A stretch of DNA of 64,000 bases, taken from the sequence record PQ511146.1. The stretch is one strand, 5' to 3'. How positions within the stretch are numbered: the first letter of the stretch is position 1; every line of letters starts with the position of its first letter. This document shows, one piece after another, positions 1-64,000 of this stretch. Origin of the DNA: Escherichia phage NHEP1. The position numbers were made by a program, and so were the translations under genes. Below the pieces are notes generated by a model that saw nothing but the letters and a program-made list of their open reading frames with translations, searched no databases and had not been told where the DNA came from.

Positions 1-225
1 TAACAGTGCACCAGACAGAATCCCCTTCATCATCTTTAAAGGTAAGACACTGGGCCGAGTTTTCCAACTCATCAAGTTCTTCTTGTGATAAATAGGTCCC
101 TTCTTCCAGAAGGGCTTTTACCAGAGGGTTCTCACAAAACTCTGCTTCATAAATTGCACCGAGTGTGCAATCTTTAAAAGCTCGGTCATTTGCAACGCAT
201 TCTGGCTTCAAAGTAATTTTCATCT
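1..225 (-). CDS. hypothetical protein, partial (C-terminus beyond window edge)
   Basis: ATG at 225-223 on minus strand preceded by GGAG SD; frame open to position 1; absent from ORF track because truncated. Confidence 0.45.
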
Positions 226-298
226 TGGCGGTCTCCTTAATTATTTAAAATCAACGCTCTGTCTGTGTGGGGTATCTTACATCTACCCCAACTTGTTG

Positions 299-670
299 TC
301 AACGACTATTTTCAATCATCCACCAAGGATCGAGATAAGTTTGTTGACTTTTTGCCCACTGGCAAACTTCATTGTACATCTGGATCTCTTTGTCCGTCAG
401 TTCACGAATAGGCTCATCTATACCCTCATTTTTGTGGTAATCCCAGTCGGCATCGATTTCCCACAACCATGACTTACGATCTTCACGTTTACGCACACAG
501 AAGTCCCCAGGACGGCCTGCCAGTGCATTTAGGAACTCGTTCTCCGCTCGCTCCTGGAGAATACTAAGGAGCAAAACGTTGGAGCATGACCGTAAAATAT
601 GCTTCAGCTCACAATCATCGATCTCAACTTCAATACGTTGCTTGACTGTGTGGGTACCTTTTACTAACAT
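299..670 (-). CDS. hypothetical protein
   Basis: Track ORF 299..697 begins at TTG; internal ATG at 670 is preceded by AGGAGGT SD, so start moved. Confidence 0.55.
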   Translation of the reverse strand: MLVKGTHTVKQRIEVEIDDCELKHILRSCSNVLLLSILQERAENEFLNALAGRPGDFCVRKREDRKSWLWEIDADWDYHKNEGIDEPIRELTDKEIQMYNEVCQWAKSQQTYLDPWWMIENSR

Positions 671-680
671 TCTACCTCCT

Positions 681-875
681 CTAGACGAACTCTGCAAGGG
701 TTGTGTTGTTCACTGCACCGCAGTAGATGGAGTATCCCAACCCGTTAGGGTGTAGAAACCACGGCACACCTTGATCATCCTTCACGTATACATCTCCATT
801 TTCCGTAAAGGGCCAATACTCTTCTCCAAGGGTAAAATACCTACTCATACCTTCAGCCAGATACTTTACTTTCAT
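681..875 (-). CDS. small hypothetical protein, member 1 of a tandem paralog triplet
   Basis: 64 aa; shares motif DDxGxxWF/L...G...G...A.F with the next two ORFs. Confidence 0.5.
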   Translation of the reverse strand: MKVKYLAEGMSRYFTLGEEYWPFTENGDVYVKDDQGVPWFLHPNGLGYSIYCGAVNNTTLAEFV

Positions 876-1099
876 AGATCCTCTTCAACAGCTACAAACT
901 TGGCAAGTAGGGTGGTTCCATAGATATGATACTCACCGTTTGCCAGATGGGAGATAAACCAGGCAACACCGTCCTCGTCTTCGATCATATTGTTTCTGCG
1001 ATCCTCGTCGTAATAAACCTTGTAGACCTTACCTTCTTCAAAGAATGATAGGTCTGTCATCTTCTCTTCTACAAATGTCGCTTTAACCAAAGTTGTCAT
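872..1099 (-). CDS. small hypothetical protein, member 2 of tandem paralog triplet
   Basis: 75 aa; EDEDGVAWFISHLANGEYHIYGTTLLAKF matches paralog motif; overlapping stop/start with neighbours. Confidence 0.5.
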   Translation of the reverse strand: MTTLVKATFVEEKMTDLSFFEEGKVYKVYYDEDRRNNMIEDEDGVAWFISHLANGEYHIYGTTLLAKFVAVEEDL

Positions 1100-1380
1100 T
1101 GATCTGCCTCCTTCTTGTTGAGCCGGAACACTGCAATAATAGCATTTCCAAGATGCAGTGTCAAATCATTTCCCAGATACCATAACATTCCACGGTCATC
1201 TTTAATGAAAGGGTAACAATCCGGTGCCTTCCAGACATTATACACTTTGCCGACCTGAAAGAAATCAGGCCCTGTTGGAATTTTAGTACCGGGCCATACT
1301 TGGGACACCTGAACGCATTCTACCTGCATAATGACAGGGATAGTCATGGAGGTAAATGTTTTTGTTGGTTCTACTACCAT
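1096..1380 (-). CDS. small hypothetical protein, member 3 of tandem paralog triplet
   Basis: Track ORF 1096..1470 overlaps polymerase 3' end; ATG at 1380 preceded by GAGAGGAGA SD; KDDRGMLWYLGNDLTLHLGNAIIAVF matches paralog motif. Confidence 0.5.
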   Translation of the reverse strand: MVVEPTKTFTSMTIPVIMQVECVQVSQVWPGTKIPTGPDFFQVGKVYNVWKAPDCYPFIKDDRGMLWYLGNDLTLHLGNAIIAVFRLNKKEADQ

Positions 1381-1429
1381 AAAAGTCTCCTCTCTGTCTA
1401 ACAACACTTCCGTGTGTTGATAGTTTACA

Positions 1430-4400
1430 TTAGTGACAATCACCCCAGTTACGACCGCACAAGTATTCACCTGTGATCTGGAACGGAACGCCCATCATTT
1501 TAGAAGCCTGCCAGAAGCAATGCACCACCATTTCGCCCACAGGGCTCCAGATAAGCTCAAGCTTTCCGTCATCATTCAAGATAGGATCGTATACCGTATT
1601 TCCATCCTTGTCAACCACTTCGTTTCCGTCCTCATCTTTGCGTGCCTTTTTGTACTTATGACCGTCGAACACATGAAGTTTAGCCTCTTGTTGGGCTTTA
1701 AATGTTTCCAGCTCTTCAATTGTGTCGAAGGTGTATACGGTTTTATACTTAGGTGTGTCAGGCACTTGAAGCTGATATTCGTCATGGTAATAGATAATAC
1801 GACGAACACCCTCATCATACCATCCACGCTTCACCATCTGGTGGTGCATGAGGATTCCGACCAAGTCGCACAACGATGCACCGCCATTTTGCTGATATGC
1901 ATTAAGCAAAGAGTGTTTAGAGCGGGTCCAAATGGCATGCCCGTCAAAAGAGTAGATAAATTTCTTACCTGTTGCTTCCCAGAATTTCTCCAGATCCTCT
2001 TTACGCCCCTTAAGGCCCGGGTTGGCATCCCAGAGAGCATCAATTACTCTCTGTCCAAGTTCTGGAGAGATATCTAGCATATCTGCAACTTTATCTTTTT
2101 GTGCCCCGTACATAACCCCATATGTGACAGGCTTACCATCGTTACGGGAAATCTCCTTGCCTGCTACAGAAGAGTAAGCTTTGGCGTTATTACAGTTACC
2201 GCACACTGCCACTTTACCATTCCTTCTCACAATGATTGCTCCAGAAGGGACGGTAACGCAATAAACCAAAGAACCGCTCACCTCGACAGACTCTTTAGAT
2301 AGTGTCAGCAACCCTGCTCTCTGTTTGCTACCAATCGTGATTCTGTGCTGTACGGAACGACCTTTTTTGTGAATCGCCACCGTATTATTCCGTAAACCAC
2401 ACTGAGTAGCCAGCGCAGACACAACCTCTACAGATTTCTTCCTGCACCCGGCCTGAGAGTAGTAGGCAACTTTTCCACCTTCGGAAGATACCCACCCGTC
2501 CCAGTTAGATAAAGAAGCTATAAACAGGTTTTTAGATTCTTTATCAAGGTCCATCAGGTTGTAGGTGAAATCCTTATTGCTGTCCAAAAACTCAAATACC
2601 CAGGACGGAACGTGGAATTGGAACCTTCTCGCCAGTAAGCCCCCTTTTGTGGTTTTCCCGCTCTGCTCTACATAACTAAGGCTTAGAGCAGAAAAAGTAT
2701 CTAAAAGCGTTGCAACTTTTCTGCCCTTCCCGACCTGAATCCTGCACACGATGCTGCCGTCCTTATTTGTATGCAAGTGCCCATCATCGTGAATAGCAAT
2801 AAGCAAATTAACCTGGGCAGGAGATAAGGTTGTATTCCCATAAAACTCTGCCGCATGGATAAACCTTCTTCCTGAATTAGACCCTTTACCTGCTTTCAGG
2901 TCTTTTGCCAAATCTTCAAACAATTTATTGCTTCTGTGATCCACGGTCAGCATCCTGTGTTGATCTGTAACCATAAAATCCACACTGCTGTTGTGGAAAT
3001 GATACATATCCCCACAATAACTACGCTTAACGTAATTTAATGGAGTAACAAGGTTCATCGACGAGGTGTTGTGATCGTACTGGAACACCTGTGTTCCCGG
3101 ATCAAGATCTTCAAACCTCACCCACCCTTTCTCCGTGAGAATTTGTGTATCTCCTGAATAACAGTGTGCATCGCCGTTACTTACAACATCATAATACAGA
3201 CCGTTGTCAAACTCAAAGGCACCCCAGGCCCCGATGAGCTGCTCTAAGTTGGACCCGTCAATACCGATCTCAAAGTATCCTGGAGGAACACCCCACAGAC
3301 TACGCATCTCTTTACCCATAACCACTTTAGGAGATGGTTTAGGCATGTTTGCACAAATACTATGTTTCTGTCTGGAAGTGTTTGTTAATCCAGAACTTTT
3401 AGCAGGAAGCTTGTGGTCAATCTTCAAACGTGGATGATTAAGAAGACCAGTATCAACCTTATCTTCCTTGATTGGATCAAGGACCGATCTGCGGTTTCGC
3501 AATGATAACCACAAAACGATATCTTTAGCCATCTCTCCGTTCAATTTTTCAAGATTCGGGCACAGGTGTCCAAACGTATCTTTCAGTTGCGGAGAAGTAA
3601 TAAGCGCTCTGGCTTTTCTACGTATCTTCCCAAACACTTCCTTTTTAATCCTTTCTGAGTTAGGGAAGCTTCGGAACTTATGCACAGTTGTCTGGAACTT
3701 GGCATCAGTTTTGTTCCAGAAGTTGATAATTAGATCACAATACTCTGACTCCAAAAGCTCGTCCATATATGCATATACTCGTGCATCAACATCTGCATCA
3801 GGTAAAGCTTTCTTCTTGCTGTCTTTAGTTACATCTTTAGTTCTCCACATTGTTGGGAGCCAACCAGCACTGATCAGGTATCGCTTGATGTCGTCCTGAT
3901 TGCTGATTTTCATAGGTATCTTGCAGTCAGGCATTCGCTTCTGCTGTAGGTCACTTATCGCCTGATCCATCAGCTCTTTAGGTAAAGGGTGTGGTGTAGA
4001 AGTTCCTTTGATATACCCCCTCAAGAAATCAGCCATCTTATCGGGGTCTTTACAGCCCATCTCTTCACACCATTTTATCCCCATCTTACTTACATCCCCT
4101 GTGGAGGTAAATGCTCGCTTAGGAGGAGCTTTGAACTCTAAAGCACTCATGTCCACAGGGTAGCCAAGCTTGTCTTTTAACCATTTCCAACCATTATTGG
4201 AGATTGTCCCATCTTGGTTAAACGGCTTTTCAGGGAACTTAGGCCGCTGAGACATTGATAACTCTTTTAAAGGAAGTTGTGGTTCAACACGATCAGCGAT
4301 CTCTTTCATCCACGCATCGCAACGGTCACGTAAAGCAATAGCCCCATCTATGTCGAAATACACCCCCTGTCGAGCCTGCAGCTCCATCAGGAAGTGCTGT

Positions 4401-5176
4401 AACATGCCTCGGCGTAATGCGTTCTTCCAGGTGATCTTCTTGAAGCCTTTCGGCTTCTCTTTGGCAGGATCGTACATAAAGTTCTGCATGTCAGATTTGC
4501 CGTAGAATACACCTTTTGATTCCGCTACCAACTCCTTCCAGAGCAACTCCTGGATGATAACGTCCTCGAACACACGATCCACATACTTCCACAGTGGAAG
4601 CTCACGCCAGTCATCGATTTGAACTTTCTGGTTACCAAGGGCATAGCCCCATGCCATAAGGCCATGAGGCCCAACAGGCTGCATTTTCTTGGTAACTGGA
4701 TTGAATACTGCGTCCGGACAACCTTTTGGCAAAGGGCGGTCAGGCCACAAGATTCGGCTCATCGCTAACGTATCAAACAGATTAACCGGGTGGTCGTTGA
4801 TAGTCCCCATGCATTTAGGATCACGGAACATATCAAAATGAATACCGGATAATCTTTCCATCAGCATAAAGTCGTAACTGTAGCAGTTATGACAGTTCAA
4901 AGCCGTAGGTGACCAGTCTGAATTGCCTGTAAGCCAACCTTCCAACTCTGAAAAATCTGCTATGCGAGCCTCAAAATCTGTATAAAGGGTCTTCTTTGCC
5001 AGAATGAAGTTCTTAGCTTTCTCCACATCCTCTTCAGAGTAGTGTGTGCGGTCATTTAGAGGAAGGAACAGCATAAAACGGTTCTTATTCAGCTCTTTAA
5101 ACAAACCGCAGTGATAATAAAGATCTGGGTCTTCCAGCAGGCCAGAGGCCTCAAAATCGAACGACCACATGCTCAT
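1430..5176 (-). CDS. DNA polymerase, family A, with N-terminal 3'-5' exonuclease domain; intein-containing precursor
   Basis: 1248 aa; Exo I motif FDFEASGL; Pol A motif A-like IDGSNLEQL, motif B KxxxYGxMYG, motif C YYHDE; AAGGAG SD before ATG at 5176. Confidence 0.9.
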   Translation of the reverse strand: MSMWSFDFEASGLLEDPDLYYHCGLFKELNKNRFMLFLPLNDRTHYSEEDVEKAKNFILAKKTLYTDFEARIADFSELEGWLTGNSDWSPTALNCHNCYSYDFMLMERLSGIHFDMFRDPKCMGTINDHPVNLFDTLAMSRILWPDRPLPKGCPDAVFNPVTKKMQPVGPHGLMAWGYALGNQKVQIDDWRELPLWKYVDRVFEDVIIQELLWKELVAESKGVFYGKSDMQNFMYDPAKEKPKGFKKITWKNALRRGMLQHFLMELQARQGVYFDIDGAIALRDRCDAWMKEIADRVEPQLPLKELSMSQRPKFPEKPFNQDGTISNNGWKWLKDKLGYPVDMSALEFKAPPKRAFTSTGDVSKMGIKWCEEMGCKDPDKMADFLRGYIKGTSTPHPLPKELMDQAISDLQQKRMPDCKIPMKISNQDDIKRYLISAGWLPTMWRTKDVTKDSKKKALPDADVDARVYAYMDELLESEYCDLIINFWNKTDAKFQTTVHKFRSFPNSERIKKEVFGKIRRKARALITSPQLKDTFGHLCPNLEKLNGEMAKDIVLWLSLRNRRSVLDPIKEDKVDTGLLNHPRLKIDHKLPAKSSGLTNTSRQKHSICANMPKPSPKVVMGKEMRSLWGVPPGYFEIGIDGSNLEQLIGAWGAFEFDNGLYYDVVSNGDAHCYSGDTQILTEKGWVRFEDLDPGTQVFQYDHNTSSMNLVTPLNYVKRSYCGDMYHFHNSSVDFMVTDQHRMLTVDHRSNKLFEDLAKDLKAGKGSNSGRRFIHAAEFYGNTTLSPAQVNLLIAIHDDGHLHTNKDGSIVCRIQVGKGRKVATLLDTFSALSLSYVEQSGKTTKGGLLARRFQFHVPSWVFEFLDSNKDFTYNLMDLDKESKNLFIASLSNWDGWVSSEGGKVAYYSQAGCRKKSVEVVSALATQCGLRNNTVAIHKKGRSVQHRITIGSKQRAGLLTLSKESVEVSGSLVYCVTVPSGAIIVRRNGKVAVCGNCNNAKAYSSVAGKEISRNDGKPVTYGVMYGAQKDKVADMLDISPELGQRVIDALWDANPGLKGRKEDLEKFWEATGKKFIYSFDGHAIWTRSKHSLLNAYQQNGGASLCDLVGILMHHQMVKRGWYDEGVRRIIYYHDEYQLQVPDTPKYKTVYTFDTIEELETFKAQQEAKLHVFDGHKYKKARKDEDGNEVVDKDGNTVYDPILNDDGKLELIWSPVGEMVVHCFWQASKMMGVPFQITGEYLCGRNWGDCH
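2195..3163 (-). mobile_element. intein (about 323 aa) in DNA polymerase between motifs A and B, with putative LAGLIDADG-type homing endonuclease
   Basis: Begins CYSGDTQIL (block A, Cys1 codon at 3163-3161); TxxH block B (VTDQH); LLIAIHDDG and IASLSNWDG resemble LAGLIDADG; ends ...VAVCGN with +1 Cys; motif B resumes right after. Confidence 0.7.
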
Positions 5177-5234
5177 ATACAGTTCTCCTTAAAGGGGAGG
5201 CGGTTGTACTACCCCTCCCACTCTTGGTTAAACA

Positions 5235-7313
5235 TTAAAAAGGTGTTTCGTCGTCTTCAAAACCAGGAACGTGGTTAGAGGACGGATCATCATACTGAAG
5301 GTCTTCCTGTGTGTCAACAGGGTTAACAGCAGGGGTTATAACCTTATCAGCCACAACCTTGCCCACAGGTGTTTCTACAACTGCATGCTCCTGATCCTCA
5401 AACATAGCCTGAGGTCTCCAAACAACCTCCCCACCTTCCCCGTCTGTAAACATCTGCATTTCTTTGTCCCAGTACCAGTTGCTGGCATCATAGAACTTGC
5501 CTGTGTGGGGATCCATAACTAGAGTGTCCGCAATACCTAAGGTTTTTGCTGGGCGGTTTTTAAGACCTACCAGTCGGACACGTCCACGGGAACGATCCAC
5601 CATCTCCTCTGCCTCTACCCCGACAACCACCCAGCTAAGTTGCTCCAATCCGGCACTACCGCGAAGGTTCTCTTTTCGTACAGGGTACCAGAAAGGTAAC
5701 GGATTTCCATCCTTATCCTTCGGAGGTACAATCTCTGTGCGCTTCAGGTGAGCAATCACCAAGATAAACACATTAAACTGCTTACAGAACGCGGCTAGTT
5801 GAGTCATAGCCATGTCAAGCTCTTTACGCTCATCCTTAACATTAAGCCCTGAAATCACCATAGACAGGTGATCCAGCACAATGTAACGGCAGTGATACAG
5901 GCACACCATTTGTTTAAGCTTAGTGATCAGCTCATCTACAGGGATGGAGCCGAAATGCTTGAACACTTTGATTTTTCCGGCCTTGGCCCAAGATTGATGA
6001 ATCTCAGCGTGCTCCTGATCGGTCAGGAACTGACTGGGGTCTTCAACAAACTCTTTAACATCAAACCCCAGCTGGTTAGCGTACAGAGAGTTGATTGCTT
6101 CCTCAGGATCCTCTTCAAGGTGAATCAGGCACAGGCGATCATCCTCTTCATAATCATCAGCTTTAGGGCATGTTGGATCCATCAAGTATCTTGCAATGCA
6201 ATGTTCCAGCTTCTTGGCTACAGTTGTTTTACCACCGCCAGACGGGCCTGTCAGCATCATCAAGGTGCCTTTGTGGAGTCCTTTCAGCATCTTCTGCAGT
6301 TTAGGGAACTCTGCACTGATATCTACGCCATTGGAAGTCTTCTTACGAAGAGATTCAATGGAGAAGTCTTCTAAATCAGATACAGCATCAGGCACATATT
6401 TGACTGGGTGACGGAACATGTTGACAATATCTTCCAGCTTTTTAGCCTTCAGCATGTCACGAATATCTTTTACACCATCAGGGTCGTTTACCTCACCCGG
6501 GTATTCCACGTGGTAAACGTTATCAGCCATCAAAAATGCTGCGATATTATGTGTGGCTTCAACACCTTTAATAACGTGTTTTTGCTTCTCTACCTCGTTA
6601 GCTGCATCGTTGTCCATTGCAAGGACCACTGTTCCGTAGCTACGGATAAATTTCTCATTGTTCGCAAAAGTGTCTACGGCGTTTGCACACCCACAGTTAA
6701 TTCCAACAAAAGGCAGGCATGGTTTTCCTGCCAGATCCCCGCCGTTGATAACTGCATCAATCCCATCCTGGACTTCTTTAGCCCACTGCTTCACCTTCGC
6801 TGGGGCTTTAGCATTGGTGAGAATTCCTTTTACTTGTATCTGATATGCAGCCTGCCACGCTGCAATAACATCTCCTTCTCCCTCACAAACGTTAATCTGC
6901 TTACGGTTGTTGGAGGATGCACACAGCTTTTGACCAAACATCTGGGAGTTGGCCTTTACTATGCCAACAACCGAGAAATGGCCCCTTTGCTCTTTAGGGA
7001 TTGTCCAGTCACGCTTTTTAAAGCCAGATAGATTACCGTAGCGGTCATAATACGGAAAGTAGGTGGCAGTAACAGTTACACCATCCTCTTGGGATAGCGA
7101 TGATCGTACACCAAAATATTGTGCAGCCATCAGTCCAATATTTTGTTGTGGAACAGGGACAATTTTAGTGTTTTCTAAAACAGTCTCCACAGTTTCAACT
7201 TCTTTTTCATCACGATAGTCTCGTTTCACACTCCCCCCACTTTTATACTTAGTTGCTTTCGGGTTTGGCTCACCGAAACGGTTGTATGCAGATGCCATGA
7301 ATTTACTGCCCAT
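5235..7313 (-). CDS. DNA primase/helicase (TOPRIM-like N-terminal region plus DnaB-like ATPase)
   Basis: 692 aa; Walker A LTGPSGGGKTT, Walker B-like YIVLDHLS; acidic VLAMDNDAANE region N-terminal of the ATPase; AAGGAG SD. Confidence 0.7.
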   Translation of the reverse strand: MGSKFMASAYNRFGEPNPKATKYKSGGSVKRDYRDEKEVETVETVLENTKIVPVPQQNIGLMAAQYFGVRSSLSQEDGVTVTATYFPYYDRYGNLSGFKKRDWTIPKEQRGHFSVVGIVKANSQMFGQKLCASSNNRKQINVCEGEGDVIAAWQAAYQIQVKGILTNAKAPAKVKQWAKEVQDGIDAVINGGDLAGKPCLPFVGINCGCANAVDTFANNEKFIRSYGTVVLAMDNDAANEVEKQKHVIKGVEATHNIAAFLMADNVYHVEYPGEVNDPDGVKDIRDMLKAKKLEDIVNMFRHPVKYVPDAVSDLEDFSIESLRKKTSNGVDISAEFPKLQKMLKGLHKGTLMMLTGPSGGGKTTVAKKLEHCIARYLMDPTCPKADDYEEDDRLCLIHLEEDPEEAINSLYANQLGFDVKEFVEDPSQFLTDQEHAEIHQSWAKAGKIKVFKHFGSIPVDELITKLKQMVCLYHCRYIVLDHLSMVISGLNVKDERKELDMAMTQLAAFCKQFNVFILVIAHLKRTEIVPPKDKDGNPLPFWYPVRKENLRGSAGLEQLSWVVVGVEAEEMVDRSRGRVRLVGLKNRPAKTLGIADTLVMDPHTGKFYDASNWYWDKEMQMFTDGEGGEVVWRPQAMFEDQEHAVVETPVGKVVADKVITPAVNPVDTQEDLQYDDPSSNHVPGFEDDETPF

Positions 7314-8067
7314 TAATTCTTCTCCTTACTGCAGGCTCGTTTGCTAAGAATACAGCTCTTGCCCAGCCACGTGGTGTAAGGCTTCGAATCATCTTCGTCC
7401 TTGCACTCTTTCCACCTAGCTTAGCGTGTTGCATGGAATAACCACTAACCGCATCAACTATTTGCGGGACAGGTTTTGTGGCGGGGATTATAAATCCATT
7501 GCCTATCCAACCGCAAGTTATTTTTGGGTAGGCATCACGTGGAGCTATAAATTCAGGAAACCATGGGTTTACATCATCCTCTGGTAAATACCCACCATAA
7601 TCCGAAGGATGAAAACGGTAATCAGGTTTTCGCCACAGTGTTGACATAACTCCTACAGGGTTCTCTACATGCCACGGGCAATCGTAAATCTCTCCCAACT
7701 CTTCTGCAACCCGAGCATCTTTCACAGCATTAATTTGGATCAGAGGATCCTTAGCCAGCTTTTTCTTAAAGTGTGCAGCTCCGGATACTGCTAAATGCGT
7801 GCACGGAGGAAATGCAAGAATAAAGTCTGGAGCCGGATACATGCAAAAAGTTTCTTGAGGGAACCATGGATCAATCCAATAATCCACATAGTGAATGTTA
7901 GGATGATCGGTTATCACCTCTACATAACTACCGTGGTCAGCACCTTCTGCATTAAAGCACAGGCACAGGTACCCAGCTTTTGCCCAGTCAATAACTGCAC
8001 CACCGGACCCGTCAAATAGACTCCACACGACACCTTTGTGGTAGTGTTCTTTGTAGATAAATTTCAA
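7303..8067 (-). CDS. DNA (cytosine-5)-methyltransferase-like protein
   Basis: Motif I SLFDGSGG (FxGxGG), motif IV-like FPPCTHLAVSG (PPC), motif VI HVENPVG (ENV) in canonical order; track start GTG at 8097 lies in a terminator hairpin, TTG at 8067 follows AGGAGA SD (start uncertain). Confidence 0.5.
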   Translation of the reverse strand: MKFIYKEHYHKGVVWSLFDGSGGAVIDWAKAGYLCLCFNAEGADHGSYVEVITDHPNIHYVDYWIDPWFPQETFCMYPAPDFILAFPPCTHLAVSGAAHFKKKLAKDPLIQINAVKDARVAEELGEIYDCPWHVENPVGVMSTLWRKPDYRFHPSDYGGYLPEDDVNPWFPEFIAPRDAYPKITCGWIGNGFIIPATKPVPQIVDAVSGYSMQHAKLGGKSARTKMIRSLTPRGWARAVFLANEPAVRRRINGQ

Positions 8068-8083
8068 TTTGCTGTCTCCTAAT

Positions 8084-8112
8084 GCAAAAAGCCCCACCCT
8101 TTCGGGCAGGGC
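8084..8112 (-). terminator. rho-independent terminator after the 8119..8601 gene
   Basis: Minus-strand transcript GCCCUGCCC-GAAA-GGGUGGGGC followed by UUUUU. Confidence 0.55.
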
Positions 8113-8118
8113 ATAGTG

Positions 8119-8601
8119 TTAAACCCGGATACCTATTGTATACTCGGTGGATACCAATGTCAAATCTAAATTTAAAATTTCTTGCATCTCATAGTATGCG
8201 TCCAGGGTGAGATACATTTCACCATCCTTTTCTACATACTTGTCAAGGTGTTTTAGGCACTTTGGATAGCTATCAAGGGCAGCCTTTAGGCACTCAAACT
8301 CCGTGCTGTTGATGAATCCTTCCATCTTGGCTACCCGTTCCGGAGTAACGATAGCACTGTAGTGAGATTTAGCTTCCTGAATGCAATGGGTCCAAGCATC
8401 AACTTTCTCTTCGAAAAGTCCGAAGAACTTCTTCTTGGTGAGCTTCAGATTCTTTAAGTGCTTAAGAACTCGGTTGCCGATTACAGACACATCACGAAAC
8501 TTAAGGATCACTTTGTCAATATCCTCGCGGCCTATTTTCACAAAGCAGGCCTCACACATTTCAGGAGAGGCATAGCCTACTTTCCACATAAAATCTGACA
8601 T
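8119..8601 (-). CDS. hypothetical protein
   Basis: 160 aa ORF; AAGGAGGG SD 7 nt upstream of ATG. Confidence 0.6.
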   Translation of the reverse strand: MSDFMWKVGYASPEMCEACFVKIGREDIDKVILKFRDVSVIGNRVLKHLKNLKLTKKKFFGLFEEKVDAWTHCIQEAKSHYSAIVTPERVAKMEGFINSTEFECLKAALDSYPKCLKHLDKYVEKDGEMYLTLDAYYEMQEILNLDLTLVSTEYTIGIRV

Positions 8602-8613
8602 AGCACTCCCTCC

Positions 8614-9012
8614 TTATTCCTGAAAAGCAACGATATCGTATGAGCTTGCAGACGAGCCGGGGGAAGAGTGACTCCAGTCTAGATCATCAGAGAAGTCAGC
8701 ATACTGTGCACCACTCCGCAGTTTATATTTTACCCACTTACCTGGTGCAGGGTTTTCACCACCCTCCCATACTTCCCAACCTTCTGGCAAGCCGTTATCT
8801 TGGGAGTAACCATCAACTTCACTAGTGATCTCTGGGTTTGGCACCAAGATCCATGCAGGCTCTTCCTTCTTAGCAAGTGTCCACACAATGTATGTGTCTG
8901 AGCAGGAGCATGTCAGTAAAGTATACCCACTGTTCAGAACTTCTGCAAGCTCTTTTTCAGCATCTTCTAATTTGGTTAGGTGGTATTGGATAATCTTCAC
9001 ATCTGTAATCAT
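8614..9012 (-). CDS. hypothetical protein
   Basis: 132 aa ORF; AGGAGG SD upstream of ATG. Confidence 0.6.
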   Translation of the reverse strand: MITDVKIIQYHLTKLEDAEKELAEVLNSGYTLLTCSCSDTYIVWTLAKKEEPAWILVPNPEITSEVDGYSQDNGLPEGWEVWEGGENPAPGKWVKYKLRSGAQYADFSDDLDWSHSSPGSSASSYDIVAFQE

Positions 9013-9314
9013 TAGAAGCCTCCTACTTCTTCAGCAAATGCTGCCGCTGTCGTCGCTGCATCCAGATAGGACTCTAGTTCACGTGCTGCACGTTTGTAAA
9101 TCGAGTGGCGCAGATCGTTTGGTAACTGGTGAAAATCCACCTCTTCTCCGTTGTGGTAAACATGCACATCAGTAATCTGTCTAAATCCATAATAATCAAC
9201 ATCAGAATCACGGCACTCCAGATCTGGCAACTGGACAACTGCCTGAGCCTCTACAGTGAGCATATCGTCAAGTTCGAAATCGATTTCAAAAGTGTATGGT
9301 TTATAACGCTTCAT
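9012..9314 (-). CDS. hypothetical protein
   Basis: 100 aa ORF; AAGGAG SD upstream. Confidence 0.6.
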   Translation of the reverse strand: MKRYKPYTFEIDFELDDMLTVEAQAVVQLPDLECRDSDVDYYGFRQITDVHVYHNGEEVDFHQLPNDLRHSIYKRAARELESYLDAATTAAAFAEEVGGF

Positions 9315-9373
9315 TATTCGGTGTTCTCCTTATCTTGTGTGAAGAGTAGACCTCTCCTTCGATATTTTAAATA

Positions 9374-10717
9374 TTACTCTAAATCTTCTTCTGAGTCAAG
9401 CTTATCTTTCACAGCTAAATTAGGGGCAAGTTTGTAATAGCGAAAGCCCCCACCGCCTTGCCAGTTTACAGATTTAGAAATACCACTTTGATCTTCACCA
9501 TCGATCACTTTTTGCAAGCGTGGAATAATATGGGTATGACAATGATCTCCTAGCTCAACCGAGATCCAACGTCTTTTCATCTTGTGAGCTACAGCAGCAG
9601 TAGTTCCAGAACCACCAAATGAATCCAATACTAAATCTCCTTCTCGCGTACACATTTCTAAAATCCGCTTCAAAAGCGCTTCAGGTTTTTTTCCATTTTT
9701 GAAACTAACGCCCCCTTCATTTGCTATTCCATTCCAACTAATGTCAGTCCAAACATCAGTTATTAGTTCAGCAGGCTGCATCTCACCGTCAATTTCCAAA
9801 AGCCTGTTGGAATAAAAGACCATTTGCCTACCATTTGCGATATAAAAGCCTTCGACATCCTCATTTGGATGTACATAAACCTTATCCCTATCTTTCTTTG
9901 ACTTCTCGATAGTTTCTTTTCTCTTTATTTTGGCACCACCGCCAATTGCAACGGATTGAAATACACGTTCTGCATTATCAATTGCAAATTGTGCTAATTC
10001 ATCATCAAATGTATCAGGCAGTTTTTTCTTGGCTTCTTTTGTATCTTTATAGCCATTGGCCTTTGCAAACGCATCGGCAATACCGCACCACGTCCAACTT
10101 TTATAATGGTCATCTGGGTTTAATAGATATTTGTTATATCCCGTATCATACTCTTTAGGTATATAGATTTTGTTAAGTGGTTTCTTGGTACGATCTTTTG
10201 CATATACAAGCAAAAAGTTTGCTGTGGAGAAAACTGTAGTTCCTGTTGCCTTAAAGCCTGAAGGGCAATTTGTAGTCATCGATATGGTATTTAACTGATT
10301 TGCACGACCAAAAATCTCGTCCATCAAGACTTTTAAATAAGCCATTTCGCAGTCATCTAAGTGAACGAATATCACTCCATCATCGCTTAGCAGATTACGA
10401 ATTATTTCTAATCTGTCCCGCATTAAGCCCAGCCAAAGGGAGTGCTCCAGGCTATCATCGTAGTGCTCAAAATCCCTTCCGGTATTGAATGGCGGGTCTA
10501 TGTAAACACACTTCACTTTGCCTGCATACTCTTGCTCTAGTGCCTTCAATGCCAGTAAGTTATCTCCAAAAATCAGTTTATTATCAAAAATATCGTTTTC
10601 GGTCACCTTTTTACTGGCGTGATAAGACTTGCTCGAATCTTCTAACAAAATGTGAGGCTCTAGCTTTTTGCGCTCGTTCTTACCTATCCAGGTAAGTTCT
10701 AATTTGGTTTTACTCAT
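9374..10717 (-). CDS. DNA methyltransferase, N6-adenine/N4-cytosine beta class
   Basis: 447 aa; motif IV IDPPF precedes motif I DSFGGSGTT (beta-class order). Confidence 0.85.
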   Translation of the reverse strand: MSKTKLELTWIGKNERKKLEPHILLEDSSKSYHASKKVTENDIFDNKLIFGDNLLALKALEQEYAGKVKCVYIDPPFNTGRDFEHYDDSLEHSLWLGLMRDRLEIIRNLLSDDGVIFVHLDDCEMAYLKVLMDEIFGRANQLNTISMTTNCPSGFKATGTTVFSTANFLLVYAKDRTKKPLNKIYIPKEYDTGYNKYLLNPDDHYKSWTWCGIADAFAKANGYKDTKEAKKKLPDTFDDELAQFAIDNAERVFQSVAIGGGAKIKRKETIEKSKKDRDKVYVHPNEDVEGFYIANGRQMVFYSNRLLEIDGEMQPAELITDVWTDISWNGIANEGGVSFKNGKKPEALLKRILEMCTREGDLVLDSFGGSGTTAAVAHKMKRRWISVELGDHCHTHIIPRLQKVIDGEDQSGISKSVNWQGGGGFRYYKLAPNLAVKDKLDSEEDLE

Positions 10718-10743
10718 CGTTTGGTGCTCTCCTTAGTTTTTGT

Positions 10744-10761
10744 GGGGAGGAGTGCCTCCCC
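10744..10761. other. perfect intergenic hairpin GGGGAGG-AGTG-CCTCCCC
   Basis: 7-bp GC-rich inverted repeat between methyltransferase start and upstream gene stop; no U-tract on the coding (minus) strand. Confidence 0.4.
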
Positions 10762-10778
10762 TTTATACTCACATCTTA

Positions 10779-11120
10779 CTACTCAAGGTCTTCAGAGTCA
10801 AGCTCAAAAAGAATCAAACTGTGCATGCCTGCAGAGAGATCAACACACCCTGCAACAATAAGGGTTTGATAGTAAGGTTCAGCACCCTCAATATCTTCGT
10901 TAAAATCCACAACAAGGTAGTCACCTTTGTTAAAGGTGTATTTGTCCGATGTAAACGCAAAACCTGCCCAGTCCCCTACTGCAGGATCTTTATCAGTCAC
11001 CTTTGTTAGCAGTAGATCTTTTTCACGAGATCTTTTAGTAAAATCGTGAATCACAACATCCTTCTCTTCAGGAGTCGGATTGCCACACACGTAGTTAACG
11101 ATATTTCTCCACAAACTCAT
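10779..11120 (-). CDS. hypothetical protein
   Basis: 113 aa ORF; stop overlaps start region of next gene. Confidence 0.55.
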   Translation of the reverse strand: MSLWRNIVNYVCGNPTPEEKDVVIHDFTKRSREKDLLLTKVTDKDPAVGDWAGFAFTSDKYTFNKGDYLVVDFNEDIEGAEPYYQTLIVAGCVDLSAGMHSLILFELDSEDLE

Positions 11121-12487
11121 ACGTCCCCCTTTTCTGCTCTAGTTTCAAAATCTTTCCTGACTTTCTCGTCTAAGCCAGGGAAAGTTGTATTATAAAACTC
11201 TACGACTCTCGGGTCAACAATAATATCCACCTCTCTTAATGGACGCAACAAGTTTATTCCTTGTATCGTCTTAACCCGACTCAAGGCAACATACGTCATT
11301 CCGGGAGAGAAAGCTCCGTTCTTTCCGAGGTCTAGGTTGTAACAATCTAACGTAAGTCCTTGACTTTTATGCGATGTTACTGCGTACCCAGATTTCAAAG
11401 GAAGTTGCTCATAAGACCCGATCACAACCCTCTCTATGAACTTCTCCATCTTCCTTTCGGCAATATTGTACCTCTGGGAAGGTTTGTACTCGTTATTCTC
11501 CCACAATCTCGGCTCAATTTCAACCTGTGTCCCGTCTTCCAGCTCAACCACCACAGACTTGGTCTTGAATTTTACCACTGTGGCGCGTGTCCCGTTGACA
11601 TAGTACGGAACTTTATGTGTCGGGTCAACATCGTTTGAGGTTATCATAACCTTCATCCCTATCTTCAGCCTCATTTCCTGCTCCACAGGCAGTGTGGAGG
11701 GGAACTTACCTTTCATTTTACCAATGTAGGTCTTCTCTGGGGCCTTGATGGCATCATAGAAACGTCTGTTCACCTCCTCTGCTTGCTTATTGGTGGCACA
11801 GATGGTCAAGGCATCTGTTGGGACACCACCATGATAGCAACGAGTGTTAAGCTCTGCTACAACCTCTTTTATGCGACGACCTTCACGAACACAGTTCAAC
11901 ATTGTGGCGAAGCGAACAGATTCCTGACGGAACTGGTCTACTAATGCTATATTGTGAAGATTAAGATCCTCCCAAGATTTTGTATAGCAACACAGGTCTG
12001 TGTGGTAGAAGTTGAAGTAGGCTTCTTTCTCCATAGAAGAGACAACTGGGGGTGCTTGGTAGAAATCTCCAAACAATAGCACCTGAATGCCTCCGAAAGG
12101 TTTGTCATTTTTCCGAAGAAAGCGGAGTTTTCTATCCATCTCTATGAACTTGTCAGCACGGATCATAGAGATTTCATCGATAATTAGGATGGTAAATGCC
12201 TTGCTTTTCAGAGGCTTTGCTGTTTTTGCCCTTATTGCTGTCCAGTCTGACTCCATGCTCACACCTGCGGCAAGATCGAAAGTTCGGTGCGCTGTTGCTC
12301 CATTAACGTTTAAAGCGGCTACCCCTGTCGGGGCAACCGTTATGCAAGAGTCTCCATACATGGACTGGATCATGTTGATAAGATATGTCTTCCCGGTTCC
12401 ACCGGGTCCACTTACGAAGACATTCTCACCACTCATGATTGCAACAAGGGCAGCATCTGTGCCTACATCGTACTGCCCTTTTTCCAT
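11117..12487 (-). CDS. SF1 DNA helicase, Dda/RecD/Pif1-like
   Basis: 456 aa; Walker A GPGGTGKT, Walker B IIDEISM, C-terminal SHKSQGLT and YVALSRV motifs. Confidence 0.85.
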   Translation of the reverse strand: MEKGQYDVGTDAALVAIMSGENVFVSGPGGTGKTYLINMIQSMYGDSCITVAPTGVAALNVNGATAHRTFDLAAGVSMESDWTAIRAKTAKPLKSKAFTILIIDEISMIRADKFIEMDRKLRFLRKNDKPFGGIQVLLFGDFYQAPPVVSSMEKEAYFNFYHTDLCCYTKSWEDLNLHNIALVDQFRQESVRFATMLNCVREGRRIKEVVAELNTRCYHGGVPTDALTICATNKQAEEVNRRFYDAIKAPEKTYIGKMKGKFPSTLPVEQEMRLKIGMKVMITSNDVDPTHKVPYYVNGTRATVVKFKTKSVVVELEDGTQVEIEPRLWENNEYKPSQRYNIAERKMEKFIERVVIGSYEQLPLKSGYAVTSHKSQGLTLDCYNLDLGKNGAFSPGMTYVALSRVKTIQGINLLRPLREVDIIVDPRVVEFYNTTFPGLDEKVRKDFETRAEKGDV

Positions 12488-13692
12488 TACGCCTCCTCGT
12501 AGATAATGTCGATAGTATTACCGTCGCGGTCAACCACGTACTCAATTGGGTCGCCATCTTTGCGTGATTCTGGAGCTACTACGATTTCGTAGCGGCATGC
12601 ACGGCACTTGGCGCTGTTGTGTTGGTAAGGTACACTAACTACATCAGCAGGGTCAACCATGACCGTCATCACAGTTCCGTAGCTCTTTGCATACTCTTTG
12701 CTGGCACAGTGCAGGCCATAAGAGCATGCAGCTTCCGGATCATCCTCTACAAAGTTACGGGGCATGGATACAAAAGCTCCCTGGTATTGTGGGACTTTAC
12801 CACTGTGCCAATCCACCCACTTGTCGCCGTTAAACTGAACCCCTTTGTAGCAAATGATTCGACCATCTTCTGCAATCTGAATGTCGTTTGCCTGCATAAA
12901 ATCGTAGAGCATGTTTACAGATTTTGCAGAAGGATTGCGTAGCAGGCGAACGAGGAATTTCACATAGCGGTCATCCAGTGTTCCGTCTGCATAATCTTTC
13001 TCAATTTTCTTTGCAATGGTGGATCGCATCTCTACACCGTAGTAGTAGAGCTTACCATCTTTCATGATCAGGTTGTCTGCAAGTGTGGTGAACTCATTCT
13101 TGCGTTCCAGCCAGACAAGGATTTCACCAATTGCCTCGTCATATTCCTGAACAGAGATATGGTCGAAGACTTTCTGGTAAACTTCCTCACTTTCACTGCG
13201 GCGAATTTCAAAAATACCTTCGTTGCAGGTGATCTGGAGGAGTTCCCCGCAAATAACCACCAAAGGCTCGATGCTTCGGGTCTGTTGCTGAGACACACTG
13301 CTCACCACCTCCAGCACCGGGTCTTTTACTTCTACTAAAGGTTCTTCTGACTTGATTGCTACCCCAGTGAACCCTACACCGTGAACAACACACAGTGGAT
13401 ATACCACACCCCAACGTTTAACGGAACCTTCTCCTGAATCTAAGATCATGGCGTACTTACCGTTATCTTCCAGCCCATATCGAAATAAACGGGCCTCTTC
13501 ACGGGTTTCAAAATCCTCACGGGTGTAGCAGACGCTGTCACGGTCAGGATCGAACAACTCTGGGGCACCTACTGCCAGTGTCCAGGTTGTGTTACCTTTC
13601 TCAATAGCGCATGTGAAACCCTTCTTCTCAAGCTCTGCACGGCGGTCACGTGCTTCTTTACGAGTTTTGAAATGTTCGTAGATGAAAATCAT
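12487..13692 (-). CDS. rIIB-like protein (tentative)
   Basis: Directly downstream of GHKL-ATPase gene; C-terminal region (MLYDFMQANDIQIAEDG...DVVSVPYQHNSAKCRACRYEIV) resembles my recollection of T4 rIIB; start moved to ATG after AAGGAGA SD. Confidence 0.45.
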   Translation of the reverse strand: MIFIYEHFKTRKEARDRRAELEKKGFTCAIEKGNTTWTLAVGAPELFDPDRDSVCYTREDFETREEARLFRYGLEDNGKYAMILDSGEGSVKRWGVVYPLCVVHGVGFTGVAIKSEEPLVEVKDPVLEVVSSVSQQQTRSIEPLVVICGELLQITCNEGIFEIRRSESEEVYQKVFDHISVQEYDEAIGEILVWLERKNEFTTLADNLIMKDGKLYYYGVEMRSTIAKKIEKDYADGTLDDRYVKFLVRLLRNPSAKSVNMLYDFMQANDIQIAEDGRIICYKGVQFNGDKWVDWHSGKVPQYQGAFVSMPRNFVEDDPEAACSYGLHCASKEYAKSYGTVMTVMVDPADVVSVPYQHNSAKCRACRYEIVVAPESRKDGDPIEYVVDRDGNTIDIIYEEA

Positions 13693-13702
13693 CTTGGTCT
13701 CC

Positions 13703-15685
13703 TTATTTGATGTTATTCTTTGTATCAATCAGTTCACGGTATTCAATCATAGCAGGAGTGTCCCAATATTTCAAGCCTACATGCTTCAAAAGTGGATATT
13801 TCTTTTCCAATCTTGCAATATAGGCCTTCCCGCACTTAACCCGGTTGGCGATTAAGATTTTGGCACGATGATTTAGCTCACCGTACTTCCACGTGGTGCT
13901 ACCTTCCCACTTGTGGAAATGTGGCCGATAACTTCCAAAATCCTGCATGGGGATAATTTTACCTAACTGTCTGTACAGGCTGTCATATGAAGTTTCATTT
14001 GCTGCGCGAGTTAGTAAGAATTTCCAAGCATCCTCTTTCAACAAATGTTCCACATTCTTCTCTGTAACATATTGGCAATCAGGATCAGTCCAAAGCAGAC
14101 GAGATTCCGACACCAGGTACAGATCTTCCCCTTCAGGAATCTGGAGTGCCGCACGCACACGGTCATAATCTTGCTGGTAGATGTTGCTCATCTGCCCTAG
14201 CCAACAACTTCCGCGTTGGATATCCCCCTCATACGGTATGCAGTGCTTAATCTTCCTGAACTCTGCCTTAGTAATACGCTCACGCCGGAAGTAACCATCC
14301 TTCTCAAGTTTTTTAACCCAATAGCCTGGTTCGTAACGGGTTTTGGTTTCACCTTTCTTCGTAGGTCGGCGTGGAAGCTCCGATAACAATTTGACCGTAT
14401 CTGCAAAAAACGGATGGTGTGCCGCCTCTTTAAACTCTTTCACCAGATCCGTGTTACGGCAATAGAAAACGTTGCGTCCGGTAATCTCGCTTAAGTAGTT
14501 ACACTTATTCCGGTTATATTTGCCGTCTCCGTCGTTAAATACTAAATAAACTCCCCGTAAGAATTCTACCTTTCCGTAGCAGGCGTAACCTATGCGGCCT
14601 TTATTTAAGCCGCCAGCGAAGATCTCGCAGTCCCCCAAATTTCCTAGCCCTGTTTCTTCCCAGCGGTCATACATAAAATTCTTACCGAAGATGTGCCCGA
14701 ACACTCCACTGTTCTTCATCATCTCGCGTGCTTCTGAGGATGTTTTTGCTGTCTCCAGTTCTGCAACAACTTCTGCTCCACGAAGGCGAATGCCTTCTTT
14801 GACAAAAGCTTCCAAACGCTCTTGGAATCCACCATCGTCGTGACCTTCTATGGTCCATTCACGCCCTGGGTTAATATTGCAATCTCCGATAGGGATCTCT
14901 ACACAAATTGCAGGATAATCTATTAGTGTCTCCAGGAACTTAGAACGGTAAGGTTGGTGACCCATTACCACACGACTCTCGTCAGAGCTGGTATAACCCT
15001 TCAGGATGGTCATCTTCCAACCATCTTTTTCATAATAATACTGCGCCTCTACTTTGTCTCCCTCCAGCATCTTGCTCGTCATCGGGTCGGTGACAGTGAA
15101 CGGAAATTTTGCATAGCGCAGGCATGATGCAATAGCGGTGCGATATTTCAGAACATGCTCTTTCTTAACATGAAACTGAACTTTTACCCCGTTGTGCTCT
15201 TCAGTCTTCCGCTCACGGATCTTGGTGACATTTGGGATACCCTGGTCCAAGAACAATAGGTATGTGCTTTCCACACCGTTGTGCACACTGATTACATCGA
15301 AAGTGTCCACCATACTGAACGGGGCCTTTGAACCAACACCTTTATTGCCTACCAGAGCGTTGCTGTTGCGCTTGGTTGACTCTCCGAGGTTCATGAAGGT
15401 GTTGCGGACCATCTCTTCTGACATGCCTAATCCAACGTCCTGCACAAAGAAGTATGGTTCAAGGTCTGTAGGAGAGTGAATGATGATCGGAACATCACCC
15501 CGTCCAGACTCAACATGGGAGTCCACAGCATTGAAGATCGGTTCACGGCAGCTTGCCAGCACCTTATCTTCATAAATCCCTTTGATGATTAGCCCAAAAG
15601 TCTCTTTGTTCAGAGAAATTGATCCCCTGGTTACCTCCATATTCCCAGTTAGCACCGCTTTAGTTTCACTGCTGTTTACAATCAT
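13703..15685 (-). CDS. GHKL-family ATPase, rIIA-like (tentative)
   Basis: 660 aa; Bergerat-fold motifs FNAVDS (N box), DVGLGM (G1), GNKGVGSKA (G2) in N-terminal third; AAGGAG SD. Confidence 0.55.
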   Translation of the reverse strand: MIVNSSETKAVLTGNMEVTRGSISLNKETFGLIIKGIYEDKVLASCREPIFNAVDSHVESGRGDVPIIIHSPTDLEPYFFVQDVGLGMSEEMVRNTFMNLGESTKRNSNALVGNKGVGSKAPFSMVDTFDVISVHNGVESTYLLFLDQGIPNVTKIRERKTEEHNGVKVQFHVKKEHVLKYRTAIASCLRYAKFPFTVTDPMTSKMLEGDKVEAQYYYEKDGWKMTILKGYTSSDESRVVMGHQPYRSKFLETLIDYPAICVEIPIGDCNINPGREWTIEGHDDGGFQERLEAFVKEGIRLRGAEVVAELETAKTSSEAREMMKNSGVFGHIFGKNFMYDRWEETGLGNLGDCEIFAGGLNKGRIGYACYGKVEFLRGVYLVFNDGDGKYNRNKCNYLSEITGRNVFYCRNTDLVKEFKEAAHHPFFADTVKLLSELPRRPTKKGETKTRYEPGYWVKKLEKDGYFRRERITKAEFRKIKHCIPYEGDIQRGSCWLGQMSNIYQQDYDRVRAALQIPEGEDLYLVSESRLLWTDPDCQYVTEKNVEHLLKEDAWKFLLTRAANETSYDSLYRQLGKIIPMQDFGSYRPHFHKWEGSTTWKYGELNHRAKILIANRVKCGKAYIARLEKKYPLLKHVGLKYWDTPAMIEYRELIDTKNNIK

Positions 15686-16182
15686 TTATTGCGCTCCTTG
15701 TAGTAGATATGACTCCCGAATTGAGCTGTCCTCTGCATCTTTTTTGCCCATTTCGGTCGTACTTTTGTTGTATGGTAGTGTGTTGCTCCGCCTGTTATAT
15801 CCATAGCCATGTATGCAACATGGTTGTTATTATAGACCTTTAGAAGCATCTTTGCAAGACTTTTAGCGTGATCCCATGAATCTTTTTCTGTCACCTTAAA
15901 AGTTTTGCCGTGGTTTGTCCACGAAAACTGGTTAGGTTGGTAGACAATCTTTCTTATAGTGTCTGGGTATTTGGGGTGAGATTTCCTGTTTAGTGTGGCA
16001 AACCCAGATGCCAGCATACCCATCGTGCCATCCCCTCTAGCCTCCCTGTAGATATTGCATGCCAGAATGTTTTCCTTAGTATCCGACGGCTTGCAGGTGT
16101 GATATACTTTTTGTTTTGGTGCTGCAACAACAGGCAGCGATAAAAATGCGCTCAAAATAATAGCAAAGATCTTAGTTTTCAC
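15682..16182 (-). CDS. cell wall hydrolase, SleB/Hydrolase_2-like, with N-terminal signal peptide
   Basis: 166 aa; signal peptide MKTKIFAIILSAFLSLPVVAAP; NIYREARGDG, NQFS and GATHYH motifs; GTG start after GGAG SD; stop overlaps rIIA-like start. Confidence 0.65.
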   Translation of the reverse strand: MKTKIFAIILSAFLSLPVVAAPKQKVYHTCKPSDTKENILACNIYREARGDGTMGMLASGFATLNRKSHPKYPDTIRKIVYQPNQFSWTNHGKTFKVTEKDSWDHAKSLAKMLLKVYNNNHVAYMAMDITGGATHYHTTKVRPKWAKKMQRTAQFGSHIYYKERNK

Positions 16183-16187
16183 AATAG

Positions 16188-16218
16188 CTCCAAATAGAAA
16201 ATCCCCGCCGAAGCGGGG
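16188..16218 (-). terminator. rho-independent terminator (UUCG tetraloop)
   Basis: Minus transcript CCCCGC-UUCG-GCGGGG followed by AUUUUCUAUUU; downstream of 16232..16612. Confidence 0.65.
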
Positions 16219-16231
16219 TGTGTCTTAGAAA

Positions 16232-16612
16232 TTAATCGTAGTGTGCCAAAATCTCTCCATCGTTGCAAGTCCCCTCTACGAAGTTGTGAAGATTCATGCA
16301 TTCATCTTGATAGAAGAATTTACCGCTTTTCAGCCGTAGACCAAACAACTCCGCATCTCCACGATGGCAAGCCTCTACAAGTTCATAGATTTCATACGGT
16401 AACTCTCCATCGTCATGGAAGAACCCCGCTTTATCGTTGACATAGATGAAGAAATAGTCACTGCTGTCGCAAGCGTCCAGTATTTTAAACCAGATTTCAT
16501 CCACATCTTTTTCTCGGATATCGATCACACAAGTGGAGCTGCATTCGTACTCCTTCTCCGGCTCCTCGGTCAATACCACCAAGTAGTTTCCCCGCTTACC
16601 TACTTTAGCCAT
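16232..16612 (-). CDS. hypothetical protein
   Basis: 126 aa ORF. Confidence 0.55.
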   Translation of the reverse strand: MAKVGKRGNYLVVLTEEPEKEYECSSTCVIDIREKDVDEIWFKILDACDSSDYFFIYVNDKAGFFHDDGELPYEIYELVEACHRGDAELFGLRLKSGKFFYQDECMNLHNFVEGTCNDGEILAHYD

Positions 16613-16621
16613 ACAACCTCC

Positions 16622-17806
16622 TCAAGCTTTAGCTAAAATGGCGCTAAACTCTTCACCAAACTCTTTTACAATCTTCATCAGGTTTGGGTATGCTTTGATC
16701 AGCTGAGCGACGATCTTGTCCCTGCCTTTACCAATAAGTAAGGCATTTCCTAAGGCGTTAGGTTTCATCATCGCCATAAAGACTGAGAATACAAAGTCTC
16801 GGTTCTCATCCTTGAAATTTTCCCAAAGGAAATCAAGGAAGTTTGCCACACAGCTGACAAGATCTTCGTCGGAGATACTTGCATTTTCCATCATATTACG
16901 AATAGCGATACAACCTTCTGACCCCAGAATCCACAAGATGTCTGGCTGCTTAGGACCTACATATTCTTTGCAGCCTCCTGCCATAATCCGACCGATTTCT
17001 GGCAAGTTTCGTTTCTTGGTGTGGTAGGTCCAAATTTCTACCGCTGCAGTGTGACCAATTGCACCTTGTAGAAGGACACGGGCCATAGCGTCAGAAATAA
17101 TACCGCTGTCAAAATCGTGCAGGATGTCAGATGCAGCAACCCAAGATCGCGGTGTGGCAAAAGATGGACAATTAATCTCAGCCATGGCCTCATAATTATC
17201 AATGGCTGATGGGACTCTTTTCAGATATCCAATTACAGAGGAGTGCACCCCATTAAGGAATGCATAGTCCTCAATAAACACCTCTGCACTGCTTGTAACT
17301 TCTACAATGATAAAGCGGTTAGCTAGAGGAGCTTCGAGCGCCGAAAGAACAGCACCGTCTGTAGCACGGTTACCTGCAGCTACAAAAACAGAGCCCTTAG
17401 GAAATGCATAGGTGCCGCACTTGTGGTCGAGCATAATTTGCATTGCAACCTTCTGCAGGTAGTTATCTGCATGAGTAAGCTCGTCTAGAAAGATAATTCC
17501 GCTCCAGTCCGGATCTGCAGGCCAAAATTCTGGAATTGCAAACACTGTACGTGTAGTCCCATCCGACTCTACAGGGATAGGTAGCCCAGATAAGTCAGCA
17601 GGGTCTTTATCTGACAGTCGCACGTCAACAAGGTTGTCATCTCGCTCACCGAACATATTATCAGCGATCTGCTTCATCACCTGACTTTTACCCACACCCA
17701 TTGGTCCCAAAATTAGGACAGATCGGCTATGACGTTGGGCAAACTGAATAATGGCTGGCAACTCACGGACAGTGATTTGACCACTTTCGAATACGTTTCT
17801 TGACAT
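16622..17806 (-). CDS. AAA+ ATPase, MoxR/CobS-like (AAA_5-type)
   Basis: 394 aa; Walker A ILGPMGVGKSQV, Walker B IIFLDELTHA. Confidence 0.75.
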   Translation of the reverse strand: MSRNVFESGQITVRELPAIIQFAQRHSRSVLILGPMGVGKSQVMKQIADNMFGERDDNLVDVRLSDKDPADLSGLPIPVESDGTTRTVFAIPEFWPADPDWSGIIFLDELTHADNYLQKVAMQIMLDHKCGTYAFPKGSVFVAAGNRATDGAVLSALEAPLANRFIIVEVTSSAEVFIEDYAFLNGVHSSVIGYLKRVPSAIDNYEAMAEINCPSFATPRSWVAASDILHDFDSGIISDAMARVLLQGAIGHTAAVEIWTYHTKKRNLPEIGRIMAGGCKEYVGPKQPDILWILGSEGCIAIRNMMENASISDEDLVSCVANFLDFLWENFKDENRDFVFSVFMAMMKPNALGNALLIGKGRDKIVAQLIKAYPNLMKIVKEFGEEFSAILAKA

Positions 17807-18108
17807 TAGTAAAAGTCCTCTACTTGTGTGTAAGTGTTTTCAAAGTTTTCCAAAACAGATGTCACATCGGATCTGTCAATATCGTACACAACTTCCCAGT
17901 TGTATGCAACCCTTTCTGCTGTTGCTTCTTCGGGACTTAACCGCCTACTGGGGTGAAAGAATGTTGGAGTGCACTTTCTTAGCTGTTTCCCGATTTTCCC
18001 ATAACAATACCTGTGGATAATTTTGTCAAAATTTAACTCTTTTTCTGCACAAAGTTCATGTTTCTGGTATAGCATGTTTATTACTCTTTTAAGTGGCCTC
18101 CTTGCCAC
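17806..18108 (-). CDS. hypothetical protein
   Basis: 100 aa ORF in compact minus-strand operon. Confidence 0.5.
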   Translation of the reverse strand: MARRPLKRVINMLYQKHELCAEKELNFDKIIHRYCYGKIGKQLRKCTPTFFHPSRRLSPEEATAERVAYNWEVVYDIDRSDVTSVLENFENTYTQVEDFY

Positions 18109-18114
18109 TACCTG

Positions 18115-18495
18115 CTAGAATGCAGTTCGAATCCAAACAAGGTTTTTATCTGCCCAATCATAAAGGCAAGTCATTGCACTGTTGAATTGCTCGCATGGTG
18201 GATAATCCTCTTCCATTCGGCGCATACCAGAACCTTGAGGGAAAAGACTCATTGCTGCAAACCACGAATCGTAGTCATCCACAGTGTCGAAGTAGTATAC
18301 AACATCCTCCAATTCAGGGTCGAATTTTAAATTATCAGGATCCAGCAGCTCAGGAAACTTGGCACGTAACTTGCCAGCTACGATACTTGCCAGCTCGCTA
18401 ACATGCTTGTTGTCCCAATCTACCAGTTTCCCGTCTTCATCGATGCGTCCTAGCCACTGTTCATGGAGATCAACTGTTGTCTTCCACTGTGCCAT
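18115..18495 (-). CDS. hypothetical protein
   Basis: 126 aa ORF. Confidence 0.5.
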   Translation of the reverse strand: MAQWKTTVDLHEQWLGRIDEDGKLVDWDNKHVSELASIVAGKLRAKFPELLDPDNLKFDPELEDVVYYFDTVDDYDSWFAAMSLFPQGSGMRRMEEDYPPCEQFNSAMTCLYDWADKNLVWIRTAF

Positions 18496-18497
18496 TA

Positions 18498-18755
18498 TCA
18501 GTCTACCTCTTCTTCCCGTTGCAGCTCAAGATACCCATAGGTCTGGATATCTTCAAGGGTGTGAAACTCCCCGTCAGCAGCCAAGGCGCGAACAACTTGG
18601 CGCAAAACTTTATGAGGGACTTCATCCAGCCCTAGATTCAGTGCAGGAAACACCTTATCTAAGTCAACAAAATAAACGAACTGTAGTTCACCAGCTTCAA
18701 AAGGTGTATCTTCAATAAACATCTTCTCGGCATTGGTCAAGATCTGCACTTTCAT
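18498..18755 (-). CDS. hypothetical protein
   Basis: 85 aa ORF. Confidence 0.5.
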   Translation of the reverse strand: MKVQILTNAEKMFIEDTPFEAGELQFVYFVDLDKVFPALNLGLDEVPHKVLRQVVRALAADGEFHTLEDIQTYGYLELQREEEVD

Positions 18756-19111
18756 TATTCTACCCCCTCTTCTTTTTCTTCAGCATTAGTTTCAGTGCTA
18801 CCCCACTCTGGAGTTTCCACCTCGATAGTAAACTCACGCACTACACGGTAATTGCCCATGAAGCGCTCCACTTCTTCAAGGCTTATGGAGAGGCCATTGG
18901 CAACCAAGTCTGCAGCACCCTTCTCTACCAGGTAGTCCAGATTGGCTTCCAAGGCTTCAGGCTCAAACCCTGTCAATGCAATCATATAACCTTCCCCTTC
19001 ATCAGGGAGGGCAATACAGCCCAACTGATTTTCTTTAAAAAAGCAGTGACCATCATTATTGATTGGGTGCTCATTGCAGTAAATAGCTGCACGATAAGTA
19101 ACTTTAGACAT
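18755..19111 (-). CDS. hypothetical protein
   Basis: 118 aa ORF. Confidence 0.5.
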   Translation of the reverse strand: MSKVTYRAAIYCNEHPINNDGHCFFKENQLGCIALPDEGEGYMIALTGFEPEALEANLDYLVEKGAADLVANGLSISLEEVERFMGNYRVVREFTIEVETPEWGSTETNAEEKEEGVE

Positions 19112-19123
19112 TGATAGGCCTCC

Positions 19124-19402
19124 TTAGGCAACTGTCATTTTACATTCTTTGAATTTTAGCACAAGACGGTGATTGTGTCTAGTGTCTAAAAAGATTTTTT
19201 CAACCATCAGGCACACGGTGTAACCGTCCATCTTATTGACAACAAAATCTCCAGGGTAAGGGAGAATGTCACCTGGACTGGGGAAACATAGCCCACTCAA
19301 GAAGGCATCGTCGGTGGTGGATTTAATGGATTTCCACACACTGTCTGCCTGAATATTTTCACCCACATAATATACACTACCACATGCCTTCATCATAGTC
19401 AA
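19124..19402 (-). CDS. hypothetical protein
   Basis: 92 aa ORF. Confidence 0.5.
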   Translation of the reverse strand: MTMMKACGSVYYVGENIQADSVWKSIKSTTDDAFLSGLCFPSPGDILPYPGDFVVNKMDGYTVCLMVEKIFLDTRHNHRLVLKFKECKMTVA

Positions 19403-20298
19403 ATCTCCGCGTAAATTAAACTGGAATCAGTATACTTCTTTAGTGGGTAAATATCCTGTCCATAGATGCCGTCATTAAACACCTCATCTACCCAAAGGCT
19501 ACACTTATATCCCATCATCTCTAAAACACCCATCTCTTCTTCGGTAAACTTATCACCGCTCTTGCAAGATGTCAATACCTCATTCTGTACTCTTGCCACC
19601 TCGAAGCGGTTATTGGCAATATCGCTATTAGCGATCAAATACTCACCCAAAGGGTGTGCGGCATTAAAGATGCACAGTGGACGGTTGACGTAATAGTCTC
19701 CAGGTGTATAAAAATTATTGAGGTCTTTCACTAGAACATTCTTATCAGTCACTTCATTCATAACATCATGCATATCGCACATCTTTATATGTTTGAGGAT
19801 TCCATCCCCCATCACAAAATAAAAACTTGCTGAAACACTTTCGGCATAGATCTTACTAGATCCGTTGTAGTTGTATTTTACTCGGATGCTAACGGGGGTT
19901 TTTCCTGTCGCGTTAGCCATCATCCAAAGAAATGGCAGCTCATACTTCTCCTCTGAGGAAACAAAAGGTGAAGTTGCCAGAGATCGGAAACCTCCAGAGA
20001 AGTTGAAAGTTACAGAACCGCTCCGGCGGTATGATACTGCGTATTCCACTTTTATATCAACATATCCGTTGGAGTAAGTATGCCCTCCATTATCAAGGTA
20101 TGTCCACTTATCGGACCCAGATACCAACCTCCGCTCAATTACCTTCATCACTACAGGGATTAGCGGATTAGTACAAACCGATTTTGAAGTAGCTTTATCA
20201 TCCAAAGCCTCGTAAATTGCAGAAAGGATATCACCTGCTGAGAGATTGGTTGTGATATCTTGTTTCCACCTGGTGCTAAAACTGTTAAGATTTGCCAT
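19399..20298 (-). CDS. hypothetical protein
   Basis: 299 aa; TAGGAGCAC SD before ATG; first gene after divergent promoter. Confidence 0.6.
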   Translation of the reverse strand: MANLNSFSTRWKQDITTNLSAGDILSAIYEALDDKATSKSVCTNPLIPVVMKVIERRLVSGSDKWTYLDNGGHTYSNGYVDIKVEYAVSYRRSGSVTFNFSGGFRSLATSPFVSSEEKYELPFLWMMANATGKTPVSIRVKYNYNGSSKIYAESVSASFYFVMGDGILKHIKMCDMHDVMNEVTDKNVLVKDLNNFYTPGDYYVNRPLCIFNAAHPLGEYLIANSDIANNRFEVARVQNEVLTSCKSGDKFTEEEMGVLEMMGYKCSLWVDEVFNDGIYGQDIYPLKKYTDSSLIYAEI

Positions 20299-20338
20299 GA
20301 GTAAGTGCTCCTATGTTAGTTTTCTTTTGAATGGGTGC

Positions 20339-20367
20339 ACTATATCGTGGATTTAGAGTAAAGTCAA
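20339..20367 (-). promoter_or_regulatory. sigma70-like promoter (TTGACT-N17-TATAGT) for leftward operon
   Basis: Read on minus strand: -35 TTGACT, 17-nt spacer, -10 TATAGT. Confidence 0.6.
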
Positions 20368-20380
20368 CACGTTTTTCAGG

Positions 20381-20409
20381 TTGACATCTTCTCAGGCACT
20401 TGGTAAGAT
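20381..20409 (+). promoter_or_regulatory. sigma70-like promoter (TTGACA-N17-TAAGAT) for rightward accessory operon
   Basis: -35 TTGACA at 20381-20386, 17-nt spacer, -10 TAAGAT; 14 bp from the divergent minus-strand promoter. Confidence 0.55.
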
Positions 20410-20440
20410 TTCTCCACCCACAGAGAACAAGAGACAACTC

Positions 20441-21430
20441 ATGAATCTTGAAAAATATTATACACCAGAAGAGTTAGAGCGCTTGCTCAAAAAATACAGA
20501 CGCAAACAGAATAACGCACGGAAACGGGATATAGAGTTCAACCTGTCATGGGAAGAATATCTCCTATTTGGTAAAAAACTTTTAGGAGAGGGAGTATGCG
20601 ACTATACCCTTATACCTTTCGACATGCACACAGATGAAAACGGACTGGGAAATCCTTTCTACCCATCTCTGGAGCGGATAGATGATGAAGGTCCTTATGC
20701 GGTTGACAATTGTTGTGTGGTGGGATTGAGATGCAACTCCCTAAAGGACTGCCTGGTAGATAAAAAGACCGCAGTCTTGATTAAAGACAAAACTGATCGA
20801 AAAATTGTCCAGCAGATGATGCTCCACCTGAGCGAAGAGCGTATGGAGAAATTGAAAGGTGATTACACTTTTGAAGATTTCATCTTGCAATATGGAACGG
20901 AAGAGGATAAACTAGCACTCTTTGACGAAGAATGGGAGGAAGATATGTCACCGATGCAGGATTTTAAAAACTTCATGGCTAATCGTGGAGCCAACAAGCA
21001 CATTTCTGACATTGTAAACGAGCCTGTAGTAGAGGAGATTGGAGAGATGACGCAACAGGCTTACGAAGAGGAAAAAGAGCCTCAAGTGGTCGAAGAAGAG
21101 CTTACAGAAGAGGTTCCTGCACTGCCTGACGATGTTGAGATTGCCAAAGCTTACACTTTCTATTGCCAGACGTTCTACGATGCAGGTATGAAAGTTGATC
21201 TGTCATTCAGCCAGTTTAAGAGCACATACATTCGAAAATGTTGTGCTTTAACTGGTGAACGTCTCGGTGCCGGACTTAAACCCCTATTAGTTACCGACTG
21301 GAACAAAGGTTTCACCAAAGGTAACTTCATGGTAGTATCTCCAATCATGGAGAAGGCTATGACAGACCTTATGAAGACCACTCGCATGACAATGACCGAG
21401 TTGGCTGGTATTTTCAAGCACGTTAAATAA
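20441..21430 (+). CDS. hypothetical acidic protein with two related Cys-containing segments
   Basis: Track ORF starts at TTG inside the promoter -35; first ATG is 20441; acidic linker EEEKEPQVVEEELTEEVP. Confidence 0.55.
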   Translation: MNLEKYYTPEELERLLKKYRRKQNNARKRDIEFNLSWEEYLLFGKKLLGEGVCDYTLIPFDMHTDENGLGNPFYPSLERIDDEGPYAVDNCCVVGLRCNSLKDCLVDKKTAVLIKDKTDRKIVQQMMLHLSEERMEKLKGDYTFEDFILQYGTEEDKLALFDEEWEEDMSPMQDFKNFMANRGANKHISDIVNEPVVEEIGEMTQQAYEEEKEPQVVEEELTEEVPALPDDVEIAKAYTFYCQTFYDAGMKVDLSFSQFKSTYIRKCCALTGERLGAGLKPLLVTDWNKGFTKGNFMVVSPIMEKAMTDLMKTTRMTMTELAGIFKHVK

Positions 21431-21435
21431 TGACA

Positions 21436-21450
21436 GGGGCCATTGGCCCC
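21436..21450 (+). other. intergenic hairpin GGGGCC-ATT-GGCCCC (possible weak terminator/attenuator)
   Basis: Perfect 6-bp GC stem between stop at 21430 and next start; weak U-tract. Confidence 0.4.
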
Positions 21451-21463
21451 TTCTGGAGTTTTA

Positions 21464-22924
21464 ATGGATAGCAGAAGTTCAGAAATCATTACCGCACAAA
21501 AAGATGATGCCTTGCGAATGCTGCAGGCCGCTCGCATGTACCTTCTTGAAAAGCTGCCGTTTTATGGCACACTGTTGTCAGGGTTGCAGTTCGTAGAAAA
21601 CCACACATGGTGCTCCACTATGGCAACAGACCATAAACGCATCTACTACAGCCCTGAGTTCATTATGGGGTTGGCAGATGAGCGTAAAACCATTCTTAAA
21701 GCATCTCTGACTGACAAGCAGTTTGAGATGGCTGAAGTTTTCTATTCCCCAAAATCTGTGAAAGAGGTGGCCTTTCTTCTGTCACATGAGGTGGGGCATA
21801 TTATCTGTGATCATCTGGTCCGTGGTAAAAGCTTTGAGCCGGAACTGTTCAATATTGCTTGTGATCACGTTATCAACACAGGTCTTGTGGTTGACTTTAG
21901 CAAGCCTCCTTGTGTTTTCTTCCCGAAGGGGAAAAGCACTGAGTTCGTAAAAGGTAAGCCTTTTGGCTTCTTAGCTAATTGCTACTGCGACATGAAGTTT
22001 CATGGATGGATTGCGGAGAACGTCTATGCAGTTCTTGATAAACAAAGAGATCAGAATGGCGGTAAAAGTAAGAACGGTAAAGGTGAGAACTCCCAAGGAG
22101 ATAAACGACAAACCGATGATCACATGAGCGGGAACGGTGGCACTAGTGATGATCTTGGAAAGGCTATGGGGTATGATCAGCCGCAACCAGTAATCAGTCA
22201 ATCGGATAAAGATCAGGCCATGCAGGACTCTGGTGACATGTTGGAAGCAGCAATGCAAGCTTCAGGAGGTCGTTGCCCCGAGGCGGTGCGCGAGTTTGTC
22301 AAAAACAGAGGCAAGCCTGTAATCAATTATATAGATATTATTAAGCAACGTATGTTATCTAAAAGAAAGGCTGAGTTAACCTACAGAAAACCTGGTCGCC
22401 GATCTGGGTCTTTGACCACCACAATGCGAAAAGTTGGAGCTATAAACAAGAATCAACACGTTATTGTTCCTGGTCGTAATCCGGAAAACACTATAGATAT
22501 TGTAGTGGCTTTAGACGTTTCTGGGTCGATCTCACAAAGAACTTTAAAGAAAATGTTCAATGAGATCACCGGGTTGTGCAATTTGTATAAAGAGTTTAAG
22601 GTTACGATGTTCTGTTGGTCAACCGAGGTTGGAGAGGTTAAAGTATACACTCGCGGTAACATCGATGAGATGATCAACTATGAGGTCCACTCAACATGGG
22701 GCACAACAGCCGCCTGCGTGTTCGAGTATCTTGATGCTAACATACCGAATGCAAAAGATGTCATCGTCCTTACCGACCTCTACTTTGAGCATAACTTTGA
22801 ACAAAAGGCTGTTGACAACAAGTGGAAAAAGTACGATACTTTATGGGTTCTCACCGAAGGGTATAATAAAAATTATATCCCGAGCTTTGGGAAAACTGTG
22901 GAATTAATCGAGTACGCTAAGTAA
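21464..22924 (+). CDS. metallopeptidase-like (HExxH) + von Willebrand factor A domain protein
   Basis: 486 aa; LLSHEVGHIICDH motif; C-terminal MIDAS-like VALDVSGSIS; track TTG start replaced by ATG after GGAG SD. Confidence 0.7.
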   Translation: MDSRSSEIITAQKDDALRMLQAARMYLLEKLPFYGTLLSGLQFVENHTWCSTMATDHKRIYYSPEFIMGLADERKTILKASLTDKQFEMAEVFYSPKSVKEVAFLLSHEVGHIICDHLVRGKSFEPELFNIACDHVINTGLVVDFSKPPCVFFPKGKSTEFVKGKPFGFLANCYCDMKFHGWIAENVYAVLDKQRDQNGGKSKNGKGENSQGDKRQTDDHMSGNGGTSDDLGKAMGYDQPQPVISQSDKDQAMQDSGDMLEAAMQASGGRCPEAVREFVKNRGKPVINYIDIIKQRMLSKRKAELTYRKPGRRSGSLTTTMRKVGAINKNQHVIVPGRNPENTIDIVVALDVSGSISQRTLKKMFNEITGLCNLYKEFKVTMFCWSTEVGEVKVYTRGNIDEMINYEVHSTWGTTAACVFEYLDANIPNAKDVIVLTDLYFEHNFEQKAVDNKWKKYDTLWVLTEGYNKNYIPSFGKTVELIEYAK

Positions 22925-22939
22925 GAGAGGATGGTATTT

Positions 22940-23197
22940 ATGGCAACAGAGGTAGTAATTAAAGCTGAACGCCCAGTTAAAAAAGCTATCAACACGTTCC
23001 CTGTAGGAACCATTGTGAGCATGATTACAGAGTCAGGCCGTGTATCTACACTGCTAATCGTGAAATCTGCATGCTCATCTTGTGTGTGGGCATACGATCT
23101 TGACGAGAAAGAACTGAAAGATTTTGTCGGGGAGCTGAAAGCAACAGAGCTTGACGCTCGTATCGAAGTATTTGGTGAAACTATGAAGGAAGAGTAA
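22940..23197 (+). CDS. hypothetical protein
   Basis: 85 aa; second ATG chosen for SD spacing. Confidence 0.5.
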   Translation: MATEVVIKAERPVKKAINTFPVGTIVSMITESGRVSTLLIVKSACSSCVWAYDLDEKELKDFVGELKATELDARIEVFGETMKEE

Positions 23198-23460
23198 TGA
23201 CTACAAAAATCACTATTGCAGAACCGAAAGCTAACACGCAACCTATCGAAAAGTTTAAATGCGGCGAGGTGGTAACATTTACACCAGATAATGAAGATGC
23301 TAAGATTTTTGCCATGGTAACAGCCGAGTGGATGTGTGACAATACCACACAGGTGCTGCGTTTTGACACCTATCTTACAGATGAAATCAGGAACGACAAG
23401 ATCGTGACTGGTGTGGATACTGAGATCATTTTCTACAAGAGCTTTTTAGAGGGTTTCTGA
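23197..23460 (+). CDS. hypothetical protein
   Basis: 87 aa; start overlaps upstream stop. Confidence 0.5.
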   Translation: MTTKITIAEPKANTQPIEKFKCGEVVTFTPDNEDAKIFAMVTAEWMCDNTTQVLRFDTYLTDEIRNDKIVTGVDTEIIFYKSFLEGF

Positions 23461-23461
23461 T

Positions 23462-23695
23462 ATGGCAAAAATTCGTAAATTATCCAGCAATCAGGTTGTG
23501 AAAGACTTTGAATCTGGAGAGATTCTGTATGTTCGTGATGCAGATGATGAAGGTGAAGATCTTGTTATGCTGGTAGGGCACGCTGAAGACGGATGCATCC
23601 AGGCTGTTTTTCTTGAAACAGCTGTGGTACACTGGATAGAGCTGGACCTGAAAGCACGAAAACCTAAAGCAGAAATCATTATTTACGAAGATTGA
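23462..23695 (+). CDS. hypothetical protein
   Basis: 77 aa. Confidence 0.5.
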   Translation: MAKIRKLSSNQVVKDFESGEILYVRDADDEGEDLVMLVGHAEDGCIQAVFLETAVVHWIELDLKARKPKAEIIIYED

Positions 23696-23711
23696 CAAAA
23701 AGGAGAGAGCC

Positions 23712-24161
23712 GTGTTGAGCAAACGTGAATGCGACAGCATTAGTCTGAATTCCTATAAGAAACAATGGTTTGGGGTAGAAGTTTGCCGACTGCGGCTAGG
23801 CTCCTACTTGAACTTCGTCTATTATGAGAGTGACAGCCGTATCGTCTCTTATGAAGTGTTCTACACTAAGAATACATTCGAGCTGAGACGTAAGGTGGAT
23901 GGCGGGAGATCTACCGCCCAGAATAATTGGGAAACTATTCTACCTCCAGATGTTATAGGAAGCCCCCTGAATGTATCTGAAGATGAAAATCTTATGGTTC
24001 ATGCTATGATGGGACTTGACAGCTTAGAGCTGGCGATCTATGATATGTCTATCGAAGCAGTTAAGCTGGACTACATCGAAAACACTTTAGAGGAAGGTAT
24101 CAAGAAGTTTCTCGGTGAGAAATTGAAAGCCCACTTTCATAAGGAGCTATATCTGTTATGA
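23712..24161 (+). CDS. hypothetical protein
   Basis: 149 aa; GTG start after AAAGGAGAGAG SD. Confidence 0.5.
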   Translation: MLSKRECDSISLNSYKKQWFGVEVCRLRLGSYLNFVYYESDSRIVSYEVFYTKNTFELRRKVDGGRSTAQNNWETILPPDVIGSPLNVSEDENLMVHAMMGLDSLELAIYDMSIEAVKLDYIENTLEEGIKKFLGEKLKAHFHKELYLL

Positions 24162-24403
24162 AGACCCGTAAAGAACGTAACAAGATTTTACCTGGCGCTC
24201 TCGAACACATGATGAAGTGCAGATCTATCTGGCACTCTGCCAAGGAGGGGCAGCATGTGGTCGTGGTTAGTGATAATGCCAACCCATTCGGTGATTATGT
24301 CACCATGATGACTCCATACATCCGCGACGGTGTTGTGGAAGTGGTTCCTTATAACGGTCTGCATGAGAGGCATTTTGAGAGCACTTTGCTAGTGGAGCTA
24401 TAA
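24158..24403 (+). CDS. hypothetical protein
   Basis: 81 aa; ATGA stop/start overlap. Confidence 0.5.
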   Translation: MKTRKERNKILPGALEHMMKCRSIWHSAKEGQHVVVVSDNANPFGDYVTMMTPYIRDGVVEVVPYNGLHERHFESTLLVEL

Positions 24404-24405
24404 TC

Positions 24406-24972
24406 ATGGCGGTCAATGTGGCTTACAACACAGGAAAGCTTGACAGAGACATTGGGTGTCTTGTCCTTTCAGATACAGAGGAGTATTGGGGTTATGGGTT
24501 GCTGTCAGACCCACACCCGAGCAACCTTGTATCAACAGTGCTATATCGCTACGACCCTGTACCAACGGTACACGACAAAGACATTCACGACCTTCGGATC
24601 AAGTGTCTGGAAGATCTTCTGAACAATGGCTGCAACGATCTGCGGGTAGCCAAGGAGAAGCTTACAAACATTCACAAAGAGGAAGTGATGAGCACCCTCA
24701 GTAAGAGATCAGTGCACAAAAAGATGATGCTGAACTTTGCAATGGGTATCTACATGGATGGGTATAAGGGAGGGGATCCGATCCTCAAGCTTCGCTGCCC
24801 AACACTGTGGGAAAGAGTGGTTGACAGTAAGGACGGTACTGCCCTGCTAGAACTCCACACTGCAGGTTGGATTTGGCGGTATGTAGACGGATACCCTCTG
24901 TGGGCATGTGGGCCCGGTGAGTTTGTTGACAGACCTAGCGCGGTAGTGGATTTGCTATTGCAGTTTGAATAA
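24406..24972 (+). CDS. hypothetical protein
   Basis: 188 aa; GGAG SD upstream. Confidence 0.55.
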   Translation: MAVNVAYNTGKLDRDIGCLVLSDTEEYWGYGLLSDPHPSNLVSTVLYRYDPVPTVHDKDIHDLRIKCLEDLLNNGCNDLRVAKEKLTNIHKEEVMSTLSKRSVHKKMMLNFAMGIYMDGYKGGDPILKLRCPTLWERVVDSKDGTALLELHTAGWIWRYVDGYPLWACGPGEFVDRPSAVVDLLLQFE

Positions 24973-25028
24973 AAGGTGAGTTATAAAGCATTCATACACC
25001 TATCAACAATACAACAAGAGAGACTGAG

Positions 25029-25304
25029 ATGACGAAAGAAGAAGCTGACGTATTAGACTTTGCACTAGAGGCTACGCAAGAGGCTCTAGTGTTAGCTTGG
25101 AAAATGAACCAACGTGCTGCAGAATGCAACCGCCGAATCAATGAGATCCTGGGTATGTCTATGTATGATTTCACCATGCATGCTGGAGAGATTCCTGAAT
25201 TAACTGCTGAGATGAATGATCTTGACAATAAAATTAATATCATTCTGAAGACAGCAGAAACAACTCACCAAACCGCCCGTAAATTTATCAACGAGAAGGT
25301 GTGA
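25029..25304 (+). CDS. hypothetical protein (predicted helical)
   Basis: 91 aa. Confidence 0.5.
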   Translation: MTKEEADVLDFALEATQEALVLAWKMNQRAAECNRRINEILGMSMYDFTMHAGEIPELTAEMNDLDNKINIILKTAETTHQTARKFINEKV

Positions 25305-25306
25305 AT

Positions 25307-25780
25307 ATGGACTACAGCTACTGCGGAGAAGAAGTACCTTTTAACTACAGCAATCTCGCCACGAGTAATCCATATGAGACTCGTCACGGCACACACATCA
25401 TTGCTATTGACTTTGATGGAACGTTTAATGCGAGCCCTTTCATCTTCTCCCGCCTTATTAAGGACCTGAAGAAGGAAGGGTGGACAGTCTATCTTGTGAC
25501 TTTCCGATTCATCACTCAAGACAACGTGGACATCGAATACTGGCGCAAGGAGTTAGATGTTGGAGTGTTTTATACTGGAGGCGTTCAGAAGGCCGCTTAT
25601 CTGGCGCAGTTTGATATCTACCCAGACATCTGGGTTGATGATTCTCCAGCTTGCATTCCGGCTAAGAATCAGTTAGAGTTTGCAATGAAGGAGATTGAGT
25701 ATAAGTCTGACGCTAAGCGTAACGGATGGCCCTTTATTATTGAAGATTACCCAGATCCTGAACCGGAGAAAGAACCATGA
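25307..25780 (+). CDS. HAD-superfamily hydrolase-like protein (putative phosphatase/nucleotidase)
   Basis: Motif I IAIDFDGT (DxDGT) near N-terminus, acidic WVDDSP motif near C-terminus; ATG 25307 after GAAGGTG. Confidence 0.5.
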   Translation: MDYSYCGEEVPFNYSNLATSNPYETRHGTHIIAIDFDGTFNASPFIFSRLIKDLKKEGWTVYLVTFRFITQDNVDIEYWRKELDVGVFYTGGVQKAAYLAQFDIYPDIWVDDSPACIPAKNQLEFAMKEIEYKSDAKRNGWPFIIEDYPDPEPEKEP

Positions 25781-25947
25781 AACGAAGATACCATTACGTG
25801 ATGTGGAAGTTATATCATGGTGCTGCTAAGGCTTATCGAGCCGTGTTTGGTAATGACAATCACTGCATTATGTTACACCTTACATCCATTGAGCATCACA
25901 ATGAGTGGATTCGTGCAATCGTAATAGGTGACAAAGACTTTAAGTAA
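25777..25947 (+). CDS. small hypothetical protein (56 aa), not in ORF track
   Basis: ATGA overlap with preceding stop; translation MKRRYHYVMWKLYHGAAKAYRAVFG... ends TAA at 25945-25947. Confidence 0.4.
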   Translation: MKRRYHYVMWKLYHGAAKAYRAVFGNDNHCIMLHLTSIEHHNEWIRAIVIGDKDFK

Positions 25948-25977
25948 AGTATGGCTTTCGAGATGGAGACTGACTAA

Positions 25978-26361
25978 ATGTGCAAGTGTAAATCTTATAA
26001 TTGGAAAGTGAAAGGTGCCAAGCATCCAAATGTTATCGTTGATGTGCCTAAAAAGCTCCGTGACGGCAAAAAACGTGTGTGCCTTGATAAGTGCATGGCT
26101 AAACCTATCATGAGCCTATGGGCGGCAGGATTGAAGACCTTAAACTGCTGCTGTGGTCATAACAAACGCCCACCAAGCATTATCATACCGGAGAATGCAG
26201 ATCCTAAAGCATATGCCAAGATACTGACCCGCTACTACAGCACCTTCTTGATTGGAAAATGGTGCCACGATGAACTCCAGTGGTGGATAGCGTATGGCGG
26301 TCTTGGTGCTGCTTTAGGTTTCCCAGCTTTATCAGATAAATCTGTCAAGGTATCGTCGTAA
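25978..26361 (+). CDS. Cys-rich hypothetical protein (possible zinc-binding)
   Basis: 127 aa; CKCK...C...C...CCCGHNKRP cysteine clusters. Confidence 0.5.
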   Translation: MCKCKSYNWKVKGAKHPNVIVDVPKKLRDGKKRVCLDKCMAKPIMSLWAAGLKTLNCCCGHNKRPPSIIIPENADPKAYAKILTRYYSTFLIGKWCHDELQWWIAYGGLGAALGFPALSDKSVKVSS

Positions 26362-26370
26362 CCTATTTTA

Positions 26371-26388
26371 AGGCCTCAAACGAGGCCT
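26371..26388 (+). other. hairpin AGGCCUC-AAAC-GAGGCCU after 25978..26361 (possible terminator)
   Basis: Perfect 7-bp stem right after stop; no strong U-tract. Confidence 0.35.
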
Positions 26389-26465
26389 ATGCCTTCATAA
26401 ACTACCTGCCTCTGTGTGATTACCCTTCTAAATAAAATACCCTCTCAAATTGCTTAAAATTAAGC

Positions 26466-26494
26466 TTGACATCAACACCAGATTTATATATGAT
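26466..26494 (+). promoter_or_regulatory. sigma70-like promoter (TTGACA-N17-TATGAT)
   Basis: -35 TTGACA 26466-26471, 17-nt spacer, -10 TATGAT 26489-26494; about 30 nt upstream of SD/ATG at 26525. Confidence 0.55.
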
Positions 26495-26524
26495 TATCTC
26501 ATCAACCAAGCAGAGGAGATTGTC

Positions 26525-26932
26525 ATGGATAATCTTGCGAGTGTGAACGTCGAAATTGTTAAACTAAAGTTCTTGGGCTTTCGAGACCCTAATTCTCTAA
26601 CAGCTATACTGATGGATACCCACTTCACACCTGGGAAAGAGTACACTGCCTTCCGTTATATTTGTGGAGATCACGAATCGGCCTATAGTGTGAATACAAA
26701 CCTCGGCGAGGGATATTTCATCAAAGATATCACAGATCACTTGTGGGGTATGTGGGAATTGGTGGAAGAAGAGAATAAATCCCTTCCCAAAGAGATTTGG
26801 GTGCACACCTTCCACACAGGTAAGTTCGGAGGTACGGAACATAAGTCTATCCACTATGAAGAAGAAAGTGCCATCAAACAACAAGCTGTGCTTGGTGGAT
26901 CTGTAGAAAAATTTGTTAAATGCGAGGACTGA
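26525..26932 (+). CDS. hypothetical protein
   Basis: Track ORF 26450..26932 overlaps the promoter; ATG at 26525 preceded by AGAGGAGA SD. Confidence 0.55.
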   Translation: MDNLASVNVEIVKLKFLGFRDPNSLTAILMDTHFTPGKEYTAFRYICGDHESAYSVNTNLGEGYFIKDITDHLWGMWELVEEENKSLPKEIWVHTFHTGKFGGTEHKSIHYEEESAIKQQAVLGGSVEKFVKCED

Positions 26933-26935
26933 GAA

Positions 26936-27136
26936 ATGGCTGATTTTTGTAAAGATTGCTCTGAAGAGTTGTTTGGCTTTGACTGCAAAGATTTGGAAGG
27001 TCTGATCACTGAGGATCAGTGGAAGGAAGGCTATGCAGCACCTGTTATTTGTGAAGGTTGTGGCTATACCTATGTTGACCATAAAGGTAAGCGCGTCAAG
27101 CCGTCTGAAGATGGGGCATGTTGGGAGTATTACTAA
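26936..27136 (+). CDS. small zinc-ribbon-like protein
   Basis: 66 aa; CxxC...CxxC (FCKDC ... CEGCG). Confidence 0.5.
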   Translation: MADFCKDCSEELFGFDCKDLEGLITEDQWKEGYAAPVICEGCGYTYVDHKGKRVKPSEDGACWEYY

Positions 27137-27145
27137 CTATAAAAA

Positions 27146-27172
27146 GAAAGGGGCCATTTGGCCCCTTTTTTA
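27146..27172. terminator. bidirectional rho-independent terminator between convergent transcription units
   Basis: AAAAAGAAAGGGGCC-AUUU-GGCCCCUUUUUU: 6-bp GC stem flanked by A-run and U-run. Confidence 0.75.
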
Positions 27173-27183
27173 TCTACTACTTG

Positions 27184-30100
27184 TTAAAGAGAGAAAGTCG
27201 CGTAGGCTCCCAGACGATACTGCTGATCACCAGGGAACATAACACCTATAGAGGCTGTCCCTAGAATCCTGCCTTCCTTTCCAGACTCCATTCTGAACCC
27301 TACCCATCCGGAACTCCTTGCAGCCTCGATGTTGTCGCTATACCCAAAAGTGGCAAGCTCGTCAACACCAGCTCCAAACAGCAACTGAAGCTGACTTCTC
27401 GGAAGCCCTATAATTTCAGGAATATATGCACCAAAGTACACCATCTGCCCTACCTTAGGACCGCTGCCGTACTCCATCGGCTTGCTTGTAGAGAAAGTCT
27501 TCATACCAGAAGTCCCTGCCGGATTAGGGTATGCCCCGTTTGTTGCTGTGCCTATCCACATTCTCCACTGAGGTGCCATCTGTCTGACAGTGAAAGATGT
27601 TGAAGACGTTTTGCGGCCTGCATCATCCGTAACTACAAACTTTATAGTGACATTACCAGGGGCTTTAAATGTTACCAATCCTGTGGTAGCATCCACTGTT
27701 GCAATGTTAGTATTACTACTTTCCCAAGTCTTTCTAATCCCTGGCACATTGGAAGGGGTAATAGAAGGTTCCTGCATCTGCAGTTTACCGCCCACAATCC
27801 CTATGCCGTTACCTGGATTATACAACGCACCAACTTCATCTACAATGTTACCTGCCTTGAGGCTGTACTTTTTAGAGAAGTTGTAAGTGCCGTTATATGC
27901 GTGTGTCCCTGAGAAGGTTACATCTGCCTTGCCGTTGGAGATGCAAACCAAAGCATACTTCCTGTCAGGCAACTGTGCCCCAGTTTCTGGGTGAGTTTTA
28001 CCCACCTGGAACACGCTCGGGTCAGTAGAGTCGTGGCTATCACTAACAGAGCTTGGACCACCCATCAACTGTGACAAGCAATTCCTTACCCATGTCCAGT
28101 TATTGTCACTGGAGAAGTCTACAGTCAAATCAAACACAACCCACTCATTTGGCTTCCACACAGGTGTTGTGATCAACTTACCAACACCCCCACCCTGAAG
28201 AGTAGGAGATTGTTCAGTGATCAGGGCAGAGTATGCCAGAGTGCCCAACTGCATAGTCTGGCTTGCTGTCCTCACTACCTTAGAATCAGCATCTGTGAAG
28301 TTGTTGATGATCTGGAATGTGCCATAAGTGTTTTTACAGGTAATTCTGGCGTTCAGTGTGTCAATCTTCCTCACATCTGCCATAGCAGTGTTAGACACAG
28401 AGAAGTCAGAAGCTTTAGCTGAGTTTGCTGCAACAGCCGGATCAACGTTGAGGGTTGCGTTGAACTGGCAGGCAGGAGTAACCAGCAGCTTGTTATCACC
28501 TATTTGCTTCCATGAAACACTTTGAACAGGGAGATTCCATTTAATACCTGAGAAAACTTTAGCAACCCTTGGTCCCAGAGCTCCCGTCCTGTTGTCTTTA
28601 CAGCACATGGACATAGTGATCGTTGACGGGGTGGCCTGACCAAACAATTGTTGTGCTTTTGCAGAGGACATGGTGTAGAAATTGTCCTTAACAAACTCAT
28701 CAGCCGCTAACGATCCGTCAGATCTCCACCATTGCACCTGGTACCCAGTCTTATCCCAGCCACCGACCTGCTTTAAGTCCTCCCAAGAGATTTCCAAATC
28801 TCCGGTGGTAGGGTTAATTGCCGCAGTTCCTGGTGTTCCAGATGACCATATTGGGATATCGAACCACGCTGGTTTAACAGACTGCACTGCGTTAGGTCCT
28901 ATTGCAGCAGCAAGTTGTTGACCCATCAATACGCGAGCATCTTTCACCAGACCCCACTCAATCATAGACCCAGAGTAACCCTCTTTCTTATATGCGGATG
29001 ACCCATTCAAGTGAATAAGTCTACTTGTGCCGAAGTTATGTGCTCCACCGCCGTTGTCGTCTGCAAAATTGGTTATGATTCTATCCCTGATGTTTTTCCA
29101 TGCCCTGCCCCCAATCTCGTAGTCATGGTCATAACATCTTTGCAGCGTTGTCCAGCAAATGATCGCCATCCTTCTGCCGTTACTGAAGCCAAAAGCCTGA
29201 TCGTTAAGCTCTCTCCACAAATAGCAGTTAGTGGTCCACATAGCTCTGTGAATGTTGAACCAGTTTATAGACTTGGCTGAGTTATCCCACTGAGTCCCAG
29301 GTAATTCAGGCCACACTGCATTAACCAGCATGTCTTCTGTTCCTGCATCAACCAAGAACCCTCTTACCTTTTTACCCATGCCTACCCTGTCTTTTGCAAT
29401 CCAACTGCCAAACAATCTCAGTTTTGGACCGTAAACAACATCTTCCGGATGCTCAAAAGAGACATACTTCAGATATACTGTAGGGTCACCATAGGTGCCA
29501 TCACAAACAGCTTTGTGCATGTTCTCGCCAAGGTCTAGACGAAGTCCTGTTACAACTTTTGACGTGTCGGTGAATTTGTCTGTTAAATCAAATTCATACC
29601 ACCACCAACCTGCACCCAACAATACCTTCTTACAACGCTGCGCATCTGTATCAGATATTCTCTTATCTCCTGAAAAAGGTGAGTCAGCAAACTGATAGTG
29701 CAGAGCAATTTCAAAAGGATGTGTGGAGGTCCCGTTTTCTGCAAGGACTTGTTTACCTATTAAGTCACACTTAATAATCATCACAACACGTTTGTACCCA
29801 TTTGTTACTGGGATCTGCATAGACATAGATGTCCCGTCCATGTTTGATCTCAGCGCAGTCATGATGATATAAGGATCAACGGCATTACCAAGAGTTTCAG
29901 GCCCTGGAATTATCTTATACTTCTTAACCTGCCCCATGATGTAATCACTGGCGTAAGTTGCAGCCTCGAAGCAAGATCCCCCGTTAGGCAGTTCCCCTGG
30001 CCCCCAGAAAAATGCGCCATAACAGTTATAAAACCACTTGTTAGGGTCGTATTTGTTCTTGAAGGTCTGAACCTCGTTGGCCTGTTTTGTCAAGAAAACC

Positions 30101-32817
30101 TGCGTATCTGTAAAGATTGCAGGGTTTACTCTTGACTGTCGATTAGCATACCCGGTTTGGTTAAACCATTGATTGCAAGAGTAATCCCTCATATAATCGT
30201 AATCAGAGTATTTGTTTGCATCCTCGTTCCAACACATGTTGAGGTTGGTGCCGCCCATGCATACAATATATTCTTCAACGTATTTATCACTTCGAGTGGG
30301 AATTCCTATGAACCATCTGTTAACAGGCTCGTCCCAAGCGGTACGTTCATCTTTAACGCAGATTGCAATCCAGTCATGTGTCCCTGTTTTCTTGCACACA
30401 TCCCGTTTCATACCGTAGTAGAATTCTTTGGTATTTGGCTCAGGTGCGCTTATCAGGTAGCTCCACGCTTGGTCTGCATAGGTTCCGTCAGTGCGTGGGT
30501 CGTGATCAAAGGCGTACATGATGATCCTTTCCCCGCCAAGATGTTCACCAAGAGTAACTTTGATGTTCACATCTCCGTAACCGTTGCGAACAACATCCAT
30601 ATTGTCAATAGAGATGCCTCTAGGGGTGTAGGCAATTTTCAGTGAGTTATCCTCACTGGTGCCCCCAAGTGTAATCCCTATGTTGTTTGTTGTCCCGTCG
30701 GCATATCTTACTGTGGCTTCCCAGCGTATTCCGAAATATCCTGCATCATGGCTGACAATTTTCAGTGTACGAGCACCTGGGTGAGGTTTTCCAGGATCAG
30801 GCCAAGGGTCTGGGTGTTCGTGGACAGTCAACGACGTTCCGTTTTGCTCGTTAACCTGCAACATTTTACCACCTCTGCCGTTAGGGTTGAACTCCCATAC
30901 GGCCTGTGTCTGCACTAAGTTGTTGTAGGTATTTCGTCTCTGATCATAAATCTCTTGGGTAACATCATAAGTGACTGATCCAGCATCCATTCTGTGGAGT
31001 CGGACCATATACGATGTATCTCCTTCTACCGCAGGCTGAGTCCCATTCAGCCCGAAGTATACAGTGTCATTAACATGGAACTGTTTGTTTCTACCGACAG
31101 TATGCCACTTACCGTCAGAAGGATACGCAGGAACTATGGTGTTCCAGTTCAAGGTCCTTGTCGTGTGCGTTCTGCCTGTGCCATGCTTGTCATGATAGGT
31201 TATTTTTACAGAGTACAGGCCACGTCTGTTCACATTCCTGTTATACTGAGTAACAACAACTTCGTTGGCCCCGCCGTGGTTCCAGTTGGTGGAGAATTGG
31301 TAATTTGCATCTGTAACAACCGTACCTGCAGCATTTACCAGTTCAATCTTGTCAATAATGAACGTAGCTCCCTCTGGCTGAGGCTTCAATTTCATCTTGA
31401 CCGTGTCACCAATGTAGATATTGCTAACGCTGCTAACACCGTTAACGTCAAAAATATCATCAACACCCCAACTATCTACTGGGACATTTTTATACCAATT
31501 CTCAGGAACCTCTGTGAACCCTTGACTATTAAGTCTGCCACCAAACAGGTTATTAGAACCTGCAAAACTTCCCCTTGGGATGCCTGACCACCAAAGTTTA
31601 CCATTAACAACAGTAAAGGTCCCTAAGAAACCTTCTCTGTGAATGCCTTGGAAATAAACACTCTCTGTCCAGCTAACTGGGAGGCGTTGCTCAACGTATT
31701 TAGCCGTAGCAAGGGCCTGGTAATGAACAAAATCGGCACGGGGGTTATTGTTTGCAGATTGTGCGCCAATATCGTTGCACAGGTTTCGAGAGAAGCCACG
31801 ATACTGCTTAGTACCATTGTTGAAGAAAATGCCACTTGTGCCGTACCCACGAGCCATTATCACCTCATGGGTGTAGGTTATATTCAAAGCACGCCAGGCA
31901 TCATCCCCCCAAACGTTTTGACCATAAAATACGTTAACAAGTTGTTGGTCATCAGGTCTGTGCATTCTTTGTGTTGCAACCACTGCCCCGTTCGGACCAC
32001 ACATGAATCCTTTCCACTCCTCATCTGCAGGAATGCCTTTCAAATCGTTGCGAGTAATCTGAGCAGGGGGCCAAACAAGGTCGTTTCTACTGTTGTTTCT
32101 CAGAAAGTCGTATCCAGCAATCCAAAAACCTCTAGGCCCACCGAAAATAACAGAGTTGTCATGCACCTCGCAGTTGATACTTGGGTTTTTCCAAGGGCCT
32201 GTTTCAGGATTTTCTGATGTTTCACCAATCTTTACAGGAGTTGCATGCTGGTTCTTATCTACATGTAAAGATCCGTAGGTGTTGTTACCAGACCCGTACA
32301 GGTGTAAAATGCCGTCACCCTCAGCCTCTGCCATAACCCAAACAGTGTTGTTAATACCACCCATTACCTCGATAAGGCGCTCTGGGTGGGTGTCAAGGTG
32401 CAATCCTTGAACAATCTGTTCCGGAAGAGGTGTCCACTCGTTTACGCAAACATCGTTACCACCTGCCGCAGTGGATCCGATAAGACCTGCAGTGCAACCG
32501 ATGTAGAAAAACTGGTTATCAAAAGTCCGGATCACAAACGCACGGTCTGCTCTCCACACATGATCAACATTCCAGGCCGTCTCGCTCGGGTAGTTTATAG
32601 GGTTACGATCCCCAGTGCGACACTCCCCGAACTTGTTATAGCCAGTAATATTAAGCTGACCGTCGTCAAAAAGTATAGCTAAGCTATTTACATAAGCTAC
32701 TGTAGTGCTTGTACCGTCACTGTTGTCTATTGGGTATGACAGAACAGCAAGTTCCTTAACTCCACCCCTCTTATCGAGGAAATGACGACCAAGTTTTAGC
32801 AAAGGGATTGGAAGCAT
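27184..32817 (-). CDS. giant putative virion protein (1877 aa) with N-terminal RCC1-like beta-propeller repeats and C-terminal-region Big_2 Ig-like domain
   Basis: RCC1-like glycine-rich repeats (GYNKFGECRTGD, YGSGNNTYGSLHVD); Big_2-like TWESSNTNIATVDATTGLVTFKAPGNVTIKFVVTDDAG; terminators on both sides. Confidence 0.6.
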   Translation of the reverse strand: MLPIPLLKLGRHFLDKRGGVKELAVLSYPIDNSDGTSTTVAYVNSLAILFDDGQLNITGYNKFGECRTGDRNPINYPSETAWNVDHVWRADRAFVIRTFDNQFFYIGCTAGLIGSTAAGGNDVCVNEWTPLPEQIVQGLHLDTHPERLIEVMGGINNTVWVMAEAEGDGILHLYGSGNNTYGSLHVDKNQHATPVKIGETSENPETGPWKNPSINCEVHDNSVIFGGPRGFWIAGYDFLRNNSRNDLVWPPAQITRNDLKGIPADEEWKGFMCGPNGAVVATQRMHRPDDQQLVNVFYGQNVWGDDAWRALNITYTHEVIMARGYGTSGIFFNNGTKQYRGFSRNLCNDIGAQSANNNPRADFVHYQALATAKYVEQRLPVSWTESVYFQGIHREGFLGTFTVVNGKLWWSGIPRGSFAGSNNLFGGRLNSQGFTEVPENWYKNVPVDSWGVDDIFDVNGVSSVSNIYIGDTVKMKLKPQPEGATFIIDKIELVNAAGTVVTDANYQFSTNWNHGGANEVVVTQYNRNVNRRGLYSVKITYHDKHGTGRTHTTRTLNWNTIVPAYPSDGKWHTVGRNKQFHVNDTVYFGLNGTQPAVEGDTSYMVRLHRMDAGSVTYDVTQEIYDQRRNTYNNLVQTQAVWEFNPNGRGGKMLQVNEQNGTSLTVHEHPDPWPDPGKPHPGARTLKIVSHDAGYFGIRWEATVRYADGTTNNIGITLGGTSEDNSLKIAYTPRGISIDNMDVVRNGYGDVNIKVTLGEHLGGERIIMYAFDHDPRTDGTYADQAWSYLISAPEPNTKEFYYGMKRDVCKKTGTHDWIAICVKDERTAWDEPVNRWFIGIPTRSDKYVEEYIVCMGGTNLNMCWNEDANKYSDYDYMRDYSCNQWFNQTGYANRQSRVNPAIFTDTQVFLTKQANEVQTFKNKYDPNKWFYNCYGAFFWGPGELPNGGSCFEAATYASDYIMGQVKKYKIIPGPETLGNAVDPYIIMTALRSNMDGTSMSMQIPVTNGYKRVVMIIKCDLIGKQVLAENGTSTHPFEIALHYQFADSPFSGDKRISDTDAQRCKKVLLGAGWWWYEFDLTDKFTDTSKVVTGLRLDLGENMHKAVCDGTYGDPTVYLKYVSFEHPEDVVYGPKLRLFGSWIAKDRVGMGKKVRGFLVDAGTEDMLVNAVWPELPGTQWDNSAKSINWFNIHRAMWTTNCYLWRELNDQAFGFSNGRRMAIICWTTLQRCYDHDYEIGGRAWKNIRDRIITNFADDNGGGAHNFGTSRLIHLNGSSAYKKEGYSGSMIEWGLVKDARVLMGQQLAAAIGPNAVQSVKPAWFDIPIWSSGTPGTAAINPTTGDLEISWEDLKQVGGWDKTGYQVQWWRSDGSLAADEFVKDNFYTMSSAKAQQLFGQATPSTITMSMCCKDNRTGALGPRVAKVFSGIKWNLPVQSVSWKQIGDNKLLVTPACQFNATLNVDPAVAANSAKASDFSVSNTAMADVRKIDTLNARITCKNTYGTFQIINNFTDADSKVVRTASQTMQLGTLAYSALITEQSPTLQGGGVGKLITTPVWKPNEWVVFDLTVDFSSDNNWTWVRNCLSQLMGGPSSVSDSHDSTDPSVFQVGKTHPETGAQLPDRKYALVCISNGKADVTFSGTHAYNGTYNFSKKYSLKAGNIVDEVGALYNPGNGIGIVGGKLQMQEPSITPSNVPGIRKTWESSNTNIATVDATTGLVTFKAPGNVTIKFVVTDDAGRKTSSTSFTVRQMAPQWRMWIGTATNGAYPNPAGTSGMKTFSTSKPMEYGSGPKVGQMVYFGAYIPEIIGLPRSQLQLLFGAGVDELATFGYSDNIEAARSSGWVGFRMESGKEGRILGTASIGVMFPGDQQYRLGAYATFSL

Positions 32818-32825
32818 TGTGTTCT

Positions 32826-32858
32826 CCAGATAAGAAAACCGCCCCGTCAGGAGCGGTC
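32826..32858 (-). terminator. rho-independent terminator after the 581-aa fibre gene
   Basis: Minus transcript CCGCUCC-UGAC-GGGGCGG followed by UUUUCUUAUC. Confidence 0.55.
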
Positions 32859-32865
32859 AGATATA

Positions 32866-34611
32866 TTAACGTTGTGCAATAACCACATCCACAATATCAC
32901 CAACACCACAATATGTCAATTGTAGCAAGGTGACACTGTTGGCTTTGTTGTTAATAACAGGAGTAGCCGACAGTATGGCATATTTATCGTGTAAGGTCAC
33001 GTTGTGGCCTACAGCATCCTGAATGACATAGATGATTGCAGTGAACGGGTAAGGTTTATCTTCAGCCGATGTTCCAGGCCATTGCCCTATTGTAAAATCC
33101 CCTTTCGCGTGGACAACATACATATTGGCCTGCCCGTTAGGTGTCCATGTCCCACTAGATGCGTCAGCCTCCTCTAAGTCAAACTCCACCTTCCCTGCAT
33201 GGAAAGCAGGGGCAGTAATAGTTTTACCAGCTTCAATTTCTTGAGAGGTGGTTATCTTGCCACTGGAGTTAATGCCATTACAGACAAAGTTGACATTAGA
33301 GAAGTCTGGCAGCCACCCAGTCACTGTACCTGATATTTCAAGGTTGTGAAGGTAGGTGGTGCCCGTCCCTGCTGCGTTTAAACTAACATCTCCATTTACC
33401 TGCAAGTTTCTGGTAACGTTGCAGTTTTCAGAGTTTGCAGTTGTTGCAGTTAGAGTGGTGGTTGTCAGCTCGGTAATTGCACCTTTGTTGGCTGTAAGCC
33501 CTTCTCCTTCAAAAGTGGCACGCTCATTCACCCTCAGAGTATTTAAAGATATGTTCTGGACAGATGCTGTGCCACGAATGACTATAGATCCGCCAACCTC
33601 TAAATCTCCATTGATCAGTGCATCTCCCGTGCTTTCAATATAGCTAGGGTAGATCATGGTGCCATCTACAGAGTAGGTTATCCCTGTAACGGTGCCTGTC
33701 ACCTCAAGGTTCTTAACCCTGGTGGTCCCATCAACCTGCAATGTCGGTTCGGTGGCTGCCTTCATGGCATTACCGCGAATGTACACGTAGTCAAAAAAGT
33801 TATTACCTAGACCATCAAAATGCACATCGTTGTTATTAGCCACTGGTTTCCCAGAAGTTATAGTGTCAGCTATAGCTCTGTGAGTTGATACTTCATGAGG
33901 TTGCAGCTCTGTGCTTCTCCAGTCTGCATGCTTAGGATCGCTCCACGCAAAGGTTAGTGTAGAAGTATTTGCAGTAAGGATTAGGTTCCTGAAGCGTGCA
34001 GTAGAATCTGCTCCATTAACAGGCCCGTGTAAGGTAAGGGTGCCCCCAACTATGGTGTTGGCAAGTTCTGTAAGACCTTTTACCACCAAAGATCCTACAG
34101 TAACTTTCATCCCCTCCATGGCTTTAAATATGCTATCCACATAGTCAACAACAAACTCTGTGTTTGCTATAGATTCGGACTTATCGTCCATTGGAGGTGT
34201 AGGTACTCTCGGGTCACCTTCGAACCTTGGACTGTTAAGTTTTGCGTAGTATTTTGCCATTACTGCAGAATCGGTATATAATCTCCAGTTCGGAGATCGT
34301 GAAGGATCTGCTGGCATCCTAACCGGGTTAGATTTTGATGCTGCTGGGGCGTACCACCACTGAGTGCCTGTATCCCCTTTAAACTCATACAACTGGTTAA
34401 AAACTGTTGTGGATGCACCATACGCCCAAGGGATTGGTGGCGTTTTAAAATAAAGGGTGTCAAGCATGGCTTTTCGTACCGTAGGGATGGTGGTCCCATC
34501 CTCTACGACAACTTCATCCACAGCGTTACCGTTGACAATCAAGTGCAAACGTTCAGAATCAACAATTACTTGATCTACCGCCTGCTCAAAGCTTGTCATG
34601 TCTTGCGCCAT
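32866..34611 (-). CDS. tail fibre / tailspike-like protein
   Basis: 581 aa; repetitive beta-rich segments (NLEVTGTVTGITYSVDG, NLEISGTVTGW) in fibre gene cluster. Confidence 0.55.
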   Translation of the reverse strand: MAQDMTSFEQAVDQVIVDSERLHLIVNGNAVDEVVVEDGTTIPTVRKAMLDTLYFKTPPIPWAYGASTTVFNQLYEFKGDTGTQWWYAPAASKSNPVRMPADPSRSPNWRLYTDSAVMAKYYAKLNSPRFEGDPRVPTPPMDDKSESIANTEFVVDYVDSIFKAMEGMKVTVGSLVVKGLTELANTIVGGTLTLHGPVNGADSTARFRNLILTANTSTLTFAWSDPKHADWRSTELQPHEVSTHRAIADTITSGKPVANNNDVHFDGLGNNFFDYVYIRGNAMKAATEPTLQVDGTTRVKNLEVTGTVTGITYSVDGTMIYPSYIESTGDALINGDLEVGGSIVIRGTASVQNISLNTLRVNERATFEGEGLTANKGAITELTTTTLTATTANSENCNVTRNLQVNGDVSLNAAGTGTTYLHNLEISGTVTGWLPDFSNVNFVCNGINSSGKITTSQEIEAGKTITAPAFHAGKVEFDLEEADASSGTWTPNGQANMYVVHAKGDFTIGQWPGTSAEDKPYPFTAIIYVIQDAVGHNVTLHDKYAILSATPVINNKANSVTLLQLTYCGVGDIVDVVIAQR

Positions 34612-34620
34612 GATTTCTCC

Positions 34621-34887
34621 TTAAGCTTTTTGCTCTTCGTTTTTAACGTGGTCAGGGTGCTGGCAACCCCACCGGAGCGAGATGAATTTGCTAATAAGCT
34701 GGGGGCAAGCTACCGAAGGTGCGTATATCCACGCATACCATTCAGGAAGCGTATCATTGTACCCCATATGAATAAACACCCCAGTCATCACTGCCATGCC
34801 TATGTTTGACCATAGCTTAGATTGGGACACTTTCGTAGGGTCATCAGATGCCGCAACCAACCCCCATAAAAACTGAGTTAATTTCAT
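34621..34887 (-). CDS. small membrane protein (holin candidate, speculative)
   Basis: 88 aa; hydrophobic segment LWSNIGMAVMTGVFIHMG. Confidence 0.3.
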   Translation of the reverse strand: MKLTQFLWGLVAASDDPTKVSQSKLWSNIGMAVMTGVFIHMGYNDTLPEWYAWIYAPSVACPQLISKFISLRWGCQHPDHVKNEEQKA

Positions 34888-34896
34888 TTACCCTCT

Positions 34897-35940
34897 TTAA
34901 GCATAAGATATGGTGATCCATTGACCGTTTACAAATTTTTGAATAGCACCAGTCCAATAGTCACCTTGATACGGGTGTTTATAGGCGTAATTGCCGGAGC
35001 ACATTACATGCCCAGGGTATACTCTTGATTCTCTGTAGGTGGTTCTGAAACGGTTTGCTATCCTTACATCTTCAACACCCCTACTAGGCATAGGGATAGT
35101 AAGGTTACCACTGCTATCTGCGCTACTACCATTTACCCTGCGGACCACGTTTCTCCCACCAACTGTTGCATATTGACCCCTGGCGGTTTTATCGTTACAA
35201 TCTACTCTTCCACCTATTTGAGCGCTGCCGCAGGATTGTTGTCCATTAACAGTGGCTCTTGGTATCGTTACCGCATTGGCATTTGCAGAGGAGCTTTTTG
35301 CATCATTGCATTCAAGATTTCCTTGGATAGCCAGTCTTGCACGGTTGGCAGTTATAGCATTGAGCTTCATAGCCGAAAACACAGGCTGCCCACCAGAAGG
35401 TTGAAATCTCCAACGGAAACCGTCTATTTGGTGAGAAGGATCATCAAGGTCTGTGCCGTCAGCGCCACCGATGTTGTCCATAATCCAGAAATCCATCATC
35501 GTCTTGTCTGGAGTTATGGTGGTGTATATCGCCGCATTGTCTGTTGACGCAGATGCAAACTCAATTCTTTGAAGACCTAAAGTTTGAGTCTGGATCATTG
35601 TGTCTCCAGTCTTGTCAACATAAAGGTCATCCATTTCTTCAGGCGAGTATACATTGAGAACTTGACGTGCAGCAGCTTTGTCTGGAACGTCTGCCAGATT
35701 ATTAGTGACCCTTAAGAATCTATTATCCCATCCAGGGACAACATCTTCTGTTAAATGCTTTAGCCACGCAGAGAGCATGTGGAGTTCAAAGTTAACAACT
35801 TCACATGCTATCCTTTGTGTCACATCCCAACCTTTCAATCTCTCTTCTTTGTTCGGTTGAGATTTGTTCAACTCTCCTGTATTTTCAAGCACAACATCCT
35901 GATTGGCCCAAATATCGAGAGGGATAACTGGTTTAGTCAT
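34897..35940 (-). CDS. tail fibre protein, paralog A (P2 gpH-like C-terminal tip)
   Basis: 347 aa; N-terminus and C-terminal tip (QKFVNGQWITISYA) clearly similar to 36956..37996; ATG after AGGAGAAC SD. Confidence 0.6.
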   Translation of the reverse strand: MTKPVIPLDIWANQDVVLENTGELNKSQPNKEERLKGWDVTQRIACEVVNFELHMLSAWLKHLTEDVVPGWDNRFLRVTNNLADVPDKAAARQVLNVYSPEEMDDLYVDKTGDTMIQTQTLGLQRIEFASASTDNAAIYTTITPDKTMMDFWIMDNIGGADGTDLDDPSHQIDGFRWRFQPSGGQPVFSAMKLNAITANRARLAIQGNLECNDAKSSSANANAVTIPRATVNGQQSCGSAQIGGRVDCNDKTARGQYATVGGRNVVRRVNGSSADSSGNLTIPMPSRGVEDVRIANRFRTTYRESRVYPGHVMCSGNYAYKHPYQGDYWTGAIQKFVNGQWITISYA

Positions 35941-35974
35941 CACGTTCTCCTGAGAAAATTCCTTAAGGACTATT

Positions 35975-36012
35975 TTAACACTTTAGAGAACAAAATGCAA
36001 GAACGGCATCCT
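35975..36012 (-). terminator. rho-independent terminator between the two fibre cassettes
   Basis: Perfect 8-bp stem GAACGGCA-(4 nt)-UGCCGUUC followed on minus strand by UUGCAUUUUGUUCUCU. Confidence 0.6.
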
Positions 36013-36030
36013 TGCCGTTCTGACCTTTGT

Positions 36031-36345
36031 TTACCTTTTACTATGCTCTACAAGCATGTGTAAAATCTTTTGTACATCAGCTCTGATACCGGAGACATCT
36101 GTCCTGACATCTTGCTTAAGGTCGTTAATATCGGCCTCTAGCTTACTTAGCCGGGTCTCAATAATGGAATCAAGTCTATCTTTTGTAACCATGCTATTTT
36201 TCACTAAAATGAGGTCTTTCTCCAGCTCATCCAGCCTCTTGGAAATGCCTTTCCATTTGGTGTGCCACTGGTTGAAAGCCCATACACAGATCGGGACAAC
36301 GGTACCCATGCAGATACCGTACAGTGCCGCCAAATCCAACTCCAC
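36031..36345 (-). CDS. membrane-anchored coiled-coil protein (spanin- or chaperone-like, speculative)
   Basis: 104 aa; N-terminal TM LAALYGICMGTVVPICVWAF then charged heptad-like region. Confidence 0.35.
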   Translation of the reverse strand: MELDLAALYGICMGTVVPICVWAFNQWHTKWKGISKRLDELEKDLILVKNSMVTKDRLDSIIETRLSKLEADINDLKQDVRTDVSGIRADVQKILHMLVEHSKR

Positions 36346-36356
36346 AACACCTCCTC

Positions 36357-36941
36357 TTAGAGGGTAGGTCGTTCCGGGAAGAAAATGTCAGGGGCTTTAG
36401 ATGTATCTATTTCAAGAAGTTTTACCCTGTACATTTTCAAATCTCTGATGTTGCGTTTTTGGTCATCAGTGAGATCGTATTCAAGGTCAATCATGTCTTG
36501 ATAGGCACCAATTCTAGCAGTAGCCCAAGCAAGTTCTGTCTCTATGACACCCTCTGCCTGTTGAACAAAGAATTCATTGTCTGTGACAAATTCATCACCA
36601 ACTAAACGCAAAGCGTCGTGGTGGAGCATAATGTTTTCTGGTACCTCTTCTTTTTTGGCGATAACCACACGAAGACCTGGAGCAGGCCACAAGGCATCGG
36701 GTTCTTCTGTAGATGTCTTAAGAATACCCTTCTCGTCAACAAGTAGGAAGATACAACCCGGATTTTCTTGTCGTAATGCTCGTGATTGCACATACCAATC
36801 GCCATCATCATTACGTAAAAAATATCCAGTGTATGCCGTGTAATCCTCAACCTCCTGAGGAGTCAACTCCTTGGTCTCCTTGTTGGTGTAGTATTCGCCA
36901 GATCCCGGCTGGTAAAGCTTAAACTCTTGAAGTATTTTCAT
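36357..36941 (-). CDS. tail fibre assembly protein (Tfa family)
   Basis: 194 aa; C-terminal signature RNIRDLKMYRVKLLEIDTSKAPDIFFPERP matches the conserved Tfa motif (...VD.S.APDI.WP..P); directly downstream of fibre paralog B. Confidence 0.65.
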   Translation of the reverse strand: MKILQEFKLYQPGSGEYYTNKETKELTPQEVEDYTAYTGYFLRNDDGDWYVQSRALRQENPGCIFLLVDEKGILKTSTEEPDALWPAPGLRVVIAKKEEVPENIMLHHDALRLVGDEFVTDNEFFVQQAEGVIETELAWATARIGAYQDMIDLEYDLTDDQKRNIRDLKMYRVKLLEIDTSKAPDIFFPERPTL

Positions 36942-36955
36942 GCTAGTCCTCCGAT

Positions 36956-37996
36956 CTACGCATAATTAACAGTGATCCATTGACCATTTACAAGTTTTTG
37001 TAAAGGACCTGCCCAGTAGGTTGAACCACGCATCTCTTTTTTATCACCAAAATGCCAACCTGTGACAACGTAGCCGTTGCGAACTGGAGATTCAGAAACA
37101 CCATCAACAAGTCTTGCACCGATTCTGATATCCTGTACCCCTGTCTGCGGGATGGTGATCGTTACATCGCCGTTACCGTTAGCCGTCACTCCATTCACAG
37201 AGCGCACCACATTTCTGTTACCGACAACACAGTGCTGGCTTCTTACAACCATACTGTCACAACTTGCGCCGCCATTAACATATACTGACCCAGCCGTCAA
37301 CTGACTAGCTACATTGCAGTTGGTGAATGTTGCTGTGCTGCTAATGGTGAGGTTATTACATCGCATGTTATCAACAACTTCAACATTGCCCACCACTTTC
37401 AACAACGCACGATTAGCCGTGATCGCGTTCAGGTACATCAGAGTGAACTCTGGGTTAATGTCCGGCTGAGTTGGCTGGAATCTCCAACGGAACGCATCTA
37501 CTGTAGATGTACCACCATCATCGAACGCCCCAATATTATCACTTAACCCAAAGTCAAGAGTTGTCTTATCTGGGCCAATAGTTGTCTCTATCCAAGCCTT
37601 ATCTGTCTCGGCAGCTTTAAAGTTGATACGTTGCAAACCCAATGGGCCTGTCATTGTATCACCTGTAACTTTTACATACCTGGCGTCTGCCTCTTCCTTA
37701 GTAATAATCCCAAGGTTTCTACGGGCAACAGGGATGTTTAAAAGATCACTCAAGTTATTATCACGTACCAGATAACGCCCTTCTTGAGCGGGGATCTGCT
37801 CGTCAGCAATGTATTTTGCCCAAGTTCCGAGCATATTGAAAATATAGTTAAGTTCTTCACAGGATGGCTTTTGACCAAGATCCCAACCTTTTCTCCACAA
37901 ATCATCAATCGGGCGTAGCCTGTTCTGTCTGTGGGTGTTAGGCAGAACCTGATCCTCCTCTGCCCAAATCTCTAATGGAAAACTAGGTTTTGACAT
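36956..37996 (-). CDS. tail fibre protein, paralog B (P2 gpH-like C-terminal tip)
   Basis: 346 aa; C-terminal QKLVNGQWITVNYA; paralog of 34897..35940. Confidence 0.6.
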   Translation of the reverse strand: MSKPSFPLEIWAEEDQVLPNTHRQNRLRPIDDLWRKGWDLGQKPSCEELNYIFNMLGTWAKYIADEQIPAQEGRYLVRDNNLSDLLNIPVARRNLGIITKEEADARYVKVTGDTMTGPLGLQRINFKAAETDKAWIETTIGPDKTTLDFGLSDNIGAFDDGGTSTVDAFRWRFQPTQPDINPEFTLMYLNAITANRALLKVVGNVEVVDNMRCNNLTISSTATFTNCNVASQLTAGSVYVNGGASCDSMVVRSQHCVVGNRNVVRSVNGVTANGNGDVTITIPQTGVQDIRIGARLVDGVSESPVRNGYVVTGWHFGDKKEMRGSTYWAGPLQKLVNGQWITVNYA

Positions 37997-38008
37997 TTTA
38001 TCTCCTGA

Positions 38009-40081
38009 TTATGAGAAGTCTGGCGGAACAACATCTTCTACATACCCTTTCAGAGCAACCTGTCCCATATGCAGAACAGTAGAATCTCTGGCGGTAACAG
38101 TGATGCTGTCAGACATTACTTGCGGGTATGCCCACACATACTGTTTTACCTCAGGGTATCTATACTCTATGGTTGCCATGTTTCCGCAGATACATCTCCA
38201 TAAAAATTCTTGGTAATTCCTGGTTGGGTCGTAGCCATATACCGGAGCAAGCTCTTTGCTAGGAACGAACCCTGCAAGGTATTGTATTTCAGACGGTTGC
38301 CAACCTAACTTAACGATAGGTATGTTTACAGACTCTTTTGCCTTTTCAATACCGCCCTGCATCACCCAATCGTAGCACTCGGTGCAGAAGAAATCAAGAG
38401 CGCCTGCTTCCTTTTTATATTGGTCGGCAAGGTTCAGTTTTTGCGTAAGCTCGGTTTCCATAATGGTCGGGAAAAACAGCAAAGCTGTCATCTGAGCCGA
38501 TGCAGCATGTGCTTTTATTGCCTTTGAAATAGCTGCAATACGAGCTCCAAGCTTACCACGACAAAATGCTACATACTTGTCATAAACACCGCCAGTTTTA
38601 GGATCGTCAATAGTCCCAATGTCTAGTGCATATTCACCAGTCTCATCATAAAACGCCTGCTTTGTAGGGTAGTCATAAATACAAGGCTTACGAGTATCGG
38701 TATTGAACCACCACCACGGTTCACCAATCTGCATAATCACTGGCAGGTTGTTTCTCATAGCGGCTGATGCAAAATTCTTAAATACTGCAGTAAGGAAATT
38801 CATACCCTCTTCAATGGTTGGAGACAGGAGGTAACTACAAGGCGTATAGCCTGTTTTAGCATAGTTATCGTTCCAGTCTCTCTGGGTCCATTCCAACGGA
38901 CAGGCATCGCTATAAAGCTCAAAGCTTACAGACTGCATAACGTCGAAGTCATGTCGTTTGGCATTGTACATAAAATCATCATGCCATTTATAAGCTGCAG
39001 CGTTTAGAGCTCCTGTTTTGTTTATAGACCATTGGGTTCCTGACCATGTGTAGTCATAATAATGGCTCATACCAACATAATGGTTTATGGTTCCTGTATA
39101 GCCCAGACGCTTGATATTACTCAACACCCTTAAAGGGGATACGTTCCACATATCGTCATATGCTGTGCAGATCCCAACATCGTGTTCTTTCACCTGAATA
39201 TTGTTAAGTTGCATCATTTTCCAGCCTGTGTCCGGCTGAAGAAGATCTAGACGCAACTCACACTCTACATTTTCCGTTCTCGGGTCTGTGCTATTACCTA
39301 CCCAATCTTTAGGCATAAGTGGTATTAGAATCCTTCTCACCTGCCGGGGATCAACACCCATCATGTTGTTGTTCTGGTCCATCCCGACGCAGTCCTCGAA
39401 ATCAATATGAATTTCTGCAACATTCTTATCCTCTGAGATGCTGACAGCATATTGAGCTAAAGGAACATAGATGATTGTACCATCAACAAGGTCTACAGTC
39501 ATAATCATCTTTTCAGGGGTGGAGAAGTTGCTGGCATTGGTTATTGACATTCTGAACCAAAGCTTGGTGTTTCTCATCTCGTAGTGATCATCAAATCCAA
39601 TGCCGAAATGGTCATACTTGTCAACTGTTTCCCAAATGCACCCAGCCATGCCCCCATATGTTCTTGACACTAAACGATTAATACAGCAGTTATTATCCGC
39701 AACAATACAGGTGCTTTCAGTCTGCTGTGTGGTTGTAACCCAGTATCTTGGGTGAAACATTCTCTCCTCAACGGTATCCCAAGATATTCTGTCAAGATTT
39801 TCATCTGAAACTATTGTACATTTCGCTCTTTGTGTTCCAATCATAACCCCTTGGGAGTTTGATGAAAACTCCATAAAGAAGCTCCTTGGCAACCTGTTTG
39901 GCAATTTGTCAACAATTTCTACAGGGATCTCGATACTGGTTGCCCCAACCGGGATAGTTACATCGCCCTCAACATGATCATAATCCCTACCCGGAACTGC
40001 AGTATCCTGAACTGTGCGGTAATGAAACCGTGCAGCCATTGTAGAGTAATCACGGTAAGGTTTAAAAACAGCTGTTGCCAT
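38009..40081 (-). CDS. baseplate/fibre-associated structural protein with N-terminal Calx-beta-like segment
   Basis: 690 aa; DYDHVEGDVTIPVGATSIEIPVEIVDK; positioned after baseplate J/I-like genes. Confidence 0.45.
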   Translation of the reverse strand: MATAVFKPYRDYSTMAARFHYRTVQDTAVPGRDYDHVEGDVTIPVGATSIEIPVEIVDKLPNRLPRSFFMEFSSNSQGVMIGTQRAKCTIVSDENLDRISWDTVEERMFHPRYWVTTTQQTESTCIVADNNCCINRLVSRTYGGMAGCIWETVDKYDHFGIGFDDHYEMRNTKLWFRMSITNASNFSTPEKMIMTVDLVDGTIIYVPLAQYAVSISEDKNVAEIHIDFEDCVGMDQNNNMMGVDPRQVRRILIPLMPKDWVGNSTDPRTENVECELRLDLLQPDTGWKMMQLNNIQVKEHDVGICTAYDDMWNVSPLRVLSNIKRLGYTGTINHYVGMSHYYDYTWSGTQWSINKTGALNAAAYKWHDDFMYNAKRHDFDVMQSVSFELYSDACPLEWTQRDWNDNYAKTGYTPCSYLLSPTIEEGMNFLTAVFKNFASAAMRNNLPVIMQIGEPWWWFNTDTRKPCIYDYPTKQAFYDETGEYALDIGTIDDPKTGGVYDKYVAFCRGKLGARIAAISKAIKAHAASAQMTALLFFPTIMETELTQKLNLADQYKKEAGALDFFCTECYDWVMQGGIEKAKESVNIPIVKLGWQPSEIQYLAGFVPSKELAPVYGYDPTRNYQEFLWRCICGNMATIEYRYPEVKQYVWAYPQVMSDSITVTARDSTVLHMGQVALKGYVEDVVPPDFS

Positions 40082-40767
40082 TAACCCTCCTGTCTAGTTG
40101 CGTTTACTGTAATACTTTCACAATAAATGGTTGTAGTGTCCCAATCAGGTCTTACGTCAGGAACATATAACAAAGTAGCCAGCCCACCAACCCCGAACTG
40201 ATTTTCTTCCCACACTGATCCAAAGCCGAGAGCTGTAGAGTCCCCTTCAAAACCAAAAGCTTGCCCTTGCGACTCCGTAAGACGCAAATGACAAGGCAAT
40301 GGCAGCATATCCAAGATCTGGTCGATAGACTGCAATATGTCAAAGCAAGTTTTTCTAATGTTTATGTCAAACCTGAAATTGTCACCTTTCCACGTATCGA
40401 AATTATCTCTTCCGAACAACTGTCGTAAGGTGGAGATGACATCTTCGCGAGTACCACCTCTTGATGATGCTGCCTGCTGAATAATCAGTGTAGCACGAAA
40501 ATCCGCATCTGAAAGCCCATTCCGAAGAATACCAAGTTGATTACCAACTTCGTCAAGGTATCTTCCGCTGGCATTGTTAAGCAGTCTTCCTTCAGCCAAA
40601 CCTACCAGCATCTTATCAACATTCTCCAACCTTTTAAGGTACACGGTTAAGAATGTGACTAAATTAACCTTCTCAGCCAGAAAATCTCCAGGTAGGTAGT
40701 CAAGACCCCCCTGAACAAAATCTGGCAGAGTGTGGATGTGGTTGACATCCGACTTAATCTCTGCCAT
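40081..40767 (-). CDS. baseplate protein, gpI-like position
   Basis: 228 aa; immediately downstream of Baseplate_J-like gene with overlapping stop/start; assignment positional. Confidence 0.35.
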   Translation of the reverse strand: MAEIKSDVNHIHTLPDFVQGGLDYLPGDFLAEKVNLVTFLTVYLKRLENVDKMLVGLAEGRLLNNASGRYLDEVGNQLGILRNGLSDADFRATLIIQQAASSRGGTREDVISTLRQLFGRDNFDTWKGDNFRFDINIRKTCFDILQSIDQILDMLPLPCHLRLTESQGQAFGFEGDSTALGFGSVWEENQFGVGGLATLLYVPDVRPDWDTTTIYCESITVNATRQEG

Positions 40768-40778
40768 ATCTCGCCGCC

Positions 40779-42269
40779 TTAAATAGTTTGTTGGAAAGTT
40801 ATATTACTTTCGTCGAGGTCAAACACCTCGGTCATGTTTGCAACAATATCGTTTGTAGTGTAAGCTTCGTCAGAGGCTCCTACAGGTTTAACTTGAATTA
40901 CCAATCTGTTAAATCTGCCTATCGACACAGCAGCGGATGCAGCACCTACCAATTGGATATTGTACAACGTATCGGCGACATCCAAGCCGTTAACAACCTG
41001 TAAAAGAGCCTCTACAATGGCATCTTTTTCGGTTGTGGAAAGCGCAGCACCTGAGTAGGTAATTCTTACATCTAGGCGGTAGGTATTTGCCTTGGAGTAA
41101 TAAATCCTTTCAGTCTGACCGTCTGATGTGGTAATATCGTAGAAGATATTCCCATAAGTTCTGTTTGTGCAAGCTATGGTTTGATACAGTGCCTGACAGA
41201 TATCCTCTGTTGCACCACCAAACACCACCACTTGAAACTTATAAGGTGGTATACCTTTCGCATCCGTTTTATCGGTGTTGTTGGAGAACACTCTTACTTT
41301 CTCAACACCTTTCACCTCGCTTACAGCGCTAAGGATTGCAGGACGGGTAGCTTTAGATGTCAGCTGTTTAGTGCTGGAAGCTCTTAAGCGATACTCAGAG
41401 TCTTTCTCAACATCCCTACCCTCATTGAATCTTTCTCGGTTGGTAAGCTTGATAAATCCACTGGGAGTAGGTGACATTGTTGTCACGGTTTCTGCCTCTC
41501 TTGACAGCTCACCAGCCTCGTTAGCGATAACATCTAGGGTGATAGTTCTTTCCCCTACAATCGGGGATACTCTGAAATCTACCCTGCTATTAAGTCCAAC
41601 TTGATCAAGATTCGAATTGTACCCTATCCACAACGTCCCTGTCAACATATCTATCTGAATTAGATCATCATTCAGCAGGGTTGTATTATCGACAATGAAT
41701 TGCTTAATCTCGCCGTAAAAGCTTGGCAAATCAGAAGAGTCCAGAGCCTTATCTGTTAAAACCAGACTTTTTGTTTTGATACTTCCGTCTGTCTGGTTGG
41801 TAATTTGAAAGTTGTATTTCCCAATTCTTAGGTCTGGAGCGTTTATTCTGTGAGCAATAAGATTTCCCGCCACCTGCACATCGTTGCTAAGAACAAAGTT
41901 GCCACTGTCCAGCGTATAAGTTTTGGAATCATAAATCATATTGTACGGCACAGTTGTGTTGATTGTCAACTGGCAGGTACCTGATGATTTAGAACGGCCT
42001 CTTCGGTAAATACCCTGTCTTCCAAGAAGCTCATCCAGGTAAATACCTTCTGCCCCATATAGCGTCTGTGATGCGTATACAGATGCTGCCATAAGAATAA
42101 GTTGATATTCTCGCTCGTTGAAAATAGTGGTCAGCTTATCTGCAACTGAGTTACTTTGTACGTTGAAGTTTTCGCCAAAAGCACGGATCAGGCTTTGCTT
42201 AGTTTCAACGATTAGGTCATTTAGGGTTGGTATAACGAAACCAGCCTCTGTCAATCCATACTTAGCCAC
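40779..42269 (-). CDS. baseplate wedge protein, Baseplate_J (gp6/gp47/XkdT-like)
   Basis: 496 aa; N-terminal GLTEAGFVIPTLNDLIVETKQSLIRAFG, central YRLRASSTKQLTSKATRPAILSAVSEVKGVEKVRVF and C-terminal region fit Baseplate_J pattern; GTG start after GGAGGAG SD. Confidence 0.65.
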   Translation of the reverse strand: MAKYGLTEAGFVIPTLNDLIVETKQSLIRAFGENFNVQSNSVADKLTTIFNEREYQLILMAASVYASQTLYGAEGIYLDELLGRQGIYRRGRSKSSGTCQLTINTTVPYNMIYDSKTYTLDSGNFVLSNDVQVAGNLIAHRINAPDLRIGKYNFQITNQTDGSIKTKSLVLTDKALDSSDLPSFYGEIKQFIVDNTTLLNDDLIQIDMLTGTLWIGYNSNLDQVGLNSRVDFRVSPIVGERTITLDVIANEAGELSREAETVTTMSPTPSGFIKLTNRERFNEGRDVEKDSEYRLRASSTKQLTSKATRPAILSAVSEVKGVEKVRVFSNNTDKTDAKGIPPYKFQVVVFGGATEDICQALYQTIACTNRTYGNIFYDITTSDGQTERIYYSKANTYRLDVRITYSGAALSTTEKDAIVEALLQVVNGLDVADTLYNIQLVGAASAAVSIGRFNRLVIQVKPVGASDEAYTTNDIVANMTEVFDLDESNITFQQTI

Positions 42270-42302
42270 GTCACTCCTCCGGTATGAAAATCTCTACAAG
42301 GT

Positions 42303-42331
42303 ATTTTACCAAATTTTGTAACAATAGTCAA
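42303..42331 (-). promoter_or_regulatory. sigma70-like promoter (TTGACT-N17-TAAAAT) upstream of Baseplate_J-like gene
   Basis: Read on minus strand right after the terminator: -35 TTGACT, 17-nt spacer, -10 TAAAAT. Confidence 0.55.
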
Positions 42332-42336
42332 TCTGA

Positions 42337-42366
42337 GCATAAAAATAAACCCCGCCGAAGCGGGGC
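42337..42366 (-). terminator. rho-independent terminator (UUCG tetraloop) after the 1381-aa gene
   Basis: Minus transcript CCCCGC-UUCG-GCGGGG then UUUAUUUUUAU; same hairpin as at 16203-16218. Confidence 0.7.
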
Positions 42367-42374
42367 TTTAAAGG

Positions 42375-45300
42375 TTAGTCGTGAGACTCGTTCCAAGGTC
42401 CCTGGAAGCTTGAGTTAGAACGACTAACGATCACAGTGGGACAGGAGATTGTGACACCTGTCACGCTAGACGTTGACCACGGTGTGTAAATCTCGATAAC
42501 AATGTCTATAGTTTGTTCACCCAGACCTGTTATCCCTACCGCACACATGCCGTTGTTGTCGTTAAAATACTTCTTGCCAGCAAGGATCTGATGACCAGCT
42601 ATCCATGCATTCAGCTGGGAGCTGGCAAGAGTACCATTCAGTTTAAAGAAGAATGTTACGTTCTTACCCTGACCTGAAACGTTATCTACGTATCTCCACC
42701 TCCAACGGCAAACCCTTTGCCGGGAGTTGTATACTGGAGCACAATCTCCGTAAGTCCTGTGTGCAACAATCGCACCTTCGAACTGGTTAGCACGGATAAC
42801 GGAAGCTTCTACACGTCCACGGAATGTACCTCCTGTTGCATCTATGGTTCCTCTAAAGCTACCGTTGTTGGCATAAACATCCCCACGGAAGGTGCCACTG
42901 GTAGCGTTAACTGCCCCTGTGAAGTTACCTGCACTAGCGTTGATGTTACCTTTCACCCACACATCCATAAACTGGGCGTGCCCGTTCTTGTTAATATACC
43001 AACCGTATTTGTGGTACCCGTTGCCATCGTAGTTGTTTGACGAAATTTCTTGCGCGATCTTGGCAGAAGAGATCGTGCCGTTCTCTATAAAAGCGTCTTT
43101 CAAGAACGCTTGGTTGTTCTTGATTGCGAAAGCAAGGGTTGCTGTTCCATTGCCTGGGTTGTATACCGCAAAGTTGTTTGCGCTAACCATGAAATATGAC
43201 TGAACTTGGCCTCCAGAGCCTTCCATGCCTAACTGGATACCTGCCACATACTTATTCCCTGCGGAGTCTACCTGTATTTTTGTGCCCCATTGAGCATTTA
43301 CTTTGCCCTCTAAGTCGGTCACAGCCTTAGATGTTGTAGCCACTGCAGCTCTGAGTTCGGTCACATCTCCAACATCATCAATAATCTCCTGCTTAGCAAC
43401 AGCAAGTTCTTGACGAATAGCTGACGCTGTGCCATTAATAAGGTCAACAGTAGACTTATTAGTTTCAGAAATATTCGCAGACAATTCTTTCTTAGTCTGA
43501 GTCAGCTTATTATCCAACCCGTTAATGTTATTGGTGTTGGTTGTAATCTGCCCTTTAGCAGTGGTTAACTGCTCAGTCAAAGCTGCCGTTTTCTGATTCA
43601 ATAGGTCAGTTGTGGCCTTGTTGGTGGTAGAAATCAACGTATTAAGATCAGACTTGGCGGTGTTTATCTTACCATCAAGCGTGGTGTAGTTTTTGGACAC
43701 TGTGGCGTTGGTCTGGCTAATCTTCTGGTCAAGAGTCTCAGAAGTTCTGTTCAGCAAGTCCACAGTGGCCTGGTTAGTGCTCAGAATGCTCGCATCCAAC
43801 TCAGATCTTTGAGTATTCAACTTGCCCTCTAGGCTCTTATCACCAGCCAGATAGCCTTTTTCAACATCTCCGATCTGCTCAGTCAACTCTCCCTGTGCAG
43901 CAACCAGTTTTTCATCCAACGCCTCTGTTTTCTTATTAAGAAGATCAGTGGTGGATTTGTTGGTTGACTCAATCAAGGATGATAGTTTAGCACTCTCATT
44001 TTGCAGGTTGTTGGTCAACTCACCTTTCGTTGCTGTCAGCTTGTTATCTAAAGCCTCAGTTTTCCGATTAAGGAGATCTGTAGTCGTTTTATTGGTTGAA
44101 ACAATTAGAGAGTTCAGCTCAGAGCTTTCCTGTGCCAAAGCATCTTCCAATTCACCCCTTGTTGAAACAATCTTCTCGTCCAAAGCTTCAGTTTTCTGAT
44201 TTAACAGATCGGTTGTAGCTTTGTTAGTGGTCTGTATTAGAGAAGTCAGCTTACCACTTTCTTTAGAAAGATCATCTGCAAACTTGTTCTGAGTGGCTAC
44301 CAGTTTCTGGTCTAGAGTGGTAAGCGTTCCATTAACGTCCTGGAAGTTGTCGTGGGTTTCTTGGATGAATATTCCAACCCTATTCCCCAACTGAGCATAC
44401 AGCTTGTCTACTCTAGAGAACTCACCTTCCATGTGGTCAAAAGCCTCGTCAACTCTACCATCCATGTACCTGTTAAGTTCTGTGACACGATTTTCAACCT
44501 CTTCAATAGAGGAATCTAAAGTGCTCATCAACTCTTTATAAGTTTCTGTCTTTTTAAATTCAGCATCTATCTGAGGCATCAAATCTTCAATAGAGGTGTA
44601 GCAGCGTGCAGCGCATTCTATAAACTGAGAACTACCAAAAGCGTTTGTGGTTCGAATATACCAATAATAGATCTTATCGTTCTGCAGACCTTCAGATGTC
44701 CAAGTTGAACCAACACCCATACGAGTGGCTTTTGAAGTAACGGTTGCATCACTTGTGTCTGGCAACCTTGTCATACCAGATGTCCAAAAGTCATACTGGG
44801 TGCTTACACTTGCTAAGTCCCTGCTGTGCGGAATCAAGGTGATAGCAAAGTATCCCTGCTTAACTTCTACAGAAACCGGAGCTTCAGGTGCCTGAATGTT
44901 AAACTCGCAGTACGCTTCTGGAGATACACCACCTTTATAAGATGTTGCAACCACGGTTGCTGTGTATGACCCTTTGGTCAATCCTTCTACACGGACAAAC
45001 TGCTCTACTGTTTGTGCTGTCCAAATAATTTCTCCGTTCTTTCTTACCTGCACAATATTTTGAGCATAAGTTCCAACGTTGTCCCAAGCCAAAACACCAT
45101 GAGTTACTTCCCCAGCTTGAAGAACAGAGTATCTGAAGTTTTGCGGTTGAGCTACGCCGGACGGGGATATCGGAATATCCACATCGCCAGAATCCGGAAG
45201 TTGCCCTGTGGCATCATTCCACTCTTTAGCATCTTGACGGAGTTTTACCTTGACACCGCCCTTTTTGGTGAACTCCCACTCAAGAACCCTCATTTCTTGG

Positions 45301-46520
45301 CCCACTATACCAATACTTGGAAGGTCCATCGTAACGTAACGCCCAGGCTTAAATTTAAAACCCCGCATATTGCAGGTTACTTCAATAATCCTACCAGCTC
45401 TGGCACGTCTTAAGAAGATTGCAGAAACACGCTGAGCTTGATAAGGACTGGTAACAAAGCGATAATCTATATCGATTATCTTTCTTTCTCCATCCTTCTC
45501 TATCCACTCTGGGACAAACACTGATGGAAAATCTGTTTCAGAATATCCTTTAGCCGGACTAGTGAATCTGCCAGTTATTGTGTTGGATCTTTTGTCGAAG
45601 GAGGCTTCAGGATAGATCTTAACCTCACCGCAAACACAGTCCTCACTCAGTGTCATTGTTGCCGGGCCATAGTATGCACCTACCAGCAGACCATATTTGC
45701 CAGCTACATAGCTAAGGTCTGCACCACAAGCTTTCAGCATCTCTGCCATAATGCTTGCTGGTGCTTCATCCATGTCGAACTCGCCATTAATGGTGTAACG
45801 GCGCTCACTGGTTCCGTCCGCGTTTTTTACAGCCTCGTCGCATATGTTGGCAGCTTCCTTGAAGGACTCCCAGTTGATGGTTTCGTCAGGACATTTAAGG
45901 TACGTTCTTAGATAGTCCAGAATCACCAAGGCAGCGTTGTTGGTATACACCTCTTTACTGATACGAGGATCATAACATTTTTTACCAACCTTGACGAGTG
46001 TAACGTTTGGCAACCCAAAAGGAAACTTGTTAGGGTCAAACTTAAAGCTGGCACGTAGCCAACTGATCCCTCTACCTATCATGTCTGGTGACCACGAAGG
46101 GCAGTGTGTGCCCATGAAAGGATCAGAGGTTTTCCTGTCGTTATGCAACTCCCACGATACCAAATCCCCATACGAGGAAATAGGATTACCGTCGATAAGT
46201 ATATCTTCTATACCTTCCAAGGGATGATTGGCAAGAACAATAGCACAATGAAGGGTTCTGTCCCTGTCCTGCTCTAAAAACGCAAGCAATCCAGATGTGC
46301 GTGTCTTCCCATATACTACAGAGCAAGGTGCAGCAGAAGATCTGAGAAGTTTTTGTCTATCTTGTTGACTTCTGTAAGATTTGTTGCCTTCGAAAATCTT
46401 ATCAAGGGTTCTGGTGGTAACAGTGTTCAGGCTGTCAGCCAGAGCTGCCTTGGATGCGTTCCAGTCATAGCTCGAAGATCTTGCAGAAGCAACGATGTTA
46501 TCAATCATTGCAATTGGCAT
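42375..46520 (-). CDS. lambda gpJ-like host specificity / central tail fibre protein with expanded coiled-coil repeat insert
   Basis: 1381 aa; FN3-like segment (APEAPVSVEVKQGYFAITLIPHS ... YYWYIRTTNAFGSSQFIE) and YVAGIQLGMEG... segment resemble recalled lambda J; six 44-57 aa repeats (L[TNS]SLI.[ST]TNK.TTDLLN) between them. Confidence 0.55.
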   Translation of the reverse strand: MPIAMIDNIVASARSSSYDWNASKAALADSLNTVTTRTLDKIFEGNKSYRSQQDRQKLLRSSAAPCSVVYGKTRTSGLLAFLEQDRDRTLHCAIVLANHPLEGIEDILIDGNPISSYGDLVSWELHNDRKTSDPFMGTHCPSWSPDMIGRGISWLRASFKFDPNKFPFGLPNVTLVKVGKKCYDPRISKEVYTNNAALVILDYLRTYLKCPDETINWESFKEAANICDEAVKNADGTSERRYTINGEFDMDEAPASIMAEMLKACGADLSYVAGKYGLLVGAYYGPATMTLSEDCVCGEVKIYPEASFDKRSNTITGRFTSPAKGYSETDFPSVFVPEWIEKDGERKIIDIDYRFVTSPYQAQRVSAIFLRRARAGRIIEVTCNMRGFKFKPGRYVTMDLPSIGIVGQEMRVLEWEFTKKGGVKVKLRQDAKEWNDATGQLPDSGDVDIPISPSGVAQPQNFRYSVLQAGEVTHGVLAWDNVGTYAQNIVQVRKNGEIIWTAQTVEQFVRVEGLTKGSYTATVVATSYKGGVSPEAYCEFNIQAPEAPVSVEVKQGYFAITLIPHSRDLASVSTQYDFWTSGMTRLPDTSDATVTSKATRMGVGSTWTSEGLQNDKIYYWYIRTTNAFGSSQFIECAARCYTSIEDLMPQIDAEFKKTETYKELMSTLDSSIEEVENRVTELNRYMDGRVDEAFDHMEGEFSRVDKLYAQLGNRVGIFIQETHDNFQDVNGTLTTLDQKLVATQNKFADDLSKESGKLTSLIQTTNKATTDLLNQKTEALDEKIVSTRGELEDALAQESSELNSLIVSTNKTTTDLLNRKTEALDNKLTATKGELTNNLQNESAKLSSLIESTNKSTTDLLNKKTEALDEKLVAAQGELTEQIGDVEKGYLAGDKSLEGKLNTQRSELDASILSTNQATVDLLNRTSETLDQKISQTNATVSKNYTTLDGKINTAKSDLNTLISTTNKATTDLLNQKTAALTEQLTTAKGQITTNTNNINGLDNKLTQTKKELSANISETNKSTVDLINGTASAIRQELAVAKQEIIDDVGDVTELRAAVATTSKAVTDLEGKVNAQWGTKIQVDSAGNKYVAGIQLGMEGSGGQVQSYFMVSANNFAVYNPGNGTATLAFAIKNNQAFLKDAFIENGTISSAKIAQEISSNNYDGNGYHKYGWYINKNGHAQFMDVWVKGNINASAGNFTGAVNATSGTFRGDVYANNGSFRGTIDATGGTFRGRVEASVIRANQFEGAIVAHRTYGDCAPVYNSRQRVCRWRWRYVDNVSGQGKNVTFFFKLNGTLASSQLNAWIAGHQILAGKKYFNDNNGMCAVGITGLGEQTIDIVIEIYTPWSTSSVTGVTISCPTVIVSRSNSSFQGPWNESHD
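43390..44290 (-). repeat. diverged tandem repeat array (about 132-bp units) encoding coiled-coil repeats inside the J-like gene
   Basis: Recurring DNA blocks with ...gttggt...gaaa... cores near 43440, 43600, 43940, 44070, 44200; protein repeats LTSLIQTTNKATTDLLNQ / LNSLIVSTNKTTTDLLNR / LSSLIESTNKSTTDLLNK etc. Confidence 0.6.
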
Positions 46521-46957
46521 TAATACCTCCAGACATCAACAACGATAGAATCTTTCATGTCGAACATAAAGATCCCTTTATCACCTTTCGCCCAAATCTG
46601 GTTGTTCCAGAACACACCAGCGGTGAGCCCGTTCAGACCTTCGAAAATAACAATATCACCACGCTGAACCTGTTTAGGAGTATCCAGTCGAGTCAAAAAG
46701 AGATCAAAAATAGTAGGCAGATGTGTGGTTTTGAAACGAAGCATGCACCATCTCTTGCTTTCCAACTCTGTTTTATACGTTCCTTCAAAGTTAGAAAGAA
46801 AATCTGTTCCGTATTGGGCATCAACACACTTAGCCGCAAAAGTGCAGCAATCGTGGAATCCCCATTCAAACGGGATGGTGGCTTCTTCGTCAAACACTTT
46901 CCACAATCTTTCTTGCCAGTCCACTAAACGAGGGTGTGTGCTCATTAAACCTCCCAA
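46520..46957 (-). CDS. tail-associated NlpC/P60-like peptidase (tentative)
   Basis: 145 aa; FEWGFHDCCTFAAKCVDAQYG with candidate catalytic Cys; immediately upstream of J-like gene. Confidence 0.35.
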   Translation of the reverse strand: MGGLMSTHPRLVDWQERLWKVFDEEATIPFEWGFHDCCTFAAKCVDAQYGTDFLSNFEGTYKTELESKRWCMLRFKTTHLPTIFDLFLTRLDTPKQVQRGDIVIFEGLNGLTAGVFWNNQIWAKGDKGIFMFDMKDSIVVDVWRY

Positions 46958-47511
46958 ATGATCGGGCGGCTTGCCACCTGATCCACATATTTAAAAAATC
47001 TGTCATTATCGTTTCTTGAGCTATGGCTCTCCTCTGTGTACCGATAAGGAAAACCTCTTAACCAGCTGTTGAAGATGGAAGATATGGATATGGACAAAGC
47101 ACTATTCTCCCCTGTCTGAATAGCCATGTCTGTTATAAGGCCGTCAAACAAGCCATTGGTTGTAACAGGTAAACCATTCTCCATAGCTGTGATATACAAC
47201 GTGGCACGACAACCCGAATACTCCGTCTTCAGCAGATCACCTACATACTTGGGATCAAACCCGTTCAATGTTGCTACCACAGATCCGAAGTTGGTGGCAT
47301 CTTTCTCAGACACAGCAGTCAATGTTGCTGATCCACCTATCCCTATAAAATGTTGCCCCTCAATCACCACAACACCAGTTCCTGAGCACACCCTGACAGT
47401 CCCTGTTGGTAGCTCTAGCTTTGCAGCAATTAAGATCTCAACACTATCAAGCTCCAGCTTTTCAAGAAATAAATTATCTAATGGCGCTCTAATCATCTTA
47501 GAAATCCTCAA
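46945..47511 (-). CDS. tail tip assembly protein (hypothetical)
   Basis: 188 aa; overlapping stop/start with neighbours. Confidence 0.4.
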   Translation of the reverse strand: MRISKMIRAPLDNLFLEKLELDSVEILIAAKLELPTGTVRVCSGTGVVVIEGQHFIGIGGSATLTAVSEKDATNFGSVVATLNGFDPKYVGDLLKTEYSGCRATLYITAMENGLPVTTNGLFDGLITDMAIQTGENSALSISISSIFNSWLRGFPYRYTEESHSSRNDNDRFFKYVDQVASRPIIWEV

Positions 47512-48088
47512 AGAAGTTGATAACTATATTATCACCTTTTTGCATAGCATCGACTTTTTGCTTAATTTTATAAATATCTCTGATATGAAACCTACCCTTT
47601 GGGGATTGAGTTATTATCTTCATAGTGTCCCCTGCGGCAATAGGTTTTCTAAGTCTTGGAGATATGCTTATAACAGCAGACCCAACACCATCGCTGCGCA
47701 CTGGAGCTGTTACCACTTTCAATTCATCGTTAACAGATATTTTATCCCCAGCTCTGGCTATGTCTCTGTTTGGCTCCCATCCGACCGTCTTCAAAAAATC
47801 GTCGTTACCAGTAGGCCCAAGGGCGATTGGCTCATTAGCTGTTACTGAGTGACCGTACGTTTTAATAAGAAAAATGTTCCCATCTTTATACACCTGATCA
47901 ACAAAGCTCTTAAGCTCTAGCAGTTGTGACTCGCTGATATTGGAAACCGTCAAAGTGCCTTTCCAGTTAGGTGTGGCATAGGTCACTTTTTGCGTTTTAC
48001 CTGTAAACGGACTTTTAAACGTAACAATATCTGCCAGCAGCTCCAATCTGATGTCTGGAAGGTATCTAGGCCTTTCCCATAAAAACAT
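47498..48088 (-). CDS. tail tip protein (hypothetical, distal-tail-like position)
   Basis: 196 aa; first gene after terminator 48148-48180. Confidence 0.4.
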   Translation of the reverse strand: MFLWERPRYLPDIRLELLADIVTFKSPFTGKTQKVTYATPNWKGTLTVSNISESQLLELKSFVDQVYKDGNIFLIKTYGHSVTANEPIALGPTGNDDFLKTVGWEPNRDIARAGDKISVNDELKVVTAPVRSDGVGSAVISISPRLRKPIAAGDTMKIITQSPKGRFHIRDIYKIKQKVDAMQKGDNIVINFFEDF

Positions 48089-48147
48089 TGTGCCTCCAGG
48101 TTAAACAATCATGATAGTTATTTTACCAGATTTTGAGTTAATACGCA

Positions 48148-48180
48148 ATACAAACAAAAAGCCCCCGCCGAAGCGAGGGC
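48148..48180 (-). terminator. rho-independent terminator (UUCG tetraloop) after the 1272-aa fibre gene
   Basis: Minus transcript GCCCUCGC-UUCG-GCGGGGGC then CUUUUUGUUUG. Confidence 0.65.
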
Positions 48181-48187
48181 AAAACAG

Positions 48188-51100
48188 TTACTTCAGTTTC
48201 TCTTGCAGCCCAGTAACAACCTCTGTCAATTTTTTAACCTGTTCCTCAAGGGCGGTTATTTTATCATCCTGTTCCCTACAAACTTGGACAAGCAAGCCTG
48301 TCACAGCTGCGTAATCCACGCTGTAGAATCTTTCCTCTGTTATCAAAGGAGTTCCATCTTGCGTGGGATCAGGAGCCTCTTTCCTTTGCACGAAAGATCC
48401 AACCGCTTCAGGTAATGCTTCCATAACCTCTTGAGCAATTACCCCTGCGTAAGGCATACCATTCTCTTTTAAAGTGTAGGTATAGCCATTCATCTTCCGG
48501 ATAGCTTCTAACGCGTTAGGAATAACTTCTATGTTATCCTTCAGGTCGCGGTCAGAGTTTTGGTTCACGGATACACAGTTTACTGCACCGTTTACAGAAA
48601 GATATCTTGATTTATCCGGCAAGGTACCACAATGCCATACCCAATTTGCTTGAGAATCGTCAAGAACCTTAAACTCCAACACGTTTGGACGATTTCCTGT
48701 GCTGCCGTTGCCCCAATAGTGCATATGAGCGCTATTCGCAGGCATGTTGCCACCGTTATTAGTGACATGGCTTCCAGAAATATATACCTTTAACTCTGGG
48801 GTCGGTATTTCCCCTTCTGGGGTTGTTCCTCCATACCTGAAGCTAACACCGTTACCGCCTGTTTGGGTCCACGGTCCCCAAGTAAAGACCTGCTTCACCA
48901 TATTCCCATAACGTATAAATCTATCGCCGTGATAGGTAATATACTCTTGAACACACCCATTACCGTTATTGGCGTTATTTTGTAACACAATGAGTGTCCC
49001 GGCCTCATTTACGGGATAATGACGATCATTTGTTGCATCATTATTTGCAGGCTGATGGTAAATACCCTCCCACAATCCGTGATAGGTATTAAGGTCTGAA
49101 GTACCAAGGCCTTGACCCCTGTGCTGCATGGCCTTATTCCAGGGGTGATGATTACCACCTTCTATAGACCTGGTGTATAAGTTACTTTGTCTGCCAGCAA
49201 TCTGGAAAGCGTAGTTTCCTGAGAATCCTACAGATAAGCCACCTACAACCATGGTGTCTTGTGGACCGTTAACATTACCAGCTATTATTTTTGACGGGTT
49301 GTTAGGCCCGAACTGGTTGTTCCAGTCTGCACCAGTATGACATACAAAACCACCAGGAGCTGAGAAAGTACCGTCCTTGTTGAAGTTGTAGAATCTATGA
49401 GCTGTGCCTACCACATCACGAACAATAACTTGACCAGCCTCTGGGGTGGATCTGAACTCTGCCTGTCCTTGCAGTCTTGCACCATTACCACATTTAGAGG
49501 TAAAGGTGTTGTTGATCAGATCCTCTGTTCCTTCCGATGCAGCTTGGAACCCTGCGTTAGAGAACAGTGCTTTCCTGGTGGTTTGGCTACCTGGACAAAT
49601 GTAGTTAAGACCATTATACCACATCTCTACAGGAGGCATCTCTGTCTTACTCATCAGAACCATTCTGTCAGGTGTGCCTATATAGTGCCAGCCTGCGCCA
49701 CCCCCAGTATAGAACCCTGATGTTCCCTTGAACTCAGCAAGAGGTCTGGTGTTTGTTACATCATCACCTTTAATTGCAAGACTTAAATTATCTGATGCAA
49801 GAGGGGCGCAAAACTTGACACCATCTTGGTTGTTAGTTACATTCCCTACCTGCCAGTCATTTTCTCTGGTAAATACCTCAAGAACGTTTCTGCTTGCGTA
49901 GATACTAACAGGGAAAGCACGCGCCTCAACATAGAATGCAACATACTCCTGCTTTCCTCTGGTTGGAGCTATGCACCCAAGAATTGCTTTCTCGTTTTGG
50001 TAGAAATTAATAACACCTTGGAAAGAATCCCCCCTATCCGTCCAGCCACCAGTTCTGTAGTGACACTGCAAGGTAGCACAGTTCATAGGGTCATTTCCAG
50101 ATGAAGATCTGGTGACTATAGTAATATCCGTACCTGTCGAAGGGGCGTAATACGGATCTGTTCTAACGATGATTGGGTAGTATTTCCCATCTTCCATCCC
50201 TGCGGTTCTTGGCAGTGTTAAGAAATCTTTTACACCTGCTGCTACAGGAACTCTAAACATATTCTGAGCTTCTGCCAGAGTTGTAACCCCAGTACCACCT
50301 GCTGCCTGAGGTAAAGGTTCCCACTTGGCCTTCCGGTTGTTATAAACACCCCATTCCAGAGTACCATTACCGGATTCATCCATCCCTCCATCCCAGATTA
50401 CCATTTTTGCGGCTTTCTTGGATCCCCAGAACCCTCTTTCTGCTCCTGAACTACGGATCCATTCTCCGAGTCCCCAGTTTGTCAGCTGACCAGTAAGATC
50501 CCCAACCTGCATGTATTTAGGACAGTCTAATACGCCGTCTTCGCGGAAACCTAAATATCTATGGGTTTCAGATCCTTTTGCACCTTTGTGTAGGTGGATT
50601 GTTAACCACGCCTTATTGTCGTTTCTTACCTCGGAATAGATCCTATACCCATGCTCAAGGACACCGTCAGCACTGTATTTGTCCCCGTGAACAATGCCAG
50701 ATGCCGACTTGACATCAGCAGAGCTTTGAGACAGGTAAAGGTGCCCGAAGGTAGGAGAATTCCTAGACCCAAGACCTATGTGCGATCTAAAGGTCTCATC
50801 GTTACGAGGTCTGACCATCGGCTGCCATGCAGTCCACTGGTTTGTGTTGGCCTGATAAGTTCTCAAATACCAAACATCTACGTTAGAGAATGGGTAGTAT
50901 TCCTGACGACAGCCTGTGCCGCCGTTAGCATTGTTCTGCCAAACAATTAGGTGACCCGCACCAGAACCTGCAGGGTAACCATTTGCCTCAGTTGCATTAG
51001 CAGTCATCGGCTGGTAGTATACACCATCCTGATTACCAGTCAAGTTATTGATATTGAAATTTGCCTCAAGGGCTGCACGTTGCTTATAGAAAGCCCCTAA

Positions 51101-52006
51101 GTTAATGCGTGCACCTGCGGCATCTTTGGCCCCTGTACCACCCTGCTCTATAGCAAGAGGTTGCCACGAAGCTGTTTGTTGGTTCCACATACCCCAACGG
51201 CCTGTTGCATCAAGCTGCAAGTACCCTGCCGTGTTTAAATCATCTCCGGCACGGATAACTGTTCTTGTTGGGTTGTTTGCCTCCAGGCGTTTAAATTCGT
51301 CACGAAGTGCTATTCTTTTTGTTGTTGCTACACCGTTGGTTACTGCAATGGTATACATGGCTCCAGAGGTAGCGCCACGGAAAATGCCATCAACAGTTGT
51401 AGTATCACGACGAGATACCACACCGTTCAGAAATTTTTCACCAGCTGCTTCAGAAGGGTAGTTAGTAGTTCTTCCCTCTTCAATAACTGCAGGACCAACA
51501 AAGTTGACAAGGTGAATAACATCACCTACAGTATGCACTGTACCAAAATCTACCCGCTGTGCAAGTGCTTTAGCATCGTTGGCTGTCTGAACAGTAACAT
51601 CCATTACATCCTGGACAGACTGCCCTTCGGCTGTCATGATCATAGATGCGCCAATGGTAGATTCTAGCTCCTCCCTTAGGGACGGGTCAGTATATACCAT
51701 CCACGCAGCGTCAGTAATCCCACCGTCAGAATATGGTGAAGACAGTGCAGGGACAGTGTGTGGAAATTCGCCTTTCCAACGCAGGTATAGATCTTCCTCT
51801 TCGAAGTAGGCAAAATCCATTGGGCCGTTTAACTTACCACCTTCCTTAAAGGAGATTACATGAGAAACAGTCCCATCCACATGGACAACATCGCCAATTT
51901 TTACACGACGGGTCAGGTCTGGTTGTTGAACAACCAGGTAATCATCCTCTGTCACTGCGGTAGTGGCAGGAAGAGATTCAATTCTGACAACTTTAATATC
52001 AGCCAT
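48188..52006 (-). CDS. long tail fibre / tailspike with C-terminal intramolecular chaperone (Peptidase_S74-like) domain
   Basis: 1272 aa; C-terminus SDRDLKDNIEVIPNALEAIRKMNGYTYTLKENGMPYAGVIAQEV then coiled coil; N-terminal 120 aa homologous to 54641..55309. Confidence 0.7.
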   Translation of the reverse strand: MADIKVVRIESLPATTAVTEDDYLVVQQPDLTRRVKIGDVVHVDGTVSHVISFKEGGKLNGPMDFAYFEEEDLYLRWKGEFPHTVPALSSPYSDGGITDAAWMVYTDPSLREELESTIGASMIMTAEGQSVQDVMDVTVQTANDAKALAQRVDFGTVHTVGDVIHLVNFVGPAVIEEGRTTNYPSEAAGEKFLNGVVSRRDTTTVDGIFRGATSGAMYTIAVTNGVATTKRIALRDEFKRLEANNPTRTVIRAGDDLNTAGYLQLDATGRWGMWNQQTASWQPLAIEQGGTGAKDAAGARINLGAFYKQRAALEANFNINNLTGNQDGVYYQPMTANATEANGYPAGSGAGHLIVWQNNANGGTGCRQEYYPFSNVDVWYLRTYQANTNQWTAWQPMVRPRNDETFRSHIGLGSRNSPTFGHLYLSQSSADVKSASGIVHGDKYSADGVLEHGYRIYSEVRNDNKAWLTIHLHKGAKGSETHRYLGFREDGVLDCPKYMQVGDLTGQLTNWGLGEWIRSSGAERGFWGSKKAAKMVIWDGGMDESGNGTLEWGVYNNRKAKWEPLPQAAGGTGVTTLAEAQNMFRVPVAAGVKDFLTLPRTAGMEDGKYYPIIVRTDPYYAPSTGTDITIVTRSSSGNDPMNCATLQCHYRTGGWTDRGDSFQGVINFYQNEKAILGCIAPTRGKQEYVAFYVEARAFPVSIYASRNVLEVFTRENDWQVGNVTNNQDGVKFCAPLASDNLSLAIKGDDVTNTRPLAEFKGTSGFYTGGGAGWHYIGTPDRMVLMSKTEMPPVEMWYNGLNYICPGSQTTRKALFSNAGFQAASEGTEDLINNTFTSKCGNGARLQGQAEFRSTPEAGQVIVRDVVGTAHRFYNFNKDGTFSAPGGFVCHTGADWNNQFGPNNPSKIIAGNVNGPQDTMVVGGLSVGFSGNYAFQIAGRQSNLYTRSIEGGNHHPWNKAMQHRGQGLGTSDLNTYHGLWEGIYHQPANNDATNDRHYPVNEAGTLIVLQNNANNGNGCVQEYITYHGDRFIRYGNMVKQVFTWGPWTQTGGNGVSFRYGGTTPEGEIPTPELKVYISGSHVTNNGGNMPANSAHMHYWGNGSTGNRPNVLEFKVLDDSQANWVWHCGTLPDKSRYLSVNGAVNCVSVNQNSDRDLKDNIEVIPNALEAIRKMNGYTYTLKENGMPYAGVIAQEVMEALPEAVGSFVQRKEAPDPTQDGTPLITEERFYSVDYAAVTGLLVQVCREQDDKITALEEQVKKLTEVVTGLQEKLK

Positions 52007-52011
52007 TCTTT

Positions 52012-52036
52012 CTCCTGAAAGGGGGCAAACAGCCCC
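52012..52036 (-). other. intergenic hairpin GGGGGC-UGUUU-GCCCCC immediately upstream of fibre gene SD (weak terminator/attenuator)
   Basis: 6-bp GC stem between stop of 52042..54639 and AGGAGAAAGA SD of 48188..52006; short UUUC tail. Confidence 0.4.
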
Positions 52037-52041
52037 CTATG

Positions 52042-54639
52042 TTAAAGGTACAATCCACGGTATTGAGCATAAAGTCCCAGACCGCGAAGGATTTCGCCAG
52101 AGTGATAGCCTACCGGATCAGAAACTGCCCAGCAGCCGTTTAAAACATTATCCCCGTTAATGAAGTGGTGCTTTTGCAGTAACTTCATACAGGCTTCTAC
52201 AACAATATCTATTTGAGGTATTGTCTCTGAATACCCGCAAAGACCTAGCCAGCAGCAACCTGCAAGCCATTCACCTACCACCCACATCCTGTCTCCTCTG
52301 TCCTGATAAGAGTATCCTCCAGAGGTGTTAAAGTCTGTAGGTAGATTTCCTGAATGAGATGACTGGAATCTGTTGAGGAACCATGCCCATTTCTGGCAGA
52401 ACAGGAACAGTCTTTCATCAACAGGTTCTTTATGTTTCTTGAGCTCATATATTGTGCGGCACGCAGCAACAAAAGATCTTGACTGGAGCTTAGAGTTATC
52501 TACCATCTCCCACCAACCAGTCAACCCTTCATTACCTCTTTGCCATACATAACGTGAGGCAACTGGACCCTCTGTCTTAAATGTATTATTATACCAGACT
52601 TGAGAGTCGTACAGAAAGCCTATTGTATTTGACAATCTATGGCGATCTATGTTTTCTGCACCCATGCAGTAGACTGCTGGGTATTGCATGCCAGGGTAGG
52701 GCCAATTTGGCTTTTCCTCTAAGAGATAGTTTTCCTTATCTATCACCTTCCCAGCAGGGAACACACCAGGAGTGTGTCTGTATGCTCCTTGCTTGTAGTT
52801 TCTGACATAGCAATCACCAACCTTGGCGGTTGATTCTGTCTTGCTTGCCATCCATACACTAAACCAGATCAGATAAGCATCCCTATCTGCAACATAAAAT
52901 TGCGGCAGCGTGTTGACGCAATACAGATCGAACAAGCCATTGCCTATCTGCCTGTCGCTCAGACTGAAATCTACAGAGGTAATTCCTTTAGGGTTAGCAA
53001 AGAAAGGTTTAATCTCATCTTCTGTGTGATGAGGTTGTGTTGGGTCTAGTTTAAAATCGCCCAGGGTAAGAGTTTCTGTTATCCATTGCCCGTTAGTAGC
53101 ATATAGATCAGCATACCATAACCAACGGTCTTTGTCAAGAAATTTGACCCTTACCATCTCATCATCTGACCGATAAGTCACTGAGTTTAAAGAAATCTCT
53201 CTTCCAAAATTGAAAGTTACCTTGCCTCTTACTATGTTGCAACGGGTGAAGTTGTCAGAGTGGTTGTAAATGTCGGTATCATACTGCATACTGACACTCG
53301 CGCCACCGCTTACGGTAATGTTTTCCTCTTTTGGCAAGAGATACGGGTTACCGTCTTTACCAACCACCTCCACGAAATCGGTGACCTTGGCAACTGTCTC
53401 TGTTACCTCTGACCCTCCAAAAGGGACCCCTATCCTATACTGTTTTTTGTTATTGTTGCCATCATTAAGGATGAAATGTGGCTGAAACAGAACCCCTTCT
53501 CCTCCGAAATTCATAACAATTTCAGCATCTCTGCCTATTTTGTATGTAATCCCTTTTTGGATTATTTCGCAAGGCTGGCGTGCGTTCATTCTAAAATTGA
53601 TATATCCGTCACTATCCCTACTCATGACAGGTACTGTTCCTGCAACTAGACAGGTGCCATCTGTGAACGGAGCCTTAATCAACGTGGTCTTTCTAAACAG
53701 TTTGTCGTAGGCATTTATATCACTGAAATTAAGCAGCTTGTTGTAAGATTGCTTAAACGCTGTGTAATACTTTTCCTCACCTGTCAAGGTATAGAGTTGA
53801 TAACAAGCGTCACACCACATTTCTTCCCCGTCCAACTCTGGGGCTTGATTGTCTGCAACCACGTTTATAGGATTTACAATTACAGGGGATCCAGCAGGTA
53901 TCACCGATCCACCCTGCTCTTGTGGCAATCTCACACAGTAGGTTACCTTGTGGCTGCCTGTAACACCCTTATCCTGCAGTTGGATTGTGCCGAACTCTGC
54001 AGACGTATGACCACTATCGGCTATGCTACCATTGGCCCAATAGCGGTTACCATCCCATGCTATATACCACTCAACCCACCAACTTAATCCAGATGTTGTC
54101 CAATTTGGGTTAGCATCTGTGCCGCCGTAAACATCAGAGTCTACAGTGTTTCTTCCTAGCACACCGTTATACGCTTGGAATGCCTTGTCTAAGTATTCTC
54201 CCCATGTCGGGGATCCAGCTGGGATTTTTCCTCTACCATTGGTGAAAGACACCACTACATCTTTAAACCCACCATGTGATGGAACCCCATCTGTGGATAA
54301 CGGGTAGTGGGACAATCTTTGCATTTTACTTTCTACTGCATATACGCCCAGAAGATGACTGTTGTAGGCTTCCCAAGCCTCTTTGGCCCTATCTAGATAA
54401 AAATCGCTTTTTGATGCCCTGTATGCCTCAATGTACCCCAGAATCAACACAGCCTGAGCTTCATGCATTGCCCAATCATTATTTATCTTACTCCCTGACC
54501 AACCTGACGCTATAAGTCCATCCTGGTTTACCAGTTTGTTCTGCGTGGGGAGATTGGTAATGCCTGTGTTGTTATCGAGGCACTTCCTGTGCCCCTCAAT
54601 CATCTGAAATACGTTATCAATGTTGTGTTGAATACGCAT
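52042..54639 (-). CDS. putative tail-associated polysaccharide-degrading enzyme (alpha/alpha-toroid-like, speculative)
   Basis: 865 aa; aromatic/Trp-rich helical segments at both ends with beta-rich middle; own AGGAG SD inside the end of the upstream gene; start 1 nt after upstream stop. Confidence 0.35.
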   Translation of the reverse strand: MRIQHNIDNVFQMIEGHRKCLDNNTGITNLPTQNKLVNQDGLIASGWSGSKINNDWAMHEAQAVLILGYIEAYRASKSDFYLDRAKEAWEAYNSHLLGVYAVESKMQRLSHYPLSTDGVPSHGGFKDVVVSFTNGRGKIPAGSPTWGEYLDKAFQAYNGVLGRNTVDSDVYGGTDANPNWTTSGLSWWVEWYIAWDGNRYWANGSIADSGHTSAEFGTIQLQDKGVTGSHKVTYCVRLPQEQGGSVIPAGSPVIVNPINVVADNQAPELDGEEMWCDACYQLYTLTGEEKYYTAFKQSYNKLLNFSDINAYDKLFRKTTLIKAPFTDGTCLVAGTVPVMSRDSDGYINFRMNARQPCEIIQKGITYKIGRDAEIVMNFGGEGVLFQPHFILNDGNNNKKQYRIGVPFGGSEVTETVAKVTDFVEVVGKDGNPYLLPKEENITVSGGASVSMQYDTDIYNHSDNFTRCNIVRGKVTFNFGREISLNSVTYRSDDEMVRVKFLDKDRWLWYADLYATNGQWITETLTLGDFKLDPTQPHHTEDEIKPFFANPKGITSVDFSLSDRQIGNGLFDLYCVNTLPQFYVADRDAYLIWFSVWMASKTESTAKVGDCYVRNYKQGAYRHTPGVFPAGKVIDKENYLLEEKPNWPYPGMQYPAVYCMGAENIDRHRLSNTIGFLYDSQVWYNNTFKTEGPVASRYVWQRGNEGLTGWWEMVDNSKLQSRSFVAACRTIYELKKHKEPVDERLFLFCQKWAWFLNRFQSSHSGNLPTDFNTSGGYSYQDRGDRMWVVGEWLAGCCWLGLCGYSETIPQIDIVVEACMKLLQKHHFINGDNVLNGCWAVSDPVGYHSGEILRGLGLYAQYRGLYL

Positions 54640-54640
54640 C

Positions 54641-55309
54641 TTAGATAGCTCCTGCTATAATCAGTGCCCCGTACCAAGTTAGCCCGTTGTCGTAGGTTTC
54701 TAACTTGAAAATATCTGTTGCACCAGCTGTAAATGTTAGGATAGGATCTCTTCCGTATGCCCATTTAACATTATCAGGCCAATAGACTTTGTTACCGCCA
54801 GAGGTCTGAGTAATGCATACGGTTATAGTTCTCGCTACCCCTTCAAGACCTTCTGTCTGATTTTCAAAAGAGATTGTGGTATTTGAAGTTAGTCGAACTT
54901 TAAAAGTGTCCGCAACTTCAAGATCCATATCAAGCTGACCACCAATAGATCCGTAATCAACTATTCTGCCAGAAGAAGTTGCAGCAAGCTCCCCAAAAAC
55001 AGACCAGGCTTTTGCAGACACACCCCCAGCACCCTCTACAGTAGAGTCTGGGAGGATTATTTTAGGGTAATCCCCGTTCCACGTGTAGTATCGCTTGGTC
55101 TCTGGGTCATAAGCAAAGTCCTTCTTGCTCTTAAGATAACCGCCCTCTGTGAAATAAACTATTTTAGTAATGCTAAGATCATTGACAACATCATCAATCT
55201 TAGCCTTTCTTGTCCCGTCAGTCTGGTTGACAACCAAGAAGTCATCACTCAAGACTGTTTCTGCATCTTCAAGATCTGGGATTGGTATTGTAGGATAAGC
55301 TACAGCCAT
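54641..55309 (-). CDS. tail fibre N-terminal anchor-domain protein (adapter)
   Basis: 222 aa; DDFLVVNQTDGTRKAKIDDVV...FTEGGYLKSKKDFAY aligns with N-terminus of 48188..52006 (DDYLVVQQPDLTRRVKIGDVV...FKEGGKLNGPMDFAY). Confidence 0.55.
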   Translation of the reverse strand: MAVAYPTIPIPDLEDAETVLSDDFLVVNQTDGTRKAKIDDVVNDLSITKIVYFTEGGYLKSKKDFAYDPETKRYYTWNGDYPKIILPDSTVEGAGGVSAKAWSVFGELAATSSGRIVDYGSIGGQLDMDLEVADTFKVRLTSNTTISFENQTEGLEGVARTITVCITQTSGGNKVYWPDNVKWAYGRDPILTFTAGATDIFKLETYDNGLTWYGALIIAGAI

Positions 55310-55318
55310 GATTTCTCC

Positions 55319-56035
55319 TTAGTTAACATCAATAGCACGACCAGACTGGTTGGCAATAGCCTCATCATTAGAGGTAGCAATAACACCCGAATATTCGCGC
55401 TCATCTGGAGCAAGCGTCCAGGTATTGCGGTTAATGGTTTGTTCTGCATCAGTCATCAGCAGATCTTTATCCTGAGTCAACAGAGAACCTACAGGGATCG
55501 GGTTTTCCATCTCAGGACCAGCATACTGGTTCCACCACGTAGCATCCCCGGTTCTAGGCAACCTGAAGTTGATCAGGTAGTACAGTTTATTAGCCCACTT
55601 AATCCAACCTTCATCATCACACAGAGAGGTTGTCCCAGCATCAGGCTGTGGATAGGTAAACTGGTCAAGACCTACGAAAGCAAGTCTTACAATCTCGTTC
55701 TCTTTGGTAACAACCTCAAAGAACGCTTGGTATGTTCTCGATCTTCGATCCATGGTGGATTGGAAGTTTATGATGTTTAGTACATCCGGCTCTTGTCTTG
55801 CCACTTCCATAATCTTGTTATCAAGAACAGTCTTCATGACCTTCTTACTGAGAAAGTCCATATAAGGGAAGCCAAACAACTCGTCAAAGTACCAGCTCCC
55901 TTTCCAGGTATTAAACCTCATCCACAGGCGCTGGCGCAGACTTACCTGGTTTGAGTCTATCAACTCAAGACCTTTATCTATCGCCAAATCACCTGTCTGT
56001 GGGTCCATCAATATATCACTATAAAGCGTAGCCAT
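55319..56035 (-). CDS. baseplate wedge protein, gp25/GPW-like
   Basis: 238 aa; TWKGSWYFDELFGFPY resembles the GPW/gp25 core motif (...KGSRPFDPEFG...). Confidence 0.5.
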   Translation of the reverse strand: MATLYSDILMDPQTGDLAIDKGLELIDSNQVSLRQRLWMRFNTWKGSWYFDELFGFPYMDFLSKKVMKTVLDNKIMEVARQEPDVLNIINFQSTMDRRSRTYQAFFEVVTKENEIVRLAFVGLDQFTYPQPDAGTTSLCDDEGWIKWANKLYYLINFRLPRTGDATWWNQYAGPEMENPIPVGSLLTQDKDLLMTDAEQTINRNTWTLAPDEREYSGVIATSNDEAIANQSGRAIDVN

Positions 56036-56047
56036 GCAAGCCCTCTA

Positions 56048-56725
56048 TTAGTGCGGTCCACTTGTCTCGCCATCAGGGCAAGAGTGGGTATGACCTTTAT
56101 ATTCTGCATAGAATGAGTCCAAATCCACACCAGCAGCCGTTATAATTCTACCAGACGGGTCTACTGTTGCACCATTCATTCTAATATTCCCATCCACAGC
56201 AGCTCGTAAGTTGGCAGCTCCGTTAGTGAAAGAAAACTCCCCACTACTGTCGCACCGTAATGTCCCGCCAGGTGTTTGAAGCTCAAAATCACCAGAAGGT
56301 GTCAGCTTAAAATAAACCCTATCATTCCATAACTCCACATTATCAGGATCGATCTGCAAAGCGTTCGAGTCTGAATGAACAGAGGTTATTGCCCACCCTG
56401 GAAACAGACCGTGAGTTTGTTGATCGTCGTTATTGTTTTCATTTCTCTCTGAAAACTGCAACCCTACAACATCGCCAGCCTTAATAGGGAGTGTTAACCT
56501 TGCCTTCCCACTGTTTGCAGACATCACCTGGATCGGAACGTCATAAATAAGAGGGTATCTCTCAACATCCCCGTCATCAAACGTGGTTTCAGCTATTGGC
56601 TGTACTGCTGCGGAGGGGATACTGTAATCTACACTGACAACTCTGGCCCTGATACTGGTGTGGTAGTCCCTCATTATTTTTTCTATAAAGGATCTTACAG
56701 CAGCATCTTTCCTATTTATTGCCAT
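56048..56725 (-). CDS. baseplate central spike, gpV/gp5-like
   Basis: 225 aa; C-terminal KGHTHSCPDGETSGPH with HxH metal-binding-type apex motif; adjacent to gp25-like gene. Confidence 0.55.
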   Translation of the reverse strand: MAINRKDAAVRSFIEKIMRDYHTSIRARVVSVDYSIPSAAVQPIAETTFDDGDVERYPLIYDVPIQVMSANSGKARLTLPIKAGDVVGLQFSERNENNNDDQQTHGLFPGWAITSVHSDSNALQIDPDNVELWNDRVYFKLTPSGDFELQTPGGTLRCDSSGEFSFTNGAANLRAAVDGNIRMNGATVDPSGRIITAAGVDLDSFYAEYKGHTHSCPDGETSGPH

Positions 56726-57723
56726 TATACCTCCTCAGTTTTGTCAACAACTCCACCCACTGTTTCCCCAAGGCCAAGCTCTGTAGTGTAATCACCACCT
56801 TCTATGGTGCCCTTATGATGGACTGTGATCACCTTATAGAAGCCTGTGTATTGCCTGCTTTTAAGATAAATGGTGGACTCTGGGAGGATCGCCCCGTTAA
56901 GACATGTGGTTACAGTAAGACCAACATCCTCTCTCGGGTTTTTCTTTTTCTTACTTGTGCCACCTTTCGCAGCAGCTTTAGCTTTTCGTTTTTTAGCAGG
57001 TTCTGGGTTTTTAGGTGTGGGTGATCCGTGCATCCCAGACTCTGCACTTATTTCAAATACAGAGTCCTTGAACCTTTTTCCAACCTTGGTCCAATATAGA
57101 GCACCGTCCTGAACGCTGAATGTTGAGTTTGTCAGCCTTGCAAACCTGCGGAGGTTCTCTGCAGTGTTCCCAGAGAAAGCCATAGAGTATTGTAAAGTCT
57201 GGTTTCCAAAACCAACAACCCTACCTTTTGGCAAGTTCATATCCTTCAGCAGGTCATTAAGCACAGAGTTCAGAGGTGTGCCCTTCTGATAAGACCTTGT
57301 GCTTTGGCACTTAATGATGTTCTCAGTGCCATCCCCAAAGATGAACTTAGTTTTTCTGGTCGGACCTTCCCATCTGTCCTCAACAAACTCTACAGTTCCG
57401 GAGAATATCAACTGGTTCTCATTATCATAGCCAGCCTCAAACATAACTGCAAGAGCATCAGCTTGATGCATATCCAGATAGTTAACTGTATCGTCAGACA
57501 GGTTGTAAACTGTCACATAGCCTTTGTTTGGCTCTTTGGTATTGTCCTTTTGTATGTCAAACTCGATATTGGCAGCACCAGTGTCCGAGCTAATCTCATA
57601 AACTCCGGAATCACTCTCTCCTTTCTTTTCAACAGATTTTGGGATATTGGTTTTTGATTTACCGCCATGCTCTACAGGACGACCAAATAATAATCGCCAT
57701 GTTCTACGTCTGTACTCTGCCAT
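56725..57723 (-). CDS. tail/baseplate protein (hub-like position), hypothetical
   Basis: 332 aa; Lys-rich segment PEPAKKRKAKAAAKGGTSKKKKNPR; between tape measure and spike. Confidence 0.35.
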   Translation of the reverse strand: MAEYRRRTWRLLFGRPVEHGGKSKTNIPKSVEKKGESDSGVYEISSDTGAANIEFDIQKDNTKEPNKGYVTVYNLSDDTVNYLDMHQADALAVMFEAGYDNENQLIFSGTVEFVEDRWEGPTRKTKFIFGDGTENIIKCQSTRSYQKGTPLNSVLNDLLKDMNLPKGRVVGFGNQTLQYSMAFSGNTAENLRRFARLTNSTFSVQDGALYWTKVGKRFKDSVFEISAESGMHGSPTPKNPEPAKKRKAKAAAKGGTSKKKKNPREDVGLTVTTCLNGAILPESTIYLKSRQYTGFYKVITVHHKGTIEGGDYTTELGLGETVGGVVDKTEEV

Positions 57724-58103
57724 TATTCTAACCCTTGCTGTTCCTTGTAAAGATCAACTGGGGTGCCGTATACAAGCTGTAGCTCGGATCTTGCTCCAAG
57801 GTTGTATCTTCCAACCCTGCCCCAATATTGATCATCTTTAAACGACAGCGCCATCAACCTACCTTTCGGTAAATCGTCTCTGTAATGCAGTCCGTCTAAG
57901 ATATCTTGACAAGCTGTTACTTTTCTGGTTACTAAAGGGCTGTCACCTACCGGACCAAGGGATAACCACCAAGACTCATCCCTCTCATTCCATTGCATAC
58001 GCATTTCATACGTTTCATTGTCTAAAACAACACGCATGGTTTGATCGGGAAAGCCGTCAATGTCCCACACAAAGGTGATTATGCACCAATCTTTAAGCTC
58101 CAT
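57723..58103 (-). CDS. tail protein, hypothetical
   Basis: 126 aa; stop/start overlap with neighbours. Confidence 0.4.
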   Translation of the reverse strand: MELKDWCIITFVWDIDGFPDQTMRVVLDNETYEMRMQWNERDESWWLSLGPVGDSPLVTRKVTACQDILDGLHYRDDLPKGRLMALSFKDDQYWGRVGRYNLGARSELQLVYGTPVDLYKEQQGLE

Positions 58104-58114
58104 TGCACGCCCCC

Positions 58115-58999
58115 TTATTTTCCGTTAACTTTGTTGTAGTTTCCCTGCTCAGATGGGACTATGGTAGAAGGTCTTCCATATTCCTGATAATACCAATCCG
58201 CAGCAGATTGAGTAACACCGTTTTCATCCGTCCACATCATAGATTTGTATGGCTGCCACTCTTCTGCGGCATTTGTGGATGCAGTGTCTGCAAATGCCCC
58301 TGTATCCCTCTTGTTACCTACGTTACTGCCATTCTTACAGTCGTTGACAGCACCTTTTTGCTGGGTCTTGCCTACTTTCTTAGGGTTGCTGTATACAGTT
58401 GCATTAACAACCTTGTTCAAGTAGAATGTGCGGAACTCTGTAAGTTCTACATCAAACACCATCGCAGCACCTTCACCAACAGACTTGTTGGCAGAAAGGC
58501 TGGTTATGATGTAGTTCTCAAGGAGTCTTTCCTCGGTAACCAAAGAAACCAACTGGCGCTTATTAATGATCTCAGTCAAAGCCTCCAGTGCAGCGCCTGG
58601 TCGCATAGATGCTGCAGGATTTTTAGAGTCAGTGTTCCTGTCAATGTAGTTTTGCTCATAGATTATATGTGGTGATGTATTTACCCTACCAGTAAAAGAA
58701 AATACACCATCTTTAATTACAGCGTGGTCTGACAGGGTAGATTTATCTTCCACCGCAAACCCAGTTTTATCAACAGAATGTTTGAAAGAGTAGTTCTCAA
58801 CCTGATCGAAGATAATGGCAAGATCGTTAGTAAAGTTTTTACCCTTCATCTCCGTATTGCGACCACCATAGTTAAGACCGCTGACAAACATAGTGTACTT
58901 TACATCGCTTTCAGTTTGCTGCTCTGCCTTTTCAGCCTTTGGAGATTTAACCTCTTGAGGCTTGTACAGGTCTTTTTCATCAACTATATTGCTTGGCAT
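58115..58999 (-). CDS. tail protein, hypothetical (first gene after tape measure)
   Basis: Track start 59026 abuts the promoter -10; second ATG at 58999 follows GGAGAGG SD. Confidence 0.4.
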   Translation of the reverse strand: MPSNIVDEKDLYKPQEVKSPKAEKAEQQTESDVKYTMFVSGLNYGGRNTEMKGKNFTNDLAIIFDQVENYSFKHSVDKTGFAVEDKSTLSDHAVIKDGVFSFTGRVNTSPHIIYEQNYIDRNTDSKNPAASMRPGAALEALTEIINKRQLVSLVTEERLLENYIITSLSANKSVGEGAAMVFDVELTEFRTFYLNKVVNATVYSNPKKVGKTQQKGAVNDCKNGSNVGNKRDTGAFADTASTNAAEEWQPYKSMMWTDENGVTQSAADWYYQEYGRPSTIVPSEQGNYNKVNGK

Positions 59000-59032
59000 A
59001 ACCTCTCCAGGACACTCCGATACCATCTAGAT

Positions 59033-59061
59033 ATTGTATCATAAAATAGCCGTTTTTACAA
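59033..59061 (-). promoter_or_regulatory. sigma70-like promoter (TTGTAA-N17-TACAAT)
   Basis: Read on minus strand after terminator 59065-59092: -35 TTGTAA, 17-nt spacer, -10 TACAAT. Confidence 0.45.
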
Positions 59062-59064
59062 CAC

Positions 59065-59092
59065 CGATAAAATAAAGGGGGCCGGAGCCCCC
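59065..59092 (-). terminator. rho-independent terminator after tape measure gene
   Basis: Minus transcript GGGGGC-UCCG-GCCCCC followed by UUUAUUUUAU. Confidence 0.65.
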
Positions 59093-59105
59093 TATGTGCC
59101 GTTTA

Positions 59106-61442
59106 TTACCAAAGATCTGTTGACATAAAGTTAATATCTTTGTTGTTCTCCCACTCAAGTTTTGCATCAATTATTTTGTTAAACTCGCCCTCATTTATTG
59201 AAATAGTGATTTTCCCATCACTGATCTCTAAAGGCAGCATTTCCATAGTTCTTAATTGAGAAGCAAAACCAGGGCCACCTGGCAACGGAAGAGTACCGCC
59301 AGGTAAGGTGTCCAAAGGATCAACAAACCCGTTACCTCCGGATATAATATCTTTGCGAATCATATCGCTGATAGTATCCAGTTGCTGATTTCTTTCACTC
59401 AGCGGGTTGAAACGGTCATTAAATAACTCTCCGGCACTTAATATTGTGCCGATAATGCCCAGCTTGCCAAGTATGCCAACTTTACCACCAGGTGTCTTGA
59501 GGCCACCTCCACCTTTTCCTGCTGCGCCGCCACCACCAGATCCTTCTGCAGTGGCTGCACCTGCTGCTCCAGCTGCACCTCTTAGAGAACTAAGGAATTT
59601 AAAGGTTTTTACAAGCATGGATGCCATGACAAAACCTTTTGTCAGGGCGTTGACGACCAGCATGATGGCAGCAGCAAACCCTGCCCATTTAGCATAGCTA
59701 AAGGTGTCATGAAGCTCTTCAGAATATTCCTTCGTCTTAGCTGTTATGAATCCCCATTTAATCCCCCATTCAAGGAAAAACATGCGGATCTTGACTATAG
59801 TGTTGTTCAGTTCACCAACTACCCAGTTAAGACCTCTCACAAACCCGCTAACAAAATCACCAGAGGCATCCCACACAAATTGCAAAGTCTCACCAGTGCG
59901 GATCAGTGTATAATAGAACTCTGTTAGTTCGTCAGCCCAACGGGTGAACAGTTTCTGACGGGACAGTTCGATGAAGGTTTTCAGTCTGTTTTCTGCCAGC
60001 ACGTTAGACTTCTGCATTCTCTCATAACCAGCTGCAGATGCCTCGTTCATGTACTTAGCCACATACTTCATGATCTTGGCTGTTTTAACCTCACCTTTCT
60101 TCATCATGTCCATGAACTGATCCATGGAGAGTTCAGAAAGACCAAAAGCCTCTTTGGTGGCCTTGATGAAAGGTTCATATGCCCCAGGTAACGCTTCAGC
60201 AAGTTGTTGCTTAAGTTCTTCGGACATTACCTGTCCTTTACCAAGCATTTGCTGGATTGCCATAATACCGCGCTGGTATTTTACCTCATCCGCACCATAA
60301 GCAGCAGCATACTGTGAGTATGCAGAGAATAGCTCATGGACCTCTTGGTTCGTCATCTGATTTTTGGCGTTCACCGCCATCTGAGAATAACCCTGAAGAC
60401 CAGATTTGAGATCAAAACCAAGACGCATGGCCTCTTGCTGGACAAACGCAACTTCACTGTTGGCTTTGTTTGGATCTCCAGTAACAGCAGTAAGAGCAGC
60501 ACTTGCCCCCTCCATCATGTGACCGGATCTGTTCACCGCAGCAAATCCAGAAAAAGCTGTATACGCAGCTGTTGCATTAATAACAGATCTACGTAAGTCT
60601 CTCAGGGCATCGCCTAGTGTAAGCGTTTGGCTGGTGGCGCTTTTAAACCCAGACTGCAGAGCTGACAGGTGGGCGTTAAAGGTTGACTTTTTCATCTCTC
60701 CGCGAGCAAACCTGGACTCTAACTCAGAGTATCCTGGCAAGCTTCCACGGAATCCGGCTCCATACTTGGCAGAAAGTCTTATCGCAGAGTTGTATAGGTG
60801 GGTTCTCCTTGCCTCACGATCCGACATAAGCCTATTATCCATACCAGCTTTACTGTCCCTTCTTAGCTGCCTATGGTAACGGTTCATAGCCGCTGTCTGA
60901 GCTTTCACAAGATTAGGGTCGGAAGCCACACCACCCATGTTAGGGTTACCGGGGATATATTTGAAAGATTTGGCATTAGCCAAAACTCTTGCCTTAGGTG
61001 CCTTATAACCACCGTAAGACACTGGTGCAGATTTGGCAGCCTTTTTGGCCTCTTTAGCTTGCTGCTGGTAGAACTTACGCATCCTAGCCATTTCTGGATT
61101 TTTAGCGGTAAGATTACCCACAGCTTGTTTACGTCTCGCGTTCTCCCTACGTTCTATTGCAGCCCTTACTGCAGCCTCTTTCTTGGCTTGTGTTACGCTC
61201 TCCCTGTGCAGTTTAGCATTTGCCTGAGATTGCTGTCTGGCAACCCGCTGCATTGTTTGCTGGGTTTTAACAGCCACTGCCTGCCATCTACTCATTGGGT
61301 TGGCTGAGTTAAAATCCTCGCCCAGTTTCCTGAACTCCCTCCCAATACTGCGAATTTTCTCTACAGCTTTTTTGTAGGAGGAGTTCTCTATCTCAAAGCC
61401 AATCTTGTTGACTGTTGTGGCAACTATTTTGTTTGTAGCCAT
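59106..61442 (-). CDS. tail tape measure protein
   Basis: 778 aa; helix-rich, Ala/Gln/Lys-rich, Gly-rich segment (GAAGAAGAATAEGSGGGGAAGKGGGG) with hydrophobic stretches; directly downstream of G/GT chaperone pair. Confidence 0.8.
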   Translation of the reverse strand: MATNKIVATTVNKIGFEIENSSYKKAVEKIRSIGREFRKLGEDFNSANPMSRWQAVAVKTQQTMQRVARQQSQANAKLHRESVTQAKKEAAVRAAIERRENARRKQAVGNLTAKNPEMARMRKFYQQQAKEAKKAAKSAPVSYGGYKAPKARVLANAKSFKYIPGNPNMGGVASDPNLVKAQTAAMNRYHRQLRRDSKAGMDNRLMSDREARRTHLYNSAIRLSAKYGAGFRGSLPGYSELESRFARGEMKKSTFNAHLSALQSGFKSATSQTLTLGDALRDLRRSVINATAAYTAFSGFAAVNRSGHMMEGASAALTAVTGDPNKANSEVAFVQQEAMRLGFDLKSGLQGYSQMAVNAKNQMTNQEVHELFSAYSQYAAAYGADEVKYQRGIMAIQQMLGKGQVMSEELKQQLAEALPGAYEPFIKATKEAFGLSELSMDQFMDMMKKGEVKTAKIMKYVAKYMNEASAAGYERMQKSNVLAENRLKTFIELSRQKLFTRWADELTEFYYTLIRTGETLQFVWDASGDFVSGFVRGLNWVVGELNNTIVKIRMFFLEWGIKWGFITAKTKEYSEELHDTFSYAKWAGFAAAIMLVVNALTKGFVMASMLVKTFKFLSSLRGAAGAAGAATAEGSGGGGAAGKGGGGLKTPGGKVGILGKLGIIGTILSAGELFNDRFNPLSERNQQLDTISDMIRKDIISGGNGFVDPLDTLPGGTLPLPGGPGFASQLRTMEMLPLEISDGKITISINEGEFNKIIDAKLEWENNKDINFMSTDLW

Positions 61443-61454
61443 GCTTTCCTCATA

Positions 61455-61491
61455 ATAAAAAGGGCCAGATCCCAGAAAAGGAATCCGGCCC
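61455..61491 (-). terminator. stem-loop with U-tract between chaperone genes and tape measure gene (attenuator-like)
   Basis: Minus transcript GGGCCGGAUUCC-(loop)-GGGAUCUGGCCC followed by UUUUU, then GAGGAAA SD of tape measure. Confidence 0.45.
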
Positions 61492-61496
61492 TTAGA

Positions 61497-61745
61497 TTAT
61501 CCTCTCCTGCGTTTAGCTTTCGCAGCAGCTGCGGCAGCCCTCTGCTCCCGCTCCATTTCCCTATTTTGGACGGTATCTAGGAATTCTTCGATATCAAGAT
61601 ACTCACAGAGTTTCAGGAAATACGCCATATCTGCAAGATTTAGCGATTCAAAATTTTCCCCTTTGAAATTCTTGAGCACCCTGCACCAAAGAAAGTCGAA
61701 CCAGTTAAGTGAACTGTTCTTGGCTGCCCACTCACTGGCCCTCAC
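61497..61745 (-). CDS. tail assembly chaperone T segment (expressed as G-T fusion by -1 frameshift)
   Basis: 82 aa with GTG start; its frame is open about 38 codons upstream, overlapping the end of 61757..62230 in the -1 frame. Confidence 0.55.
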   Translation of the reverse strand: MRASEWAAKNSSLNWFDFLWCRVLKNFKGENFESLNLADMAYFLKLCEYLDIEEFLDTVQNREMEREQRAAAAAAKAKRRRG

Positions 61746-61756
61746 AACAACCTTGC

Positions 61757-62230
61757 TTATTCCTGCTCTTCCGGAGCCTGATCCAGATTGTTCACCTGCT
61801 GGATCATACCCATCTGCTGTAACATCTCCAGAAGGCTTCCTAAACCGTCTTGTGTGAAAAAACAGCCGTAGTTAACCTCCAGAACCTTACCTGCCAGCTT
61901 AATCATCTCCAGCAGATGCCCTGCAAACACAACATCAGGGTTAAGCTTATCCACACCATCCACGGTAATATCTTCGAACAAGATTTTAAATAACTCTTCA
62001 ATAGAGTTATCATCAAGTTCTTGAAACAGGTAAGCCAGGGCTGTAGGAAGGACCTCTGCCATATTCTGACCACCTGAGAGAATAGATCCGCCGACAGCTC
62101 CTAGCGGGACAGCTACAATCTTACCGATTTTAGGCATGTTTTTCATTGCTTTCATCGGTCCCCAGTGGGTGATCACAAAGTTGTGCCCTGCTAAATCAAT
62201 CTCTGTTGTAGGTCTAAAGTTTATAGCCAT
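61757..62230 (-). CDS. tail assembly chaperone (gpG-like)
   Basis: 157 aa acidic protein immediately upstream of tape measure; contains slippery heptamer. Confidence 0.65.
   Translation of the reverse strand: MAINFRPTTEIDLAGHNFVITHWGPMKAMKNMPKIGKIVAVPLGAVGGSILSGGQNMAEVLPTALAYLFQELDDNSIEELFKILFEDITVDGVDKLNPDVVFAGHLLEMIKLAGKVLEVNYGCFFTQDGLGSLLEMLQQMGMIQQVNNLDQAPEEQE
61856..61862 (-). other. programmed -1 ribosomal frameshift site (slippery heptamer U UUU UUC)
   Basis: In-frame T_TTT_TTC at codons Cys123-Phe124-Phe125 of chaperone gene; -1 frame open from here into 61497..61745. Confidence 0.55.
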
Positions 62231-62273
62231 TTTATAGCATCCTTATTAGTCATGTTGTGCACCATATTTGTGT

Positions 62274-62302
62274 ATTTTACCATGATTATGGTGCATTGTC
62301 AA
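62274..62302 (-). promoter_or_regulatory. sigma70-like promoter (TTGACA-N17-TAAAAT) upstream of chaperone/tape-measure genes
   Basis: Read on minus strand: consensus -35 TTGACA, 17-nt spacer, -10 TAAAAT. Confidence 0.6.
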
Positions 62303-62341
62303 TTTAACCTTTCAAGCAATCCAAAAGAGTTTGTCAAAACC

Positions 62342-62374
62342 ATAAAAGCAAAAAGCCCCACCCGAAGGTGAGGC
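62342..62374 (-). terminator. rho-independent terminator (UUCG tetraloop) after tube gene
   Basis: Minus transcript GCCUCACC-UUCG-GGUGGGGC followed by UUUUUGCUUUU. Confidence 0.65.
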
Positions 62375-62392
62375 TTATACTAAAGTGTGCCC

Positions 62393-62866
62393 TTAGATAA
62401 TACCTGCAAGACCTGCGAGGCCAGTGAGAGCACCAGTGATGTTGTCACGGTTGAGCCATGCATCCAGAATACCGATATCCCAGTCCAGCTGACCTACTTC
62501 GGTTCCGTAAGTGAGGTCAGGCTGTTTTTGGATCCAACCGATTGTGGCAATACCAGGACCCTGGCTACCTTCCAGTAGAACCGGGAAGAATACCAGACCA
62601 GTAATAGATGCCTGTTTCTGCCAGTCAGAAAGGTAAGCGTTCCATACAGAAGTGTTCTGCAAAGACACAGTCATAACACCAGATTGGTTACGAGACAGGG
62701 CTGCAGACATTTCGCCATCCACACCAACATGAGGGTAGATGTTGTCTTCGTTTCTTGAAACAACAATCTTGGTGTCAGCAGCGAAGCCAGTGACACGCTG
62801 CTGCATCAGATACAGTTTGACCTTTTTAGGGTCATAAGCATAAGGAGTTAAAATTTGAGTTTCCAT
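62393..62866 (-). CDS. tail tube protein (putative)
   Basis: 157 aa; positioned between putative sheath and chaperones. Confidence 0.45.
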   Translation of the reverse strand: METQILTPYAYDPKKVKLYLMQQRVTGFAADTKIVVSRNEDNIYPHVGVDGEMSAALSRNQSGVMTVSLQNTSVWNAYLSDWQKQASITGLVFFPVLLEGSQGPGIATIGWIQKQPDLTYGTEVGQLDWDIGILDAWLNRDNITGALTGLAGLAGII

Positions 62867-62876
62867 CTAGTCTTCC

Positions 62877-64000
62877 TTATTCAGTCATTGCAACAGCATT
62901 GGTGGATTTAGAACCAACCTTGTCCAGAAGGACGTTGATCCGGATACGAACGAAGTGCAGGGCGTTGTTATACACCAGTTCTACTTTCACACCTTCCAGA
63001 ACACGAGCAGCCAACTGATTGGTTGGGATCTCTGCACGTTTAGGAACTGTGATGATCGGGTCGTAGAACACATTGTTGTCTTCGTCAAAACCTGTCAGGA
63101 TCGCGCCATTCTTAATGCCGGTATTGATCGGGTTGTTCATCAGAACAGACTTGATAACCGGAAGATCATCATCAGACATCTTCATGCTTAAACCCATATT
63201 GGAGCGACGATGCATGTACCCAAACATGGATTCTTCAGATCTGAACTTGATCCAGTGTGCAAAACGAATAGCGTCTGCATACTGACCTGAAGCACACTTA
63301 CCTTCCCAGAAAGCGCCAACACCGTTAATCATTCTGTAGAAGTTAACGTGGTTTTCCCAAATCGCCATACGTTGAGTTAAAGTCAGAGATGGTGCAATCA
63401 CACCTGGCATCTGTTTTAAGTGCAAGCTGTCACCGTAGGACGGATCGTTGGATGCCATAGCACCTATGATACCACCCTCCGGGAAGTCCTTATCTGCACG
63501 AGGATCGTACATGCCAACACTGTCATATTGTGCAGCTTTCAGTTTGGTAGCGATGTTGCTATCTTTGCCAGTCACATCTTCTGCAGTAGAGTAGACGTGC
63601 AGCTTGTAGTTGGCCTGAGCCCACTTAGCACATGCTTCAATGTCGGTGTGGTCTTCATGGCACAGGAAGTACCAATTGTCCCGCTCAGCATTGATCTTAT
63701 CAACTACTGTAGAAGGTTTTTCAGAATTGGCGATATTCTTGATTGTATAGTTACCAGTATGATAACCAACAGTGCAGTCACCAGTGATGGTGATAACACC
63801 TTCAGAAGCCTCTACAGTGATATCGTTCAAGTTATCATCTGCTTCGATTTTAGTCTTCATTGATTCTGCAATCTGAGTTGCAGCTGTCCCACCAGAGATA
63901 GGAACTATCAAAGAGGTATTGTAGCCACCTTTTGCAATGGTCATTACGACATCGGTATCAGCTGCGGCAGCAATACCTTTAAAATCTACAGTGGTTTTTT
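62877..64000 (-). CDS. tail sheath protein (putative), N-terminus beyond window edge
   Basis: Frame stays open upstream of track ATG (63944) to window end; position before a 157-aa tube-like protein; C-terminal region loosely sheath-like. Confidence 0.45.
   Translation of the reverse strand, partial: KTTVDFKGIAAAADTDVVMTIAKGGYNTSLIVPISGGTAATQIAESMKTKIEADDNLNDITVEASEGVITITGDCTVGYHTGNYTIKNIANSEKPSTVVDKINAERDNWYFLCHEDHTDIEACAKWAQANYKLHVYSTAEDVTGKDSNIATKLKAAQYDSVGMYDPRADKDFPEGGIIGAMASNDPSYGDSLHLKQMPGVIAPSLTLTQRMAIWENHVNFYRMINGVGAFWEGKCASGQYADAIRFAHWIKFRSEESMFGYMHRRSNMGLSMKMSDDDLPVIKSVLMNNPINTGIKNGAILTGFDEDNNVFYDPIITVPKRAEIPTNQLAARVLEGVKVELVYNNALHFVRIRINVLLDKVGSKSTNAVAMTE

Follow-up and report, generated by a model that had tools for sequence, protein, structure and literature searches.

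A candidate class II-type holin and a bitopic coiled-coil protein encoded within the tail fibre cluster of an rV5-like coliphage

Introduction

Two small genes for putative membrane proteins lie between the tail fibre genes of Escherichia phage NHEP1, and their position raises the question of whether the products act in host lysis or in fibre assembly. We examined this locus in a 64,000-nt stretch of the phage (record PQ511146.1; hereafter, the window), which is rV5/FV3-like with an identity of 97-98% and was assigned to Vequintavirus. A sequence-only reading of the locus had described an 88-aa hydrophobic protein and a 104-aa protein with a transmembrane (TM) segment and a coiled coil, and had proposed that both, together with a separately encoded signal-peptide hydrolase, could have holin or spanin-like functions, or alternatively serve fibre assembly. 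The question matters because the holin of rV5-like phages has never been identified, although these phages belong to the coliphages most often isolated and used in therapy. The annotators of LL12 (Texas A&M) stated that a positive identification of the holin was not possible, and the only published candidate is rV5 gp129, which is located among genes with host-type (sigma-70) promoters. This protein is limited to the genus and diverges fast.

Results

Gene order and expression signals of the fibre cluster

The two open reading frames, here termed p88 and p104, are present on the minus strand and lie between fibre genes, as had been claimed. The order of the cluster is gp33, gp32, p104, gp30, p88, gp28:

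36956-37996: short tail fibre gp33, the first gene in this order
36357-36941: tail fibre assembly protein gp32 (Pfam Caudo_TAP), between gp33 and p104
36031..36345, minus strand: p104, a 104-aa ORF with a GTG start, homologue of rV5 gp31
34897..35943, minus strand: rV5 gp30, a short tail fibre paralogue that matches PHROG 4465 (tail fibre) at E 1.5e-162, between p104 and p88
34621..34887, minus strand: p88, an 88-aa ORF with an ATG start and AAGAGGG 4 nt upstream, homologue of rV5 gp29
32866-34611: lateral fibre gp28, next after p88

Matches to p88 and p104 were found by tblastn in 373 and 223 phage records, respectively, from several genera, and both are genuine conserved genes rather than chance ORFs. 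In the GAP31, Hena1 and CB7 loci, which belong to other genera, the position of gp30 is occupied by a 152-157-aa polytopic membrane protein of PHROG 7451.

The following expression signals were located in and around the cluster:

36350..36356, minus strand: strong Shine-Dalgarno sequence GAGGAGG, 4 nt upstream of the p104 GTG, read from the sequence
36000..36021, minus strand: hairpin resembling a terminator (9-bp stem, T-rich tail), directly 3' of the p104 stop codon, from a pattern scan and a reading of the sequence
35956..35993, minus strand: late-promoter-like sequence TTGTTCTCTAAAGTGTTAAAATAGTCC..., matching the putative late promoter P030 of rV5
32837..32858, minus strand: intrinsic terminator corresponding to rV5 t028, 3' of gp28, from a pattern scan and rV5 Table S4

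The FV3 counterpart of p104, FV3_00031, is annotated as a gene of 279 nt encoding a 92-aa form. The GAGGAGG sequence preceding the GTG favors, over this annotation, the form of 104 aa, in which the TM segment is intact, and the full N-terminus is kept in the homologues from GAP31, Hena1 and CB7. The hairpin downstream of p104 likely marks the end of a gp36-gp31 transcription unit; it has no entry in the terminator list of rV5 (Table S4). In the same table, P030 has the coordinates 22274..22310 and lies between genes 31 and 30. The P030-like sequence of the window is a predicted promoter that would drive gp30, p88 and gp28, the three genes contained in the predicted late unit running from P030 to t028 (rV5 Table S4 and window sequence).

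p104 is a predicted bitopic protein with a coiled coil

The p104 protein matched PHROG 5345 over its full length (E 1.1e-48, residues 1-104 of 104). Its 19-residue Kyte-Doolittle maximum is 1.9 (residues 5-23), the AlphaFold2 model (pLDDT 88) consists of helices at residues 5-49 and 55-103, hydrophobic residues occupy 15 of the 21 a/d heptad positions, and the rV5 gene table (TMHMM and Phobius) lists '1 TMD' for gp31, as it does for gp67. These results confirm the description of p104 as a protein with a TM segment and a coiled coil. It is predicted to be bitopic, its N-terminal TM segment (approximately residues 5-25) leading into a coiled coil in the cytoplasm. The N-terminus is acidic (MELD) and residues 26-40, after the TM segment, include four K/R against two D/E; by the positive-inside rule, this acidic N-terminus and basic flank predict an N-out/C-in orientation.

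An N-terminal TM segment followed by a coiled coil is the general shape of Rz-type proteins, and p104 could on this ground be the i-spanin subunit, or belong to a second spanin system. The positional analogue of p104 in phAPEC8 also gave a weak match to a PHROG 'Rz-like spanin' (E 0.0012). We nevertheless consider a spanin function for p104 highly improbable. In rV5, FV3 and 2-JES, the i-/o-spanin pair has already been attributed to gp66/gp67, a separated gene pair beside the terminase gene (60871-61554 in rV5 and 60096-60779 in FV3), and a pair beside terminase has likewise been assigned in PVP-SE1, CB7 and LL12. In addition, the charges of p104 predict a cytoplasmic coiled coil, which is the opposite of an i-spanin, and there is no lipobox ORF adjacent to, overlapping or embedded in p104 that could supply the lipoprotein partner. 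Searches of p104 gave no match in Pfam, including the families Phage_lysis and DUF2730, and none other than coiled-coil noise in NCBIfam or PDB. The spanin-like reading of the locus was therefore abandoned.

In a scan of viral genomes, the p104 family was found only directly downstream of a fibre chaperone gene, always in the same fibre cluster, which offers no independent context. Profile comparison (hhalign) of the p104 family with an alignment that comprises Mu gp25 and proteins in equivalent positions gave a probability of 8%, and the same comparison was negative for phAPEC8 gp089. Because the family occurs only beside the fibre chaperone and shows no detectable homology to Mu gp25, its link to lysis is indirect. 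Most likely, p104 either serves lysis as a membrane-tethered accessory or is a factor for fibre assembly.

p88 is a predicted two-helix membrane protein with a charged tail

The p88 protein matched PHROG 1322 over its full length (E 2.7e-32, residues 1-87 on profile positions 1-86 of 87) and carries the motif S-x-S/T-K-L-W-S-N-I-G; sequence searches of Pfam, NCBIfam and PDB gave no match. Two hydrophobic stretches are present, at residues 25-43 and 53-71, with Kyte-Doolittle values of only about 1.0. In a crude Hessa-scale sum, the first stretch fell inside the range of the helices of the holins lambda S and S21; the second stretch was weaker. The second helix contains two prolines and one lysine and is unusually polar in the Vequintavirus form. 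AlphaFold2 placed helices at residues 22-41, 44-55 and 62-73, but the model is of low confidence (pLDDT 58) and too weak for a fold search. The characterization of p88 as hydrophobic is thus correct only in part, since the hydropathy of the two stretches is low and the rV5 table has no TMD entry for gp29; of the TM helices expected in the two proteins, the one of p104 is clear and those of p88 are weak.

The conservation of the pattern across the family points to a hairpin of two helices with both ends in the cytoplasm, and we predict for p88 an N-in/C-in topology with a short charged C-terminal tail. This tail, RWGCQHPDHVKNEEQKA, is highly charged and hydrophilic. In close relatives the tails are about 40-50 residues long, rich in D, E, R and Y, and end in RR, and some relatives have a third, N-terminal TM segment and a long tail that is first acidic and then basic. 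Members of the family are 65-125 aa long, with two helices that are rich in small residues and with charged C-terminal tails of variable length.

Relatives of p88 lie in lysis cassettes of other phages

A homologue search returned close relatives only. Profile comparison (hhalign) connected the Vequintavirinae-type alignment (A1) of the p88 family with an alignment of proteins from small phages (A4) over the full length of the family at a probability of 99.6% (E 2.7e-24, 74 columns), the two alignments having no sequences in common. Members from two loci (L055 and L057) also matched PHROG 1322 directly, at 5e-20 and 3e-22.

Several of these relatives, which occur in Mu-like phages and in many uncultured ones, are located between a cell-wall enzyme and a spanin. 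In the Mu-like phage RS138 the gene order is late activator, endolysin, p88-like protein and Rz-like spanin. In Bise, also Mu-like, it is Mor, a 147-aa enzyme, p88-like protein, putative i-spanin and a protein that aligns with Mu gp25 (alignment A6). The 147-aa enzyme, recorded as 'protease family protein', appears on our reading to resemble the M15-type endolysins of L055 and L162. In both phages the p88-like gene stands where the late operon begins, a short distance upstream of the genes for terminase and portal, and no tail fibre gene was found within the stretch examined. No N-terminal hydrophobic stretch was seen in the adjoining enzyme of either phage, and an enzyme of this kind would need a holin; the family of Mu gp25, also a neighbor, is by experiment not one.

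Comparable arrangements were found at other loci: Peptidase_M15_4, p88-like protein and Rz-like protein (L055); M15_4 followed by p88-like protein (L162); Phage_lysozyme within two genes of the p88-like gene (L125, L121, L128 and L101); a neighbor matching the Rz lysis family Phage_lysis of Pfam (L049); and Amidase_3, p88-like protein and an i-spanin-like protein nested among the baseplate genes of a myophage of about 100 kb (L197). A Glyco_hydro_108 enzyme is encoded within three genes of the p88-like gene in one of the 23 representative loci, which we read as L077. In total, p88-like genes pair with at least five classes of peptidoglycan hydrolases, and such an enzyme is found within three genes in 7-8 of the 23 independent clusters (binomial p 0.0003-0.015, with generous null rates). 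Furthermore, a small bitopic coiled-coil membrane protein recurs beside p88-like genes at many unrelated loci. Other contexts are different: in large T4-like phages the p88 homologue stands alone among replication genes, which is uninformative, and at L069 the p88-like gene is upstream of an apparent tape-measure gene, and no lysis gene was seen there.

None of the records of the p88 family found by tblastn carries a holin annotation. The only Pfam family touched by p88 relatives is DUF2644 (three of 72 representatives, best E 2e-4); several relatives have precomputed DUF2644 matches and one close relative is so named in nr. The experimentally tested 76-aa holin HolP2110 of a Ralstonia phage was considered as a possible relative; its phage group was absent from the tblastn matches (E 1e-3 to 1e-2), and we propose no connection.

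The location of its relatives between cell-wall enzyme and spanin makes p88 the best candidate yet for the holin of the rV5 group, which would be of class II type. On these sequence comparisons, the most likely explanation, to which we give about even odds, is that p88 is the holin of Vequintavirus and relatives, or at least a core inner-membrane lysis protein, with p104 as its likely accessory. The initial holin proposal has thus gained comparative-genomic support where p88 is concerned, from the cassette relatives and the predicted late unit, whereas the link remains indirect for p104. A broader version, in which the whole p88 family is an unrecognized holin family, we regard as rather unlikely; it would span Vequintavirinae, Stephanstirmvirinae, Plateaulakevirus, some Mu-like phages and several uncultured lineages, with a p104 partner in the large myoviruses and an additional polytopic third protein in some genera, all inside fibre operons.

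Virion proteomics and a possible role in fibre assembly

The genomic context of p88 and p104 also fits fibre morphogenesis. One or both could be non-virion factors for this process, p104 as a membrane-anchored coiled-coil chaperone for the trimeric short tail fibres and p88 as an accessory of the lateral fibre. T4 gp57A, a soluble protein, is such a folding helper for gp12, gp34 and gp37. Both genes are tightly packed and co-oriented with the fibre genes, p104 and its phAPEC8 analogue always follow a pair of short tail fibre and Caudo_TAP chaperone genes, and the gene directly after p88 in Vequintavirinae, Stephanstirmvirinae and Plateaulakevirus always encodes a fibre, tailspike or baseplate wedge protein. 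As is the case for chaperones, neither protein was found in virions. Mass spectrometry of CB7 virions detected all of CB7_23-31, 36 and 37, and the homologous trio CB7_33-35 and the chaperone were undetected, which also fits a role of the small proteins in lysis. For rV5, neither the text nor the gene table of the paper names gp29 or gp31 as a virion protein, although the 19 proteins identified by mass spectrometry are too few to decide, and proteins of the p88 and p104 types are not among the components of the phi92 cryo-EM structure. Since small hydrophobic proteins are easily missed by mass spectrometry, their absence from virions is weak evidence.

Against a fibre factor, the p88 homologues of RS138 and Bise have the late-operon position described above, away from any tail fibre gene in the stretch examined, and the family associates with diverse peptidoglycan hydrolases. 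The conserved TM segments argue that a p88-type protein works in the membrane, and we know of no precedent for a membrane-integrated fibre chaperone. A role of one or both proteins in fibre morphogenesis is accordingly given a low probability, well under that of p88 acting in lysis.

The proximity of p88-like genes to fibre genes in several lineages may also point to a fibre-related role.

A possible role in superinfection exclusion

The category of PHROG 1322 is 'moron, auxiliary metabolic gene and host takeover', and small membrane proteins encoded beside receptor-binding genes are a pattern of exclusion systems, such as T5 llp and phi80 cor. p88 and p104 might therefore be membrane proteins for host takeover or superinfection exclusion, comparable to T4 Imm/Sp or T5 Llp, and would block secondary infection or shield progeny from cell debris. 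The near absence of the p88 family from bacterial genomes (one relative among the 185,579 bacterial and archaeal genomes scanned) is consistent with this. Nonetheless, the exclusion genes known in virulent phages are early, whereas p88 has a predicted late promoter and would be co-transcribed with structural genes. Its family is also conserved over very different hosts and receptor types, a p88-like gene is found between endolysin and spanin in Mu-like cassettes, and neither a lipoprotein signal nor a PADLOC hit other than coiled-coil noise was obtained for p88 and p104. An exclusion function thus appears quite unlikely; among the alternatives considered, only a spanin function of p104 is less probable.

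Discussion

Proposed mechanism and the other lysis genes

If p88 is a holin, it would be a small hairpin of two weakly hydrophobic helices, whose charged C-terminal tail and N-terminus, the latter with a conserved S-H/Q-T/S-K motif, both face the cytoplasm. It would be produced late, on a transcript common to the fibre genes gp30 and gp28, build up in the inner membrane, and then trigger and permeabilize it. Permeabilization would free the soluble lysozyme-type endolysin (gp89 in rV5), and the spanin pair gp66/gp67 would complete lysis. p104 would most likely act as a timing or accessory partner of p88, for example as an antiholin or co-holin.

In the window, the neighbors of p88 are fibre genes, and neither endolysin nor spanin adjoins it; the counterparts of the rV5 gp89 endolysin and of the spanin pair are outside the window. 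The signal-peptide hydrolase that had been grouped with the two small proteins is indeed encoded in the window:

15682-16182, minus strand: signal-peptide hydrolase, which starts MKTKIFAIILSAFLSLPVVAAPKQK

Its counterpart in rV5 and FV3, gp2, is catalogued as a cell wall hydrolase of the Hydrolase_2 / SleB type, and the endolysin in the literature on the rV5 group is a different protein, gp89/gp90 (Phage_lysozyme).

Comparison with known systems

The p88 family resembles the class II holins and pinholins, such as S68 of phage 21 and gp17.5 of T7, in length (65-125 aa), in having two helices with many Gly, Ala, Ser and Thr residues, and in a charged C-terminal tail of variable length. N-in/C-in topology and late transcription, both predicted for p88, would be further points of likeness, and p88 relatives are located directly beside endolysin and spanin genes. 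The differences are that p88 has no sequence similarity to Pfam, NCBIfam or PDB entries, that its second helix is polar, and that its gene in the window lies amid fibre genes, apart from endolysin and spanin.

In T4, the holin gene t is beside the tail fibre gene 38, and the endolysin gene e and the spanin genes pseT.3/pseT.2 are elsewhere. The rV5-like phages would resemble T4 in this dispersal of lysis genes in a large virulent myovirus, with a holin gene at the edge of the tail fibre cluster. T itself is a class III holin of 218 aa with one TM segment and a large periplasmic domain, and differs from p88 in having an unrelated sequence and topology. The rV5 paper likewise invoked T4 as a case of a separated holin.

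The releasin of Mu, gp25, is a late gene product of about 100 aa with an N-terminal TM segment, N-out/C-in orientation and a helical cytoplasmic domain, and was found experimentally not to be a holin (PMC9239132). Viability was unimpaired with Mu gp19, gp20 and gp25. The likeness of p104 to gp25 is one of architecture only, covering length, the N-terminal TM segment, the predicted N-out/C-in orientation and the helical cytoplasmic domain; late expression of p104 is predicted. The Pfam DUF2730 profile, to which p104 has no match, scores 2.5e-13 with Mu gp25. Moreover, the cytoplasmic domain of p104 is near neutral whereas that of gp25 is anionic, p104 adjoins a fibre chaperone gene instead of an endolysin gene, and a SAR endolysin was not identified in the phage of the window. 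Proteins aligning with Mu gp25 are nevertheless encoded near p88-family genes in Bise, L055 and L101, and in L166 one is followed, three genes downstream, by a DUF2730 gene. The supplement of the releasin paper mentions neither holins nor RS138. The uncharacterized family DUF2644 also differs from p88, since p88 of the window and most members of its family do not match it; in the literature searched, no paper on DUF2644 function was found.

Should p88 prove to be a holin, this would allow annotation of PHROG 1322, including its few members that touch DUF2644, in no fewer than 373 sequenced phage genomes, and the rV5 group would join T4 as a case in which lysis genes are scattered among clusters of tail genes. 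A holin of the p88 family encoded in fibre operons would tie holin dosage, and hence lysis timing, to the expression of the fibre genes. The recurrent pairing of p88-like proteins with bitopic coiled-coil proteins bears on the role of releasin-like proteins where endolysins are soluble.

Genomic Context of p88 and p104

Region 32000-38500 of the window matched 119 phage records in a sequence search and was 97-98% identical to Escherichia phages JEP1, B9-1, ECP26 and FV3, which by sequence identifies the NHEP1 window as that of a Vequintavirus (rV5-like myovirus). Its gene numbering is collinear with rV5 and FV3, and the two ORFs that the sequence-only reading had placed among the fibre genes, here termed p88 (88 aa) and p104 (104 aa), are both present there:

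27184-32817, minus strand, gp27
32866-34611, minus strand, gp28, lateral fibre
34621-34887, minus strand, gp29 (p88)
34897-35943, minus strand, gp30, short tail fibre paralogue
36031-36345, minus strand, gp31 (p104)
36357-36941, minus strand, gp32, fibre assembly protein (chaperone; Caudo_TAP)
36956-37996, minus strand, gp33, short tail fibre
38009-40081, minus strand, gp34, lateral fibre (Pfam NCTSP TIM barrel)

The short tail fibre paralogues gp33 and gp30 (346 and 348 aa; reported as 42% identical in rV5) flank the chaperone/p104 pair, and the chaperone gene follows gp33 only. In Table S4 of the rV5 paper the interval between genes 31 and 30 carries a putative late promoter, P030, and gene 28 is followed by a terminator, t028; both sequences also occur in the window, where a hairpin (9-bp stem, T-rich tail; 36000-36021) comes after p104. 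We predict that p104 ends a gp36-gp31 late unit and that p88 lies within a gp30-gp29-gp28 late unit.

By tblastn, p88 was found in 373 phage records (Vequintavirus, Seunavirus, Certrevirus, Henunavirus, Mydovirus, Phapecoctavirus, phi92-like phages and Aeromonas Plateaulakevirus) and p104 in 223. Both are real genes, with full-length matches to PHROG 1322 ("membrane protein") for p88 and PHROG 5345 (no function) for p104; for neither was there a match in Pfam, NCBIfam, PADLOC or the PDB sequences other than coiled-coil noise. In GAP31 (Seunavirus), Hena1 (Henunavirus), CB7 (Certrevirus) and 2L372X (Plateaulakevirus) the order is short fibre, chaperone, p104 homologue, polytopic protein, p88 homologue and lateral fibre, so that three membrane-protein genes are consecutive. 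The polytopic protein (146-157 aa; loci L005, 6312-6785; L004, which is Hena1, 6312-6785; L007, 9592-10050; L008, approximately 5490-5950) has no Pfam match; it is PHROG 7451 in GAP31 and CB7, and the equivalent ORF is unannotated in Aeromonas phage 2L372X. Its gene overlaps the stop codon of the p104 homologue (ATGA) in Seunavirus, Henunavirus and Certrevirus, and in Vequintavirus the duplicated short fibre gene gp30 stands there instead. The phAPEC8-type phages have p88 between a tailspike gene and a baseplate wedge gene, and the chaperone is followed by a 111-aa TM and coiled-coil protein, annotated "lipoprotein", that is weakly related to p104 (the 111-aa protein against PHROG 5345, E 1e-4; p104 against PHROG 15210, the family of the 111-aa protein, 2e-3).

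Several public records deserve comment. Hena1 gp197 is annotated as 55 aa, although a start codon further upstream in the same frame restores the whole protein of 83 aa. Moby (L160, gp033), a Stenotrophomonas phage, has a p88-like ORF, with an annotated terminator after it, that was left uncalled in favour of an overlapping opposite-strand ORF. Both calls are probable annotation errors. Across the region, some 16-21 GenBank "Campylobacter phage" records (MG0656xx), with Campylobacter jejuni given as host, share 94% identity with E. coli Vequintavirus genomes; they are probably mislabelled or from contaminated preparations.

The p88 Family in Lysis Cassettes of Other Phages

Scans of IMG/VR with family alignments yielded approximately 146 loci in 29 clusters at ~70% identity, and profile-hit look-ups contributed the further contexts L162, L166 and L197/L198. 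Outside the large fibre-cluster myoviruses, p88-family genes occupy canonical lysis cassettes, and the cultured phages RS138 and Bise confirm this pattern.

Gene orders around p88-family genes (L-numbers designate the phage loci examined)
L055 (Mu-like): Peptidase_M15_4/VanY endolysin, p88-like (ATGA overlap), Rz-like protein, TM and coiled-coil protein in the Mu gp25 position, Mu gp27-like, TerL
L125: lysozyme, p88-like, i-spanin-like
L121: tail-anchored coiled-coil protein, p88-like, lysozyme, i-spanin-like
L128: p88-like, tail-anchored coiled-coil protein, lysozyme
L101: lysozyme two genes upstream of p88-like
L077: p88-like, then an enzyme read as Glyco_hydro_108 (one such match among neighbours)
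L107: enzyme read as M15-type, then p88-like
L057: fibre, chaperone, two small TM proteins, p88-like, DUF5675
L049: p88-like, then Phage_lysis (Rz) protein
L162: M15_4, then p88-like
L166: p88-like; a genuine DUF2730 gene three genes later, followed by Mu gp27 and terminase
L197/L198 (~100-kb uncultured myophage), 3428-4734: Amidase_3, p88-like, i-spanin-like, between sheath-initiator and baseplate wedge genes
Ralstonia phage RS138: late activator, endolysin ORF26, p88-like ORF27, Rz-like spanin ORF28
Pseudomonas phage Bise: Mor, 147-aa enzyme, p88-like, putative i-spanin, 92-aa protein aligning with Mu gp25

The Bise enzyme, recorded as "protease family protein", resembles the M15-type endolysins of L055 and L162, and the cassette enzymes of RS138 and Bise are without an N-terminal hydrophobic segment. 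The L197/L198 locus is a complete lysis cassette inside a baseplate module, a close analogue of tail-module-embedded lysis genes. In T4-like large phages (Moby, ACP17 and IMG/VR relatives) the homologue, which often has one additional TM and a long tail of charged residues, is encoded singly on the opposite strand amid replication genes, a context that is uninformative.

p88 as a Candidate Holin

The Vequintavirinae-type and small-phage alignments, which had no sequences in common, matched by hhalign with 99.6% probability (E 2.7e-24, 74 columns), and the Bise protein used as a tblastn query reached Seunavirus and rV5-type genes directly. Among 133 neighbours (within three genes, 23 independent clusters), Phage_lysozyme and dUTPase were the top Pfam families with four matches each; Glyco_hydro_108, Peptidase_M15_4 and DUF5675 had one each. 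A hydrolase lay within three genes in 7-8 of the 23 clusters (binomial p 0.0003-0.015 for null rates of 6-12%). The pairing of one small membrane-protein family with lysozyme, GH108, M15 and amidase, as well as the uncharacterised DUF5675, is modular in the way typical of holins. Apart from spanins, the only other membrane protein of Bise-type cassettes aligns with Mu gp25, which is the prototype of DUF2730 and not a holin (Chamblee et al.); by elimination, the p88-like protein would be the holin there.

No member carries a holin annotation in the matching phage records. The family is small, forming 72 clusters (50% identity; lengths 56-189 aa) against 1.84 billion representatives, and is almost absent from bacterial genomes. 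Pfam DUF2644 is touched by only 3 of the 72 clusters (best E 2e-4), and no function for it was described in the literature searched. The holin proposed for rV5 by Kropinski et al. is gp129 (78 aa, two TMDs), which is genus-restricted (115 records) and already only 53% identical in FV3; the accepted endolysin is gp89/gp90 (Phage_lysozyme).

The "hydrophobic protein" of the sequence-only reading exists as an ORF, and its hydrophobicity proved moderate: stretches 25-43 and 53-71 have Kyte-Doolittle values of ~1.0, and the rV5 gene table, from a proteome scanned with TMHMM and Phobius, gives a TMD for gp31 and none for gp29. A crude Hessa-scale sum puts the first stretch at 5.8, inside the range computed for control holin helices (4.3-6.4; lambda S105, S21 68 and T7 gp17.5); the second is weaker at 9.6. 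The AlphaFold2 model is helical with low confidence (pLDDT 58). Family conservation, namely an S-x-S/T-K motif just N-terminal to helix 1, a short acidic loop, K67 and R72 after helix 2 (R72 conserved mainly in Vequintavirus-type members) and a charged tail of variable length, supports a predicted N-in/C-in hairpin. With homology and gene context behind it, the holin idea for p88 is no longer a guess: p88 is a specific candidate holin open to test. If confirmed, it would be a new sequence family in a known functional class.

p104 as a Possible Lysis Accessory or Fibre Factor

p104 starts at a GTG codon preceded by GAGGAGG. FV3 gp31 (FV3_00031, L002) is annotated as 92 aa, a form that loses half of the TM helix; homologues of other genera keep the full N-terminus, and the shorter call is a probable annotation error. 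The description of p104 as a TM and coiled-coil protein was well founded: the TM segment is strong (residues 5-23, Kyte-Doolittle 1.9), AlphaFold2 gives two long helices (5-49 and 55-103; pLDDT 88), and 15 of 21 a/d positions are hydrophobic in one heptad register. Since the N-terminus is acidic (MELD) and the flank after the TM basic, we predict an N-out/C-in topology with a cytoplasmic coiled coil.

The suggested spanin-like function did not hold and p104 was rejected as a spanin: its coiled coil is predicted to be cytoplasmic, and the spanins of rV5, FV3 and 2-JES are already assigned to a separated pair beside the terminase (Kongari et al., 2018), an assignment with which the CB7 and LL12 papers agree. 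In rV5 the pair comprises a 95-aa lipoprotein gene and a 132-aa 1-TMD gene (60871-61554; the FV3 pair is at 60096-60779), and by collinearity it lies outside the window.

No homology between p104 and the Mu gp25 releasin was detected, although p104 resembles it in architecture, size and predicted topology. Beside p88-family genes, small bitopic coiled-coil membrane proteins recur in many unrelated loci, with an N-terminal TM (L133, L134) or a C-terminal TM (L049, L057, L107, L121, L125, L128, L129, L144, RS138 ORF30); others of them align with Mu gp25 (Bise, L055, L085 and L101) or match Pfam DUF2730 (L166). This recurrence is an indirect argument for a lysis role of p104. A serious alternative is that p104 would be a short-fibre assembly factor, by analogy with T4 gp57A, a coiled-coil chaperone. 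In a viral scan the p104 family was confined to the same fibre cluster. The earlier holin suggestion settles on p88 as a candidate, and p104 may be a lysis accessory or a fibre factor.

The small tail-anchored proteins near p88-family genes (N-terminal coiled coil, C-terminal TM, 63-149 aa; also L158, 4520-4741) may be an unrecognised class of lysis-cassette proteins; the two members tested, from L049 and L057, had no Pfam match.

Virion Proteins and the Signal-Peptide Hydrolase

p88 and p104 were not detected as virion parts in three datasets. MS/MS of CB7 confirmed CB7_23-31, 36 and 37 and not the chaperone CB7_32 or the trio CB7_33-35. The counterparts are absent from the virion proteins named in the text and gene table of the rV5 paper, whose MS run identified 19 proteins in total. 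In the 2026 phi92 cryo-EM study gp143, gp145-147 and others were built, and gp144, gp148 and gp149 are unmentioned; by synteny with phAPEC8, gp144 and gp149 would correspond to p88 and p104.

Elsewhere in the window, a SleB-type cell wall hydrolase (15682-16182, minus strand; gp2 in rV5/FV3, listed as Pfam Hydrolase_2), whose stop overlaps the start of rIIA (13703-15685), has a strongly hydrophobic N-terminal signal sequence, MKTKIFAIILSAFLSLPVVAAPKQK, with the look of a cleavable Sec signal and not of a SAR domain.

Follow-up and report, generated by a model that had tools for sequence, protein, structure and literature searches.

Paired short tail fibers and a single assembly chaperone in a Vequintavirus baseplate locus

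Introduction

Two paralogous short tail fibers encoded together with one chaperone are an established feature of Vequintavirus. In the rV5 paper (Kropinski et al., 2013), gp30 and gp33 are 42.3% identical, HHpred relates both to T4 gp12 (1PDI) with probabilities of 97.7-98.4%, and 'two chemotypes of LPS' are suggested. The text of that paper reports gp30, gp32, and gp33 as detected by mass spectrometry, and its Table S5 is without all three. The two paralogous short fibers and the one chaperone are described again by Maffei et al. (2021, Fig. S5D), who find no allelic variation of either paralog between isolates, unlike typical specificity determinants.

Homologous short fibers have been placed on the baseplates of phi92 and phiTE. 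The N-terminal joints of phi92 gp147 (fiber III) and phiTE gp236 (PDB 9cuy/9mjn) are homologous and dock on a gpI-like wedge protein, the phiTE joint on wedge 1 and phi92 gp147 on gp145. Each of these phages has a single short fiber.

Phage Mu represents a different solution. It has one constant fiber N-terminus and two invertible tip-plus-chaperone cassettes (S/U and S'/U'), each with its own Tfa and switched by Gin. The Tfa of Mu binds the distal fiber and remains on the virion. T4 gp12 offers a functional analogy, being a baseplate-bound short fiber that binds the LPS core for irreversible adsorption.

Results

The locus is that of rV5 and FV3

We analyze a stretch of 64,000 nucleotides of Escherichia phage NHEP1 (PQ511146.1), hereafter the window. 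Judged by its sequence, the window is from a Vequintavirus, an rV5/FV3-like E. coli myovirus whose closest relative is FV3, with 98% DNA identity to FV3-like phages over 3.6 kb. The same locus is found in ~116 Vequintavirus records, and 111 records span at least 80% of the query. The genes run in the order wedge, 690-aa protein, short tail fiber (STF), Tfa, 104-aa protein, STF, 88-aa protein, and 581-aa fiber (Table 1). The annotated order is the same in rV5 and FV3, and the gene annotations of FV3 and EmilHeitz agree with the locus. In particular, rV5 gp33/gp32/gp31/gp30/gp29 (FV3 ORF033-029; BASEL Bas49 genes 0035-0039) have the gene set and order of the window at 95-98% DNA identity. There is no substantive difference, and the window is a further isolate.

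Table 1 Features of the short-tail-fiber locus in the window.
Feature	Position	Strand	Remarks
581-aa tail fiber	32866..34611	-	phiTE gp241 homolog; phrog_4549; last gene of STF-A transcription unit
p88, 88 aa, annotated membrane protein	34621..34887	-	After STF-A; rV5 gp29; phrog_1322, E 2.7e-32
STF-A, 347 aa, derived short-fiber paralog	34897..35940	-	rV5 gp30 equivalent
STF-A promoter	35971..36000	-	TTGCAT, 17-nt spacer, TGTTAAAAT (extended -10 type); rV5 'late promoter' P030
RNA hairpin, 9-bp stem, AGGA loop	36000..36021	-	After p104; candidate weak terminator or attenuator
p104, 104 aa, N-terminal TM segment and coiled coil	36031..36345	-	Between Tfa and STF-A; rV5 gp31
Tfa, 194 aa, fiber assembly chaperone, the only one of the locus	36357..36941	-	rV5 gp32 equivalent; PF02413
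STF-B, 346 aa, short tail fiber	36956..37996	-	ORF; rV5 gp33 equivalent; positional ortholog of the single fiber of sister genera
228-aa baseplate protein, gpI-like wedge position	40081..40767	-	Gene order; candidate docking partner of fiber N-terminus

Both fibers are intact and conserved

The product of STF-B is 100% identical to that of FV3 ORF033. The STF-A open reading frame (34897-35943) encodes 348 aa from a GTG, and the likely start is the ATG at 35940 behind AGGAG, which gives the 347-aa product of the FV3 annotation. The homology of STF-A and STF-B extends from end to end (BLASTP, 43% identity, E 2e-95), in agreement with the sequence-only reading, which had proposed two related fibers of ~347 aa; they are true paralogs, and the C-terminal motifs that it cited, KFVNGQWITISYA and KLVNGQWITVNYA, are found in the fiber ORFs. 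Its description of the pair as diverging centrally holds in part. In STF-B numbering, similarity is lowest at residues 205-249 (17-23% identity). However, the segment of highest similarity also lies inside the protein (residues 106-148, 60-67%), and identity is low in the N-terminal segment 46-90 as well (27-30%).

Every one of the ~116 Vequintavirus records encodes both fibers at full length, as do two divergent metagenomic lineages, and neither gene is a pseudogene. Values of dN/dS against EmilHeitz are 0.03 for STF-B and 0.07 for STF-A, placing both paralogs under strong purifying selection. The amino-acid divergence of STF-A is about twice that of STF-B in every comparison made.

A baseplate joint is combined with a Mu S-like tip

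The N-terminus of STF-B (residues 1-108) matches the short tail fiber of phiTE (PDB 9cuy, E 1.8e-19), as does that of STF-A (residues 1-83, E 2.6e-8). At this end, neither fiber resembles P2 H or Mu S. At the opposite end, the tip of STF-B (residues 286-343) matches Mu S (PDB 5yvq_A; phmmer, E 4e-6), with 36% identity over 61 aa. In BLASTP searches of an 11-sequence database, the last ~60 residues of STF-B (VxDxRxG ... PxQKxxNGxW) match Mu S with E 6e-6 and P2 H with E 0.006, and its GDTxxG region matches Mu S with E 0.001. The direct match of STF-A to Mu S in this database is weak (E 0.023), and its tip class is linked via the homology to STF-B. The term gpH-like, applied to the fibers earlier, therefore fits no more than their distal part, and even there Mu S is closer than P2 H; the N-terminus is instead a baseplate joint of the phiTE/phi92 type. 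The phi92-like fibers have only the N- and C-terminal parts in common with STF-B, and the phiTE fiber, 554 aa long, has distal domains that are Ig-like.

The AlphaFold2 models of the STF-B and STF-A monomers, which use a 25-sequence alignment, are poor (mean pLDDT 60, pTM 0.3). We conclude nothing from model geometry. A Foldseek search with the low-confidence STF-B model has 5yvq_A (Mu S) as its top match (E 2.6e-7), and the same search with the poor STF-A model returns no significant PDB fold match. T4 gp12 is matched in none of the Pfam, PDB sequence, or Foldseek searches, the last made with these models.

One chaperone and its ancestral neighbors

Residues 121-192 of Tfa score 46 bits (E 7.4e-12) with the Pfam family Caudo_TAP, whose gathering threshold is 22.1 and to which Mu U and P2 G also belong, and Tfa matches phrog_136 (E 1.7e-36). 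The protein terminates in ...KAPDIFFPERPTL, and its C-terminal KAPDIFFPERP motif aligns with the AP(D/N)(I/P)xxPxxP end of Mu U and P2 G. A match of the Tfa-alignment profile to PDB 5yvq_B is discarded as circular, Mu U being part of the alignment. The locus thus has a single Tfa, downstream of paralog B only, as had been proposed. Two fibers with one Tfa are kept in three independent lineages, and an N-terminal insertion of ~17-20 aa in Tfa is common only to two-fiber lineages.

The gap between Tfa and STF-A holds p104, an ORF overlooked by the earlier reading. It matches phrog_5345 (E 1e-48) and nothing meaningful in Pfam, and a Kyte-Doolittle TM window covers residues 5-23. The p104 gene directly follows Tfa in the loci of Av-05, R7, GAP31, BIS47, Hena1, and phiTE, and in PaulScherrer Tfa is followed by a protein of similar architecture. 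The 88-aa protein does follow STF-A as stated before, but it is only mildly hydrophobic (Kyte-Doolittle 19-aa maximum, 1.05). It has no Pfam or NCBIfam match and is 51-56% identical to the equivalent gene product of single-fiber phages; an NCBIfam search with six proteins of the locus gives no matches. Its position is ancestral synteny, and p88 is neither a fiber chaperone nor a partner of STF-A. The proposed division into two cassettes of fiber plus partner is abandoned, p104 and p88 also occurring as ancestral neighbors in single-fiber genera.

The phiTE homolog of the 581-aa fiber, gp241, is annotated 'tail fiber protein', and the phiTE paper gives no roles for gp237-241. Orthologs in the sequences L009-L011 carry the Pfam domains Phage_phiTE_241_N and _C. 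A terminator-like hairpin (32837-32858) follows the gene and corresponds to rV5 t028.

The 228-aa wedge protein is 62-64% identical to its equivalents in Av-05, R7, and GAP31, and 29% identical to that of PaulScherrer. Its gene lies directly between the Baseplate_J gene and the fiber genes, a position that it also has in phiTE and phi92-like loci. Gene order and the phi92 and phiTE literature suggest that this protein is the docking partner for the fiber N-terminus.

STF-A has its own promoter

STF-A is preceded by a conserved promoter of its own, and STF-B belongs to one transcription unit with the genes of the baseplate wedge, Tfa, and p104. The hexamers and the 17-nt spacing of the STF-A promoter are conserved in four sequences (the window, EmilHeitz, L009, and L016), and Table S4 of the rV5 paper lists P030 as a late promoter. 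The motif TGKTAAAATA occurs four times in the window, always on the minus strand, compared with an expectation of 0.42.

The hairpin upstream ends on the T with which the -35-like hexamer begins. The hairpin has a predicted energy of -15.5 kcal/mol (z -3.9 for the whole intergenic region) and the sequence after it, UGCAUUUUGU, does not amount to a strong U-tract. In EmilHeitz the energy is -12.8 kcal/mol, with one stem pair altered on both sides (C-G to A-T), and L009 and L016 have weaker hairpins of different sequence upstream of STF-A. No terminator is entered for the p104/STF-A gap in the rV5 terminator table. The strong terminator placed at 35975..36012 by the sequence-only reading is not borne out; the hairpin is modest, its T-tract is weak, and that span overlaps half of the hairpin and is mostly promoter.

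No invertible switch is evident in the window

No Gin-like invertase is encoded in the 64-kb window (tblastn with Mu Gin, best E 1.2). No inverted repeats bracket the fiber genes, the only candidates being short imperfect pairs (73-93% complementary) of the kind expected by chance, and the two fiber genes share the minus strand. As far as sequence can tell, these results dispose of an invertible or phase-variable system, and the earlier conclusion of a non-invertible pair stands. The Mu S/S' system and the window pair are alike in that each offers two alternative tips. Unlike Mu, the window has two complete fiber genes on the same strand and one Tfa, without an invertase or inverted repeats, and the N-terminal baseplate domain of its fibers has no relationship to the one in Mu S or P2 H.

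STF-A is a derived copy in an ancestral unit

Five sister genera have a single short fiber. In Av-05, R7, GAP31, BIS47, Hena1, phiTE, L012, and L018, the order is in all cases STF-Tfa-p104-p157-p88-fiber, p157 being a 157-aa membrane protein, and the order wedge-STF-Tfa-small TM protein of phi92 and phiTE is also that of the window. STF-A occupies the slot of the p157 gene, and tblastn detects no p157 remnant in the window.

STF-B is 42-48% identical to the single fibers of Av-05, R7, and GAP31, and STF-A is 37-39% identical to them. Over residues 1-70, the identities to sister-genus fibers are 59-66% for STF-B and 44-46% for STF-A. The two paralogs form one clade with 97% neighbor-joining bootstrap support, STF-A being on the longer branch. 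These comparisons identify STF-B as the ortholog of the single ancestral fiber and STF-A as a derived copy. The ancestral unit comprised one fiber, one Tfa, and three small proteins; in the Vequintavirus stem, a duplicate of the fiber gene replaced the gene for the middle one of the three small proteins.

L016, one metagenomic lineage represented by two contigs, has a different distribution of divergence between its paralogs. Its A and B tips are 85-100% identical (85% over 60 aa), and its A and B N-termini are 37% identical. The tip identity is kept by selection, because third positions are saturated. Different tips therefore do not define the pair, since the L016 paralogs carry nearly the same tip. 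Compared with L016, the N-terminus of STF-A in the window is 51% identical and that of STF-B 77%. An A-type N-terminus, unlike the B-type, is common to all three STF-A orthologs. No cultured phage in the phage collection has a second fiber of the L016 type, all matches being below 60% identity.

Discussion

The short-tail-fiber pair is textbook for Vequintavirus. It is real, intact, and ordinary for the genus, and both it and the idea of dual LPS recognition date from earlier publications (2013, 2021), so that the pair itself adds nothing new.

On balance we lean toward a short-tail-fiber module in which a duplicated, trimeric, wedge-docked fiber with LPS-core tips is served by one shared Tfa as a constitutive pair. 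STF-A and STF-B would each form trimeric fibers, whose N-terminal ~90 residues would be a joint that docks, as the phiTE and phi92 joints do, on the baseplate wedge. The Mu S-like C-terminal tip may touch the LPS core, which the genetics of LL12 and the BASEL phages identify as the terminal receptor. The single Tfa would nucleate trimerization of both fibers, starting at the C-terminus in the manner of Mu U acting on Mu S. In L016 one Tfa plainly suffices, because both tips are 85-100% identical; in the window, Tfa would also bind the diverged tip of STF-A. The fibers would be made constitutively rather than switched. The parallel to T4 gp12 has limits. T4 gp12 uses the chaperone gp57A, and the window fibers a Caudo_TAP protein; the short fibers of the relatives point downward, and T4 gp12 is folded under the baseplate.

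The STF-A tip is diverged in the rV5/FV3 clade; therefore, the two fibers probably recognize different LPS-core variants there. On K-12, LL12 depends on one indispensable LPS-core feature, Glc I, and since its loss alone abolishes plating, two independent receptor routes are not evident on this host.

A possible, still tentative alternative is that the paralogs differ lastingly in the N-terminal docking module rather than in the tip, and take up two positions that are not equivalent on the baseplate or fiber network. There could be, for example, 6+6 fibers, or STF-A could sit on another fiber, giving a second tier of similar adhesin; the tip divergence of the rV5 clade would be secondary. The A-type N-terminus shared by all STF-A orthologs, the cross-genus conservation of the B-type N-terminus over residues 1-70, and the selected tips but divergent N-termini of L016 are consistent with this arrangement. 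The faster change of the STF-A N-terminus would be expected if its partner differs from the conserved wedge protein, and phi92 and phiTE have one short-fiber site per wedge. However, a second site is seen in no structure. In low-resolution cryo-EM of Bas49 and Bas54 there are three fiber densities near the baseplate and a single short-fiber class, in which A and B are indistinguishable. STF-A may also use the same wedge site, because its N-terminus still matches the phiTE joint, and L016 is a single lineage. The corresponding history is one we would advance with equal reserve: two non-equivalent sets of short fibers would be set apart by their docking modules, the one Tfa that folds both sets would have gained its lineage-specific N-terminal insertion at the duplication, L016 would preserve the original arrangement, and dual receptor specificity would have arisen later, in the rV5/FV3 clade only.

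It is unlikely that the two kinds of homotrimer compete for a common set of six wedge sites to give mixed virions, with relative dosage set through the STF-A promoter. Both N-termini are homologous to one wedge-binding joint, each wedge of phi92 and phiTE offers a single short-fiber site, and a separate promoter would permit different expression levels; however, competition leaves the conserved difference between the A-type and B-type N-termini unexplained. That one copy is redundant or decaying, or that the pair belongs to an invertible or phase-variable system, is very improbable, for the faster evolution of STF-A is set against low dN/dS and full-length copies throughout, and the switch against same-strand genes with neither flanking inverted repeats nor a Gin-like recombinase in the window.

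The rV5-like phages are among the commonest broad-host-range E. coli isolates and serve as components of cocktails for biocontrol and therapy, and engineering their host range depends on knowing the role of each short fiber. The comparisons provide constructs to test, namely the replacement of the p157 slot, the A- and B-type N-termini, the identical tips of L016, and the Tfa insertion.

Identification of a paralogous short-fibre pair with one chaperone

The 3.6-kb region has matches in 116 phage records, the best of which (98% identical) belong to the genus Vequintavirus, a group of rV5-like E. coli myoviruses. Phage FV3 is 97.9% identical over the region, and its proteins are 100% and 99.1% identical to the short tail fibres STF-B and STF-A, respectively. 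The gene order is the same as in the annotations of FV3 and of BASEL phage EmilHeitz. Sixteen GenBank records (MG0656xx) titled "Campylobacter phage", with Campylobacter jejuni as host, are ~95% identical to the locus; the host label on these Vequintavirus-like records looks doubtful.

Coordinates of the fibre locus, the promoter motif and related loci
Feature	Coordinates	Strand	Remark
Baseplate_J-like wedge gene	40779-42269	minus	Pfam
228-aa baseplate protein	40081-40767	minus	gpI-like wedge position
690-aa NCTSP-like protein	38009-40081	minus	
STF-B	36956-37996	minus	
Tfa	36357-36941	minus	
p104	36031-36345	minus	small-protein trio
Spacer			87 nt, between p104 and STF-A
STF-A	34897-35940	minus	
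p88	34621-34887	minus	small-protein trio
581-aa fibre	32866-34611	minus	
1877-aa fibre	27184-32817	minus	
TGKTAAAATA	35971-35980	minus	coding strand
TGKTAAAATA	42302-42311	minus	coding strand
TGKTAAAATA	48119-48128	minus	coding strand
TGKTAAAATA	62273-62282	minus	coding strand
L016 fibre paralog	L016:116-1156		ENA ERZ15185469 NODE_327
L016 fibre paralog	L016:2190-3254		ENA ERZ15185469 NODE_327
Small-protein trio	L003:6638-7701		
Small-protein trio	L015:8228-9305		

STF-A and STF-B are paralogs, homologous over their full length (43% identity, E 2e-95), and the tip motifs that the sequence-only reading quoted for the two fibres are present. The central divergence that it described holds in part: the minimum identity (17-23%) falls at STF-B residues 205-249, but the peak (60-67%, residues 106-148) is also internal. 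At residues 46-90, identity is 27-30%. Neither copy is a decayed pseudogene; both are intact and under strong purifying selection (dN/dS 0.03 for STF-B and 0.07 for STF-A). Tfa, the putative assembly chaperone, is a genuine Caudo_TAP protein that scores above the Pfam threshold (E 7.4e-12), carries the C-terminal end KAPDIFFPERP, and is encoded by the only Caudo_TAP gene of the locus. There is no switching machinery: a search of the window for a Gin-like invertase gives a best E value of 1.2, and no inverted repeats bracket the fibre genes. The sequence-only reading was right to see a fixed, constitutive pair of paralogous fibres served by one chaperone gene. STF-A is followed by the 88-aa protein p88, as stated, but the hydrophobicity of p88 is mild, and the gene of p104, a protein with one TM segment and a coiled coil, had been overlooked.

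The description of the fibres as gpH-like applies to the distal part only, and even there Mu S is a nearer relative than P2 H. The STF-B tip matches Mu S both in sequence (PDB 5yvq, E 4e-6) and in Foldseek (E 2.6e-7), whereas P2 H gives it a weaker match (E 0.006 in an 11-sequence database). STF-A itself matches Mu S and P2 H only marginally. The N-terminus matches the phiTE short fibre (PDB 9cuy) with E values of 1.8e-19 for STF-B and 2.6e-8 for STF-A.

The pair with its single chaperone is real and is an already published hallmark of the genus. The rV5 equivalents of STF-A and STF-B, gp30 (347 aa) and gp33, are 42.3% identical (Kropinski et al. 2013, PMC3606486). Maffei et al. 2021 describe a pair of short tail fibre paralogs with a single chaperone in Vequintavirinae sensu stricto, note that the paralogs lack allelic variation, and relate these proteins to the one locus found in phi92-like phages and, ultimately, to Mu GpS/GpU. 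The text of the rV5 paper (PMC3606486) reports that total-phage proteomics by mass spectrometry found gp30, gp32 (the Tfa equivalent), and gp33, but none of the three is listed among the 19 proteins of Table S5 (Additional file 5), a caveat to their presence in the virion.

The 690-aa protein, encoded between STF-B and the wedge genes, matches two Pfam domains of the non-contractile tail sheath protein, the TIM-barrel (E 8e-80) and the N-terminal domain (E 1e-12), as well as a Calx-beta domain. It is the N4 gp65-like deacetylase fibre that the literature discusses as the ECA/NGR binder. Its gene is present in Av-05 and absent at the equivalent position from Seunavirus, Mydovirus, and Certrevirus.

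STF-A in the slot of an ancestral membrane protein

Avunavirus, Seunavirus, Mydovirus, Henunavirus, and Certrevirus carry one short fibre, followed by Tfa, p104, p157, a p88-like protein, and a long fibre, and two metagenomic relatives have the same order. p157 is a polytopic membrane protein of 157 aa, assigned to Pfam Phage_phiTE_239 in L012 and L018, metagenomic relatives with a single fibre. In Vequintavirus, STF-A occupies exactly the position of p157, of which the window retains no remnant; Vequintavirus lost p157 to STF-A. Since the single-fibre genera carry p104 and p88 and STF-A lies in the p157 slot, these small proteins are ancestral neighbours rather than partners made by the duplication.

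The p104/p157/p88 trio separates Tfa from the next fibre gene in six Vequintavirinae genera. In T4, holin gene t is placed after gene 38, a layout that membrane proteins behind a fibre chaperone may recall. Salmonella phage vB_Sen_SG_WM_RUS_R7 (PQ002170.1) is labelled Demerecviridae in its taxonomy line, despite a tail-fibre locus collinear with and closely related to that of GAP31 (Seunavirus, Vequintavirinae).

STF-B is 42-48% identical to the single fibres of the sister genera versus 37-39% for STF-A, and STF-B is the ortholog of the single fibre. In a neighbour-joining tree, A and B form one clade (97% bootstrap), a signal that comes mainly from the protein middle, the terminal domains being unresolved, and A has the longer branch. 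The tree indicates that the fibre gene was duplicated in the stem of Vequintavirus and that A changed faster thereafter. The amino-acid divergence of STF-A is about twice that of STF-B: dN is 0.172 and 0.085, respectively, versus the divergent two-fibre lineage L009, and identity is 45% and 74% versus L016, another such lineage.

Fibre tips and chaperone in lineage L016

Within residues 1-90, the A-type N-terminus (QPNKEER..TQRIA) differs from the B-type (RPIDDLW..GQKPS). L016 is a metagenomic, Vequintavirus-like lineage whose second fibre has an A-type N-terminus, so that the pair stays A-type/B-type at the N-termini. At the tip, however, this fibre shares 85% identity with the lineage's own STF-B over the last 60 residues and 100% over the last 20. 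In the tip stretch, third codon positions are only 40-47% identical between the paralogs and thus saturated, indicating that the tip identity is kept by selection and not by recent gene conversion. None of the cultured phages of the collection has this arrangement. At the level of sequence, L016 shows that one Tfa would be able to serve both fibres, and that in the rV5/FV3 clade the divergence of the STF-A tip is putatively derived.

In all three two-fibre lineages (window, L009, and L016), Tfa has an N-terminal insertion of ~17-20 aa at residues ~13-34 (…TKELTPQEVEDY…). The insertion is absent from Tfa of the single-fibre relatives Av-05, R7, GAP31, and PaulScherrer, from Mu U, and from P2 G, and may adapt the chaperone to a pair of fibres.

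Hairpin and promoter upstream of STF-A

The strong terminator proposed between the cassettes is not borne out: the hairpin at 36000-36021 (-15.5 kcal/mol) is followed by a poor U-tract, and the rV5 ARNold/MFOLD table calls no terminator at the equivalent site. The rV5 listing places late promoter P030 at the equivalent of the STF-A promoter. The latter (TTGCAT, 17 nt, TGnTAAAAT) is kept in EmilHeitz and in two divergent metagenomic lineages as well as in the window, showing that STF-A has a conserved, separate promoter motif of its own, a predicted promoter whose TAAAAT hexamer (35972-35977) would place the transcription start ~7 nt downstream. TGKTAAAATA, of the extended -10 type (the rV5 "late promoter"), occurs four times in the window versus 0.42 expected by chance. 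Two copies were examined, those preceding STF-A and the wedge gene; in both cases a hairpin stands immediately before the motif and a gene start follows after ~30 nt, which is a repeated terminator-then-promoter layout.

Model of fibre docking

In the phi92 (2026) and phiTE (2025) structures, the homologous single fibre uses its first ~90 residues to dock on the gpI-like wedge protein, and Mu-like short-fibre density was reported on Bas49 and Bas54 at 7-9.5 Å (RBPseg, 2025). By analogy with these homologs, the fibres would be trimers docked on the wedge through an N-terminal joint, with the tip binding the LPS core; the tips of the two paralogs may recognise different core structures. Tfa would nucleate trimerisation from the C-terminus and then stay attached, as in Mu. 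The comparative details refine the picture of the published pair and suggest an alternative reading, in which the docking module, rather than the tip, may set the paralogs apart, a possibility that merits structural attention.

Follow-up and report, generated by a model that had tools for sequence, protein, structure and literature searches.

A siphophage-type tail-tip cassette in the contractile-tail baseplate operon of an rV5-like phage, with a probable role as an accessory receptor-binding fibre complex

Cryo-EM of phage phi92 showed that the centre of its contractile-tail baseplate is filled by the hub gp137 and the spike gp138 (PMC13450770). In cryo-EM work on Bas49 and Bas54, three of the nine annotated fibres were located, and the J-like protein discussed below was not assigned. 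Mass spectrometry of rV5 virions yielded a total of 19 proteins, and many known structural proteins of small size escaped detection. Peptides of gp37, the rV5 orthologue of the J-like protein, were found in this virion proteome (4 peptides and 5 spectra, a single one being both fully tryptic and high-scoring); the three small proteins of the gene cassette described here (gp38-gp40 in rV5) were not among the 19 detected.

The window analysed is a stretch of 64,000 nucleotides from Escherichia phage NHEP1 (PQ511146.1). It derives from a Vequintavirus, an rV5-like E. coli myophage, and has 93-95% nucleotide identity to at least 113 rV5-like genomes. All open reading frames checked, and all features described below, are on the minus strand, at the coordinates given in an earlier note made from the sequence alone. 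Nucleotide comparison with public genomes finds the whole baseplate and fibre arrangement in more than 110 sequenced rV5-like phages; the region is a conserved Vequintavirus baseplate and fibre operon.

All parts of a simple contractile-tail baseplate of the P2/Mu/Pam3/phi92 type are present in the operon, and each of them has family and PDB matches. The tube initiator of the contractile tail (303 aa; 58115..59026; Pfam Dit_like, E 2.5e-22) is kept in all sister genera, and the baseplate plug (126 aa; 57723..58103; Pfam Pam3_gp18, E 2.9e-18) is the equivalent of phi92 gp136 (PMC13450770). The canonical baseplate hub (332 aa; 56725..57723; PHROG 196 'baseplate hub', E 2.6e-83) is 58-60% identical to its Seuna-like, Mydovirus, and Serratia relatives and 36% identical to that of a phi92-like phage. 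The central spike, of the gpV/phi92 gp138 type (225 aa; 56048..56725), contains a gp138-type N-domain (Pfam, E 1.4e-9) and a C-terminal HTH (HxH) apex motif. The sheath initiator, of the gp25/gpW type (238 aa; 55319..56035), matches solved sheath initiators in the PDB by sequence (phiTE, E 6.7e-61; phi92 gp139, E 6.7e-15; and Pam3 gp21), and its L096 orthologue has the Pfam Sheath_initiator domain. There are two wedge proteins: one of the Baseplate_J/gp6 type (496 aa; 40779..42269; Pfam Baseplate_J, E 4e-9; PHROG 6), 60% identical in sister genera, and a second in the P2 gpI position (228 aa; 40081..40767), with PDB sequence matches to phiTE 'Wedge 1' (E 2.5e-67) and phi92 gp146 (E 3.8e-23). 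Upstream of the Baseplate_J gene is a sigma-70-like promoter match (42303..42331; TTGACT-17-TAAAAT, extended TG), by consensus only. The core baseplate genes are common to four sister lineages (Seuna-like, Mydovirus, Serratia, and phi92-like). The spike, gp25/GPW-like, Baseplate_J-like, and gpI-position genes had all been named as such in the earlier note, and these four assignments are borne out.

The gp25-like and Baseplate_J genes are separated by 13,050 nt, in agreement with the roughly 13 kb with fibre genes described earlier. This gap contains, in order, three fibre genes (222, 865, and 1272 aa), three small genes (196, 188, and 145 aa), and the gene for the 1381-aa J-like protein. Two of the fibre genes have Tail_spike_N and one has Peptidase_S74 (Pfam). 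The first encodes a fibre or adaptor (54641..55309; Tail_spike_N, E 3e-10; PHROG 7760 'tail fiber') with 40% identity in a Seuna-like phage. The second encodes a tail-associated fibre or scaffold (52042..54639) that had no match in a Pfam search and is conserved across the subfamily, with 34-35% identity over its full length to a Seuna-like 'tail protein' and to phi92-like gp021. The third is a lateral fibre (48188..52006) with an N-terminal Tail_spike_N anchor, a siphophage-homologous distal part, and a C-terminal S74 chaperone. Its residues 409-1270 are 34% identical to the lateral tail fibre of WildeMaa, the gene for which sits just downstream of the WildeMaa J-like gene. The whole subfamily has fibre genes in this position, between the gp25-like gene and the Baseplate_J gene. 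The earlier proposal of an unusual mosaic baseplate stands as far as both gene sets are concerned; as an oddity of NHEP1 it does not, given this subfamily-wide fibre position and the more than 110 phages with the arrangement.

The remaining four genes are translationally coupled (48088 to 42375, 5.7 kb), with a terminator-like hairpin on either side, and make up the cassette. The upstream boundary is a GC hairpin with a TTCG loop and a T-run (48161..48180), in the interval from the end of the 1272-aa gene (stop at 48188) to the first cassette gene (start at 48088). The downstream boundary, a GC hairpin also with a TTCG loop (42347..42368), begins 7 nt past the stop codon of the J-like gene. 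The cassette is a siphophage tail-tip module of the lambda/T5 type, consisting of Dit, a gpL/g13-like protein, a DUF6950 protein in the gpK position, and the J-like protein. This agrees with the siphovirus-type tail-tip cluster recognised earlier. Annotations of the individual genes are already in public records; the cassette as one unit, and where it sits in the virion, have not been described before.

The first cassette gene (196 aa; 47498..48088) encodes a siphophage-type distal tail protein (Dit) of the T5 pb9 type (PHROG 1302 'distal tail protein', E 2.2e-50). A 76-sequence profile matched DT57C/T5 pb9 in the PDB over the full length (E 9e-5 and 6e-3), and the protein shares 31-37% identity with the Dit proteins encoded after the TMP gene of WildeMaa and PY54. 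The second gene (188 aa; 46945..47511; start 5 codons later in public records) encodes a hub protein like lambda gpL, RcGTA g13, and the N-terminus of T5 pb3. Its AF2 model (pLDDT 78) matches the T5/DT57C pb3 N-terminus, JBD30, lambda gpL (8iyk_L, TMq 0.51), T1 9l9p_J, and GTA 6tba_7A in Foldseek, and it is 40% identical to the WildeMaa counterpart. The third gene (145 aa; 46520..46957; Pfam DUF6950, E 1.2e-33) is in the lambda gpK position and its product is 45% identical to the WildeMaa protein. Its F..WG..DC and GD motifs are invariant and there is no invariant His; the best PDB profile matches are to MepS/Spr at an E of only 0.3. Judged from sequence, it is possibly a degenerate NlpC/P60 protein, a weak link. 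The earlier count of three small genes, a separate NlpC/P60-like gene, and a J gene holds for the small genes and J; the DUF6950 gene is itself the third small gene and the NlpC/P60 candidate.

The cassette genes are 31-59% identical to, and syntenic with, the post-tape-measure cassette of Queuovirinae and other siphophages. The same order is found directly after the TMP gene in WildeMaa, PY54, PSA-2T, Tlacuache, 264E42.1, and Kokobel2. Vibrio phage 83AMN has the same four-gene order, with the TMP beyond the stretch examined, and Acinetobacter phage W9 differs by an additional 2.7-kb gene between Dit and the L-like gene. In IMG/VR, 75 of 80 loci have the same four genes in order; all contigs concerned are 61 kb or shorter, and every one of them lacks the myophage tail genes of the window. 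By tblastn, matches to the cassette genes are either at least 95% identical or below 60% (siphophages), with nothing else. The cassette was not found in the baseplate regions of the Seuna-like, Mydovirus, Serratia, and phi92-like sister genera.

The fourth cassette gene encodes the J-like tail-tip protein (1381 aa; 42375..46520; PHROG 31 'central tail fiber J', E 9e-161). It contains the Pfam domains Ig_J, Ig_J_second, and Phage_Tail_Tip, aligns with lambda gpJ residues 666-990, and shares 50% identity with the WildeMaa J-like protein in an alignment that covers the N-terminus too. Residues 1-47 (46380..46520) form a polar segment where siphophage homologues have a hydrophobic one (mean Kyte-Doolittle hydropathy 0.02, versus +1.0 to +2.1 in 29 siphophage homologues), and residues 13-46 are identical in a myophage lineage with only 76% nucleotide identity. 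Residues 48-460 (45141..46379) are a hub region of the gp27/Phage-tail_3 type, based on sequence and Foldseek, with 59% identity to the WildeMaa/Queuovirinae J-like tail-tip hub region and weak tblastn matches to T5-like pb3. The Phage-tail_3 score of the protein itself is sub-threshold (E 0.037); Pfam Phage-tail_3 is carried by its 48-57%-identical homologues. The N-terminal model is of low confidence (pLDDT 51), and its top 15 Foldseek PDB matches are all siphophage hub proteins (T5 pb3, lambda gpJ, the GTA hub, and others). A hub domain in this protein, which the earlier note had proposed to check by HMM and structure searches, is found through the homologues and the model. The 1381-aa protein is more than an FN3 side fibre.

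Residues 461-650 (44571..45140) are two Ig/FN3-like domains (Ig_J, E 4.7e-5; Ig_J_second, E 3.4e-30) that align with lambda gpJ residues 666-846. They are followed by a repetitive, length-polymorphic coiled-coil stalk (residues 651-1050; 43371..44570), in which 309 of 400 residues have no WildeMaa counterpart and which differs from MaxBurger by a 102-aa indel; total lengths of 1381, 1279, and 1199 aa are seen. Residues 1051-1235 (42816..43370) are a Phage_Tail_Tip (former DUF1983) fibre domain (E 6.9e-39), 67% identical to WildeMaa, that matches lambda gpJ 846-990, the F2-pyocin fibre, and T1 J. The C-terminal head (residues 1236-1381; 42378..42815), presumed to be the receptor-binding tip, is 18% identical to WildeMaa, and in tblastn its matches are confined to rV5-like genomes (92-100%), apart from a single marginal one in a siphophage. 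Three features set the myophage J-like protein apart from its siphophage relatives: the hydrophobic N-terminus is lost, the coiled-coil stalk has grown by about 310 aa, and the head is specific to the genus.

Purifying selection on the cassette (dN/dS 0.008-0.05) is as strong as on the core baseplate genes (0.007-0.03). The four open reading frames are intact in at least 116 genomes and in the lineage at 76% nucleotide identity. Together with the lineage-specific stalk, head, and conserved polar N-terminus, and with the gp37 peptides in rV5 virions, this brings close to refutation the very improbable idea that recombination with a siphophage left the cassette behind as a functionless relic or selfish passenger with no role in infection, although hairpins on both flanks resemble a moron-type insertion and sister genera without the cassette still infect their hosts.

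Between the two myophage lineages, Dit and L are 83-86% identical, versus 84-85% for the real hub and spike, and have a dN/dS of 0.008-0.024, values more typical of structural parts. DUF6950 changes much faster (62% identity, versus 83-86% for its neighbours). This last observation would suit a model in which the J-like protein, as a simple trimeric side fibre, is the sole structural part, with the Dit-like, L-like, and DUF6950 proteins acting as unincorporated assembly chaperones, likened to lambda gpK and gpI, which act largely in assembly. The detection of gp37 without gp38-gp40 also fits, as does the view of the RBPseg authors that trimerisation of hub-type N-termini depends on partner proteins. 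However, many small structural proteins that are known escaped the survey of 19 proteins, and in the lambda, T5, T1, and GTA structures the counterparts of Dit and gpL are stably built into the virion; with the conservation of Dit and L, this makes the model quite unlikely. The Dit-like, L-like, and DUF6950 proteins are candidate virion parts only, because they are not among the proteins detected in rV5.

At about 58% J-hub identity between myophage and siphophage, Dit is 31% and L 40% identical, versus 41-49% and 55-56% in siphophage pairs at equal J-hub identity. This faster divergence is in line with remodelling of the complex, but could also reflect a mosaic origin instead of a new binding partner.

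A Dit ring and a hub cone suit stacking on a 6-fold or 3-fold axis, which speaks as much for an axial position as for a peripheral one. In an axial position, the Dit-L-J complex would be in line with the tail, placed below or around the canonical spike, an arrangement near the 'J-type central fibre' of the earlier note. The phage would have a lambda-like central fibre, with a cone that would have to open or come off to let the spike pierce the cell. Each of the Dit, gpL-like, and J-hub folds is adapted to coaxial 6-fold/3-fold ring stacking, and all three proteins, not the fibre part alone, are retained under strong constraint. The scant gp37 spectra are compatible with a copy number of only three per virion, and the siphophage hub lumen would normally be occupied by a trimeric rod (the TMP C-terminus) of spike-like calibre. 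We nevertheless consider this arrangement unlikely. The hub, HxH spike, plug, and initiator remain intact, at the level of conservation seen in cassette-free genera, the phi92 maps have a closed centre and a free spike, and no central cone was reported in the Bas49 and Bas54 baseplate work. A cone ahead of the piercing spike would need removal at each infection, and the J-like protein lacks the hydrophobic N-terminal segment. The J-like protein as central hub, as previously suggested, is unsupported because the canonical hub and spike, encoded upstream with the tube initiator and plug, are present and conserved, also in sister genera without the cassette.

We think it reasonably likely that the cassette is a horizontally acquired siphophage tail-tip module that is now a peripheral accessory receptor-binding fibre complex. 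It may have been acquired from a Queuovirinae-like E. coli siphophage and inserted among the fibre genes which, in this subfamily, separate the sheath-initiator gene from the wedge genes. The cassette would no longer form a DNA-conducting tail tip. We predict a self-assembling accessory receptor-binding fibre in which three J chains are closed by the L-like protein and capped by a Dit-like ring, and in which the stalk of about 400 aa would hold the genus-specific head out to the cell surface. The complex may be anchored at the baseplate periphery or in the fibre network through a remodelled top side. This side would be formed by Dit and L, both fast-diverged, and by the first 47 aa of J, a polar and ultra-conserved segment in the place of a membrane-like hydrophobic one. 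For these phages, the cassette probably provides an accessory host/receptor-binding fibre complex, the most likely of its roles.

The 18-kb tail region shows 93-95% DNA identity along its full length to rV5-like E. coli myophages, in at least 113 genomes that include MaxBurger (Bas54) and rV5 derivatives, and based on this identity and on synteny with rV5 we assign the window phage to the genus Vequintavirus. The genes of the region are on the minus strand throughout. In the order of transcription they encode the sheath (cut by the window end), tube, chaperones, tape measure protein (TMP), tube initiator, plug, hub, spike, sheath initiator, three fibres, a four-gene cassette (42375..48088), a Baseplate_J wedge protein, a second wedge protein, and further fibres. 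Elsewhere in the window (about 20300..27000) the GC skew goes positive and a block of plus-strand ORFs, including 20381..21430, 21443..22924, and 24406..24972, breaks the otherwise minus-strand genome. The 64-kb window yielded no tRNA genes.

The phage encodes a complete simple baseplate of the Mu/P2/Pam3/phi92 type, because all contractile-baseplate components were matched: hub, spike, sheath initiator, and both wedge proteins, all on the minus strand. Upstream on this strand are genes for a DUF3383 sheath, a KPP10_Orf10 tube, and a TMP_3 tape measure protein, with orthologues annotated in MaxBurger, as well as a tube initiator (Pfam Dit_like) and a plug (Pam3_gp18). The canonical hub, a 332 amino acid protein encoded between the plug and the spike, matches PHROG 196 (E 2.6e-83). 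The earlier note had proposed a gpV-like spike, a gp25/gpW-like gene, a Baseplate_J-like gene, and a gene in the gpI position, and all four calls hold. The 225 amino acid spike has the N-domain of the phi92 gp138/P2 gpV family (E 1.4e-9), and its C-terminus carries the sequence ...GHTHSCP..., an HxH apex motif predicted to bind metal. The gp25/gpW-like protein (238 amino acids) matches solved sheath initiators of phiTE (E 6.7e-61), phi92 (gp139, E 6.7e-15), and Pam3. The protein itself has no match in a Pfam search, and its orthologue in L096, from a divergent rV5-like lineage, has the Pfam Sheath_initiator domain. The first wedge protein (496 amino acids) contains Baseplate_J (E 4e-9). The second (228 amino acids, in the gpI/gp7 position) matches phiTE 'Wedge 1' (E 2.5e-67) and phi92 gp146, and has no usable Pfam match at E <=10.

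Homologous baseplate proteins make up the centre and the wedge ring in the phi92 cryo-EM structure (PMC13450770). The text of that paper ('Structure of the baseplate') describes a wedge of one gp145 and two gp146 conformers, and a figure legend instead lists gp145-i, gp145-o, and gp146. By homology (gp145 is the Baseplate_J type and gp146 the small wedge protein), the canonical arrangement agrees with the 2:1 version of the legend.

We rejected the idea that the 13 kb between the gp25-like and Baseplate_J-like genes are unusual, because in the sister genera, too, the sheath-initiator and Baseplate_J genes are separated by fibre genes; the gap is a family habit and a subfamily trait, and the cassette is the special part. 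The core baseplate genes are all common to the window and to a Seuna-like Salmonella phage, Mydovirus VIK251, Serratia phage Kashira, and the phi92-like phage alia (25-92% identity), and the cassette genes were not found within 20 kb on either side in the baseplate regions of these four. The core proteins of the phi92 and phiTE baseplates (21vq, 9cuy, 9mjn) are likewise homologous, with fibre genes also located between the sheath-initiator and wedge genes. Phi92-like and phiTE-like phages do not have the cassette, so their solved baseplates cannot place its proteins. We also found that one record, PQ002171.1 (our L005, Salmonella phage vB_Sen_SG_WM_SEW_6S), carries a taxonomy line for Demerecviridae, the T5-like siphophages. 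It is a Vequintavirinae-type myophage, given its sheath, hub, spike, gp25, and wedge genes and its 55-80% identity to the tail proteins of the window.

The first cassette gene (47498..48088, minus strand) encodes a 196 amino acid protein of PHROG 1302, 'distal tail protein' (Dit). A profile of 76 diverse Dit relatives matches the Dit protein pb9 over its full length in the PDB (DT57C, E 9e-5; T5, E 6e-3), and the match emerged only with this profile: the 196, 188, and 145 amino acid proteins used singly against PDB sequences (phmmer) gave no match, and nine-sequence profiles of the Dit and L families gave no meaningful match to the PDB. The second gene (46945..47511, minus strand) encodes a 188 amino acid L-like protein that, as with the 196 amino acid protein, has no usable Pfam match at E <=10. 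As a word-indexed query it retrieves merely three near-identical proteins, and an alignment query was used instead. Its AlphaFold (AF2) model, built from 42 sequences (pLDDT 78), matches the N-terminal part of pb3, lambda gpL (8iyk_L), and proteins of T1, RcGTA (g13), Chi, and JBD30 in a Foldseek search (E 4e-6 to 3e-4, TMq ~0.5).

The third gene (46520..46957, minus strand) encodes a 145 amino acid protein with Pfam DUF6950 (E 1.2e-33). F..WG..DC and GD motifs are invariant in the family; its conserved DC(C) and the gpK/g14 position of the gene would fit an NlpC/P60 (C40) protein with a Cys-His catalytic pair, and no histidine is invariant. Pfam does not find NlpC_P60 in the protein, and a profile search of the PDB ranks two NlpC/P60 enzymes, MepS/Spr, highest (E 0.3, not significant); kinship to NlpC/P60 is plausible. 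Comparison of the window gene with that of the divergent lineage (L096:10553-10978) gives 62% protein identity, in a background of 83-86% for the Dit and L-like proteins, and the F..WG..DCC and RGD(I/V)V motifs are kept in both myophage lineages. This faster divergence with the motifs kept is consistent with a non-structural or enzymatic role.

The fourth gene (42375..46520, minus strand) encodes the 1381 amino acid J-like protein. It contains Ig_J, Ig_J_second (E 3.4e-30), and Phage_Tail_Tip/DUF1983 (E 6.9e-39) domains in Pfam, and its Ig and fibre domains align by sequence with residues 666-990 of lambda gpJ (E 8.6e-28); the fibre parts of T1 J and of the F2 pyocin also align with it. The Pfam domains and the gpJ alignment leave the first 490 residues uncovered. 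This N-terminal region is 50-59% identical to the whole N-terminus of 'J-like tail tip proteins' of the Queuovirinae. The Pfam Phage-tail_3 domain is found in homologues that are 48-57% identical to the J-like protein; in the window protein it scores 14.3 bits, under the 23-bit cut-off. T5-like pb3 hub proteins give weak tblastn matches to the N-terminus. For the rV5 orthologue gp37, the gene table of the genome paper gives Phage-tail_3 and the text describes HHpred matches to MuSO2 and Neisseria 43-kDa hub proteins (PMC3606486). An AF2 model of residues 1-520 has low confidence (pLDDT 51), and we weighed its fold matches only jointly with the sequence evidence. The best 15 PDB matches of the model (Foldseek, E 8e-13 to 2e-4) are to siphophage hub proteins only, from T5/DT57C (pb3), RcGTA (hub chain), lambda (gpJ), JBD30, Chi, and Sf11.

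From the Queuovirinae identity, the Phage-tail_3 domain of the homologues, and the fold matches, we take a hub domain to be present in the J-like N-terminus, and the lambda-gpJ-like call of the earlier note stands. That note had itself raised the objection that the protein may lack a hub domain and be a mere FN3 side fibre; with the domain taken as present, the objection falls, and we rejected the side-fibre reading. The wider proposal, a mosaic baseplate with a J-type central fibre or hub, holds in part: there is a real mosaic, and the reading of J as hub of this baseplate is not supported. The cassette as main hub was rejected, given the canonical hub and spike.

Based on sequence similarity and predicted folds, we assign the four genes as Dit, gpL-like hub protein, gpK-position protein, and J, and the set therefore parallels lambda M-L-K-(I)-J, T5 pb9-pb3-pb4, and RcGTA g12-g15 in its logic. 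Of the lambda-type tail-tip cluster proposed earlier, the Dit, the gpL-like protein, and a J with a hub are borne out; the NlpC/P60 part comes down to DUF6950, with its MepS/Spr match at E 0.3 and no invariant histidine.

The order in lambda (gpM-gpL-gpK-gpI-gpJ; PDB 8iyk, 8k35, 8xcg) is alike, from ring to hub protein to protein in the NlpC/P60 position to J. Unlike lambda, the cassette has no gpI equivalent, its Dit is of the two-domain T5 pb9 type (lambda gpM has 109 amino acids), and its L-like protein has no conserved cysteines for an Fe-S cluster. Phage_tail_L, Phage_min_tail, and NlpC_P60 were not found in the cassette proteins by Pfam. T5 and DT57C, with a pb9 Dit, a pb3 hub, and a pb4 FN3 central fibre, provide the best solved-structure matches for three of the four cassette proteins. 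The 188 amino acid protein and the J N-terminus both match pb3, and together they therefore correspond to a split pb3. In T5 the L-like part and the hub are instead fused in one chain, the fibre (pb4) is separate, identity to the cassette is only ~13-21%, and DNA leaves the siphophage tail through the tip complex. RcGTA g12-g13-g14-g15 (Dit, hub, peptidase, megatron; 6tba) has a similar four-gene logic, its g13 (6tba_7A) and megatron (6tba_8A) chains are among the top structural matches, and homologues of the 188 amino acid protein bear the name DUF2163, as does RcGTA g13. This kinship is remote: the GTA is a siphophage-like particle and its g14 is a bona fide peptidase.

Outside the genus, related cassettes occur in siphophages. 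In WildeMaa (Seuratvirus; bas23_0017-0020) the four genes have the same order and translational coupling as in the window, with identities of 59% for the J hub, 62% for Ig, 67% for the tail-tip domain, 45% for DUF6950, 40% for L-like, and 31% for Dit. In this siphophage, an example of the Queuovirinae (Seuratvirus/Nonagvirus), the cassette comes right behind the TMP gene and makes up the tip of a non-contractile tail. The window phage differs in that it has its own TMP, hub, and spike, and its cassette lies between fibre and wedge genes. Six of the eight siphophage loci examined have the same order, with stop and start codons that overlap in the same way, immediately downstream of the TMP gene: WildeMaa, PY54 (Yersinia), PSA-2T (Pseudomonas), Tlacuache (Serratia), 264E42.1 (Vibrio), and Kokobel2 (Providencia). 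Vibrio phage 83AMN keeps the four-gene order, and the stretch examined stops short of the TMP gene; in Acinetobacter phage W9 an extra 2.7-kb gene separates the Dit and L-like genes. The cassette of the window is not next to its TMP gene but ~11 kb downstream of it, between a fibre gene and a wedge gene.

A scan of IMG/VR found 80 loci with a J-hub relative, all on contigs of <=61 kb. The four genes are ordered in 75 of these loci, the four-gene order being the only aspect of synteny examined, and none of the 80 has the sheath, tube, hub, spike, sheath-initiator, or wedge genes of the window. In the phage collection, the four cassette proteins are either >=90% identical (~116-118 rV5-like records) or <60% identical (siphophages), with no homologues between 60% and 90%. 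The cassette genes are present in every rV5-like genome. The orthologous genes in rV5 (gp37-gp40) and MaxBurger (bas54_0028-0031) have the same order and position and 97-100% protein identity, and by sequence only the stalk length of J differs (1381 amino acids in the window, 1279 in rV5 and MaxBurger). Two strong terminator-like hairpins with TTCG loops flank the cassette (48180..48161 and 42368..42347, minus strand), and there is a promoter-like site upstream of the Baseplate_J gene. The cassette is an acquired, selected, lineage-specific module.

Among the database records are 18 'Campylobacter phage' entries (MG0656xx, host C. jejuni) that share 93% identity with E. coli rV5-like phages in the region. 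These are most likely coliphage contaminants or mislabelled; one 100-kb record looks T5-like.

Next to the cassette is a gene for a 1272 amino acid fibre (48188..52006, minus strand), residues 409-1270 of which are 34% identical to a Seuratvirus lateral tail fibre (L003:13467-16853). The gene for the latter directly follows the siphophage J-like gene, and the window and WildeMaa thus both have a related adjoining lateral tail fibre, at 34% identity. The first ~400 amino acids of the window fibre carry a Vequintavirinae Tail_spike_N anchor, which makes it a chimera. A Queuovirinae-like host-recognition block therefore seems to have been imported as a whole and re-anchored, and the sequences suggest a joint transfer of J cassette and side fibre, with a later swap of the N-terminal anchor.

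Other fibre genes are located downstream of the baseplate genes. Besides a Calx-beta domain, a 690 amino acid fibre (38009..40081, minus strand) has the N-domain and TIM-barrel of the N4 gp65-type 'non-contractile tail sheath' (E 7.7e-80), and in the literature this protein is linked to ECA/NGR glycan recognition. A phi92-like homologue is 42% identical. Its gene is upstream of Baseplate_J, and the gene in the window is downstream of the second wedge gene; fibre genes have therefore been rearranged between genera. Further downstream (34897..35943, 36357..36941, and 36956..37996, minus strand) are a pair of paralogous genes for Mu gpS-like short tail fibres, along with a fibre assembly chaperone of the lambda-gpK family (Caudo_TAP). 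The two paralogues agree with the BASEL description of Vequintavirus short fibres.

The cassette genes appear to be under constraint similar to that of the baseplate. Compared with MaxBurger and BP9, their dN/dS values are 0.008-0.05, and those of the hub, spike, sheath initiator, and wedge proteins are 0.007-0.03. A divergent lineage (~76% DNA identity) has the same arrangement of baseplate and cassette, with protein identities to the window of 83% for Dit, 86% for L-like, 85% for the hub, 83% for the spike, and 62% for DUF6950. By these identities, the Dit and L-like proteins are conserved to the same degree as the true hub and spike. This lineage (L096/L097: a Logan contig, DRR842911, and GCA_002973135.1 JZQG01000004.1) encodes a J-like protein of 1199 amino acids; its sources are one 'E. 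coli' assembly and read-archive (Logan) assemblies only. L096 has no megablast match in a collection of 50,697 phage records, and the lineage is probably an undescribed species or a genus-level relative. In purified rV5 virions gp37 was detected (4 peptides, 5 spectra), and gp38-gp40 are not among the 19 proteins of that proteome. An O177-phage 'proteomics' paper contains no virion mass spectrometry. Less probably, the small proteins act only in assembly.

The myophage J-like protein is remodelled at both ends and in between. All 29 siphophage J homologues (21 from the database and 8 from the loci) start with ~40 hydrophobic residues rich in Ala, Gly, and Ile (Kyte-Doolittle +1.0 to +2.1). The N-terminus of the window protein is polar, with a mean hydropathy of 0.02, as is that of lambda gpJ, a more distant relative (-0.62). 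Residues 13-46 are identical in both myophage lineages, in proteins that are 72% identical overall. WildeMaa J differs from the window protein in its hydrophobic N-terminus, short linker of ~90 amino acids, and different head; the coiled-coil linker of the window protein, between the Ig domains and the tail-tip domain, is ~310 residues longer. This stalk is the only strongly variable part of J in the genus, with protein lengths of 1381, 1279, and 1199 amino acids. It contains (43371..44570, minus strand; amino acids 651-1050) degenerate repeats around S(T)TNK(A/S/T)TTDLLN(Q/K/R)KTEALD, seen by eye and in alignments; self-BLASTP reported none. The length shifts between phages in whole blocks, such as a 102 amino acid indel relative to MaxBurger. 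The C-terminal 146 residues show no relation to the siphophage head and occur in rV5-like phages only, at 92-100% identity. A head conserved across the genus on a stalk of varying length suggests that it recognises a conserved, putative receptor.

In siphophage pairs with ~58% J-hub identity, the Dit proteins are 41-49% and the L-like proteins 55-56% identical; a myophage-siphophage pair at the same J-hub identity has 31% and 40%. The most changed components are the 'upper' ones, which in siphophages touch the tube and tape measure. The termini of Dit, the N-terminus of J, and its head were each searched for an anchor peptide in common with other ORFs of the window, and nothing came out below E ~0.1.

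Piercing is done by the canonical hub and spike, as in phi92. Two features speak against the cassette as a DNA exit channel in contact with the TMP and tube: its J has lost the hydrophobic N-terminus, and the phage has a separate hub and TMP. We infer that the cassette builds an accessory receptor-binding fibre complex, in which the hub of a J trimer would be closed by the L-like protein and capped by a Dit ring. The complex would no longer be a DNA conduit, because the membrane-like J N-terminus is gone and the cassette has no tape measure of its own. It may dock at the periphery of the baseplate or fibre network, either by the remodelled face on its upper side or by the conserved polar peptide at the J N-terminus, and the long stalk would hold the conserved head out towards the cell. 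The chief alternative puts the complex on the axis, under the spike, which would suit its ring and cone architecture; the intact piercing spike, the sister genera, and the fact that a central cone is not reported all speak against it. The fuller picture would be a complete miniature siphophage tail tip on a contractile baseplate, made up of a Dit ring, a hub cone of L-like and J-like proteins, and a long stalk and head of the central-fibre type. It would be there in six copies, as pseudo-tips at the periphery, or once, as an axial cone over the spike, docked by the polar J peptide or the remodelled Dit and serving as a receptor-binding organelle. We put this forward tentatively, at rather less than even chances.

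These genes have been described before. In RefSeq and Pharokka records they appear under the names 'central tail fiber J', 'distal tail protein', and 'tail protein'. Kropinski et al. 2013 (PMC3606486) call gp37 a 'tail fibre protein (host-specificity)' with a hub-like domain, seen in virions. Maffei et al. 2021 (PMC8594841) include the J-like gene among allelically variable 'lateral tail fibers' and call the assignment of genes to fibres unclear. The RBPseg paper notes that the J-like N-terminus resembles central tail fibres and locates three of nine fibres in cryo-EM maps of Bas49 and Bas54, with one contacting density unassigned. In our incomplete coverage of the literature, no papers were found on the four genes as one siphophage tail-tip cassette, on its restriction to the genus, or on its place in the virion. 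The phage and the genes are known; what is under-appreciated is that a virion with a contractile tail reuses a complete tail tip of several proteins.

What has passed as one large "fibre" is a whole predicted siphophage tail-tip complex, under baseplate-grade constraint and confined to the genus. It offers a concrete structural hypothesis for the unassigned density in the Bas49 and Bas54 maps. RV5-like phages are among the most often isolated broad-host-range E. coli phages and are therapy candidates, and the cassette points to a self-assembling, transplantable receptor-binding unit for engineering. It is also a clean natural case of an entire multi-protein organelle exchanged as a module between non-contractile and contractile tails. 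If the receptor-binding organelle is real, it would be the first hybrid to repurpose an entire tail-tip initiator complex in that role, beyond a mere fibre domain.
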